DNA from: Perkinsus olseni
Lineage: Eukaryota
DNA length: 58,688 nucleotides
Direction of reading: 5' to 3'
Assembly: GCA_013115125.1 (NCBI GenBank)
Contig: JABANN010000163.1
Span: 1-58,688, forward strand
Part shown: one piece after another, positions 1 to 58,688 of the stretch
Layout: each line of letters starts with the position of its first letter
Numbering within the stretch: position 1 is the stretch's first letter
Notes under the pieces: model-generated
The model's database searches: none
Told to the model about the DNA's origin: nothing
Seen by the model: the letters and a program-made list of their open reading frames with translations, nothing else
Position numbers and translations under genes: made by a program

Positions 1-3000
1 GTAGACATTTAAAGTGATGCCCTTCAATGGCTTTTTCTCTCGGGGCACTTTGAATTTTGGTACCACCGTGCGCTCGTCAATCGTCTCAAGCATGCTGCGA
101 GCTAAGATACCTACCATCCTCCGTCATTCGAGTGAAACATATCGACTCAGGCACCACAACCTCAGTGGACACTTCGCCTGAGAAAGTGATGCGTCATCAT
201 CATCTTTCGTGCGTCTGCGTCGTCTTCACTTTTTCGGAGCGTAACAGTCTGTTTCCATTCGATAGTCTTCTTGTTACGCAGAGAGTAGACTTCCAAGGTG
301 CCGAGAAATGTCCCCACGACGAGCAGCTCTTCCTGCTGCCCATTCACAAACATGGGACTGAACTCGCCTGAAAAGCGAAAGTCGGGGCCCTGAGCAAGCT
401 GAAGTACCCACAGAAGGTCGTGCCACTTTTTCCGCCGTTTACTGGAGTACAGCTACAGAGAAGGACCAGCTTCTGAAGAGAAAATAAACCGGATTGTTTC
501 GTTGAAGAAGGCGGGAAGAACTTCAGGAGAACAAACGGTGGATGACGTAGTTGAACCGCTCAGCATAGAAGAGAATGCTGAATGGCAGGTAGTTACAGGC
601 TACTAGCCAGGAGAGCGGCGCTCATACCACAGTTGACATCGACTGACGATGATCACCATGGACGCAGAGCTTGCTGTTCCAGTATCAGTGTATCATCCGC
701 CCCTACCTCCACAAACCCCTCATAGCTGTATACCGATATCCGACCAGCACAGACGATAGCCAGCACACTGATATCCGGGGCGAACGCAGCATACTCGATA
801 ATGTGACCATCTTCAGACGGCGAGAGGAGCAGTCTAGATGCCCCTTCTAAGGAGTCAACTACATATACCTGAGCCGTTCAGAAACCTCTTCGACCAAACG
901 TACCAGGCGCGAGTGAGTTCGTTAAATGATACTTCCCTCAAGTTCCCGAGAGCACCAATTTTCGAGCTAGGTCTCGCGAAATCGTAAGAACGAATCCAAA
1001 ACGCGTCGCACCGGTCCAGGCCCCCTTCCTGCCTACTCCATCCTCATATACCATGAGCTCCCCATCAGCCAATACTGCCCGCAGGCTCGACGATTCTCCA
1101 CGCAACCAAGGCGACTCTTCGAGCTCCTCTAGAAGCGGACTCTCAGGTGATGGAGCATCAGCCACGAAGACTGCTCGGGTGCACTCGGGGAAAGCGAGGA
1201 GGAGTATTGCACCTTCAAGAGCCAATCTATAATTCCCAATAGAACGCGCTGCTCACCATTCTCGACTTGAACGACGAAAATGTCTTGCGGAGGGTACGGG
1301 CCGACTCGCGCCACCTCAGCTTCCAGTGATACGCGCGGCTGACAAAAATTCACCTTCTATCGGAGTTCACTTGCCTCATTCAATGTGAAATGAGCTTCCA
1401 CACAAATGAGGAAAAAGATTCGTAAGGCATCAAGAAGTACTTTTCGACGAATCTCACCGAAACCTATATCACTGTTGACGAGAATTCATAAACAACGACA
1501 GTTTTCAACATCGGTTCGGAGAGCCACGAACAAGGAATCGGAAATAAAGGGTATTGAACCATAGCGTTATCGAATAAATCCATTTCCCGGAAACAAGATT
1601 CTTTGGCTCTGCACTGCAAGACAGGCACCTTCCTGAGCACGCTATCGAAAATAGAACAGACATACACCCGGCTCTGTAGGCTCACCGAATCCAGCACAAT
1701 AAAGGACAGGCACGACTTAGGGTATTTGCCACTCAGAGCGACTGCCTGAAAGAATCACCCCTTCGCCGATCGCCAGCAGGGCACAATCCCATATTCACAC
1801 TTTACAGCTGTACTGTTCTCTAAGATATAGAAACACTGATATCATACCTCCGACCTCCATGAACTCCGAGGCCAGAAAATCAGTTATCTCCCACTCGGCT
1901 GGAGCGTGTTCCAGCACGCGGCCTCACAGCTACTTCGTGCGTCCCCTCCTATGGATGCGGGTCAGCCGACAGATGCTCAAAGTTTTCAGAAGCCGACGGC
2001 TCCGAGGATCGGAGTCCGAGCCGTTCTTCAAGGCAATTCCACGTGGATGAGCCGTATCAACCAATCGACATCACGCCTTTAGACTTCTCAGCAAGTGAGT
2101 GCCAGAATACGAATCTGTTCATGGAGCTCATCAAAAGCTTACTGTTGAAATTTCTGAATGATGCTCTATTTCTGGACAGGGTAAGCTAGTATCATCGTCA
2201 TCCTTCTGTGCTGGGCCCTTGGGGAGGTTGCTAAACACAGTTAAAGCTTTCTACTGCAGTGGCGTTCCCGAAGAAGGTTCCATTGTTCGACATTCCTGAT
2301 TATCATTTTCCGACTAGTATTGTCTCCTGGGGAAATTTCGAATTTCCATCTCGAATTTGTTCCGCGTGTCATGCGATAAGTGCAGGAAGGTATGAACTTA
2401 CAATACACGTCAGATTCATTTCACAAGACGCAAATAATCCGAGTGGGTTTTCACAGCTTTATTAGCGATCAGCTCTAAGGAATGCCTCCCTTGTCATCAG
2501 TTAAAGCCCTGAACTTCAAGGGGTCACGGTTTCAATCCGCTCCGATGCATCAATGGTCATCGAGTTTGTCACGACGAATAACTGCGGAAAAACCGTCCAC
2601 CACAAAAAAGCTACCGGCCTAGATACTCCATCTCAACTCACCAAATGCGACTGATTGGTGCTGGCAGAAAAGGCCGATCAACAGGAGTGGGCGGCCACGG
2701 CAAGGAAGAGGCTACACGGAGGTCATCGCCCCTGAGGACCGAAAATTCTAGGGAAGCGAAACGGGCGAAAAGACTTACACGTTCCGCTCAATTTTAACGA
2801 GCTGTGAAGGGGCTCCGCACTCACCGACGCACAGGACGTGTCCCTCCTCTCCGACTGGGATCAGCTGGCGAGCCGGACAAGGGTAACTGACGTCTCGTCT
2901 GAGTCCACCAACAGATCCACCACAGGTATTGTTCATACAGGAAATCTTTTCTGTGCGACACTTCCAGGATCTGCCTCCCCCGCGACTCTGCATGCCCTTC

Positions 3001-3680
3001 TGTGCTCATGGAAAAGGACTGAGTCGATGAAATCGTAAGCCAAAGCGGTAAGCACTACGAACCCGCCTGGCACTTTCGGGGAGAAGTCCCAGCAGCGAGC
3101 GAAGTTAAGTGCCGGCTAGACAATAACTCCGGAGGATTGAATAACATCGCCATGGTGACAACCTTGGATTGCCCGATATCACGATCTGCTGACCATTTAT
3201 ATATGGCCCAATGCTTAGCGCTTGGATATATCAGTACGGATACGGAAATGGCTACTAAAACGCTTCGACCAATCCGTAAAGCAAGCCCACCCAAAGCTTC
3301 CCCATCGGGTCCGCCAACAGCACTACTGGCGAACCACTAATGCCAAGGCTAGGTTGCAAGATACAGCTCGTGGCTGTTATCATACCTGAATATTGTTAGG
3401 CATCAAACCTGATCGGATTTCGTTCATGCCGAGGCAAGACTTCTGGCTAGTTTCACACGTGGAGTCTATGCACGCCACAGAGAATCACGCGTATCCACGA
3501 ATACTTGTAGCAGTAACACAGACGAAGCCGCCGTTGGTACTCACCAAGGCAGGCCATATCTTCGGCGCACAACGGCGGTCGTCTCATCGGCGCTACCGGG
3601 GGAAGAGGTGTGCTTTGCACTGACAGCAACGACGCAAGCAGGCATGAGGACAAATAGGTGCGAAATAGAAAACCGTGCAC
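1..3680 (-). CDS. Multi-exon hypothetical protein, beta-propeller-like (possibly DDB1/CPSF-A/WD40 class); boundaries approximate, runs off the window start
   Basis: Minus-strand exon fragments such as EELLVVGTFLGTLEVYSL (162-353) and HIIEYAAFAPDISVLAIVCAGRISVYSYE (~720-810) have beta-strand propeller character and are separated by short GT-AG introns. The family assignment is inference. Confidence 0.4.
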
Positions 3681-3972
3681 ACTCAGTTCAACTCATGCAA
3701 AGGCCTGGCGAGTATCCACTGTATGTTCAGTGATGCGGGAGATATAAAGAATTTGAAACTCACAGCCTTTAGATTTCCACTACCATGTTGCGCAACCTTG
3801 AACATCCCACACTTATTATTTTCACTCAACTACGAAACCAACTCCACTTATCACGGTAACGAATCATTCATTTCAACGTTAGTCCATAACCCTACAATCC
3901 TCCTAACTTTATTTTTCACTGTATTCTTACTCTACCATACCGCCACAACGCGCCTCGTTGAACGAGGTGAGA

Positions 3973-4428
3973 CTAACTCAAACAGGAGAAAGTGCTCCCC
4001 GCCCACCAATCGCGGGCCGAGAGTTGCTCATTCCTCTCAGTGTCGCCCTCCTGGCATTGGTGCCCCACACTGACAAAGATTTCACGAAACGCAGGAGCTG
4101 CGGGGACGGTACCTAGCGGACAACCTTCGGCGATCTCGAGGAGAATTGATGCACCCATCGCGAGCCGCCATATCCCGAAATCCTCTATATCAAATTCCCT
4201 ACGAATGATTCTCAAGCAGAAGTGACAGCAGAGAGAATCAAAGAGGATTTCGGAAAAATATAGAAGTCCTCCGTGAGGCGTAGAAGCCGGCGGGTAGGCT
4301 ACAATGCTGCCCGGCGGGGGAGGATCTTCTATCAAAGCTCCTCGGCCATCCTTCTCTTCTTCCAGCAGACGACACCTCTCATCGTATCTTAGCGGAGCGA
4401 AGCAGATGCTGATGCTGACGCTAGGCAT
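3973..4428 (-). CDS. Hypothetical protein, 151 aa, apparently single exon
   Basis: ATG-initiated open frame with protein-like composition. No recognised domain. Confidence 0.3.
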   Translation of the reverse strand: MPSVSISICFAPLRYDERCRLLEEEKDGRGALIEDPPPPGSIVAYPPASTPHGGLLYFSEILFDSLCCHFCLRIIRREFDIEDFGIWRLAMGASILLEIAEGCPLGTVPAAPAFREIFVSVGHQCQEGDTERNEQLSARDWWAGSTFSCLS

Positions 4429-5399
4429 GAGAGCAGCTCACCGTTTGCTTCCAACAGTGTCGGCGCTCGCCCCGCGTAGCGCCACTCGGTGGGCTGACCA
4501 TTGTGACCTGATCATCAATGTCCGTAACGAACCAAAACTCTCCGACTGCAGAAAATCAGTTTCATACTTCTAGAACGTTCAAATTTCAACTATCATTTTT
4601 CTGCATATCCTTGGCGCAGGTATATAGAACTCAATTGAGAAAAGATGATACCCCTCCTAGTCCGATTCGAATTAATTTTGCCACCTGCCAACATCGCCGA
4701 AAAAGTTGATGATCCCGCCATCCTTCCCTGGTGAATACCCTTCAATTTTCAACAGCATCATGTCGCAAACCGCGACAACGAACTTGCCATCCCCTCCCAC
4801 CATCAAAGATAGTGGCGTCGAGTTGGATCCAGGGGAATCTAATTAAACCGTCTCAGCGAATAAAAGTGAGTGCAACCCACCTGCAACAGCCGCGATACGG
4901 AGGCTGCTGTTCATGATGCTAGTGTGAGTAACTGGGGGAAATTCGGCTTGGAGTGGTATGCACAACGCGCATGCAAACGGGAATCGTTCAACCGGCATTG
5001 CTGTTGAGAGTGAGACGCAATTTCGACAAAGTTCAAAGTCGAAGACGGAAGATTCAAGTCATCAGCCTCACTTGATGGGTCAACCAGGAGAGTTATCGTC
5101 GTATACGAAGGAGCTGCCAATACGCATATCGTGGCTCCGTTGAATGGGGAACACAGCGCAACCTGATTGGAATCGCCTAGGAAGAGAGTGTATCATTGCA
5201 ACGAAGAAATTCTGATCAATGCCATCCATTCAATCCTTATCAATTCGCACCCCACCCCTGGCTTGAGTGTGAGTTCGCCAGAAAATTGGACTGCAAGCTG
5301 AACAATCGTGGTTTGCCACGTGCCGGATAGATCTCGCAGTGTCCAGCCTCGCATTCATCGTTCCATCAGGATCATCGAAAAATCTCTAGATCGTTCGAG

Positions 5400-8300
5400 G
5401 GTACTGTAGCTTGTCCACCAACGGCAGTGGTACACCACTGGCAAAGCCCACTACCATTCTGGCGTTCGAAGCATTGTTATCACTGAGTGGTTGGTCCGAA
5501 CAGTGTTTCGAATCTCGACACTGATAAATTGTTACTGCTCGTTCTCATTGACTTGCTGCACGCCACCAGCATTTGCAGGCATTTTGAAGAGACACTCAAC
5601 TACCCGTTTCCCCTACTGCTAAGCCATCCTCAAACAGGCACAGATCTCGGATAGCCCCCGAAAGCGCCATCCTTTCTGAACGCTTCGTAGTGAGTCCCTT
5701 CAAGTTAATCACTTGGCTGAACTCGGCTGTCACATACTCCGGACCGGCCGTTGCTGGAAAAGAAACTCGAGTAAGATTTGTGCGGTACAAAGCTACCTCC
5801 TGACTGAGCCATTTGAACATCATTGTCTCGCGGGATTGGGATGAGCGAAGACAGCAGTATCTGAAAACCGGTGAGCCTAGTATCTTTGCTTGACCATTAG
5901 CGAAAACCGTCGGCAGCGATTGCAGTCATCGCAGCGCCCACCTTCTCCGAAACAGCCGAACGGACGAGTATCATCTCTCCTGCTGTTCCCGATTGGCGAA
6001 GGTCCCACACGCCCGTGGGGACGAAATTGAAATCTGCAGATTCTTTCGTGTGGCCAAAACGGTTAGATGCTGATACGGACCTTCGTGCTTGAATGGCCTG
6101 ACTTCTCTCACAACGAAGCCGGTATCCGAGCTCATCCACTGCACTATAAACAGTGTTCCCTCTGGCGTCAACAGCATCACCTAACACGGTAGTTCGAGGA
6201 CTATGCGCGAGTGCAATCTTCATCTGCAATCGCTAGGGGTTACAAGCTCAGCTGAAAATTACTTTTCGCATTGCTCGGGAGCAATGCATGCCCATATATC
6301 ACGCGGAGTTATGATCTGTCTTCATGAAGGTAAGAAAAAGTTCCACCCATGATTTCAACTATGCTCGACCGAGACACATTTGACACAAATAAGTACAGGT
6401 AATACCGTGACGAGGAAAGATAAAGTTAACTTGGCAATTCACCGTAGCTTTCAGTTTGCAACTGCATTATACGAGGGCAAAAACGCATCACTGTCGCCAT
6501 GAAGATGACAAGAATCGTTTAGAGGAGCTTCAAAGGTAATAGCGGATACTCGGACTGTCCGAGTATCCGCTATTACCTTTGAAGCCCGAGTCGGACAATA
6601 TTCCTCATCGAGAGTCAATGAGAAGAACAACAACGATACTCGTCCAGTTTTTCCTAATTTGGCAAATGAGATTATTGATTATTTTTCGTCAACGCTTTGG
6701 GCGTGAGGCAGAGCGGAGTCATTAACATAGTATTGGCAACTGTGAATTTACTGTAAACCAGTAAATTCCCAAAAGCTGAGAAATATCTTACCGCATCTAC
6801 AGGGCAGCCAAGGTTGACCTTCTTAGCCGCGATTATGTGAGAAGTATTCTCCCCTAGTAGCCGCTGTTCCCACACAGCGGGCATGGGCATCCGTGTGTCT
6901 CGAACTTCCATCAACTGAGGAATCATCAACGGTGATTAACAGCTCGTTTGAGCTCCAACTCCAGTTGAAGCAAAGGAAAAGGAAAGGATAGGAAAAATTC
7001 CACTCGAAACCAACTCCATAGTTTGCAAAGAGAAACGCAACCTGCTGAAAATTAGGGTACCAATACCGCCTGAGCTGAGTCGCGACAGATTGTATTCACC
7101 TTGACATCGGACAGTGTTACAATACAAAGGAAGCCCGCAAGTCTGAATAGGCCTTTCGATGGAAGGCTTTCCACAAATCATCTGATAGTCAATTAATATC
7201 GATCTTCGCAGAGCGCTCACGAAATCAGCACATCAGCGAGCTAGCCAACTAGCCGGTTCCGGAGTTGGACTATGAACAAAGACACACGCCTTACAAGATC
7301 CCGCTGATCATGAAGAGCTGATTATAAACTTGGAGATGGATCTCCTGATTGATAAGAGTAGATCCGTCGTATTGATACAGTCGTTCGGGCTGCAGAACTA
7401 GGGGAGTTTTTATACCGAGCCCGCGCGCCAACTAATACAGTAGTAGTTATTATCGTGCCAACAGTCGTTGGCACAGTTACAGATTATCATTTATACAACA
7501 ATATGAGATGCAATATGGGGCTTCCCTCATGCGAGGGAATCGCTGCTGATATGAAAATGAATATCGCTTTCCCGCTCCACTGACCGCGCTTCCATAGCAG
7601 ACAAAAATCTGGTCTCTTTCCGATGAATGACTGGACGTGGATGAATCTGTATGCTCGAGCGAGAGGTCGACGAAGAAGCCAACCTGAGGGATGACCACCG
7701 TGTCTTCTGTACTCGCTAAACAAAACTGAACGGAGGGTTATGAGGAGATTGGCAAAACGTCCTACTCATCGTTGTTTCCGAGTTAGGTCCCTCTTCAAAA
7801 GAACCTTCCGTAACGCTTTCTAATATGCTGGAGCCACCGAAAAATAATATCAGCGAGTTTCTTTAATTCGGCAATTTCTTGCGGAAGCACTTTGCTTTCT
7901 CAAAATGCTCGTCAAAAGAACAGATTACGTGTGGTGTGATACTCGATGCTTGTTCTTTAAATCACAGATGCACGAGCAGATAAAAGAGAAAGAAAACTAC
8001 GAGCGGGCATCGGGAAATTTATCATGGCTACCGCCGTTGCATTGATAACTGATGGCTCCACCAAACGCTCAGAGATCCAAACATCGGCATCCCAACAAGG
8101 AGTGGGGTACTCCGTGGCCATCTTACGTAAGCTGCGGGAGAAAGAGCTGCACGCGATTCAGGGATCTGAGCATTATTGCCCCTGTTTGGTTTTCCCGGTC
8201 GAGCACACGAATCATCTCGATACGCGATTTCTCACGAGCTTCGATGCGAATGCTTTCGGGCTCTCGGATTGCAATATTCACACCGCTGTCATTTTTTGGC

Positions 8301-11050
8301 CTCTATCCAGGATAACCAAGCCACGAAAGAACTAACACGGCACACCGGTGATAACAACATAAAAAAGATGAACAACACCCAATTTGGTAATCATGAGCAA
8401 TAGCTGGCAACAACACCTACAATCCTACTCCTCATCTGCATGACAGTCTCGAGCAGTGTTGACAGCGACGCAGGAGTTGTTGAAAATATCTCGCTATTCA
8501 TCTCAGCACCCCCCGAACGGACGGTGAGTTAGGACCGTACCCCAATCCTGCCCCAGACGGTGGCACAACATCCTGAGCAAGGATACATTCTGGGTTGGGA
8601 AGCTGCAAGTACACGAGCGAGACTGAGGAGCGAGATACCCTCGGCGATATGAAATTTTCCAAGTGAATTGGATAGGGTACAACTGAACCCCAAAGCTAAA
8701 CTAGAGGCTTCCCTCCCCTTGGACTTCCTATAGATGAGTCGATGATGAACAGTCACAACGAAATCGAATGAACGTGTCTTCCATTTTAGCAACTCAGCGA
8801 GAGCTGCCCTCAGAGTGCTTGAGGCGGAACCGAGGAAAAGTGAACATCTCAATCAATTGCCCGTGCGAAAGAAAGGAGAAATGCCTCTACGTATTACTGA
8901 CCATTCGCGAGCAAGATATCTTCTCGGCAAGTGCAATTCTATATGGAACTCGTGCTTCGAACCTTTTTTTCTTAACAATTACTGAAGTCACCGCTACAGA
9001 GAACGAGAAGAACGGAAGAGAAAATCCTCTTCACCATACATGACGAATTCACACAAATGGAGATGTGAAAACGCCGGGAACACTTTCTACCAGGATATTT
9101 GATAACTATACAAACATCCTCATTGAGGATGCGCAGATGCTCGTATAGTTATCTACTTCAACTGTCTTTAGGCTTTCTTCAACACCCTGACCTACTTCAG
9201 CAGATCTGTACATGACGAAGCGCTTCGGGTTACCGTAGGCGGCAGCGTAGGAGCTCAGAAAGGTAGCATCATCGCCGTATCTTGCGGCAGAGTGTGCAGC
9301 CTTCTTCCCCTGTCGCAAAGGTGCTCACCCTTCATCATCTCTCCTAACTTCTTGAGCCTTCCCAATTGAGCTTGGGAACTCTGTCGAACCTGTGATAGCG
9401 CTTCGTAGTTTCCCGCTATGATCACATCCGTCGCTTTGTCTGTCGCAGACTATGTTATTATATTGCGACCGTGCCATATATGTATGGTGAAATAAAAAAT
9501 GGGAATAGATTTTCCGGAGATGAAATTATGGTGTTCAAATCATTGCCACAACCGTCGACTGAGATACGAGAGCTGGAAGCATCGTGAGTGCGCGCACCGT
9601 CCTGCGTTCAATGGTAGAAATGGAATGTGAGTTCGAGACTGCCAACCTGGTCTTGCCGAACTGAGAAATCTCGTGTCTGTCTACTTCGCTAGGCAACCTA
9701 TTCATGTGAGAATGCTAGTCGCGGATCCTTCACCGTCGAGTGTTTCGCTTCCCGACGAAACGCTTTTCCCTCGACCAACAAGACTCACTCCGGTCGCTTC
9801 GTTGCTGTTCACATATTGTCTGTGGCGTCGAAGTACTTTTACCGACGCTCCTCTGCGGCAGTGGTGTAGGTGCGAGCTCAAGGGCAGGACCGAAGCTAAG
9901 ACCAAAAAATCGACTACGTTTCTTCGAGCCCCGCAGGGTTACGTGGGTCGGTCCATGTCCCTCGTAGGTCGATCGGGAGCTGGTATGCTATACCCAAACT
10001 TATTTTGAACTCCGGGTGAATGACCAGCGTATCCCGGGGGGTAGGGACCTCGCACCTGAGCAAGTTAGCGGACGATGAGTCAATGTAACAAATGACGAAG
10101 CTCTCGGTGAGGCGCGATAGTACGACGAATGACAATATAGTCAATGGTAAATCCGTCAACATACATACCCGTCAAAATCGTTCAAAAACTGGCTGCTAGA
10201 GCCGACAGATAGCCTGGCCGGGAGATGAAGTGGACACTCCGAGGTGGCCTGTCCGACGGGCTCCGCCATCGGGCAAATTCGACTACTCATCGTCGATGAG
10301 TAGGGGTCAGGGGTTTCGATGAGTCATCGAAGCAAATCTCACATTTTCGTCCAAAGAGGAAGCGCTTCAAACACGAATTACTACCCAGATGACGAGCTAG
10401 GTCTTGTATCTCAGTGATTCCGTAGTATCATCATGTTGCTACGTCATATGAACGACATTTATTATTTCGAGCACCGCTCTATTCCTGGCTGAGAGGTTCC
10501 CGACGGCTCAACCGAGAGTCTCGCCTTTTGCGAATAAAATTTCCTTGAAGATACGTAATAAAACGGGATTTTCGTCATGTGAATAGCTAAACGACCCCTG
10601 CATTTCCAGTTCTCTTCCCACCTGGTCTTCAACGTCGTACGCTGCGATGTAGGTGGTAGCATAGGCTCCCTTCGGCGGCGATTTAGACACTTCGGGTATC
10701 CTCTGACCGCACACGGGCCACCAACCGGCAGTATCCATATCGATAGGCATTTTTCAAACTGAACAAGTCGAGCACCAATTCGAGGGTTAAGTAGACATTT
10801 CCCGAGTGCTCGGCGGAACTTAAGAGACGCAGCCAAAGATGGAATTGAGCTGTACCTGGGCGAGCGCTTTTCCAAAAGCGCATTTTGTGCTTCGGTTAGT
10901 TGCCGAGACCGCGAGGAGAGGATGAGCGGATGTAATGCCTGGGATATGGGATCTATAGTAGTATCGTTGCGCTTTATGGTGTGTACTGGAGAGTCTCAAG
11001 GTGACGCTTGGGCGGTATCTTCGTGGCTGAGACTGTAGTAGTCAAACTTC
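5400..11050 (-). CDS. One or more multi-exon hypothetical proteins; boundaries approximate
   Basis: Protein-like minus-strand fragments (5596-5823, 6672-6929, 9106-9318, 10508-10750) bounded by minus-strand splice signals. No domain recognised. Confidence 0.3.
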
Positions 11051-11690
11051 AATCTTCGACTCTACTATTGAAAAGCAAGATACACCTTTCTGATAGAGTT
11101 TGGATGATAACCCGTGAAGTGTAAGATGGTCTCGGGAACAAAACCCTTATTGTAAACTTCCTACCCGAATCTTGAGAAAGCGTGAAGAGGGTACCTTGTA
11201 ATTCACTCCCAGTGACGAATAAATTTGCGAGAAAGTGCATAATGACGGAAACAATTTTACGGCCATATCTTTGCTCTGTGCCTGAGCTCATCTATCTCAG
11301 TTGCGCGGAGAATACTGAATTATACAGCAAGTTTGCGGACGAGGTTCTTGTCGTTAATATTAAATCGCCAGGTGAGGAGGCCGGGGATGGACTGACTCCA
11401 CTAAATAGTAGAAATTATTATCCCAAATACTACTCACATATATTACTTCGTATTTCGAAGTTCACAATCGTAGCAGAACTTCGATTTTTGCGTCCTGCGC
11501 ATGAATACGCGGTGAGGACTCTGATTGTGGTCTATTTACAATTTAGTTACGCGTGGTGTAGGGATATTGAAAGGGAATCGAATCCTTATTCGAAGGAGGC
11601 TCTAACCCAAGCCAGCATTCTTTTCAGGGCGCTCGGCGATGGTTCGATCAAGGTCATGCCGTTATACCACTCGGCGATCCAGATGTGGAA

Positions 11691-14600
11691 ATGGACAGTA
11701 AAGACCGCCCCCTCGCTGCTTCCGAGGAGCACCAGGAAATTCCTTTGAAAGAGGTAAACTTGCATCGGTATAAATGGCGTGTTCGCCATTGACGATTGAA
11801 AGCTGTACAACAGCGCCGTGTCCTGAGAGAGAGCGCTCGTGCTGCGGATGGGAGAGCACTGGTGAGGAATGCGCGCTCCTTGAAGATGAGGGTTGCGAAA
11901 TATAACAACCTGTGAGCGTAGTGGTAGATAAAATAAGGGAGAACATGATGTCTCGTGATCTCGCTCTTTTCATCGAGTTCATCGTCCTGATCAGCGTATT
12001 GCCAGTGGATTCGTAGCGATAACATGATATTATTGACTAACTAGAACTTTCAGGTCAACGAATCTGTGCCGGCGTCCATTCCTCGGTTTTGTGTTCTAGG
12101 ATCGCTCACCTAGCACTCACGTATCGTTATTTCACTCCTCGTTTTTCGTATTGCTTTTCCGCTCAGCGCCTTACGATCTTCATGGACTCCAAGAACGTGC
12201 AGATCTTCATGACTATCGTCACCATTTTCGCTCTCTACGGTGATGACTTCAGAATCTTCGCAACGTAGGAGCTGCCAATCTTTTTTGTCATGGCGTAAAA
12301 CTCTAGATACAAGGCGGCGGATCCGGCTTTTTACGCCTCCTTCATAGTCGCGTTGATTCTCCTTGTTATAGAGCTCAGCATCAACTCGGTCATCCTGGAA
12401 GAGTAAAGAGGAGTGCCTTCAGAGGGCAGTCTCCGGATTTATAGCGACAGTTACAAGTGGTCGTTCTTCTTCTGGCTGGATTGTGTTGCAACGGTCTCGC
12501 TGATCCCCGACATTGGATGGATAACTGATTTCCTCGCTAGCCTCTATGAAATAGGTGAGTTGAGGTTGTGGGTTCAAATCCCACGGGTGATATCTTCAGG
12601 GGACTCGATGGGTCAAGGGGGAGGAGGGCAGAGCGGAGTAGCCAGAGCAGGCCGAGCATCCCGCGCGGGTGATGCACTGACTTCTAGAAGCAACGTGATC
12701 ACGGACTTTTCCAGGCTCGCGGGCAGGCCGGATAGTGCGCCTTGTCCGACTCGTGCGGCTACTCCGCGTCGTCAATCTTGCCAAGCTCTTCAGGAGTGAG
12801 CTCGTTGAGGATGACTGGGAGTCGTGTCCGCTTCTCGGGAGAGCTCTGGCTGGTTCGCTTGTGGCATTCTCTTCGTTTTGTTGAAATGGTGTGTATTACT
12901 CACTTTGCGTTATCATGAATACTGAAGGATTTACTGAGTGATGCCCCACGCCGTCCTAGCGCTCCCTTCCATTTTCACTGTGAGGAAGGTACATAAGCGG
13001 AGTAAAAAGTAGTTGGCGATATTTCAGGAGGCGAGAAAAAGTCGGAGCTGGATAACGAAGATGAGGAGATAAGCGATGCTGGAGACAAGGTCCTATCGGG
13101 ATTCGAACCCGAGTCGCTGGATTCAAAGTCCAGAGTGCTAACCACTACACTATAGGACCACGATTCTCTTACCGTTGGACATCAGCTCACCATTAAGGTG
13201 CACAGCCATACAGTCCTTTCCAACGAAGCGCCCTCGAATAAGCAGCGCATTGAAGCCAGCCGGCTGGGGAAGATTCTGAGTGAGCAGACGATTCGGAGGG
13301 TCATCATCGGTGTAAGACATCACTAGGGTCCCAAGGGGCGATGGTTTCGTTACCAACTTGGTAGATCCGGTTGGACTAGTTTATTCACTGACTGTTCAGG
13401 TGCTGTCGATGATGCTAGCATTGCCCTTGATCGAATTACCGGAGAGCAACCTTGCTTTCGAGACTGGCCTGGAGCAGCTCTTCTGGGCTGGCAGGAGCGC
13501 CTGCGGTATAACATCTTCGACAGGCGTCGCCACTGATGACTGCCTCCTATTCAGGATCTGCCCGCGATTTTATCTCTCTGGCGCAAGGCTCGAGCAACGT
13601 TTCAACCGCTTGTGAGAGCTCGTTAGAGAAGGCCCATTTCAGCCTGGATGGGTGGAAATTCATGATCTACGAGTAGGTATCGATCCTGAGAAAACGCTTG
13701 GATACTCATGGTTTGGCACGATCACCTCCGGCGCTCAGCAGCCACATAAAATCTCTAAACGGCTATCCAATAGGGATCATACTTCGTTTCGGTTCTGATG
13801 TTGCTCTGCTATCTCTGACATTGAGAAGGAAACCGATTTCACTATGCGAATAATTCGCGCACGACTCTGCTGAGCTTCTGTTCGAAACACTGAGTCATGA
13901 CGTCGTTCCGTTGGGCAGCATCGAAACTGTTTGGCTCAGCGGAGCCGAACTCGCTTCATTTTTGGACGCGTTGAGGCTATACTACTTCCATAGCAGGTAC
14001 TCGCAACTGTCTCGGTCGAGTGAGGATCGAGACGCATTAGTTAACGAGCCTCTGTTGTGGCTGCAAATACCGGACTTACAAGCGGATCCTCCCGGGAGAA
14101 TTAGAAGCATAACGTGAGGGGAGAACGAGCCTCGAGTATCGTGTCGAGAGTAGTTCTCATGGACCATTTCTTTAAGGAGCGTGTTCTCCTATGATTTGCT
14201 GGCTTGAGTCGGGTCTAAGCTCGATGATCGCACAAGTATCTTCGTCGGACTTCAGCGAGACAACCAGTCTCCTCGCTTCCGCTCAGTTACGTCGAAACTT
14301 CGCGTTGTCATCCGTCAGCGGCGAACACATACAGCCTTGACTTCAGAATTCCGACGAACGGCCTGCCGGGTGGATTCCACACTTGTTGTATGTAGCATAC
14401 AAGCTGTCGGGATCGAACTTACGCACTGTTAGGTCTTGGAACGAGCACTCCATGTTGTTGCTGGCGAGCCCATACCAACTGTGGGTTCGGCGCTGATGAA
14501 GTGGATGCTGGAGACTGTCCGTGGAGAGACAATGAAATACGTGAAGTCACGTGAGAAGCTGCGCTCTCGTCTGGAGAGGGATCACTCACTGCGCCAAAGA

Positions 14601-17600
14601 TCCCCTTGACGTATCGCGCACCCACGCGCATCTCGTGGCATCCTCTTTGAAGGACTGAATCTAAGCAGAGCAGTCTTGTATTGGGTTTAATAGACGTTAT
14701 TCTACTGTCGCAAGATACTCTCACATTTCTTTTGAATGGAGAAGCTCATCGGATCACCATGCCTCAGAGTGTCCCGTTGGTGCTTGGTTGTCAGATACAC
14801 CCCACCGATGTGTCGAGACCCTCAGTCGCCTTGTGCCGATTTGGTCGTTTCGGCGAAATTTCTGGACCGCAAACGTCGACAAGAAGAAGCCAAGATGTCG
14901 ATGCTACAAACTACCCTCATCATCATTCTGCTCGGCTTAGGAGCCATGCTTTTCAGTAGGCAAACAAGGGTGCGAGACTCGTCATTATCCAGTTCAATCG
15001 GATTGTCGCCACCCGTGCTCTGGTCAGGCTCCGACACTCAAAAAGTGGTGATCGCGCCAATAGAGAAGATGGTAAATATCGTCAAGCAGCTGGCCGACGA
15101 TCCGCTAAGGAAACCCGAAGTGGAGGACGAAGAAGAAGAATCTGAAGGCTCTGAAGATGAGTGAGACGGCTACCTTATTGTCGGGTGTAGCGGTGGCCAT
15201 AATTGTGGTGATAATATAACGATAACTCGTGGTGACCACATACATCCTCAAACAACGTGCCCATAGACAAATCCTTGAACATGTGCTCGGCATGACGCGA
15301 AGATCTCGGCAGCACTCTTATCCGCAGCATCATTCGGTTCGATACCCAGTGTATGGAGGGAATGCTCGTTATATAGAGCAGGTAGAGAAGTGATAACTTC
15401 GGACCAGCTGGGCGATAGCTGTAGGTCCTATCGGGATTCGAACCCGAGTTGCTGGATTCAAAGTCCAGAGTGCTAACCACTACACTATAGGACCTATAGG
15501 AGAGGGTTACACCTCGGCGACCCGACGAATGGCCTACTTGTTTCTCGAGAATTCAGGACACATCTAGTCTCGATCCTCCACCTCTTACGCCACTCCATGA
15601 GATACTGGACCGATGTTGCGCATGACAATCGTAGATATTGCATCGCTTACTGCAAAAAACGATTTACCTTGGTAAGGTCTTATCAGGATTCGAACCCGAG
15701 TTGCTGGATTCAAAGTCCAGAGTGCTAACCGCTACACTATAGGACCATAAAAATTTTGTCGATCTTCCTACCCGAGTGATTGAACTCTTTGGTGGCGTTC
15801 TTTTGCGGGAAGTCTTCATGCTCACACAAGGCGCACTCGGGACCTAAACAGCACGTATGGTTTGACGAGTGCGGCCCTGGCTCGATTCTTTCCAGTTTCG
15901 GGCTCTGAATAAGTGCTGACAAAGCGCCCATAACCTTGAATCACCTTATAGCCTTGAATACGGCCAACGAAATCGGCACCATTTGTGGACGAAACATTCC
16001 GATATCCGTCGCTAAACATTGAAAATTACTTTGCAATCGTCTTCACAATGGGGGATTCCAATCTCTCGTCTTGGAAGGTTCCCGTCTGAAGAACCGGCGG
16101 CCTTTGGACGGTCTACGACGCGGCAGACTAAGATGAGTAGCTAAGACCTTCCTTTCGTTCGTCTACCTAGCTCTTGCAGGATCAACCAAGATCTCCTCAG
16201 CTGGCGATGACAGGCAGATGGAGACTGCTCTATTGGAGAACACCATTCTGAAGATCGGCGGACTGCTGCGGGTCAGGAGTCGTGAACTGTTCATGAGTGA
16301 CTGCTACTACGTTGAGCTCAAAACGATTGGCACTCATCTTCCTCACTTAGAGCATTGGAATGCTTCATTTGTAGCCCGGATGATCCTTGGATGCAATGCG
16401 AAAGGAAATCCCACGTAAACTTCGTGCTAGGTTGGATTCGGGCAGGCCGGGGCACAAATTATAGGCAAGAATATGAGTCAGAGTAGCGGCAACTCCAGTG
16501 GCCTGAACATCATGTTACCCGGCAGGAAGGTGAGATTCATTCTTGACAGACTCTTAGAATTCTCCATTTCCCTCTCACGTCGACTTTTCGTCCTTAAATT
16601 GATGGCATGATTGTTTTTCGGAACGTATCCGAGAGTGTTCCTCTTCCCTGGCGACAGTTGAACAGCTGGCAAAGTTAAAGAATAAAAATTAAGGTTTATG
16701 ATCTGGGAAGCTCCCAGTTCAATTAACGTGCATGATTCATGAAATTCGTGAGGGAATTCATGATGTGCAACGAGTAGCCCACAGCAGCAGGTTAGTCCAT
16801 GACAAGCGGTTGCAGGTTGAAGGAGTTTACGCTTACTGCGACATACGAAAGTTCGGAGAGACTGCAGAATGCCTCCTCGAGGAAGTAAGACGCCCGGCTT
16901 CGACTCACAGTGTTGGTACTTGGTGCCCTGAGTTCCATCGATTCACTCGTTATGGCGTATCGCGGATCCACCATTAGACGACTCTCAGGTCATGGTATTC
17001 GTCAATAAAATTGCGCGGATTGTTCACATCTGCGCAGACGAGTGGGAAGGGGCCGCGAATAAAAACCTGGGCGACAGTTTCTTGCTCACCTGGCTGCTAC
17101 CGCAACAGAAGGATCCCGAGTCTGTTTCAGAGGTGAGAGAGTGCGCTGAGGAAATGCAAGATTGCAAGATTTAACAAATATCAGGTGATTTCAGCGTCAT
17201 CCCGGGGGAGATCAAGAGCATCGTTAAAGATACGTCGTACGTTGGCCTTAGCCTATCGAAGTCCCGCGACGAATTAGTGAAATTAGAAACGAGCTCGCGA
17301 AGTCGTGAGCTGGATCCATCTACATCACATTGCCTTCATCTCTCTCAGCTAACACGGCCAATACGGGCACGATAACTCAGGGAACTCGCGGGTGAGTATT
17401 TTTCGTTCGTGGCAATCAACGGCGGCAGTTTAGCTATGACACCCGGCCCCTTCAGGAGTGCCTCCCTCTTTGGTGGGCATTTTTTCCAAAACTTGCTATC
17501 TTGTTTTTCCAGAATTGGTCGATCAATTATCTCCGTTGCATGAATTCTCAGCCATGGACGTGCGCTGAAATCGCCCCTTCCAAATCGGCGCAGCAGGAAT

Positions 17601-19753
17601 GCTGAGGCCCAAGTATTTTTTTGTGGTGCGAGTTGGTTTCTCACCAGTTTCCCAGTGGAATCCCCCATCGCCCTTGCGGACGAGTACAGCGTTAAGAAAC
17701 AGCAAGACTGGCAAGATTTGGCCGAGAAAGCTCTGCTAGGGTGCATCAAAATTATCGCCGAGATTCGTCGGGCTGGGGACCTGAAAGCATACGCCAAGCA
17801 TCCGAAATTGATACCAAAATTTAGTCTAACGTACCAAGTGGATGTCGGAATAGCCCTTCATAGTGGCTGGAGCGTGGAAGGTAATCTTGTGGCGCGCGGA
17901 GTACTTCTTCTGGAGCCTTCTGTTGCAGGAGCCATTGGCAGTGAGACGAAGATAGACGCGACTTATATTGGCTTCAACGTCAGCGTTGCCCGTTCTCTGG
18001 TGAGCTTTCGCACTTTGTATCCATTAAGTCACAGGGAAAGAGAATTTTCTTTCCAGTTTTCTGTACGAACTTTGTAAGCGATTTTCTGGCCATTGGATAG
18101 GCCCTGTCTTGAAGCAGATGCTCGTATAGGGAACCTCGGATTCGAATGTCTTTTCTTGATTCACGTCAAGATTATCTCATGGCGACAGAATCAGTGCTTA
18201 ATAGTGCAACAATGTTGATTCTCAAGCACCGATGAAATGCTTCACTTGTCGTTTCTCCCGTTATGATGGTGTGATAGAGACACTCCCCGACTCAATCTTC
18301 CATCAGGTCAGGGCACTCCCTCTGTACGGTTGCAGCCTCCTTCTCAGTGGTGACCTTATGGAGCATCTTGGTGGCAAGCTGAGAGACAGATGCCGGCTCA
18401 TTGACGAGGTGAAACTACTGACTAATAGTCATCTACGAAAGCTAATGGAACCTGAAAAACCTTGTGCTAATGCTAGTCGCAAGTGGTTCGCGAAGTGTTC
18501 CAACTGTATAATGCGATGGTATGAAACGTGCTCACGGAAGTCAAGGCTTCTGGACGTCAACGATTTCGCTCATCATCAGCACAGTTTGAGTGAACTTTTG
18601 CTCCGTTTTCCGTAGAGAATGGTCGGCGAGGTTGGCAGGGAGCCTAGGAAGGAGCTAAAGTGTGAGATATACTCTTTCGATATCAATGATAAGGTGCCCG
18701 AGGCTCCCGAAAGTGAGCGCTTGATCGGATGCAACTGTGATTCGGGATTCCCGATCTATTCGAATCGTTGATCTCAGACCATCTCCTTGGCAGGGTCGTC
18801 TCGAGAGCTGAAATGTCAATGAAAAGTCTAGATGATAATAAGGTCGAATACGTAAGTGTATCTTTGCACCTCGTTGCGAGCACGGAAGTTGAAGAGCGTC
18901 TTTTTAGTTGTTTGAGCTCGATAAGGATGTGCAAGTCTTGCAGGAAGGTTTTGATCTAGAATTCAGAACTATATGGCGGCAAGCGTGAGTGGGGCGCGGC
19001 GAATCCCTTCGAAGTGACGAGAAGAGCTCGCGTTTTTTCATTCGCTGTTCAGAATTCCACCAATTATTTCGAATGCAGCCTTTCATCCTCGTGAGTAAGC
19101 TACTCCCTGAGTAGCTCTGTGTAGTACTCAGCGAAGCCCCAAATCAGCTTTCTCATTCGTTGCAGTCGTCGACTATTGTCTCCTCTCACAAGGACCTGTT
19201 GTGAATCTGATCGTGAGTGATACGCAGATTACCAAATCGAACTTAGTGTACTACTCATTCTCATGTATCTTCACAATCTATTTGGAGAATTGGTTGCCGC
19301 TTTGCATGGCACAGCGGACGAAAATGATTTGATATGAACAAATAGCTTCCTCCGTTTCAGCTACCACTTTTTCACTCATGGTAGCTGGCAGAAGGCGAAG
19401 CAAATGTTTGAGAAGTGCGACACTATGATTCCGGCTGGAGATGGACCGAGTCGGGCATTGATAAGGTCGGATACGTTTCGTGGCGCGGGATCGGACTGAG
19501 ATGCTCAGGTACATGCAGGAATATCATTTTGAGAAACCAGAGAAGCTTCGAGGTGTCGTTCCTCACTTGAAGATAGCACTCTCTTGAGGCTCATGGGTCC
19601 AAGCTTCCACGATGATGAGCGGTTAGCTGTCGATCTGTTGACCGATCACAATGCGCATGACTGGCATGCCCACGGTATCTTGTTTCCACATACGCACTGT
19701 TCTCTTGTTTCCAAGGGGTGGCCGGAGGCAAAACTTTGATGGAAGAGCTGTAA
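11691..19753 (+). CDS. ACalpha: Alveolate ion-channel-fused adenylyl cyclase (AC-alpha type): 6TM domain with S4 voltage sensor, class III cyclase domain, C-terminal TPR-like tail; many introns, start approximate
   Basis: Exons translate to FFFWLDCVATVSLIPDIGWI; S4-like ARAGRASRAGSRAGRIVRLVRLVRLLRVV; DTQKVVIAPIEKMVNIVKQLADDPL; ETALLENTILKIGGLLRVGFGQAGAQIIGKNM; YCDIRKF; FVNKIARIVH..ANKNLGDSFLLTW; GIALHSGWSVEGAIGSETKID; DGPSRALIRYM. These match the ciliate/apicomplexan AC-alpha architecture. Confidence 0.92.
13088..13159 (-). tRNA. trnQ-TTG: tRNA-Gln(TTG), antisense within an AC-alpha intron
   Basis: Reverse complement GGTCCTATAGTGTAGTGGTTAGCACTCTGGACTTTGAATCCAGCGACTCGGGTTCGAATCCCGATAGGACCT is 72 nt with a full cloverleaf and anticodon TTG. 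Confidence 0.95.
15423..15494 (-). tRNA. trnQ-TTG: tRNA-Gln(TTG), second copy, antisense within an AC-alpha intron
   Basis: Identical to 13088-13159 except one variable-loop base. Intact cloverleaf. Confidence 0.95.
15675..15746 (-). tRNA. trnQ-TTG: tRNA-Gln(TTG), third variant copy with a C-A mismatch in the acceptor stem
   Basis: Reverse complement GGTCCTATAGTGTAGCGGTTAGCACTCTGGACTTTGAATCCAGCAACTCGGGTTCGAATCCTGATAAGACCT. A T-run about 15 nt downstream could act as a Pol III terminator. Confidence 0.85.
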
Positions 19754-19955
19754 CCGATTTCTTCATCGATGAGCATCCCAGGGACAGAGGCTAAATCTAG
19801 TTGGACATGAATCAGAGAAATCGCAAACACGGGGATGAGCAACAATACCAGTATTAGAGTCGAGATAGTCACGGCATCACCTCGCTGCTACTGTTAAGTA
19901 GCACTGTCGAACTTAATGAGGATATTATTCGCGGTGCGAAGTTCAATGTTTCTCA

Positions 19956-22900
19956 ATGAGTACCCTGCGTAAAACCTTCCACGATCCTTTGCTCAGCGTT
20001 GATGAGTTGATGGATGACCCCGTGAGGCAGCCACCGCGTATCGTTTTGACCGTGGTAGGTTCAGCTGGCTCCAGCGTTCGCGAAAATATCAATCCTGCGC
20101 AGGTTCGGCTGCAGGCGGTGGCACGATGGCGGCACTACCTGAAAACTAAAGGTGAGAATCCTTTGCCGCTTCGTCGTTATTGGAATTCTTACGAGATTCG
20201 TTTTCTGCAAGCCCTTTTCCTCGGATTAGCCCTCCAGATGAGAATTGCAGGACGCTTTTCTCTCTCATAAGCCAGATGGTGAAATCGATTCTTATCATGT
20301 TGGTTTTACTTCGCTCGCATAGATATCTGAAGTGCGTGCGAGTTTATGGTCCAACGCCGATTCCGGCTTCAGTTGAGGTTAGCTTAAATTTGAGGTCGTA
20401 AATGTATTATTCGTAGTCAAATTATTCCTGGCGCCTCCTACACGAGTCACCACACTACTAATTTCAGATAGCCTGAGGTGGTCCGAAGAGGTGTGTCCTC
20501 CCCTACCGGAGATAGCAGTGGGACTCTATCTGTGTCGAAGGCTTCGAAATCCCCACTGGGTGATTTGCATTAACTGACTCTTGTATCTTTCATCACTGCA
20601 CTTCTCAGGTGGACCTCAGTTTTGAAGCACTCCAAGTAGCATCGATTGTTTGTGCGAAGGATGTGAGTTGCTCTCCGCTGTTTACGCGTCCTGTGGAAGT
20701 TTCTGCGAAGCTTTTTCGGAAATTTCCAGATCAAATTCTGTAGCGCGAAGAAAAATTTATGGTTCTCCGTTTTACCATCCACTAGTATCTGCCGTCTCGG
20801 TCCCACCAACCATGCTATGATGATTTTCTAGATCTTTCTCATGTTCGCTCTCCTTCTTCAGCGCGACTTGGATGTAACTTTAGTCGAGAGCCTTCAAAGG
20901 ACCTGCACTCGATCTCTTGGGGGAGATCACCCGGCCGTGGTGAGAGTTGACTCTGTTTGAGCTTTATCGATCGTCGGTCTCCACGGTCCTTCCGTTATGG
21001 AATAAACGAAAGCCTCTTCCGGTCTCACGGTCTCTTCTCGCATTTTCGTGAGGTTTCATCTCTTGCGGGGCATCGTCTGATGTCATCTTTGAGCCTCCTG
21101 TTAGCCGTCCGACGCGAACTAGATCGTTTGCCTTCGACCTGGAGCTCTTGATTCTTTTCTTCACCGGTTTGCGTGAATTTTACTGGCGGAATGTCATTTG
21201 CCGAGCGATTGATGGCGGGGGATGTTACATTTCCGTCAATAATTCCGAGCGGTCAATCGATCCCCGCAGGTTATGTTGTCGGAGAAGCTTCACCGAATGT
21301 TGGTTGACCTCCAGGAAGGCCTTCAAGCTGAGATCGATCAACTTGGCGTGGCAAAAACCGCACAGTCCCAGAAAGCGGCGACACCGTAAGATTGGAATAA
21401 TCCTTTTATTACTCGCGCAATTCCATTTTCACCCGTTTTCACGATAACTTTCTCGCACAAAAATTCTACTGGCCATCGTGCTCAGCGGATAGCTCTTCCG
21501 AGATTGTTATCGTGGTCCTGATTGAAATCTCGTGAAACGCGAGTGCACGGGTCCTCACTCTTTCTGGGGAGTTGCGGCCGAATGAAAGTTGCCCCTGCAG
21601 CGTTCGGGTAGCGTGGAGCGAGGGGTTTTCAGGTATCGAATCCACAAGCTGATAGAGCGGTACAGGAAGTCTCTGCCCCGTTCGATGCTGGGCATACTCA
21701 ACTTCGCGGAGGAAGAGTTGAAGTGCAGGTGAGTCGACTGCTTTTTTCGACGGGTTGGTGGAGAGGGGCCGTCCCGGAAGTCCGGATACACAGTCGGCCA
21801 GTCATAATTCTCAAGTGACTAATTGCGTCCTGGAAGCTGCCTCTGATCTCGATTGAGAAGCCCTGGTGTTGATGAGGTATCTTTGGCTCTTATCATAGGA
21901 GACTGGTGGTTGTGCTATTTCGGAAGGTCGGTCAAGTTAGTGCTCTGTGAAGCGTGTTTCCTCACGCTTCGCCGAATATGGCGGATAATTGGTCCCATGC
22001 AGCTCGGTGTCCTCTTAGTAAGTGCTGAAGCCGACCGTATGAGATTCTGGGAAAACTAGAATTCGCTGCGTATGTATTTGCTGATACTGTAGCTTCGCTA
22101 ATGAGTAAACTAACGAGAATGAACGATAGAATCATGCGAAATTCCGGAATTGTAGTGGACGAAGGATGAACAGAAAAATCGTTTCTCTCGTTGGAGGCCT
22201 TCGGAGAGGGATTTGTTGTAACCGGTTCCTTTCTGTTCAGATATGAGGATGCAGAAACACGTATCCTGGAGAAACTGCGAAGGGCACGTAAGATCGCAAG
22301 ATTTAGAGCAACTACGCTCAATGGTCGCTCAGGGTCTCTGAACGATATCAAAAATGTCGAGGAGTACGCCTACCTTCAGCTGGGGACTATGAGCAGTCGG
22401 GTTTGGCCGGCCATTGCGAAACGCAAACGCCAGCGGCAGCAGTTCTTAGAGTAAACGTTACTGCAAAATCTTGAGATCTTTCATTTCCTCCACGCTCAGA
22501 TACGAGTTAGAGATTCGATGGGAATGGCCGCTTTCTGGCAGTCTCATAGTGTTAGATTCTGCGGCACGGCAGTACGTGAGCGAACTTGGCAACGAGCATC
22601 CGATGTTGAACGAGTTCTTGGCCGATCGACTTCGGCTTGAGATGAGGTGCGCTAGGTCCCCACGCTCGACCCACAAAATGTCAGGGAAGCCCGCGAAAAG
22701 AGTGGCCAGATATCGATTATATCGCACAAGAGTTATGTTTCATTGATTCGGATTTCTGCTAGTCAACTAGATACTCAGTTTTTCACGATGTCGCGTCTTT
22801 CATACCGTAGTTTGAGTGACATGTATTTGTTTCATCGTAAGAAGCCCATACCGTATGGCTGTTTACGCGCTCTACACTTGCGGGATAAGTGTAGTTCACA

Positions 22901-25900
22901 CAAAGCGGATGGGACGACGATGGGGTCATATCTCTCTGAAGCGTGATAGGAGGTGCTGGTCAGCGCCAGTGAAAAACGATGAACCTCCGAAGGCTGACTA
23001 ATATCATTCTGACTGTCTTCAGATATACTGACGAAATGATGATCGAGATGATGGTGCTGGGTGAGCAGGCTAACGCTTTACGGCAGCAAATTGAGGAAGC
23101 GAGAGTGAAGCATTTGAGGATCGAGTACGTTCCTAGCTAGAGGCGTCACAAAGCTTGCTTCACATTCTTGAAACTTTACAGTGAGTTGTAGACGAAAATT
23201 CCGCGAGCTTCATCTCCATTCGAGAGCTCAGTAGCTAGCTTTTAGGAGGAGAGATACTCATGGTACTGAGTTGCATGTCCTTTAGAATTTAAGTCTTTCC
23301 TGGTCAACGCTAGCGCGCCTCCAATGGGACTTCCTGAGAGCACTACGATGTCAATGACGATCAGCTCAACTCAGATATGAGCGGCAGTTGGCGTCCACGC
23401 GAAAGTTGGTGAGAGACAGGCTTGAAAGCCACTGGTCGGGTGTGGTGGGCAAGGTCAATGGCAAGATGCTAGAGTTCGCAAAGGCCACATTGGGAGACGA
23501 GGAATATCCCTCATTCGTGAGGGCGTGGGTTCGATCCTCGATGGGGTTATTCTCATGCTCAGATTTCCGCTTTATTGGATCGCGACATTGAGAATCTCGA
23601 TCGATTTGAGAAAGCCCAGAACGCGTCTCTAGACGTCGAGCCTGTCGAGCTCGTTCCCGAAGTCGAAGAGAATATCGATGTGGCTCACCGGTGAGGGTCT
23701 TCGGTCGTACCGGTGCTGCAGTCAGGAACCTAGTCGTAGGATGCGACTAATTTCGTGATAAATTGCGATGAAATTTTCATCGCGTATTGTTTGCGAGGGA
23801 AAACTTGTTTCCACTATTTCCTCGCCGAGGTCAATGCAGTCGAGCTCGCGATGCATCCGCTATTTGTGAGTTGTCTCCCTGCAGCGCAACAGAATCGCTC
23901 AGCACGGATTCCGTAGTCTTTCAAAAATCTTACGAATATTATTTTCTCACTGGGTATTTGAATCAGCCTGGTTCAAGATCTCTGTGGTCCTTTCTGAAGT
24001 GCATTTCTGTTTCCTTAGGGTATGGACCTTGGTGGGAGAGCTGGGAAAGGACCACCCGAAAGCAATTGAGACAGTAGGCTTGATTGCATGTTCTTTCCCT
24101 TCACCTTGCATGTCCAACAGGTGGAACGATTCGGCCAGAGGCACCTTGAGAAAGCTTCTAAGAACTTCGTCCGTGCTACTGAAGCGGTAAGTCACGGCGC
24201 TGCTCTCGAGTCGAGAGTCTCGACGAAAGCCTGAGCCACGTGTTTTCGAAAAGCATACCTCGCACGTGAGCAATCTGAGTGCAAAGGTGACGGTCAATCA
24301 CTGCGGTTCCTTTCCTGGAGAATCGTGGAGGTTCGTTCGCATCCTGAGCTCGCAGCTCTGATTCTACGAAAGAGTGGTACTCCTTTTCTCATATTCATCG
24401 TTACTGTTGAGCAATGAGAGTTCCGGAACGACTTGAAGTGCAGGTGTTATCGCTGATATCCTGATCTCTATTTAGCTGCGTGATCGCTCGTTATTGTACG
24501 GCGCAGAAGCAGAATCTGCGGAAGAGCCTCGGCAAAAACAAGTAGGTCACAACAAGGCTCGGTGGTTGGTACTTTTGAGCTTTCGCAACGTGGGGGTGGC
24601 TTTGGTATACGAACACGGAAAGGCAAGGAAGGGCAGGTATCTTTGGATTGATTTCCTTTCCAGCCGACAGCGGGAGTTGGACACAGCGAAGAGGCTCGAG
24701 ACGACATGGCCGAATTCGAGGCGGTCATCAATAAGATGATGCTGGCGTCGAAACTTCCGACTGATGATGGTAGGTTTTCGGTAGTCAAAAGAACGCTTTA
24801 TTCGTCTCAAAAAAAGGCGTGACGATTTATCTATAGAAAAGGAATGAAGTAGATCGCTTGTGCGTCTGCAGTTGAATATGCTGATAGTTAGCCGGGCAAA
24901 GTGTTCTTTTTAACGGTTTTTTGGTAGAAGGCGAATATGCTTTCCAATCAAGCTATTCTGAATCAATCGCGAACAGCTGAAATTTATGGTGGCTGGAACG
25001 TGTGGTTCGAGTGGAGATTACTCTCTTTCTGTTGTTAGATGCAGTCGCAAATTCGAATATGATGGCGACCTTTAAGAGCCACGCTGATCAATTGGGTCAG
25101 TCTCCTAAAACTGGAGCTGAGGAAACTCAAGATGAGCAGGGTGAGCAAGATTGAATCAAGTTGACTTCCCATTTGGCCGCTCATCAGAGTCCTCAGCCCA
25201 TGTTGATGAGACTGCTCTCCTCGACGGCCTTTCACCGGTCCTGCAATCAGTGAGTACTGTAGCCCCTCCGCTGTCGGCTAAGTTGAAAATGGACAGCCCT
25301 CTATCGACGACCGAAGCCGAGGTTGCTGTTGCCAAGCTGCAGAGGTACGTTCAGTAGATCGATTCGTGGATTGTTGGGCGATCTTCCTGAGCTCTGACAC
25401 AAGAGATGTGGATGGGGCCGTGATTTCATGCATCATCATCAAACGGTGGAGATTTTCCGGGAACTTCCGGGCTCCTTATCTTTATCCTCTATTCTAAGAA
25501 CTTTCTCGTCCTCTCTCCTTCCTCGGATTCTCTCTTCTCTGTTCGATATACTTGAGGACGGTTGCAATATTTCCGTGCTATTGGAACCATAGTCCTCGAG
25601 AGCTGTACTTCGTTCTTGATTGTTTAGATCCCTCCAGAGCAGCTTGAAGGTATCTAAGGCCCAAGTTGGAGTTCTCGGAGTTACTCAAAATCGGCTAGAG
25701 ATGTAGGTTGGGCATTCTACCACTGTTAGTGTTCAGTTGGTACCAGTTACTTCGACCTGTTCGACGGGCAGCCTGCGGCAGGAAAAACGAAGGAGTCGAA
25801 GTGGGCGCGTCTTGCCAAATATGATATTATTGCTTCGCTCAGGAGTTCAATGCCCTCCGCCGATGAGCTCTATGTCGAGATCGATCTGCAACTGCAGGAT

Positions 25901-27042
25901 ATCCAGAGTTATTTGCGCTCGCGATCTGAATTTGCTGAGTAAGAGAGCTGGCGGGTTCGCAGGGTTGTTAGCATCCATTGGAGCAGATATCTCAAAGATC
26001 ATGTCGCACTGCAAAGGCTGATGGCGGATGAGCGGTGGGCGGCGGAGTGCATGCGAGAAGTAATTGCTAGTTCCGAGAAACGCGTTCTGGGAATTTCATC
26101 GTATCAGAACCGGAAGCTCGGGAGGTCTGTCGTCTTGGACGGTACAGCCCGCAAACCGAGGAAGGTGAGCAATGGCCCGCCCTGGGACTCGGCAGAAAAC
26201 TCGCAGAATGGCTACGAACCACCGCCTTTCGACCCAACCCTGCCCGGCACTCTGCTAACGGAAGACCAAGGCGTCTCAACTTTGGGTAAAAGTCCTCGCA
26301 GCGTGAGGAGGAGCATCAGTTCATCAGATCCGAGGATTCGCGAAGTTGCACCACCTGCGAGATTGACTGACGAGAAGCTGGCGCAAACCTTACGGCCGAG
26401 TGCTGGCGCACACAAAGGTGAGCCGAAAATGTGTCTATTGGAGGGCGCGCCCGGATTTGAACCGAGGACCTGCTGATCTGCAGTCAGCCGCTCTACCACT
26501 GAGCTACACACCCGATGGTGCTGTTGAGCGCCATTGTCTCTTCATCTGGTCAATCCTTACAGGTGAATCTGCTTGGTTCATACCGGCTGGACCTCACCGA
26601 ACAACATCCCTCTTGAAAGACGAAGATCTCGCTAACCACAGGATGTAACTGCTTTCCGAGGATAGTTGCTGGCCGAACTGTCGAGTGTTTTCACCGCTAA
26701 TTTTCTCGTAACTTTTCAGCGTGCCTGACAGTGTCTATGCAATATATATCCACTAGGGTGACAGCACAACTGGCGATCCACCAGGTGCTCTTCTTGCGTA
26801 GGTACACTTTCTACGACGTCAAAGCGTGTGACTTAGACCTCCAAGAGAAATTCAATCCCCACGCTAAATTTTTTCTTACAAGACATCCTCTTTCTAATAT
26901 AAGCGCGAAAGACAAGCTTATTCTAGATAAGGTGCGAGAGCCTGGGTTTTGTATTCCTGCCGGCACATTGCTCATCCAGGTGACCGCCTTAGAGGCGACA
27001 GAGATTCACAACAGCGATGATACCTCTGATGCTCCTACATGA
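19956..27042 (+). CDS. Large multi-exon hypothetical protein(s), partly coiled-coil; may be more than one gene
   Basis: ATG at 19956 (MSTLRKTFHDPLLSVDELM). Plus-strand exons include YEDAETRILEKLRRARKIARF, RKLVRDRLESHWSGVVGKVNGKMLEF and RYTFYDVKACDLDLQEKFNPHAKFFL. Final stop at 27042. Regular GT-AG introns. Confidence 0.55.
26442..26513 (-). tRNA. trnC-GCA: tRNA-Cys(GCA), antisense within an intron (~26418-26561)
   Basis: Reverse complement GGGTGTGTAGCTCAGTGGTAGAGCGGCTGACTGCAGATCAGCAGGTCCTCGGTTCAAATCCGGGCGCGCCCT is 72 nt with anticodon GCA. TTTT lies about 13 nt downstream. Confidence 0.95.
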
Positions 27043-27696
27043 CTTGTGATATGTTCAGTTGTTCATTACTTGAGCACTTGAGCGCTGTTGAATTTAATGT
27101 TATAGTAGAAAACGCACAAAATACGAGCAACGCGTCGCTCGATTAGCGTCCAAACCTTTGTTGCTCAGGTGAACGATACGACGCGTTGAGTTACGTCCGG
27201 AATTCACGACGAAAGCTGATTGCATTCGTACTTAGTTTTAAGCTAATACCACTTCACGCTCGCTAAGAATAGTGCTCTCAATCGCCAGTCCAGTTGCCTA
27301 GAGACTGCTTTCCCGGCCCTCCACGACAGAGCCAATCGACGAAACCCCACGGTTCGGTTCCAGCTCGAGTCGAACTGCTAGCAGAGGTGATGACCCGAGA
27401 AAGGTGATGAGGCTCACGACGCTACCCAGGAAACCCAAGACTTGGGCGCGAAAACAACCGAGCAAGCCAAGTCAGGCCCGGAAAGTACCACCCCGCGTGA
27501 AGAGCCGCCAAAGAAATCCCTTTCATCAGAACTATCAACGCAAAGGAACATGAGTTTAAAAGAATATCCATGATAAGAGCTCATCTCGAGTACTTCTGAC
27601 GGAGGCGGATTGAAGCCCCTGTCTGTGCGAGTGGTAATGGTATAGCCCGACCTGAACAGGTCAGTAGACAGCGGTAGACATCCGACGGCGCTACCA

Positions 27697-28372
27697 CTAA
27701 TGGCCCAAAATATCCTGATTGTCCGGCTTGTTGGTGTAGTACAGAGTATTGGTAGCACGGTAGTTATTGAGATAAACACCGGATACCTGCATAGAATGAG
27801 GATGACCTCTGCAAAGGGCAGGATGCATTACGATCATCAGGCCGAATGCGACTTGGAAGGAAAATCCACCGAAGACGCTGTTCCAACCGGTCCAGTCGAT
27901 CCAATCCTTTACTTGTCTCAGGACAGGGGGGCGGTTCATCCCATAAACGTATCTCCCGTATCTGCCAAGGTCGAGCATAACTCGAGGATGCCCCTTAGTA
28001 GCATACCTTCGAGGTCCGAAGTACTTGACAGGATGTGGAATGTGACCACCTTTCAAAGGGAGAAGAACTCGGACGGTCGACATGTTGTCGATACCGCACT
28101 CAACGAGGGTATCTTTCAATCATGATAGGCATACTCACGGTAGCTTGGCATTACCATCGTCATCCATAATTTTACTGTTGAACACGATCTTAATGTCGGT
28201 TCTGTCGATTCCTGAAAGGTTCTCTTCTTGCACTTGACCTCGAACAACCGAAGTCCGAAAGATGCCCACCAGTCTTGTCGGCCAGGTCCATTCTAAGCTC
28301 AGCAATGAGCTCATCCGCTTCAACGTCTACTGCCACTGGACAGGCGTCGATTCCCGAGGCGAATATTTGCAT
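27697..28372 (-). CDS. Ubiquitin-like domain (76 aa ending LKGG) fused to a ~100-aa single-TM protein; 4 exons
   Basis: Spliced translation: MQIFASGIDACPVAVDVEADELIAELRMDLADKTGIDRTDIKIVFNSKIMDDDDTLVECGIDNMSTVRVLLPLKGG | HIPHPVKYFGPRRY...WNSVFGGFSFQVAFGLMIVSGVYLNNYRATNTLYYTNKPDNQDILGH*. Confidence 0.85.
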
Positions 28373-28905
28373 TTAGGGAGCCAAGTGTTTACCCTGTACT
28401 AAGAGAATGCATGATCCTGATCTGGAGGATGGACGTTTGTGCGAAAAAGTAACGGACGATTATGCGTGAAAAGTTCCGGTTTAAATGCGTGATTTTCTCC
28501 CCATGTTCCGATAAGTCTGTGATATGAAGGCATGTATATGATTGTTCTCCAAGTCCCAGGCATCATTCGTTGGACAAACTGGAGCTTCGATGGCTCTGAA
28601 TTTCAGTGTTGAAGCGATGCCGAGTAGCATGTGACAATTTCGCGCCGCGGTGAATCTCACTTTCAGGCTCTGAATTCCCCCTTCCATCTTACGCTTAGTT
28701 ACCGGATATCTCAGATTAAAGTCAACAGAATCTCACCATTACTGCGGCCTTCGGCGATCAAGGTGTCTTAGAGCGTTCTCCGTGGTCCTTGGAGCGACCT
28801 GAGGTGTGCAGACCAGCGGTTTTGACGTTTTTGTGGGGCGAAGCTACGGCGGGGCTGCGCTGTCGATTAAGTTCTCCTCGACAGTTTGTGTGAGAGATCT
28901 TCAGT

Positions 28906-31516
28906 ATGGCTACTGCCCTCGGCTCCAGTTCAATTCCCGGCATCTTGGCCAGTGGTGCATCAGAGAACAGAGGCGAAAATGCGAGGTACCTAGGGTTGAA
29001 GCGTGGAAGATGCGAAACAGGTTGGGGACAGTTCAATTTGTCAGGCTTGAGAGTTTCGTCGGAGCCATCGCAATTGGTGATCTCGTGAAGACTACTCTTG
29101 GCCCCAGGGGTGAGTCACGAACCCTCAAGCCTCTCTCGAAACTCTCGATCAGGCATGGACAAGATTCTGGAGAGCATGGACAAGCAGGGCCCTCGTGGGA
29201 AAAACGTCACTGTTACCAACGATGGCGCTACTATTCTACAGTCCATTTGGGTTGATAACCCCGCAGCTAAAATCCTCGTCGACATGAGTCGGACTCAAGT
29301 GAGATGCCATAGAAACACCCACCTGCGAATTGCGTTCTTTTTAGGATCAACAATGTGGCGACGGTACGACTTCAGTGGTCGTCTTGGCGGCGGAGATGCT
29401 CCGTAGGGCTGAGGATCTGGTTACTATCCAGAAGCTCCACCCTATGGTTATCATCAAGGTAACGGGTGCTCGGCACTCCCAGCAGCTCACTACTCTTCTC
29501 TCAGGGATTCCGTGCTGCTCTCGCTTGCGCGAGGAAGACACTGGATGGCTGTGCCTTCGATAACGGCAAGGATGAAGCCAAGTTCCGTAGGATGGGACAC
29601 CCAGTAACTTCGGTAGCGAGCTCAGGGGTCTCAGGTGAGGATCTCCTCGCCATCGCCCGGACAACACTCTCCTCCAAGCTCCTTCACTACGAGAAGGACA
29701 AATTCGCTGAGCTTGCCGTTGACGCTGTCCTCCGTTTGAAGGGCCGAAAGACTTTAGATTACATCCAGGTTGGTTTAGCAGTCTCCCTCGATGCTGTGGT
29801 CAAGCTTTGAGCGCTTCAGGTCATCAAGAAGCCAGGCGCGTCGTTGCGCGACAGCTACCTTGAGGACGGTTTCATCCTCGAGAAGCGCATTGGCACGGGG
29901 ATGCCTAAGAAAATTCAGGACTGCAATGTGAGTAGTTTCATTGAATTCATTTTCTGAGTCCACTTTCAGGTGATGATTGCTAACACTCCCATGGACACCG
30001 ATAAGATCAAGATCTACGGAGCTCGGGTGAAGGTCGATTCTTTGACCAGCGTTCAGGAGATCGAGGTACTACTGGGCTACCGCGGCTTAACTCTGGTTGA
30101 AAATGATGTTCTTCAGGCTGCCGAGAAGGAAAAGATGAAGGACAAGGTCAACAGGATATGCGACTCAGGCTGCAACGTTTTTATCAACAGGTAGTCCGAA
30201 GCTTACCTCGTTTTTCGCTATTAACGTCATTTTTTAGACAATTGATCTACAACTACCCCGAGCAGTGCTTCCGTGACCGTGGGGTTGTCGCCATTGAGCA
30301 CTCGGACTTTGACGGCACCGAGAGACTCGCTGCCGTGCTTGGTAGAAACTCTCATCCGCGCGAGTTCGTCATTTTCGGAGTCCCGTCAGATGCTGATATT
30401 GCCTCCACTTTCGAGGAGCCCAAGAAGATCAAGCTAGGCCACTGCAAGGAAATTAAGGAGATCATGTTGGGTAGGCCTTGCTGCGTCGCCAGGAGTGATG
30501 ACGTCATTTCATTACTCAGGTGAAGATAAGGCCATTCAGTTCAGTGGCTGCGCTTCCGGCGAGGCCTGCTGTATTGTCCTTAGGGGAGCTAGTCAGCACG
30601 TACTTGATGTAAGTCCAGAGTTGCTATTCGTTTCAACCCCCGTAATAAAAAGAGATCCAGTGCGCAATAGACCAACTCATGATGAGTATCCCATCTAACC
30701 GGTCAAACTGGCATTTGATTCAGGGTTCTTGCGGGGTGACTTTAGACAGATCGTAGTACTACAATCTCCGCTGCATGACATAATCTGGTTCTTCTGCTCC
30801 GCTCCATTCGTTACCCTTTTCAGGAAGCTGAGCGTTCTCTTCACGATGCTTTGGCAGTGCTCTACCAGACCATCAGCGAAACTAGGGTCGTATACGGCGG
30901 TGGATGCACCGAGATGGAGATGGGTGTTCACGTTCTAGAATTGGCCTCCAAGACTGAGGGAAAGGTAGTATCTAGTAGTCTGTTCTCCTCGTTGTACGGC
31001 TCGTGTGTTCAGGAAGCACTTGCCATCGAAGCCTTCGCTAAGGCCCTGATGGCTATGCCACGCATTCTGTCAGAGAACGGAGGCTTTGATGCCGCTGAGC
31101 TGGTCGGCAACCTCCGAGCAATGCATCAGAAGGGACACGCTGACGCCGGCCTCGATCTCTCTAAGGGGTGAGTGATATTGGAGTTCTTTCTCACCTCTAG
31201 CACGCAGTGATGAGTATGCGTTGCTTTCGCCAGCTGCACGTTCTCCTCGTTGCATGAATAACTTCAGAGGTCTCGAAGGCGTACATCTATAACTACAGTT
31301 TTCATGCCCTGATCGAGGTCGTTTTCACATCTCGCCTGTTTCTCGACATTGTCGATTGTATTGCCTTTCAGCGTGGTAGCGAGTATGTCGGACCTTCGGA
31401 TCTGCGAGTCCTACCGTTCCAAGCTCTCTCAACTTTGCGCTGCGACTGAGGCTGCCGAGCAAGTCGTCCGCGTCGACAACATCATCAGAAACGCTCCGAG
31501 GCAGCGCAACGCATAA
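28906..31516 (+). CDS. CCT2: T-complex protein 1 subunit beta (chaperonin CCT-beta), multi-exon
   Basis: [136 protein letters not shown]. Confidence 0.97.
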
Positions 31517-31842
31517 GTAGGATGACTAGGGAGCAGCGATTCCTTCATTTTGATTTTCAGGTGTTACACGTTCCTGCGATAGTACGCCACCACGTCCTTG
31601 TCAAGTGCCCGGAGGAGGGAGAGTGGCGGCCTTATTGTGTGACGTAGATGATAAACCTGCCTCCTCGTAAAGATACCTTTTCGTTAGAATCCGGATTCGT
31701 GTTAAGTTAGGGTTGTGGCGTTGCGCACTGGTTGCTGGGCGAGGGCATCCCTGCTGATGTCCGAGAGCAACCTTCGCTGCTGTTAAACGCGACTTCGGGT
31801 TAGCCTGGAATTGCCTCTTGGCATCGGCGACACTAACACCGA

Positions 31843-32084
31843 GCTAGTCGTATCACCAGCATCTACTGTGGTGACACTATGCTAGTCGTATCACCAGCAT
31901 CTACTGTGGTGACACTATGCTAGTCGCATCACCAGCATCTACTGTGGTGACACTATGCTAGTCGCATCACCAGCATCTACGGTGGTGACGCTATGCTAGT
32001 CGTATCACCAGCATCTACGGTGGTGACGCTATGCTAGTCGTATCACCAGCATCTACGGTGGTGACACTATGCTAGTCGTATCAC
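31843..32084. repeat. Tandem array of a 38-bp unit, about 6.4 copies, each with an internal hairpin
   Basis: Unit GCTAGTCG(T/C)ATCACCAGCATCTAC(T/G)GTGGTGAC(A/G)CTAT repeated head to tail with no spacers. TCACCA/TGGTGA inverted repeat inside each unit. Confidence 0.97.
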
Positions 32085-33296
32085 GTGAGGCTGAGTTTCG
32101 TTAACTGAACGGGATCGTTCCAAAAGAGTATTGTTCAATTAATAATCAGGCTGTGATGCTGCTTGCAAGAAAAGAGGATCTAACCTCGACGGTTTTCAAC
32201 AACTTCCCGAACATATTAACCTCATGTGAGAGATAAAGCTCGAAGGTTTATTCGTCTGCTACCCTTTTACTCCGACATTGCCCTTTCCCAGTTCTTGACC
32301 CGGAACATGCTCGGTATGCGGATGCGCTCATCAATTGACGCCCAATGGATACCGTTGCTAGAGAGCTCCCCATCAATTCCCGGAGGATCCCAAATTCACA
32401 GCAACGTGAACACTGCATGAACAGTAAGAGGAAAAAGCATTGGCGAGCATGACGGCGACGGTGATAATAATGAATTGTCCTCCACGGAGGCGCTCCTAAA
32501 CGTGCGTCTTTCCTGAACTCAGAGAGTTCCTAATCTCGAATAATCATGGATATATGAAAACGGGACATCATAATGGTAGCAGGCTTGCAGTTGAGTGAGA
32601 ATACTCATCGAATTGAACGGTAACAACACCTGGATAGCAGTAGTTGTAGCAGCAGCGGGGGTACGACCAGTGAAAGAAGGATGATGATGAGTGTTTACAT
32701 AACTGAACTTATCAGATTCATGCAGAAATCTAACTTGGCTTCTATCCGCCAATGCTCCTATCGGCATATTCCACGCCAATGAATTCCATCAGTCGAACTC
32801 TTCGCTCAACAGAATCGTTATTTTCTCGGTGCTGCCTTCCATAACGCTCGAGGAAGAGCTTCCGCCTCTCAGCGGAGTCCCTGACAGCGAATGGGTCCAC
32901 AACCTTCTGTCGAATACCATTGGAGTGGAAATGAGCTAATGCCAGTAACGAGCAAGCGATGCGCAACGGCATTTAGCGAGAAGTCAGTGTACAACACCCG
33001 CTCGCTATCCCAGTTCAATTCGTCACTTACTTTGAACATCCTCAGATCGAGGCAGCATGGCGGGCATTGGAACAGGGAGCGCGGGCACGTAGTCTCCGAA
33101 CTGAGAACAACCCTACATTAACAAAGAGGAAAGGGGGCCTCTTACGCCCGGCATTGGGAACGGTGTGATCATGGGGTTCAGCGGAGGGTATAGAGCTTCT
33201 GAAGAAAACCATCGAAATGAAGTTTGGCAAGGTCACTCAGTTCGGTCAAAAATCGCGCAGGAATCAAGATATCACAGTTAACGGCTGAGAGAACTA

Positions 33297-35767
33297 CTAA
33301 AAGCTCGCCTCCGCCGCAACAAGCTGCCCAATAAATGTAAAACGCTGGTGTAATCTAGAAACCGGGGTGTACTCCTCGCACATTCCCCTACGTTCGTATT
33401 GACTGTAGCTGTGTATCCCCAGGAGAGCAGCCGCGGCGGCAGCTGGGTTGAGAGGACTGGCTTGAAGATATGCTTCCAGAGCTTGCTGCTGCTGATGCAT
33501 GAGAATCTGGGCTTCCTGCGCTGCCACTAGCGCCTGAAAACTGAAATGAGGGGAAGAAGAGCGTCTCTCGACCAACCTGTAGCTGAGTCACTCAGCTCTT
33601 CATCAGCAGCACACTCAGCCTGAGTGTGCTGCTGATGAAGAGCTCCCACAAGCTGCGTGAGAGCATTCACAGATTCCTCAGGAGTGCAAGGGCAGGGCTG
33701 AGAAGAGTGCAGTACCAAGGCGTTCAGCAGACTGTAGGCGGTGCAAGACTCCTCAGGCGTAGCAGGCATGGAACTGTTGGCGCTGCGATGGTACACCAAT
33801 TACTCTAGTTTTCATTAACACCCAAACGAAAGGGAATACACAATCGCCAGGGACCCAGTCGACAATCCTGGAACAGCGGGGCTAGGGATAAGAGAATTAC
33901 GGTGGACAGGTGGAGCGAGTCCGAGTGTAGACTGCCTAATGCAGCCGTAGGCGCATATCTGTACAGGGGTAAGCGGCAACGGACCCGCCAGACTACGTTG
34001 ATCCCATCGCTGCCCGAGACAGGCGTAGTGGCTGAAAGGCTTCCACTCGTCCCCAACGACCCTTCGCTAGTGAAGGGCGGTGTTCCCATCAACCCGCTGA
34101 CGCGAGCGGCGGAGTCCTGGAGCGAAAGACATTCTTCAGACAAGCAGAGTTCGGAGCCTCAACGAAAATTTCATCACCTTCATTCTTGTTCTCTCAGGAG
34201 TTTGTCTCACAACTGGCGTCATCACCTCCCGACGGTGGCGGTCGAACCTGATTCAAGCAATGATGGGGACAGTTACGCATCTTCGACGGACGTGAGAGGC
34301 GCCAGAAGGGATGTACTGATTACAGCTCTCTTCATAATGCTACAACGGATAGAGCCTTATTCATCCAACTTGATTCGACTAATATGAATAATATACCGCA
34401 ACGAAAGAGGAAGCAGCGTGCGTACTCACGTGCCAGTAGCGAGAATAGTTCCAGCTAGATAACGAAGAAATTAGTCGTAGCTGAGTCATGATTGATATCA
34501 GGCTGATGTGGGGCCAATGTATGTCAAATGCAGCTTGCTGATTGAAAGATCCCAAGAAACCTACACGGGAGTGGGACTGGCGGTGGAGGCCTGACTTCTC
34601 GACGTACTCATATCCACAGCACGCAAGTCCTGAGGAGAAGGTCGAAGCGGACATCCCGAGCTGAGCTCACCTCTCTTCCGTGAGCGAATCTACACTCACT
34701 GGCGGAGAGGGGGCAGGCATCCATCTCCCACCTGTCGCAGAGAGTCGTTTTTCTGAGAAATATAGATATTGGACAATACACTATGACGAAAAGCAACAAC
34801 GTTCAGCGTAACATACAAAGTATTGCGCTACAAAAAAGGGTCATTCGCTCACGTCGCACGGTCCCTACGACAGTCTGCGGTAGCGTTCTCAGCCCTCCCA
34901 GGCTGACGAATGAATTTTCGCGCCAGCTGAAGCTATCCACCAAGGCGATTTAACGGATCAAGCTATGAGGATCACTCGATGAGCAAGCGAAAGGAATTCC
35001 ACCTGAGATCCGGCGCGATCTTGAGGTCCTCTTCACCATGGGCGTAGAGACAGTTGTCACCGTGCACACAGCCACGACTAAAGCAGGGGGGAATCATTAA
35101 TCAATAGAAGCGGTTCTTCCTACTCGGATTTATAGTAGACGCACACTCTTGTCTTATGGAAGATACGAGTATCCGTGCCACTCCGAAGATCGTCATCTGA
35201 AGGTGAATGGCTGTGAGGCAACTCGTCGGGGAATCCGACTCGAGACGGCACTGGAAGAGCCACTGGAGTCAGTTGAATACACAGTAATAGCAGGATAATA
35301 TATAAGTTGTGCTACGGAACCTTCTCCTACTGACCCCGGCAGGTCGCATGCACTGGCATGCTACCAGTGTTGCTCATGAAAGCTCAGTAAAATCCGCGGC
35401 TATACCTTAGTCATGAAAAGTTTCCGCTGGACTGATGCGGTGCTGCACCACAAGACGGAAATTACGATACGTATATGTCTCAGAATATACCAGAATAGTT
35501 CGAGCGTCGACGGCGAGTTCATGGCCATCATCAGCCTATGTACTCGTCTCTTACCCGGAGTGTCTTCGGCCGACTCAGGGAATGGAGGCGGCTGCTGGAA
35601 CACTGAAGAGCGACAGTAGCCTAAGGCCACACCAGAGTCGATCCCTCACCTTGAGACATGAGAGAGCCGAGAGCCTTCGAGGTAGCGGTATCAGCAGCCG
35701 TGCCGACAGAGAACTCGTCGCTGATAGTAGTGGTAGAGGTTGGAGTTGGTGGGGAGGCTGGCATCAT
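33297..35767 (-). CDS. Tandem CCCH zinc-finger RNA-binding protein (TIS11/ZFP36-like fingers), multi-exon; 3' end approximate
   Basis: KTRVCVYYKSSRGCVHGDNCLYAHGEEDLKIAPDLRKTTLCDRWEMDACPLSASECRFAHGRE. Ser/Pro/Gln/Ala low-complexity flanks. Probable ATG at 35767. Confidence 0.85.
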
Positions 35768-36513
35768 TACACCTCAGAAATAAACTGAGACTCTTGGGAA
35801 CCGAGCGAAACCGCATGGGCATCCACGATCCGTCGAACCCGAAACTGTCTTGCTCAGTGGAGCTACTAGCCTCTACGATTTTGAGCGTCCAGTACCGCCG
35901 ATTGGACCGCTGTGAATGGCCGACTCGAGGGAAGCACGCCCACTTAAATTCACGAATCCACTGCATGGACGACGTCCATTGGACGTCACATAGAATGCGT
36001 GCCAGACGGGCGATAATCGAAGGGGATAGGATTGGCGGACCTCAAGAGAGCATAATAACGTATAATATCTTGATACAGGTCAATCTAGAACCAAATTGCT
36101 CCTGGAGCGATGAGTCACTATTCGCGCAAATCATCAGAGGATCAGCAACGATGAGGTCATCATGCAACACCTTTATCAAAGAGAAGAACCAACGGGAGGA
36201 GGCGTGCAACCGCACTACCACGCCGAGGATATATGAATGATAATACGAACAATGAATAATAAGTACGAGGGGTCCCCCCGGAGGGGAGGTGGAGGGGCAA
36301 TTCCCACACACTCTAGCGGAGCGATTGCCGATAGCGCACTCGCAAGAGGATACCCCCGACGTGAATCTATAAATAAAGGACAAGAATTGTACATCTTCAG
36401 GGCCTTTTCGAACGATTGGCCTCAGCGGGCGTCACCTGAAAATACAAAATGAAGTTATGGAACCCAAAACTTATCGATGGATGACAACGAGATCCACCAC
36501 TACACTAATTGCG

Positions 36514-38400
36514 CTACTTCTTTTTAATCGATGGTTTGAGTAGTTGGAAAGAGCACATGAGGTCGTCCCGAATCGACATCATGGCTCCAGCATTGTCAAA
36601 CTCCCCACAATAATGAGGTGCCGAGAATATCGTTACCTGACCGATCTCAACAATGAATCAAAAACACCGATTAATTGAGGCTACAGAGTGGATGAGGTAC
36701 CAAGGTACTGACGGATTTTCTCAATGGGAATAATCTTTAACAGAGGGGAGCTTGAGAGCAAGGAAAACTACCATTTGACGCTGGGCAAAAAACTCGTAGC
36801 CATCCTCCACCACTTGATGTGCCCGCACAACCAAGTCATAATCGAACCTGCACGGCCTGTACTCCCTGCCAAGGGAAGCCCACGGTCACTTTTCTAGAAA
36901 ATCCTGTACTACATCAGCTCCGAAAGTGTAGCTTACGCCACGGTCATTCTCAGCCCAACCTGCGGATAATCGTTTGCGAGTTTGAATATCGCCGCCAGAT
37001 GTCTACCAGTTACGCCAGGCTCGGGGTCGCTCCATAATAAATCGCAGACCAAACCTTCCTCAGGAACCTAAACACCTCTTTCGGTACAGCGGTCACTAAA
37101 CCGAACAACGTCAGGGCTCGCAAATTCTAAACCATTCTTGAGGTAAGGACATAAGTGACAAGAGACTGCATGCTGGCAAGCTGAAGATGTGAGCCCAGTA
37201 GTCCTCTCGCTAACGTTACATTTGCCCGAACATCCATATGTCACCACTACAGCGCCAATGGGATTTCTATTTCATCGTAGATTGCGAGTAGAGTAAAACA
37301 TTTGCATCACCACAAACGAATTATTCACATGATCGTACGCCCGCGGCTGTTCGAAGTTCATATTAGAGACTCAGGATATTCGTTTCTACTCTGATAGGGC
37401 CTCAACTGCTCGACGCTGTCGAACACTGCTCGATAAGCAATTGAGGTCGTGAGAAACCGTCGAGCCGTCAGATTCGTAGCAACGTACCTCTATGGGTCGC
37501 TTGACATTATTGATCGCCGACATGCTGGTAAGATCAGGGCTCAGCCCGGCATGGACGCAGAATATCTTCTCATCGATGGTGGCTGAGATGAGGCAACATG
37601 GAGTTCACGCGCCACGAAATTGCTCGACGAACCCGCGAGAGGTAGGAGATTGAACATGTCGCAGAAACTCTTCCAGAGCTTGACGTTGAACCGTCGCTTC
37701 ACTTCATCATAGAATCCGTAAATACGTGAAATGGGCGCGCATTCGTGATTGCCGCGGAGGAGGTAGCTGACGCGATGAAGTCAGAAAGGAGTGGTATCGA
37801 CTCCGTGGGTCATAGCTCACATTTTATCGGGGAACTTCACCTTCAACGCGGATAGCAGCACCATGCATTCCATCCCATACGCACCGCGATCAACATAGTC
37901 TCCAAGAAAAAGGTATCTGAAAAAACTCGCTCAACCGAACCCCTAACAACAATGAGCGCGCACCTCGTGTCCGGAGGGAAACCACCACAATCCAGTAAGC
38001 GTAGAAGGTCCGGATACTGCCCATGTATGTCACCAACGATCTTGCACGGTGCATCGACGTTTAGCAGGCTCGGTTCCCCTAAGACACGGGTCACCCAGTC
38101 AGTTGCATTACAGTGATCACCTTCGAGAATCTTTTTGAGTTTAACGATGCAGCATTTGATATCAGCTTCTTGCATCGGCACCGGCTGAAAAAGAGGCACG
38201 TCCAAATCTCAACCAGGATCCGACCCTCTCCTCAGGGATAGCTCACCTTCGTTATTGGCTTGCCTTTCACGGCCAGGAGCTGGTCGATGAGGCTGTCAGG
38301 CGTCCACCTGAGATTCACTAAATCGAACTTCAGAGGGAAATAGCATCTACTTGTCTATTTGCTCCGGCGTCGGCTCAGTCTTGTTCACCAAACGTTTCAT
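36514..38400 (-). CDS. PP1: Serine/threonine protein phosphatase, PP1 family, multi-exon
   Basis: [109 protein letters not shown]. Confidence 0.95.
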
Positions 38401-38757
38401 TAGTGAAAAGGCAAGCTAACGACAGAACCAACTTTTATGAGGGTTAAAACTTCCGTCCTCGCTGGTCTGGCATGGCCTCCAACCCAACCACTTCCGCATC
38501 TCGCACGCTCAACCTCGAGATGCCCCCGCATTCAACCATTTTTCTCCACGAAACGCCCTTGAAAATCCTAACATCCGAGTTCGATTCTTCATCCTGTCAT
38601 CCCTTGCCAATTTCGTGGTTCGAGACGGGGCCCGGCAGGGACGGTACGCGCGAAGTCAAACGCGCACTTCCGGGCGAGCGCTAAACTAAGTCAAAACAGC
38701 GCACGCCATAAAAAGTAGCATGATCGGCTGACGGCATCTCCGTGTAGGTCCCGGCCT

Positions 38758-39547
38758 TTGCCTTTTTTCCGGATCAACGATTCATTGCAGTGGTCCTTGG
38801 GGATGCTGAAATGGTCACCTATACTATACGGCACTAAGCCGAAAGAGTTCAACAAGCTATGGCGATCTATTCCGGGCGCGAGAGAAGTGGCTGCTGGGGA
38901 GAGAGGCGGTAAGACTATGCCGCGGCTTAGGTTGAAGAGGAAAGGAGTTATTGATGAAAAGTAGTAGTCGCAGTGGTTGCCAGAAGGCTCATCGTGTACT
39001 GTCTAAGTCTTTCTGGCGAATGCTCGCATCTTCCGTGGTAGAACCATAAAGATTGTATAATCGTGACGGAAAATTCGTAAAGAGAGTGGAAAAATATCTG
39101 GGGTGGAATGTTCTCATACTCGGTTCGCTTCGCCTAGTTGTGAGATTCCAGTGGTGATCAGTAGATGAGGATCAGTGGTGATGATGTCGTTGGAAATCCA
39201 GTTGAAACTTTTTGACGGGACAGCCTGTATCAACGGCATCGCAAGAACCATTGACATCAGCGAAGTGCTCATTATTGTGATGTATGAAGAGAAGCAGCCG
39301 TTATCGCCATAGAATAGCATCATACCTATTCTTCATCTTTTGTCCTTTCGTAGTAAACTTTCTAGCTGAGAAATGGCGTCAATTCAGGTATGAGAATGAT
39401 TGGGCTAATCCATGGCATGCTCGACGGAGGAGGGATACTCCTGATGATATGGTGAAAGGTTTGCTGTATAACCCTGAGGGCTTGGACGCCGGCACGATTG
39501 GACCTCATGTTTTCCGCGCGGTAATGCCTGGACGATGGCGCTCTTGA
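38758..39547 (+). CDS. Small hypothetical protein with one hydrophobic segment, probably spliced; start uncertain
   Basis: Last exon IASYLFFIFCPFVVNFLAEKWRQFRYENDWANPWHARRRRDTPDDMVKGLLYNPEGLDAG...GRWRS* is protein-like. An upstream exon candidate lies at 38758-38960. Confidence 0.45.
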
Positions 39548-39719
39548 TACACAAATAAGCATCATAGAGTCGCCCAGTGTTTCGGTACCACATTCGAAGC
39601 AGTTGCTAAGATAATGGGAAACTTTTGCTTTAGCGGTATCATCGAACCGCTGCAGACTGTAGTCTGCAGAAGTGCGATCTTCTCAGTCTTCGACCAAGAT
39701 TGAGCACATCGAAGATGTA

Positions 39720-42700
39720 GATCTTTCGCACCCCTTGAAGATCTGTTTAGGTTCAATTCGGTCTGGATGAGCCCGACCTGATGGCTCGATATGCTCAGCG
39801 CATAGCAGAGGTCTGTAGTGGCATGAAACCACGAAGCCTTGGTCTTGTAATGGTCGCATTTGGCAGAGCTGGGTAATGGAACGGGGCATTCGCTCTGTAC
39901 GTATGGACGACTCGATTTTGATATCATCGATGAATCCGATACCGAACTACCTGTATTTTCTCTCGGCTGCGCAAGATGAACGAGCAGAAACTTCTTAATG
40001 AGTGCGCGTTCCAAAGATGTGATTGTGATTGAGAGCGTGTTACAAAATACCAGGCCCCTGACTCTTCGCGGGCGTTTTGTAAAACGTAAAGTAAAAGTAA
40101 AGTAAACCAGTAAAACGCCGGGCGTTTTGCTTTGAGGTCGTTGTATCAACCTTCTATTCTATCAGCCATTACGACTTCGGCGTTTTATTTCAGAGTGGTT
40201 CACGAGAAGATGCTGGCACGGTTGTCGGAGGTTATACCGGGGCGATTACGATTATTTGGCCCGCTCGAGTTGTCAATGCTCTGCAGTGGGCTCATGAAAT
40301 TGCGATATTATAATGTGAAGCTTTTGCGGAGGTGAGTTGAGAGGCGCAGTTTGAGAGTGAGTGGAATCTCTGCGATTGAGACCTCAGTTGAACCCCTCGA
40401 CGTCGGGGTGAGTGTTGGATGATATTGTACGAATTTGTGAAAACTTTATCGTAGATAAAATGTACGGAAACCCGCCCTAGTTGAAGTTGTTCAATTTAGC
40501 CATTCGTCATCAATTCGGCTAGGTCAAATTTCCAGTGGGGCAACTGGGGCTCCCAGCCGAGGAGCGATGGCGAGCTGTTGATCGTCGTTTCATTTTAGAA
40601 TAGCTGATGAAGTGCCTCACAGGCTGCCAGTGCTAGAGCCGAGCCATATCAGCCAAATAGTCTACGCGTTCAGTGCGCTTGGCTATAAAGACCAGATGCT
40701 CTACGTGGATATTGCTGACGACGTAGGAACTAAGCATCATTGAAGTGGATTAGATGTTCGTCCGTCCTCTAAAGAATCGGGGAATCAGTTCTATGTTTCG
40801 CTTCTGCTCGCAGGTTTTGCGTCGAATAGAGGATTTCACGAACCCGGTCGAGCTGGTGCAGGTGGTCAAAGCGCTGGCGAAGGCTGAAGTGGTAATGCTC
40901 GGGTGGGGTGTGTTGCGAAAATATTACCACCCTACTGACGGCATTCGCGTCGTGTTGGTCGACATGAAGCTTTCCTGAATTTGTTGTATGCTTTTGTACG
41001 CCTTTGCTATGTTCCAAGCGTCTAACAGAGGATACGAGAGCTCGCAGTGGTATCCGTTACAAGCTGACCAGAGAAAAGAAGCTCTTATCTTCTGAGAGCA
41101 TTGCCACGAATTGCAGCTCTGGGTCAGAACGATGACGGTGGTGAAGGACAAGGCAAACTTTTCCCGATACGAAAACATCGTAACAGTCTTTGCGACCTGT
41201 TGAACCCGTTGCATACATTTCTTCGACTCGTGGATCTTGTGCGAATTTCGACGTGATTACTTTCACTCGACGACTCTCAGGTGATTCCTGGGTTGTGGGA
41301 ATGCCTTGCCGAGGCGGCTACTTCCCAGTGGGAGGAGATTATCAAAGGGGATATACCTAGCGTCGCGGTTCAGTATCTTGCGGCAGTGGCTTCCATAGAT
41401 GGTAAGAGGTCGCAGGTTCGATCCCGGCATGTGGTAGGGAGCCCAGAGTTCACTATTTAGTTCCCTAGGATTGGTTCGAGACTTCCCTTATGATTCTGTG
41501 TTGCGCAAGCTAATTGCCGTTAGGCAATTTGGTGGCGCGCGGTCATCCATCGGCCAATACACAGGACTTCGCGTCGGCCATGTGCACGGTCTTGCTAGAG
41601 AAGGGCGGCCGGCTCGACCTGAGTTTGGCAGCACGGGCGATAGGAAGTCTCGGGAAACTGCACCGGTACTTCGCCGTTGGGTAATTGCAAGATAGCAAGA
41701 TTCAGGTATAACGAAGAAGTGTGGAGTCCATTATTAGAGAATGTAATGAATAACATAGATCACCTTCAACCGGATCAGATATCGCAGGTGAAAACGGAGC
41801 ACTCCTGGGGAAGCGAGGTCGCCGTGTTTTTTAGTGGCCGATCTCAGTATTACAGTTGCCGCCGGAAATTTGAACTCATTTGTGCAAGTTTCGTTTTCTG
41901 GGGTTAGCCGGTTCTTCCGAAATTCGATAAATCATGCAGAACTTGAGAATTCTGCCGGTTTCCCATTTCGAGAGATCGATCAAATTGCTCACCTGCGCAT
42001 GAAATTTTGTTGTTAGCTTCTCGAAGTAACTTCGGTTTTTCCTCGAAAATAGTTTCTATTCTACCTGGGGCTTCAGGTATCTCTAGGGCTGGCGAGTGCG
42101 GGCCGAGGGCACCCGATAGCCACCCCATTGCTCGCAGGATTATCAGCTAGAGCGATTACTATAGTGGATGATTATGATGTATGGTGTGCTGCAAATACCA
42201 TGCAGGGGTAGGACCCGCGATCGATCCCTGGTGAGGGGATTTACCTATAATTAATCATTGCACTAGGTTTGCTGGCCTTGGCAAGCGCGACGTGAAACTG
42301 TTCGGTGCTTTGGCGAAGCACCTCGCCAAGAATGACAAGCTTTTAGAGGATGCGACCCCTCAGGGTTTGGCAAGCATCCTCCATTCAATGGCTAAAGTCA
42401 TGACAAAGCAAGAAAGATGGGGACGAGGAGATACTCGCAGATTCTCTCGTTGGTCTTCAAGTTCGAAGATCGCACAGGAATTGTTATTAGCGTGCACGCC
42501 CTCCTCGTTGGTTCGACCGTCCCGTTTTCTGCGCTAGCGGCTTTAGCACGGAGCAAGAGCAAAACTATATTCCCATCTTCTTCTTTTGGCCAGCGATAAT
42601 CGGACTTCTGGGATCAGGTCAGATATCTTCCTGTATATAATGGCCAACCTCGTGATCTCTAAGATATCAGCGTTCGAGGGGCAGGCTTTAGGAATGGTAG

Positions 42701-43700
42701 TCGGGGTTTGGCACGGTAGCAATCGTGAATAGGTGGTTCTGGAATTGAATTGGACGCGTCGGCGACACGGTGTCCTAGCAGTCATGGTACGTAATAGCTT
42801 CAGATGGTCGGAGCATGAAAGTGATGCCGTGGATTGCTGTAATGCTCGTTAACTTAGAGACGCGTATGAGCTAAACTGTTGCGGATCGGGTTTCGTAGAG
42901 CTTCTTGGTGCGCTAGAAAAAGAACTTCGTTAGATGCTTTTGCATCTCCTATATCGGGAGGCACGGTACGATGCATGATTTGTAGTTTCTGAAACTCCTT
43001 TCGAGGTTATGCTGAAGGTGAGCAGTTGTTATCAGCAGACTGTTTTCTATTGCTCTGAGTTAGTTCATCTCACTTCTCTGTCGAGGTTCTGTATGCGTAT
43101 GGTCGACTAAACTGCCACAACGAAGCCTTGGTAAGAGCCTGCTTGAAGCAGCTCCGAGCCATTGTCGACGAGCTCAATCTAGTTTCGGTGCATATGATAT
43201 CGGATGGACTGAAGGTGATAACAATAACTAAGCGGGTCTCTTCCCGGCTCGGTGAAATGCTCGTTCTCCCTCGACTCGAGAGACGAATGTGAAACGCGCG
43301 AGCATCAGCTTCTTTGCTACCCCGAGTATGTATACCGCGCGGTTCGTCATCCCTCGCTATTTCTCTGTCCAAATTCGAGTTTCTCATCGATTCCTTTTTC
43401 CTACACCACATTGACTGATATCTGTGAGTCTTGCCATATAGAAACAAGCAGTATTTCATGTTTCAACCAACAGCCAGGGCCGATATCGAAAGTGAACGCA
43501 ACATACGGGTGCCAAATCAAGAAAGATTGTGGGTTAATCGGCGATGTTGCTTCAATCGATTCATTGACGTGCACTTTTTTGTGCATAGAGAACATTCAAA
43601 TGTCGCAGCACGCTTCGTTGTTCGTGTCTGGCGGCATTTTCTCTTGCCATCTATGAGTGTCGGTGGTCGTCCCTTGCCTGAACATCGAGAGTACTAATGA
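39720..43700 (+). CDS. Helical-repeat protein of the heptatricopeptide (HPR)/RAP-FASTK type, likely organellar RNA-binding; multi-exon, ends approximate
   Basis: Repeated ~37-aa motifs: FGPLELSMLCSGLMKLRYYNVKLLRRIADEV; LEPSHISQIVYAFSALGYKDQMLYVDIADDV; ATPQGLASILHSMAK; LYAYGRLNCHNEALVRACLKQL. Confidence 0.7.
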
Positions 43701-43967
43701 GGCATCGTGAGTAGTGATGCATAATCTTGCGCGTGCTCACGTTTTCTAGTCAATGGAATTCGTTCAGGTTCTGAAAATCAAGGCTCAAAACTTCCTAGTT
43801 TGCTTTTTCTCACCACTTTCAGCGTTCTTGTCGCATCTTTCATCCTCTATTTCCGTCTCTGAAACAAAGATCGTGTTAAGATTGTACAAGAAATAGAAGA
43901 AAAGCTAGTACTACCCGAGCTCTCCTCGAGCCCGTCATTATCCTCGCTAACACTATCACTTCTACTA

Positions 43968-44590
43968 TTGGTATTAGGTCTTGGTCTATCTCCGGCAGAA
44001 TCTGTTGTGAAAATTTGTGAAAAGTTTTCCCCATCATGGGGGCGCTATATATTACCCTTGGTCTCATTCTCCAGCTGTGATATACACCTGAGAGTCGAGC
44101 AGCACAAGAATTTGTTTACCGGCGATCGCACACCTTCTGAATTTTTCAACTGCACTGATGCTGGGAAGCGAGAAATTGATGTCGACTGCAATGCCGTTTT
44201 CAACCTGAAATATCGCTCGAAGGGATCTGCGAAATATCCGTGTGCCAACCTTGGAGAAGAGATCGTGGATGATATCGTTTTCATCATTGGTACCTCGAGT
44301 AAGTGAGCGATACCGCGCAGGCGAGACAAAGGTTACCATGCGCACTGAGATTCCTCGCTCTCTCCGTCTCCTTAAGAATCATCTTGGCTACTTCGACCTG
44401 GCAAAGTCTCAAAATTCACATGGAAGCGAGATTCACCCTATCAGCCTCCCAGTCTCCAGGACAATCATCACGTCTCAGCTTGCCGTTGTCGATAAGCTAC
44501 GGAATACATACGATGTATGCTATTCGAATGTATATGTTACTCTCTTCACCGCATCAGTTATGATACTATCGTTTCCCTTGAAGGTATAAG
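43968..44590 (+). CDS. Hypothetical, possibly secreted Cys-containing protein; ends approximate
   Basis: ORF 43968-44306 is protein-like with a hydrophobic N-terminal region, and probably splices into 44326-44589. Confidence 0.3.
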
Positions 44591-46451
44591 AAATCATCGA
44601 GAAAGCGGAGGGGGGAGGGGGCGAAGCAGCTCTGAGAGGCAACGTTCTCTCTAAGGAACTTTTATCGGTAGCCGAGGTATAGGAGAATCCAATTCCAGGA
44701 GCGCTAATATTTCGGTCCAAGCTCTAAGGATGGCTGTAGAGTGATTCTACAGACGGGCGGAGCGAAAGCTCAGAGCGAAACCATCGGCGTCACGCCAGTG
44801 TGTGTAGACAGTTCGGGGCGTGCGCGTCCGGCTCTGCGCGCGCGTACCCCGAGGGGTTAATGGTAAACATTCCAACAAGATCGCCAATTACTAGACCCGC
44901 TACGAAGACACCTCTCGTGAGAACATTAGCGACCGCGCTCGCCTCTCCGGTGGACCTCAAGTTTATTCCACGAGTATTATAGGGCAGGATAGGAGCAATG
45001 GTATGTTGTACCCCGCATCGCGCTCGCCACGATTACCATCATCGGTTACCGAATTTTGTCCCGGTAATAATACAGATACTGTGTAATGCCGTTAGAAGTT
45101 AATGGCTAATAAGTAGGCGATATCTTCTTTCCTATTCTCCTAGTCAGCTTTGAAGACTCTCCTCTTCAGCTTCTTACCCATTTTCCTAGTTCCTGTTTAC
45201 GGATCGCTAGTGGGTGTCAGGCACTCGGAGCACTATCGGTCGAAATCGAAGGGTTGCTTAGGAGAAGAATCGAGGAGCTGGGGCAAGAAACAACGTACGG
45301 GATCGTTGAGTTCGATGATGGTAATAAGGGCTACCTTATTAGGAGTTGAGGTAGTTTTGGTATCGCCTCAAAGTCCACAACGTGAAGCTGCATTCCATTC
45401 CATCCACTTATTCTTACAATAACAAGAGATGCTGATTGGTGATAGTCGTGTAACAACAGAATAGAATACAATAGTACAAAGCATGACCCTACTACCTGTT
45501 CCACTATTACGGTCGACGTTCAATTTTGTTACAGATGCCGAGGATGCTTTTGATATCGCTGATGAGCCAGAAGAAGACCCACTGGAAGACTTAGTCGTGC
45601 GGGAGGAAGTAATGACGATGGTCTGATACCTGAGATATCTGTTGATTACGTCCCACTACTTTAACGCGTGACTATCTCTGCTGACTATCTTTTTCGCGGC
45701 GTAGTTCAAGAATTCTCGGGCCGAGAATCTCGGCTGTTGCGACTATGTATAGTGATCCTAGTCGACTAGACTGACCGCCACGCAAAAGAGATTGTAGTTT
45801 CATGTTCTTCTAGGTCGAAGAGCCATGCGCAGACGAATCTGCGTCTTCGGTGGCTGCTCATCCCTCCAGCGTGTCTGATATTCGCGCCTACTTGAATCAT
45901 AGTGGTACTGAAGAACTTGCAGAAGATTCGCCGGAGAAGCCAGCGGCCAGAACAGGACGGCGGAGCCGCAGCAAGAGAATGGCCGCAGCCACTGCTGATA
46001 AGCAGCACGTTTCTTGACATGGTTTCTGTTAGATCGGCGACTTTGGTTGGCAGTGATAACGGGAGAGTCGCTTCAGCGGCGAGCGGGCGCATTGGGGTTG
46101 TGCCACCAACCGAGCAGCCCTCCACCCAAGCCTTTTGCGTCCACTAAGCATGCTTGGATATCCAAAGCCCTTGAGGTCTCTGAGCGAGATTTCGTTCTCT
46201 TTCGTATCATAGGTCGGCCCTGAATGAAGGAAGGCAAGTGTTTTTTTGTATGTACTATGTACTTTCTCTGTGTGCTGGTCTGTTCTGGATCCAGGCAGCG
46301 TCATCCGTCGGCTACTTATAGTTCTACGTTCGACGGGGGTACCGCAGGAAAAAGTAGAGCTAAACTTGCAACCGCGATTATGGGAGGGAGTAGCTAAGTT
46401 TGTCTTCCTCCATGGATGATGAATCTGTTATCTCTCAGTGGTTGATTTCCA

Positions 46452-47672
46452 ATGCCCGCAGGGACGGTCTTGCCACGGAGGCGGAGCAGAGTAGTAGCGA
46501 TAAAGTGACGGACGTATCTCGCGAATATTGTCGTTAGTTATTTTCCCTGCTGCTTGTCGGCGTGGTGAGCGTAGTGACTGTGCTGAGCAGCTGGCAGCTG
46601 TTAGGAAAATCTGCGTCACTATCGGGCAGAGGATTGAGGCTTGGTGAGCTGCACGTTCGCCTTCTTAGCGACAGTTTGCCCGCACTAGGTGCATGGCCGG
46701 GTGGTCCTGAGGGAAAATTTGTGCCGTTGCGATCTCAAGTTAACTACTTTGACCCCGCTAATTTACGGATCGGGCACGCATGGGATATCCATAGGTGAGT
46801 TGGGGCTTCACCGGTCTTTTTCTAACGAGTAGTCATGGGTTCGAATCCGGCTTATGAACGACCGAATCGTTCTCTCCAGGTTCGGCCGACGGACTGCTGA
46901 GAACGGCCCTTTCATTTTGGCCGGTGTCGAGGTGCCTGATTGCCCTAATATTGGCGTCGTAGCTCATTCGGACGGAGACGTACGTACCCTGGCAGTTCCG
47001 CATGGACGAAGTCCATCGTCAGGTTATCTTCCACAGCGTGACTGATGCGATCCTCGGGTCGATAGGGCTGCGAGATATTGGTCAGTACTACCCCGATACA
47101 GATCCAGAATGGTGGGCCAACCTGGGAGCTAGCTCCTGCGTGTGATGATCACTTTGCTGAATTCAGGAAGGGCCAGTCATCGGACAAGTTTTTGCATGAT
47201 ACGTTGAAGAAAGCTTCAGACTTGGGCTTCCGAGTGGTCAGTGTGGACGTTACGTTAGTGCTTGAGCGTCCGAAAGTGGGAAATATCATGCCGGCCGTGG
47301 TGCAGGGTTTGCGACAAGCGATAGGCGATCATCGGGTAACGCAGGTAGTCGTAGCCTTCTTGTCGTGCTCTCTGCAGCGCTGTTCGTTGAACGTTTTGCT
47401 TTCACACTGAGCTTGATAGTGGGAGGGGCACGCGTATCGGTTGAGTTCGTTCGGCTCGTTGCCACCGAGTCGGTGGGCTAGTCGCACGATTCGCTGTTCG
47501 CTTGCACGTAGTCCCGGGTTCGATATTCGGTCCAGTCCACTAGTTTGCCCTCTCTTAGGCCTCTGTGAATGTCAAGGCTCGAACGTCAGAGAAGCTCAAT
47601 GCTGCTGGCGAAGGGAAGTCCGTAGAAGCTCACGCGGTGGTAGTAAATCGCCCCCCTGATGGCGTCGTATAG
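46452..47672 (+). CDS. ispF: 2-C-methyl-D-erythritol 2,4-cyclodiphosphate synthase (MEP pathway) with an N-terminal signal/transit-like leader, multi-exon
   Basis: [96 protein letters not shown]. Leader [31 protein letters not shown]. Confidence 0.95.
47467..47538 (+). pseudogene. Decayed tRNA-Pro-like pseudogene in the last ispF intron (sense orientation)
   Basis: 72 nt GAGTCGGTGGGCTAGTCGCACGATTCGCTGTTCGCTTGCACGTAGTCCCGGGTTCGATATTCGGTCCAGTCC aligns without gaps, by eye, to the typical eukaryotic tRNA-Pro layout (TGGTCTAG..TATGATTCTCGCTT..GTGCGAGAGGTCCCGGGTTC). Its stems are broken. Confidence 0.65.
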
Positions 47673-48286
47673 TCTGTGTTGGAACGCAGTCAATACTTTC
47701 CCCGACAGTTTCGACAGCCTAGAAGCCTCGCGCTTCTGATTCGCTCGAGGGCGCGCAGCCCGCGGTGGGACATTCAACCTTTTCGGCTCTCAGGTGCTAC
47801 TCTACAAAGATAAGTGAAATTCCTCTGTGTCCCAACTGCTGGTTTGGTGCTTCTGATTTCCGAAAGGTGCATAGCCGCGTTACAGTGAATTTGTGCCGAC
47901 CGAATGAGTCGTGCCACCCGGCGCACTTAAATGGACGGGCTTTCTCAGCTTGCTTCAGTTTTCGGCTTGCGCGACTGATGGACAGGGAAGCTCAAGAGGT
48001 CTTCATGTGGCCGGAAGGACAACGTAAACCCACCAATGAATGTAAATAAAATATCCCGCTGCGGTCGAGGCTAACAGCGATAGTGATAACGGCTGCATCG
48101 GTTACTATTGAACCGGTGCCGGGTACTAGGTTTAGAACTCGTTGACCTAAGAGAAATCTCGATCGAAGATCAGAGCCGAGAGTCCGAGCGAAAGACGAAG
48201 GTTTGCAGAAATTTCCTGGGGGCTCCTTGGCGTCGCCGCAAGGCGGTCTTACTAGTCAAGAAAGCTTCTTGACGACACAGAAACTA

Positions 48287-49601
48287 TTAATCACTCCGAA
48301 CAAGGTTCTCATTACCACGGAGCCCACGTGGTTTTGATGCTAGTTGGCGGATGGCACGCTGCACAGTCCTGAGCGGATTGATAGCACCACCTCGTATCAT
48401 CTGACCGTTGTAGGAGGCCACAGGATCTACGTTGCTCAGTATTAGTCGCTTCACCATCCTTGGCTCAACATCCATTGACAATAGGATGGCAGCGAGACCA
48501 GCGACCATCGGACCTGCGAGCGACGAGCCGCCTTTGTTAATCATCACACCCTCTTCGTCGCGGCCAATGCAGACATTTGTACCATACGCCGCGACGTCAA
48601 CCCTTTCACCCCAGTTTGATTTCAAATTTAAGTGTGTCTCGGTCTGTAGATTGGCGACACACATGCCATTGGTACCCCCATACCAGCAAGGGTAAATGTC
48701 AGACGCTCTCATATTACTATTACCAGCAGCGGAAACAAGCACGATATTCTTCTCTTGTGCTAAACGGAGAGCTTCCCAGAGTAAGTGCTGGTTTTCCGAG
48801 CTCAGACTACTGAGTTGAAAACCGAACGACATCGAGATAACATCTACCTCCAAGTCAATGGCCAAGTCGATGGCCTCTAGGAATTTAGATAGGGGGCGTC
48901 GTAGTTGTCATCAACGAATTGTATGGGCACTAGGGTGACGTTTGGGGCGACGCCAGCGAATCCGTAGGAGTTGTTGGCCTTAGCAGCCAGGACTCTGCAA
49001 ATAGCTGCGCAATTACCGGTTGTCATGAATGGCGAATTGCCGAAGACGTTCCACCCACCCGGTATGTAGCCGCCACTCTTCGTCTTCAATGTCCTCCTCA
49101 GGGAGGCGAAGTCGGGGTCGTTCCAGTCGATACCGGTGTCGATTACGGCCACTTTGACTCTCCTGGTGGCATGTTGAATAGCAAGTCGCCAGACTTCGCC
49201 CATTTGCATCATTGTCAAATGACGCTGGCAGCGGGATCGTTCACGTTTAGCTCGCTGTCGAGCTCACCGAAAGGCTCGGCGTTTCCGTCTTTGCCGCATT
49301 GGGATTGAAGTGAGAGGTTTTTGCTGGCCATAGTCACGAAGTTGCAGATATTATGGCTGTCGATGGTGAGGGCCGAGGTCTGAACAACCTGGGAGCCGAC
49401 ATGTTTCAGGGTGGTGACCTTAGCGGTGTTCAAGAAAGAGGCGATCTTGCGGTCGGGTATGTGGCCAGCCTCTCTCAACATGTGCGGTAACTGACGAATG
49501 TTAATTGCATCAGGCCCTGACTTGATGGATACGACTGTATCACTCAGAGAAGCTGTGGCCCCGATTAGAGAAGCCAAGGAGAATGCGGATGCGATGCGCA
49601 T
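48287..49601 (-). pseudogene. Secreted subtilisin-like (S8) serine protease with two frameshifts; intronless
   Basis: Signal peptide MRIASAFSLASLIGATASL, prodomain, VAVIDTGID, AAKANNSYGFAGVAPNVTL, VISMSFG, LVSAAGN, SNWGERVDVAAYG, GSSLAGPMVAGLAAIL. Frame breaks near 49230 and 48892 with no room for introns. Confidence 0.8.
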
Positions 49602-50673
49602 GAAGTGAAAGACAAGAAGCGCAGCTACGCGGAAAAATGACTTGAACTCACTTACGGAATAGAAACCGAAGGAGATGCTCATGCTCACTCAATACGGAAC
49701 CGAAGGAGTGAGCGGTGGAGCCCCTCAACTGAATCGTCTCAGATATTGAATGGTCCCCACACGTGCGCGCGAGACACGGGCCCTGAAGAGGCAATGCCTC
49801 GCTCGGGCCCGGGACTCGGAGACATGGGCTGGTGCAGTCTCGCTGACAGTCTCGATCTCGGGCCCGGGCGGCGAACCCAGTTCTGGCGAGGCCAGTGAGC
49901 ATGAACCGAGTTCGACAATTCATGGCGTAACATCCTCTCCGGTCAACTGGGGCCGCTGAAGTGAGGCGGCCCATGTTCCTCGGATCACAACTCGAGCTAC
50001 GCTCTCATCCATATTGTTCGCGAGCACCAATGCTCAAGTGGCACACCCTATAGTGATGGCTCGCCCTCGTGGTTGGGATTGGTTGCACTCTCATCGAGGT
50101 TGCCCGTGTGTAGGGAATGAAGTCCCGTCGTTTCTCGAGCAAAATTTCTTCTCGTGAGAGGTTTACCACCAATATCACAATGTGAGAATTTGGATAACCA
50201 CGACGCGGTAATTATAAGAGTTCATTGCAATATCGCGATGAATGCCAGGTATTCAGTATAGCACGTGCTTTCTCGCGATATTTTGTTGAACAGGATAGCA
50301 GTTGAGGAGATAGCGCATAATACGCGATAAATTGCGCTGAACCTCATCGATAACCGCGGAAATGGAGTTGAACGCGAGCTGAATGTTTACGAAAAGAGGA
50401 ATTACTGAAAAAGTTCTCCTCGATTTCGCGTTGATTCCCAGTTGTCGATGAGGGGAACCATGGTGGGCGCCAGCGGCCGCGCGGCCATTGTTCATTGAAC
50501 ATCGTTTCGAACTCGATTCGTGCCATTGGAAATCGGAGTATCCGCGGCAGCACTACCTGCTTGCAGGACAATGATGCTGGCCTATTGCAGCGATCCACCC
50601 GAAATAGGATCGCAGATCAATATTTAAATGAAGAATACTCATCGAGATCAGGCTGTCACGTCATATTAAACCA

Positions 50674-51742
50674 TTAATCTTCTCGTTCCACATCTTCTCG
50701 TTGTTGGGCCAGGACTGTAGCGTCAATGTGCCTAGTTAGGTCTATCACCCTTCGAGGTGAGTTCTCTCTCAAGCTCCTGAAGGGAAATGATTTTGAACGG
50801 TCTAGTCCCCCGCATATCTTTACTTGCATCAGCTCAAGCCATAGCTGCACATCGGCAAGGACTTCGCGAGTTAGGGATGGGAAATCCATCGAGTTGCTTC
50901 CACATTCAGTGGTCGGGGCCATGCCCGGACCGTAGCCAGGATGTGGCCTGCTTGAACTGGACGAAGCTACTACTGAGGCATCTGAAGATTGCAAGAAAGA
51001 TTCAGACTATTGCGAATCGTCTGAGATTGAGATCGTTGTAGACACAACAACGGTCGATCTTTAGAACTTACCCGCTCTGGTGAACTCCGTAAGTCCGCCA
51101 CCAACGGGGTCCTTGGAACGGTCTTCGGACTCAGAGACCGACTCAGAGTCGAACTCAAGGTCAGACTCAGAGTCGGACTTAGGGCCAGACTCAGAGTCGG
51201 ACTTAGGGCCAGACTCAGAGTCTAAGTGTGTCGAATCCTGCTCTTCTTGGTATGCATCCGCCTGATCATCTTCTTTTCTTCTGAAGGTATCTAAATGTAC
51301 CGTAGCAAAGGTAAATAATGCCGCGAAGCGTAATAGTACGACTCTATCACTGACAATTACCATTGGTGCTCTCAGATATCCCCTTCGGACTGCTCCGCAC
51401 TCGCAATAACGGATTTCCCTCGCATTTCGCTCCTGCGAAAATGGCGAGCAGGATCTTGCGCTTGAATATCTCACAGCCGTCCAGTATCCCGGAACCGTTG
51501 AGTAACGACAGAAGCCAGCGAATCACAGCCTTCTTGAACCGCTCGAACCCGTCAGCCATGTGCACACAGTGTCTCACAAGGCCGCGCTTGAACCGCTCGA
51601 AGCCCTCGGCTGCATCCTGGCAAGTATTGACCACGTCTCCTTTAAACCTCTCGAAGCCCTCGGCTGCATCCTGGCTTGTCCTGACCATGTCTCCTTTAAA
51701 CCTCTCGAAACCATCCGCCATGTTGGAAACCCAGGCTTCCAT
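50674..51742 (-). CDS. Hypothetical multi-exon protein with four 18-aa amphipathic repeats and an acidic Ser-rich repeat; 3' end approximate
   Basis: ATG at 51742. Repeats A(D/E)GFERFK spaced 18 aa apart. In-phase GT-AG splicing joins to DTFRRKEDDQ..DSESGPKSDSESGPKSDSES and then DASVVASSSSSRPHP. Confidence 0.6.
51127..51222. repeat. 24-bp/12-bp coding tandem repeat (GACTCAGAGTCGGACTTAGGGCCA and degenerate copies)
   Basis: Seen directly. Encodes SDSESGPK-type units on the minus strand. Confidence 0.85.
51530..51722. repeat. 54-bp coding tandem repeat, about 4 diverged copies
   Basis: TCTCCTTTAAACCTCTCGAA(G/A)CC and TTGAACCGCTCGAA motifs recur at 54-nt spacing. Confidence 0.8.
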
Positions 51743-54700
51743 TTAGGGGGGAATGATCCAACAAACTCTGAAGAATCAGCTCCCCACTGAACTTCCAGAG
51801 GCGTTCCGTCAACAGCTGGTCAGCATCAGCTCGATGAGGAATCGCTACGAAGATTCTGTCTGGTTTCAGGGACCCGAGCTTGTTGGTACAACACGCGCGC
51901 CCGGAGTTTTTTGACCACATCGGTGGTGCGGAACAACAGCTCTGTTGATAGCTTTGACAATGCGCTTACACAGGACTAGGCGGTGGAGCCTATCGAACGG
52001 CTCCCGATCTTGGGATCGGGTCAAGTCTATGCCGTGTGATTCCTGCGGGACATAGAGCGTCGGTTATCATAAGGAGAAATCCTTACGTCGGCGATGACGC
52101 GGTCGGCCATTTCGTCTATACCATGCATGTACGAAGTCTGTACTACAACCTTCGGCGGTGTTATCCGTGTTGTAGCAGAACTGAAGGCATCACTGAGGGC
52201 TCGAGTGAGTAGCATCGTAGTTTGAGAGCAACACATCCGTGTATATATTCCCTTCTCCAGTCGAACTTCCAAAACGACTCGAGGAAACAAAGCTGACTGC
52301 TCTCCGTCATGTTATTCCTGGCGCAGATTCAGCGATGTAGTCCAGCGGAGTTTCGTTCTCCTCTGCCAAGACGCTCACTGCTGCTGACACGCGCTACCCG
52401 TAGACTATCGCACTAAATGTCCTTGCTGGTCTGAAGTTGCGTTTGTTCCGATGGAACTGCTCCCGTTTCTTGACCTCGGTGCGCTCCAGTTCGGCTCTGT
52501 GATTTGCCAATGCCTATCCGAAGCCTCGCACTACTGGCTCGGCTTCTGGTAGCCACTTCCAGCGACGTTTGGAATGCGACATACCTAAGAGGCGATGGTC
52601 AGCCGGAAGGTAGGGAAAGTTGAGATCTTTCAAGTCAGTTCTGCGTCTACTATGACTTTTGTGTACAACCTTCCCGACTCCGGCACGCTGACCGACACTT
52701 TTTCAGTGAGTACGAGATTCGAAGCCCGGCTGAGTTCTCGTAAAGTGATCGATCTCGACCCGAATATCACAACTCTGGCTAGATTTGCGCAGACGATCTA
52801 TCCCAATCAAAATACGTGGCACCTCCGCGGTGAAGGTGAGTTGAGGCGGTCCTAGAGTCAATAAGGGCTGCCCGTGGGCGTTAGTCGCCAATGCGGAAAG
52901 CATTCTTCTCGCCGAGCTGAGAAATAATCCACGCCGTCTAACGCACGGATTCCGGCATTCGGTTTGATTCGCCCATAACTTCAGGCGTCGACGAAGAAGT
53001 GTTTTTAGCTCACGTAGTCTACAAGTATGACGCGGGCAGTTCTCTGGACGATACATCGTAGGAGTCCTAAAGAACTGGAAGATGTCCAGACTGCCAAGCA
53101 GATACCTACAAGCATGGACAGTTGAAGAAGGCGATGGACCGTGGAGGCAAATTTTGAAGCGTTCTCTGTCGTGTCCGAGCGTGGTGATTACTATCCCCGA
53201 TAGAGGGCCATATGTGAGCAACCCCTCAGTGCTAGGCTTCGTGATGAGAGTATTGTCTTCGCCCAATGCATCTGACTCATGGCTTTGTACGTCCTGTGAT
53301 TGGCCCTGTCTCTCCGGATTCGGACTCGCTCTATAATCAGCTGAGCTGGAGTCGTGTAAATCTAAAGTTTGGAACTGACCCAGTTGCTAGTGCTCGCCTG
53401 TCTAGCCTTGGCCACGCTTTGACTCAGTAGTTCCGACCATCGGCGGCTGGTTTGGTATTCACACCTTCAGGGAGTCATGGGATTCTCATAAGCGTATGGT
53501 TCCATTGAGGTCGAGAATTCATTAGAATTCATGGTTGCATTAGACTTTCGAGCTCTCCTTTTTGTAAACCCTCCTAAACTCTTGTGAAGGATCAGTCTCA
53601 GCTGGATTCAGTTCAGGACCTGAATTCAGGTTTATGAAGCTCGTCCGGATGTATCTCCTGGGGACGGCCAGTTCCACCGAGAATGCAGCTGTACTGCTCA
53701 GAGGTGAACGTGTCTTCTGATCTGGCCCGTGACATTTCATTTTCAGAGTGGAGAACTGCTTACGAGCTCCGCAGTTCCTTTACATTGGTGCTAACGTTTC
53801 TGCGCCTCCACAGGAATCGCTGCACTTGACGTCAGCCAGCGGACTACTTCCTTCCAGTATGGTAAGTCGCGCATTCCTTTTTGTCGAAGGAAGGCTCAGT
53901 CACTCCATGCTCGCTGTGCTCTGGCTTGGTCTGTTGGTGGCGGTCGAGTCCAGATCGCAGCTGCACCCATCTTCTTTAGTACTCACTGCAAGATGGCTTG
54001 ACTGCACCGCTAGGAGTAGAGCTACTACGCGGGGAGGACTCACACGTTCGCGAGGTTGTGGTGAGTTCATCTATACCGCACCGTATGAGGCTGATGGTGA
54101 CGGCCCAGCCTTGGTCTTTGTCATGATTGTTAACTCAGCTGTTCGACCACAGCTGGCTGGAGTTCTCGCCGACGACATGGTCGCAAGATCAAATGGATGC
54201 TACTAGAAACTCGAGTGAGCTCTCGCCTCTGTAGTGCGTCCGTACCATAGACTGCAAACATCCTTATTAGTACTTATATACAGTGCGTATGAGCTCGCTG
54301 CCCTGTTTAGTTTGCTGTGATTCTCGCGACGCCTACCTCGGGAATGGTCCTCGGATATCCGACTTGGCTTCAGCTGCATGCCGAATAGCTCCGGTTGACT
54401 CGGCCTCTCCGAACAGGTAAAGTTGCCGCTATTTTTGCATTTCATGGTGTCTTGTTTAGCACTCGAGTGTTCAACAAGTGGGTCGTCGTGACTGACTCCT
54501 TTTGTGACGTGACTGCGCAGTACAAAAGCCTTCTTCTCTCGAGTAAGAATCCGCGAATCGCACCTGGAGAATAGGGCGTTACCCTTTTTCGGCGATTGAG
54601 CGCAGGCTTTCTCTAGGGGGTATCCACCTTTCATCGCCTCTCTGTCATTCATTGCACCTTCTTTTCTTGTCCTGTTCGCGTCCGTCATTCGCTTATTCCA

Positions 54701-57700
54701 GACGCCCGCGGCATGATCCTTCTAACCAATGGTACATCGTCACCTGCGACGGATTACCAAGTGAGAGTGGTCTGGTAAAGCCTGATAATACCAGCCTTCT
54801 TCTCTCAGGTATATGCCTACTCGACAGAGGTCTCTCTGATGACTATGCCATTGGTATGTCCGCGACTACTAAAACCTTTCCCAAAAAAATATTCGATTAC
54901 CGCTTAACGGTTTTCATAGTCGTTTTTCCTCTTTCCACGCCTGAATGCATCTAACATGCCCTAGCAGACATGAATTTCTAGTCATGACGGTGGTTGCACC
55001 GAGCTCGCCATCACATTTCTCTGCAGCTCGTGGTGAACTCGACAAGTACCATAGCAATCGAATTGGTAGAGAAGCTCAAGTCCGACAAGACGGTGTAAGC
55101 CCTGCTTGCTCTGGCATTCACAGAGTAACGACCCAGTCGCTCTGAGTCACGTCTCGGACGCAATATATAATTTTCGAGCGATGAATGCCCCTTTCTACCG
55201 CGTCCCCTCTCAGTCGACTTCCGCAGGACCGTCATCCTCGAAATCTGACTGCCCCTGACTCTATCTGAGGAAGCGCATTTTTCACCGATTGCCCACTTGA
55301 CGGCAGCAAGTTCTCTGTTCGATTCTAACCGTCTGCGCCTCGTTGAATCATGAAAACGCGTTGAGAGGTGCTCTCTAGGCAACTCACGGATGAAGCCATG
55401 CTTGGAATCACCCCTGGTTTGGATACGGTGTACTCAATCGAAGCAGGACTGCGTGTTTACGACACAGGGAAGAACCCTGATCAGAGCGATAGCGCTGCTC
55501 ATTACAAGGACGTCTTTAACGCCGATCCGGGCGGGGGACTTGTCATGTGGATGGAGCATAGTGAGTGCACCGTTCCAATATTCGGCTCCTGTCTTCTTCA
55601 CTGCACGAGAGAGGCATGTCTACGCTCGTCTTGGCAGGCGAAATACGACCTCTTCTCTTCGTCTGCATTCGTGACGAGGGTGATTCCCAGAAGTCAGAAG
55701 GTCGGATTCATATTTATGACACGACCAACCCTATGGTTGACATTCGACTTGTGAGCTCGACCCGTAGACACTCCGGTTGACTCTGTGCGTACCGCTCTCT
55801 CGGATTCTCATGTGTCAAGGCGGAAAACTCCTACGCGCATGAAGGGCAAAACGCAATATATTTCTTTACTGATATATATCCGGTGTATGATGCTATTTCT
55901 GAACCCTGATAATAAACAGGCTGTAACAAACAAAATGCAACACGCAGAAATAAGTTTACTATCCCGCCTTCAAGAATGAGGCCACTATGCCACGTGGCAG
56001 CAGCTGGAACTCAACGTATCGCTCAGACACTGGCTCTGTGCTTGCATTGTTCGACGGTTTTCGTACCGCATGGCATAATACTGTATGCCAGGCATAGTGG
56101 CCTCATAATGAGGCCCTCATTTTTGCATATCGCACTCATTTCGAGGCCGCATTTTGTTTATTTGTGGATTGTAAATCTACGTGTCGTATTTTGTCGCTCA
56201 CCGAGTGGGGTGAGTCGTGCCCTGCCGTCAGATTTACACCGTAACTGGCGATCTTAAGTGTAGAAAGAACGATTTTCATGATGTCCATATTATCGATAAG
56301 AGAGTAACTGAAGCCCAGTGCCCAGGTGAGACGTTTCTTGGGAGACGTGGCACTGGATTCTCTTTATTTCTTGTTTTCTAAGGAATCAACGCCCGACAGA
56401 TGTATGTCACAACGGTGCTCGATCCTAACGATAAGAACAGGATTTACTATTATGATACTACCGACATACGGAGTAAGTGAGAGCGGTCTTTGCCGCAAGG
56501 ACCTTATGTTTTTCGATCTTTGATTCTGTCGATGTCGCTGCTAGTGTGGAGCCGATTTTGTCACGGGAAGTAGGACGTCTCCCTCACAACTCATATTGAG
56601 AAATGTGCACTTGACATGATTAGATGGTTTCAGGTTGGAGAATGCTTCGGGAGGTTCATGCCGATTGGGAGTATGCATCTGATGGACTAGGGAACGTCAG
56701 GTAGGCTACAACGAGCCTCGTCGTTCCCGTCCCTACCGTCCGACAGCCGCGAGCTTTCGCTGTGCCGATGACGACATTCTTGCGTGCAAGCCTGCTGGTT
56801 GACGGCTACAATCTGGCTTTCTAATGTCTCCATCCACTACATAGTACTCCCAATTGTCTTTAAGTCTCTTCCGAGAAGATTCTAGTTTCACGTGAGCTCA
56901 TCTGCTATCTTCTCTCTTTTCGAACTCGCTGAACTCGTAATCCATCCTTCTCGAGTTGTGAAGCTGACTATTCGCTGACCAGGTACACTGTAGACGGCGC
57001 CTGGCATGCCGTTACATGGCACTGTGATAGCCGGTAAGCGCTCAATGATCACTCGATCCTATCCCCTTGCAACAGATGGTGTGGTGACAACTATGGCGAG
57101 AAGCTCTACTGGCTTCCCTCTTACTGTCCATCTCAGCTGTCTTCGTCTGCTCCGACCTCTCCGTTCGTTACTAACATACCGATTTCTAGAGGCAGTTTTG
57201 CCAAGGTAGACGCCCCTGTGTCTGAGGTCTGCCTTTCGCGTAACCGCGCGACTGCACAACGAAGCAAAACGGTGGGAGAGGCAGTCATTCAGCACCAATG
57301 GCTGCCACTAAATGAATGCATGGAGGAAAGCTCCATCAATAGCCAGGAGATGCTTTTCGCAGTTGATTTCATGCGTCAAATCTTTCCTCATTTTCCCTTC
57401 AGGACATCGCTTGTTCCATGTCTGGGATCTGCGCCGTGTCGATGACCTTCGATGGAGTCACCCTAGGTGGGATAGGTCGCTATTCTGTGCCATTCTGAAC
57501 GCTCTGTCCACCATGAAGTCGCGGAAATCACATAAAAGGGCTTCACTTCCAGCAGATTTAGACTACTGTGGGATACTTTATGAGAGAATTCCTAGATCAC
57601 CCTTGAGAAATTCCCTTGATCGTCACGCTGGGGAAATCAGTGGCCTAAGCTTGCACTTCCATTTTCCGATCTCAGTTGACTCCAATAACAACAGCAATCA

Positions 57701-58688
57701 GTTTGGCTTGCTAGCAGCACTAAAACAGGAGTCATCTTATTTAGATGAGCTTCGCAGGTGAATTCGGGCTCCCGTCCTGATCTCTAACCTAGATTCGCAA
57801 GCCGATTTATTACTCCCGCGGCTCGAATACGCCCTGTGAAAGTTAATGAACCCGCTGTTGTAGGACGTTGAAACTCAGCGCGACGGGGTGTTCTCGCTCC
57901 CGTTGGCGCATAACTACCCTCAACTGTTTCACTTTTTGGTGAAGACACGTTTCATAACGAGAAAGTTCATGGAATTTCTTGATAGCCCATCAGAAGATGG
58001 AAGATAGTCGCCTGTCCTAGTTTCTACACCTTCCAAGCAAATCCCTGGTTACGGCTGTTCGCTGGGGCGCAGAGGATCCTGGCCAGCAAGAAGTACCGAG
58101 ACACTTGGTAAGTGCTGCTCCCAAGTGCTGCCGCCTCTCTTCATGCCTACCTACCTTGGCCTTGGGTAACCCAAGTGCCTATCAGTGCCAGAGAATCACT
58201 AGCTCAACTCTTCGGAGTGTGATAGAACTCGGTCAATCATCGGAAGAGAGGATACTGAGCATCAAATATGACGTCTTCGGATTTTTCTCTAGCAAAAGTA
58301 GTGTAATGCATGATAAAAAACATGCAGTTTGTGGCAATAGTGCTTCATCGCAGCAATGAGACTGCAGACAATTTCCTCTTGAACAACTGGCGACTCCCCA
58401 GGTTCTACGAGTTCTCGACCAGGGCGTTTCCTAAGAAGATTTCTATAGCGGATCTACATGTTCATGAGTTGCAGTATAATTTGAACGACCGTACGAAAAA
58501 TTTTTTAGGACCTCACCGAGGTCCTAGAGAGCGTGAACCCTAAACGCGCGCTGCGCATGCGTGCATCGAGTTTGAAGTGTGCACGCAAGCACAAAGCGAT
58601 TTCACGGGCATCCTCCGTTCACAAGTTGTGGATTACAACGCTAAAGGTGCGGTCAGCCATGTTGAATCTCCCTTATAGTTTGTCGTCT

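Follow-up and report, generated by a model that had tools for sequence, protein, structure and literature searches.

Do tRNA genes lodged in the introns of protein-coding genes follow a rule of orientation? The question is raised by a stretch of Perkinsus DNA (58,688 nt, here called the window) in which full-length tRNA genes, and short fragments resembling tRNA, lie in introns of plus-strand genes. A preliminary description held that intact copies are antisense to their hosts and that decayed relics are sense; it listed four tRNAs of the first kind and six relics of the second. Nested tRNA genes offer a natural way to examine template sharing by RNA polymerases II and III, and a real orientation rule, if true, would mean that tRNA-processing enzymes police pre-mRNAs.

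Judged by its protein matches, the window is gene-dense Perkinsus genomic DNA, nearest to P. olseni: annotated P. olseni proteins match single exons with identities of up to 100%, and Perkinsus proteins match the genes exon by exon. A Pfam search with 150 ORFs, out of a total of 162 with 85 aa or more, matched only TCP-1, YgbB, and subtilase and so contributed little to gene structure. All three tRNA-Gln genes are hosted by an ion-channel/adenylyl-cyclase fusion gene on the plus strand (∼11.3-19.5 kb), which in tblastn is colinear with ORFs of the mRNA-like loci L001 and L002 (12.1-19.5 kb) and with several long proteins (including P0027 and P0062). Introns were verified by homology (n = 39, 7,708 nt), in a set that is biased since the relic introns were deliberately included. 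Two other routes to introns were dropped. Our own dynamic-programming gene finder was unreliable because codon bias is weak; it over-predicted introns (from hundreds to more than 1,700) or fused and missed genes, and its output was not used. A screen for introns bridging ORFs returned 394 plus-strand and 383 minus-strand candidates and did not discriminate.

The four tRNA genes are the following (all were found by ARAGORN, the Rfam tRNA model, and our own tRNA model).

13088-13159, minus strand: tRNA-Gln(UUG) no. 1 (Rfam 72.9 bits; own model 76.6 bits)
15423-15494, minus strand: tRNA-Gln(UUG) no. 2 (Rfam 72.1 bits)
15675-15746, minus strand: tRNA-Gln(UUG) no. 3 (Rfam 62.8 bits)
26442-26513, minus strand: tRNA-Cys(GCA) (Rfam 68.0 bits)

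All four score as cloverleaves above the curated covariance-model threshold (gathering threshold of 29 bits in Rfam), and in our own model they range from 68.9 to 76.6 bits. The full-length tRNAs of the preliminary description are thus real, three with a UUG anticodon for Gln and one with GCA for Cys. A T-run is present downstream on the tRNA strand in three cases: T5 at 48 nt for tRNA-Gln no. 1 (within a small host exon), T6 at 16 nt for no. 3, and T4 at 13 nt for tRNA-Cys. The 80 nt downstream from tRNA-Gln no. 2 contain no T4 run. tRNA-Gln no. 3 is 94% identical to no. 1 and has one mismatch in the acceptor stem. A recent segmental duplication of the three tRNA-Gln copies was considered and rejected, with identity stopping at the 72-nt tRNA body and flanks that cannot be aligned.

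The host exon and introns around these genes are as follows.

13028-13089, perhaps to 13134, plus strand: small host exon (…GEKKSELD…AGDK), located by homology, adjoining or overlapping tRNA-Gln no. 1
13090-13185, plus strand: host intron with tRNA-Gln no. 1, 96 nt with the putative donor at 13090
15161-16213, plus strand: host intron with tRNA-Gln nos. 2 and 3, ∼1 kb, approximate (alternative 15120-16190), from homology and junction scoring
26418-26562, plus strand: host intron with tRNA-Cys, 145 nt, GTGAGC…TTACAG, from P. chesapeaki protein P0067

Colinear homologs bear out the claim that all four tRNAs are antisense within introns of plus-strand genes. tRNA-Gln nos. 2 and 3 and tRNA-Cys each lie wholly between two exons of the opposite strand. 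P. chesapeaki P0067 runs unbroken across 26418-26562 (…GAHKG followed directly by DSAWYIPAG…), and tRNA-Cys takes up half of that intron. The ∼1-kb intron falls between residues ∼596 and 613 of L001p; in L003 the orthologous position holds an intron of ∼97 nt that is free of tRNA. The L003 ortholog is without the 13090-13185 intron.

tRNA-Gln no. 1 is the exception, with an overlap of at least 2 nt with the upstream exon. The small exon at 13028-13089 matches L001p, L003, and the P. olseni proteins P0001 and P0076. The two annotated P. olseni proteins run on, at this position, through 15 codons of antisense tRNA sequence and stop exactly at 13134; because they read into the tRNA there, the arrangement of tRNA-Gln no. 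1 and the exon is, on these protein sequences, common to other P. olseni isolates. Every GT from the conserved part of the exon to the in-frame stop at 13156 is inside tRNA-Gln no. 1 (the alternatives to the donor at 13090 are 13113, 13128, and 13135; the alternative acceptor is 13197). The splice donor of the host would thus fall within the tRNA gene, and with it the coding exon and the tRNA gene would overlap by 2 to 47 nt. Two of the tRNA-bearing introns, of ∼96 and 145 nt, are tiny and the tRNA makes up half or more of each. The window offers three unusual concrete cases, namely mini-introns nearly filled by tRNA genes, a donor that appears to lie inside a tRNA, and an overlap between exon and tRNA.

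These loci are best read as four ordinary Pol III tRNA genes, nested on the opposite strand in introns of two plus-strand protein genes. They are probably independent transcription units that would use internal A and B boxes, and the T-runs close downstream from three of them are candidate terminators. The host transcript would remove them by splicing, as intron sequence.

The six claimed relics are in other introns, each of them skipped by annotated proteins of Perkinsus relatives, and the relic sequences quoted in the preliminary description are present where it placed them.

12563-12584, plus strand, intron 12555-12599 (45 nt): relic 1, a variable-loop-like segment plus a perfect T arm
23517-23562 (46 nt), plus strand, intron: relic 2, GGTTCGATCCT, one position off GGTTCRANYCC
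41407-41428, plus strand, intron 41402-41523 (122 nt): relic 3, directly 3′ of the 5′ splice site
42213-42239, plus-strand intron 42208-42266 (59 nt) with the tRNA-like match on the minus strand: relic 4, intron supported by P0068-P0072
46838-46848, plus strand, intron 46795-46879 (85 nt) of the IspF (YgbB) gene: relic 5, exact GGTTCGAATCC, intron supported by Pfam YgbB and P0071/P0072
47467-47538, plus strand, IspF intron 47337-47558 (approximate): relic 6, claimed as tRNA-Pro

The sites are of unequal quality. Precisely the 15 codons of the relic 1 intron are missing from P. olseni P0001 and P0002. This relic has a local match of 15.9 bits to the Rfam tRNA model (model positions 43-63, E 0.98 for the 251 nt searched) and 13.8 bits in our own model (E 0.039); over the two models its match is confined to positions 44-65. 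Relic 3, in an intron that is not short (supported by P0068-P0072), reaches 14.8 bits in our model (E 0.018, 41380-41436, plus strand), with no Rfam tRNA match at E up to 10 in the 1 kb searched. Relic 5 reaches 15.9 bits (E 0.008, 46785-46856, plus strand), again with no match in the Rfam tRNA search. For relics 3 and 5 the full-length alignments gain only ∼1-2 bits over the T arm alone, and they enter constrained coding exon. The exact GGTTCRANYCC, the B-box consensus, is present in these three relics (at 12571, 41415, and 46838). Relic 4 scores 13.9 bits (E 0.034), but on the minus strand (42194-42258), with no plus-strand match there. Relic 2, whose intron is borne out by P0073 and P0074, has no match to the Rfam tRNA model and 7.8 bits in ours (E 3.2), which is background. 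The supposed full-length tRNA-Pro relic does not hold: Rfam reports nothing in the 901 nt searched, with E allowed up to 10, and the score of 8.2 bits in our model (E 2.4) is background. Hence, among the six sense relics originally proposed, nos. 1, 3, and 5 are supported on the sense strand, no. 4 scores better on the opposite strand, and nos. 2 and 6 are at background. None of the six is recognizable as a full-length tRNA or as a multi-arm remnant of a cloverleaf.

Could all six be chance matches, with neither history nor function? Part of the evidence is of the kind that chance would give. In the whole window the Rfam tRNA model reports none of the six at E up to 10, and one (relic 1) appears weakly in sub-windows. 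T-arm-shaped hairpins with at least four pairs occur at the shuffled rate, with little excess once the tRNAs are excluded (13 vs. 11.5 expected), and the 7-mer GGTTCGA, outside the tRNAs, likewise has little or no excess (17 vs. 9-13 expected). ARAGORN relaxed to an 80% threshold makes 48 calls in the window, 44 of them false; two overlap relics 3 and 5, and these calls were not used as evidence. In addition, the pattern was picked after inspection of the data.

The exact motif and the ranking of scores point the other way. GGTTCRANYCC has seven matches in the window where 0.49 are expected; four are the tRNAs, and the remaining three all lie on the plus strand. In the sense orientation of the 39 verified introns (the biased set), three are found against 0.038 expected, and there are none in 53.7 kb of related loci. 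The comparison of the B-box motif with expectation, which the preliminary description had proposed, thus gives an excess in this window. With our own tRNA model, applied to both strands of the whole window, the four tRNAs, together with three antisense shadows of them, are followed by four relic sites, at 13.8-15.9 bits and E-values of 0.008-0.039 that are rough, having a short calibration; ∼0.1 matches at E up to 0.04 would be expected in total. The next best match in the window has 10.6 bits, and the top score in the equal-sized control (53.7 kb) is 9.5 bits. Among 16 introns compared pairwise, the four highest similarities are all between relic introns. That mutual similarity is restricted to the T-arm motif (8-22 nt), and a repeated introner or tRNA-derived SINE family was rejected, with no repeat family over the relic introns in the window. 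On these sequence statistics, it is very unlikely that the three motifs arose by chance, and a tRNA-derived origin is reasonable; chance as the source of all six relics we regard as highly improbable. The tRNA origin of the fragments is read from 17-22 nt apiece.

A second alternative gives the sense motifs a function, either as putative TFIIIC sites without a tRNA gene (ETC-like) or as T-arm-like hairpins of the pre-mRNA. Three sites keep an exact B-box core, with the pairing of the stem partly lost (5/5, 4/5, and 3/5 pairs), and three of the relic motifs start 9-14 nt past the 5′ splice site. At protein junctions the introns are common to P. chesapeaki and therefore are not young, yet the motifs are sharp. 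Human intronic tRNA-like sequences are reported to boost splicing, in either orientation (PMC7722341). Against this, there are only three sites, and a sharp B box is what a search by B box selects, the detection of relics being skewed to sites that still hold one. We regard a function of this kind as highly improbable.

The most probable account, in our view, keeps two things apart: antisense nested Pol III tRNA genes in introns and, separately, sense T-arm fragments that are most likely tRNA debris. Three other introns would hold sense copies, 17-22 nt long, of the variable-loop/T-arm/B-box region, and these would most likely be the worn remnants of tRNA genes or of insertions derived from tRNA; the very high copy number of tRNA genes in the lineage could supply such debris.

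Are the two connected by orientation? As first proposed, tRNAs enter introns both ways; sense copies fold, are cut by RNase P and RNase Z, and then decay and shrink, while antisense copies persist. The descriptive part agrees with the window: four of four intact tRNAs are antisense, the three exact B-box matches outside the tRNAs are all sense, and the three best sense relics score above all background in a search of both strands. Moreover, two relic introns are at minimal size (45-46 nt), and in Caenorhabditis elegans same-strand intronic tRNAs are reported to have a lower Pol III occupancy than those on the opposite strand (PMC4999229). The numbers, however, do not carry a rule. Two host genes, with three introns between them, supply the whole intact set, in which one tRNA-Gln accounts for three of the four members. 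Among the four relic matches above background, one is antisense (42194-42258, minus strand), and two claimed relics are at background score. Four intact tRNAs against four relics give a one-sided Fisher p of ∼0.07, before non-independence is considered. When two mismatches are allowed, the motif has no strand bias in the block of plus-strand genes (10 plus vs. 9 minus). Because the exon that precedes relic 1 is ancestral coding sequence, a whole sense tRNA could never have occupied that place without large deletions. Furthermore, 56% of the intronic tRNA genes of C. elegans are in the orientation of the host and intact (Sagi et al. 2016, PMC4999229), which implies that, in general, sense copies are not weeded out by RNase P/Z cutting the host pre-mRNA.

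The contrast between intact antisense genes and sense relics is thus real within the window, but the sample is too small and non-independent for a rule, which is unproven. What stands of the earlier interpretation is the antisense intronic tRNAs and the sense B-box-like motifs in introns; the orientation rule is not established by one 59-kb window, and the decay of sense copies is, to us, an unlikely explanation. A broader proposal, that tRNA genes and fragments colonize and reshape introns in Perkinsus, that an insertion can donate the splice donor of a mini-intron (as at 13090-13185), and that orientation decides which copies stay intact, seems to us quite unlikely. If true, tRNA genes would be one origin of new introns in this lineage, and of B-box elements carried in introns. 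With nested genes and debris kept apart, what the window offers is a measurable excess of T-arm fragments in introns, in a genus of parasites whose great number of tRNA genes was known before.

For Perkinsus, our literature search found no paper on tRNA genes in introns, on how these are oriented, or on intron motifs that resemble tRNA. Among known systems, a tRNA-like structure, mascRNA, is excised from the Pol II transcript MALAT1. In Arabidopsis, an intron of GUT15 contains a tRNA-like sequence, described as a tRNA fold that RNase P/Z can cut from a Pol II transcript (PMC6152437). The two cases supply the processing on which the preliminary description drew. Both are, as described, full and productively processed tRNA-like folds, whereas no sense relic of the window folds fully, as judged by covariance-model score. 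The ETC sites of yeast have a B box only, are defined by TFIIIC occupancy, and are mostly intergenic. Like them, the Perkinsus motifs are B-box consensus sequences that stand alone, with no tRNA gene, but they are intronic.

The nested genes themselves are of a known kind. In C. elegans, according to the same report, nested tRNAs are, like those described here, independent Pol III genes within introns of protein genes, with conserved pairing of tRNA and host and an effect of orientation on Pol III occupancy (PMC4999229). In that set 56% share the orientation of the host, and no antisense rule applies there; all four genes of the window are antisense and two are in introns of ∼96-145 nt; also unlike the C. 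elegans cases described, one Perkinsus tRNA overlaps a coding exon and would carry the splice donor of its host. The human nimtRNAs (Hoser et al. 2020, PMC7722341) are likewise intronic and tRNA-like, some are reverse-complementary to the host, and they are reported to be able to influence host splicing. They derive from insertions of mitochondrial DNA and have kept the cloverleaf, whereas the Perkinsus relics are nuclear-type T-arm fragments of 17-22 nt.

The nearest comparison is in the same genus. In P. marinus, Dada transposons of 4.7-11 kb are reported to target tRNA genes and to split them (Kojima and Jurka 2013, PMC3706591). A Pfam search and a repeat comparison within the window found no Dada element, target duplication, or transposase at the sites described above. 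The same work counts more than 500 copies of five tRNA types in P. marinus. In such a tRNA-rich lineage tRNA-derived debris is plausible, and numerous tRNA genes subject to insertion and turnover would be a ready source of it.

ARAGORN finds four tRNA genes in the window, all four on the minus strand, and the same four are recovered by Rfam at its curated threshold (72.9, 72.1, 68.0, and 62.8 bits vs. a threshold of 29).

tRNA genes of the window (ARAGORN and Rfam)
13088–13159, minus strand, tRNA-Gln(UUG) no. 1 (Gln1)
15423–15494, minus strand, tRNA-Gln(UUG) no. 2 (Gln2)
15675–15746, minus strand, tRNA-Gln(UUG) no. 3 (Gln3)
26442–26513, minus strand, tRNA-Cys(GCA)

The three tRNA-Gln genes are 94%–99% identical to one another over exactly the 72-nt tRNA body, and their flanks give no alignment. 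On the tRNA's own strand, runs of T occur downstream from Gln1 (T5 at +48), Gln3 (T6 at +16), and tRNA-Cys (T4 at +13); there is none within 80 nt downstream from Gln2.

The preliminary description had placed all four antisense within introns of plus-strand genes; ARAGORN and Rfam confirm the strand, and colinear homologs the position in introns. Long homologs were found with the frame 12407–12796 (profile-free search) and by a scan of metagenome contigs. Two are mRNA-like loci, L001 (one ORF, 992 aa) and L002 (one ORF, 944 aa), colinear with the plus strand of the window from ~12.1 to 19.5 kb. In the product of the gene hosting Gln1–3 (11.3–19.5 kb), a class III nucleotide cyclase domain is joined to a voltage-sensor ion-transport domain, an architecture typical of alveolates.

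Introns and exon of the host genes at the tRNAs
13028–13089, plus strand, 62-nt exon before Gln1, its peptide recognizable in the L001 protein, in P0001 and P0076 (both P. olseni models), and in metagenome contig L003
~15160 (exon end) to ~16214 (next exon start), plus strand, intron of ~1 kb with Gln2 and Gln3 (alternative pair 15120/16190)
26418–26562, plus strand, 145-nt intron (GTGAGC…TTACAG) with tRNA-Cys, a P. chesapeaki protein being contiguous across it

Read-through of the 13028 exon meets a stop at 13156. Past the conserved part of this exon, the only GT dinucleotides are at 13090, 13113, 13128, and 13135, all inside Gln1; taking the acceptor at 13185, the Gln1 intron measures 51–96 nt, and the coding exon and the 3′ end of Gln1 (on the opposite strand) overlap by 2–47 nt. 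Models P0001 and P0076 terminate exactly at 13134, and the donor that the Gln1 intron uses is a prediction from sequence. The T5 terminator of Gln1 falls within the 13028 exon, where the host strand reads Glu-Lys-Lys codons.

The window has a G+C content of ~50%. Of 162 ORFs that are 85 aa or longer, 150 were scanned with Pfam; the plus strand gives matches to TCP-1 chaperonin and IspF/YgbB, the minus strand one to subtilase. Matched exon by exon to database proteins, the window is Perkinsus DNA and nearest to P. olseni: protein identities per exon are 87%–100% there vs. ~90% for P. marinus and ~50%–90% for P. chesapeaki (all called hypothetical proteins by the sources). Two neighboring genes are joined in one protein (39781–47645) in P0071 (P. 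chesapeaki) and P0072 (P. olseni):

39.8–45.6 kb, repeat-protein gene
46.4–47.7 kb, plus strand, IspF (YgbB) gene

Models P0069 and P0070 stop before IspF, and the fusion probably reflects the merging of gene models in part of the public annotations. Immediately downstream from the TCP-1 chaperonin gene, a 38-nt unit is repeated in tandem (31798–32101, ~8 copies, 70%–96% identity). Tandem repeats of 12 nt (51113–51232) and 54 nt (51533–51718) lie amid long minus-strand ORFs and probably encode repetitive protein. Two unrelated perfect palindromes with a 1-nt spacer occur at 6527–6585 (arms of 29 nt) and 33594–33644 (arms of 25 nt); the arms are 100% complementary, and relaxed Rfam searches give there only sub-threshold miRNA-like hairpins.

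Six further intronic segments had been taken for decayed sense-strand tRNAs (relics 1–6). Their sequences are present as quoted, each inside an intron skipped by annotated Perkinsus proteins, and the intron of relic 3, at 122 nt, is longer than had been assumed. With E up to 10, the Rfam tRNA matches in the whole window are the four tRNAs only (16 matches in all); sub-window searches report relic 1 alone (12563–12584, 15.9 bits, model positions 43–63, E 0.98 in 251 nt) and nothing for relics 2, 3, 4, 5, and 6. Since Rfam scales its E-values by the number of families (4,227), a single tRNA model was built from 19 tRNAs of E. coli K-12 and three of the window, the cloverleaf being given by hand, and searched without filters on both strands of the window; its E-values are rough. 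Up to an E of 10 it yields 29 matches; the true tRNAs take the top four places (68.9–76.6 bits), and three more matches are their antisense shadows.

Relic introns (all plus strand), proteins that skip them, and matches to the purpose-built model
Relic 1: intron 12555–12599, 45 nt (P0001 and P0002 lack exactly 15 codons); match 12563–12584, plus strand, T arm only, 13.8 bits, E 0.039
Relic 2: intron 23517–23562, 46 nt (P0073, P0074); match 23483–23549, plus strand, 7.8 bits, E 3.2, background
Relic 3: intron 41402–41523, 122 nt (P0068–P0072); match 41380–41436, plus strand, 14.8 bits, E 0.018
Relic 4: intron 42208–42266, 59 nt (P0068–P0072); match 42194–42258, minus strand, 13.9 bits, E 0.034
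Relic 5: intron 46795–46879, 85 nt (P0071); match 46785–46856, plus strand, 15.9 bits, E 0.008
Relic 6: intron ~47337–47558, ~222 nt (boundaries approximate); match 47475–47539, plus strand, 8.2 bits, E 2.4, background

After relics 5, 3, 4, and 1, the next best match in the window scores 10.6 bits, and among the 4 matches from a control search of the related eukaryotic loci L001–L007 (53,697 nt) the top score is 9.5 bits. Every one of the four matches with an E of 0.04 or less lies on a relic site, which is not chance. On the sense strand, relics 1, 3, and 5 stand above background; relic 4 is a further candidate, fitting the antisense strand, relics 2 and 6 belong to the background, and the "full-length tRNA-Pro relic" claimed for relic 6 finds no support, Rfam also being silent. 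Most of each relic score comes from the variable loop and T arm. For relics 3 and 5, alignment at "full length" gains only 1–2 bits and extends into coding exon, which for relic 5 carries the …DIH… motif conserved in IspF; what resembles a D arm in relic 5 overlaps a common splice-donor string, GTGAGTTG, present in two other introns. When 16 introns are compared in pairs, the four strongest similarities join relic introns only, covering just 8–22 nt of the T-arm motif, and none of the repeat families in the window takes in the relic introns. Apart from tRNAs and shadows, the window has 22 weak model matches at E up to 10 vs. 4 in L001–L007, of similar length; the surplus could reflect tRNA-like debris as a general background, or else composition.

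The motif GGTTCRANYCC occurs seven times on both strands, whereas shuffling predicts 0.49 (100 shuffles, none with more than 4); four occurrences are the tRNAs, and the three others, at 12571, 41415, and 46838, share the plus strand. Over the 7,708 nt of 39 introns supported by homology, it occurs in sense three times vs. 0.038 expected (0 of 3,000 shuffles reached 2) and in antisense four times, all true tRNAs, vs. 0.028. This intron set is biased by relic introns verified on purpose; taking all window introns would perhaps double the expectation. In the 53.7 kb of L001–L007 there is no match. Looser measures show little excess and are unimpressive: 13 non-tRNA hairpins of T-arm shape in which 4 or more of the 5 positions pair vs. 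11.5 expected, 17 non-tRNA matches to the 7-mer GGTTCGA vs. 9–13 expected, and 35 matches with up to two mismatches to GGTTCGAATCC vs. 17.8 expected. About 12 of these 35 are tRNAs, relics, and their near-palindromic opposite-strand images, and the remaining ones between 11.3 and 48 kb lack strand bias (10 plus vs. 9 minus).

The channel-cyclase ortholog on L003 (57% identity to database protein P0002) belongs to a more distant relative. The 19.5 kb of L003 covered by ARAGORN yields no tRNA, nor does any of L001–L007. An intron of ~97 nt stands in L003 at the position of the 1-kb Gln2/Gln3 intron, and no intron stands at the position of the Gln1 intron. The first part of the channel-cyclase gene in the window (12164–12795) has four mini-introns of 42–47 nt, plus 232-nt and tRNA-bearing introns; L003 (10022–10864) has none of the four mini-introns, that of relic 1 included, and neither the 232-nt nor the Gln1 intron. 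Common to both are the intron that comes next, following …RRVIIG, and the one at the 1-kb tRNA-bearing position. Such differences indicate lineage-specific intron gain or loss.

The preliminary observation is correct for the most part, and three of the six relics do better than chance: the three sense-strand T-arm/B-box fragments are real features. A tRNA origin, inferred from 17–22 nt per site, is their simplest explanation in a genus for which PMC3706591 counted over 500 copies of five types of tRNA, along with transposons targeting tRNA genes. Perkinsus introns also show signs of debris derived from tRNAs.

That intact intronic tRNAs are antisense and decayed relics sense, as had been proposed, is unproven as a rule for tRNA survival. 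The intact set comprises four tRNA genes, spread over three introns of two host genes, three of the four being one tRNA species; comparison with the model-supported relics (three sense, one antisense) gives a one-sided Fisher value of ~0.07, which ignores non-independence. For Perkinsus, a literature search turned up no account of tRNAs within introns or of intron motifs resembling tRNAs. Of the tRNA genes in C. elegans introns, 56% have the orientation of the host, and same-strand ones show lower Pol III occupancy (PMC4999229). Sense copies are thus not purged from introns as a general matter, though orientation can matter. In human, intronic tRNA-like sequences affect splicing in either orientation (PMC7722341). 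Nested intronic tRNA genes are of a known kind; what is unusual here is the overlap of exon and tRNA, with a predicted splice donor inside the tRNA gene.
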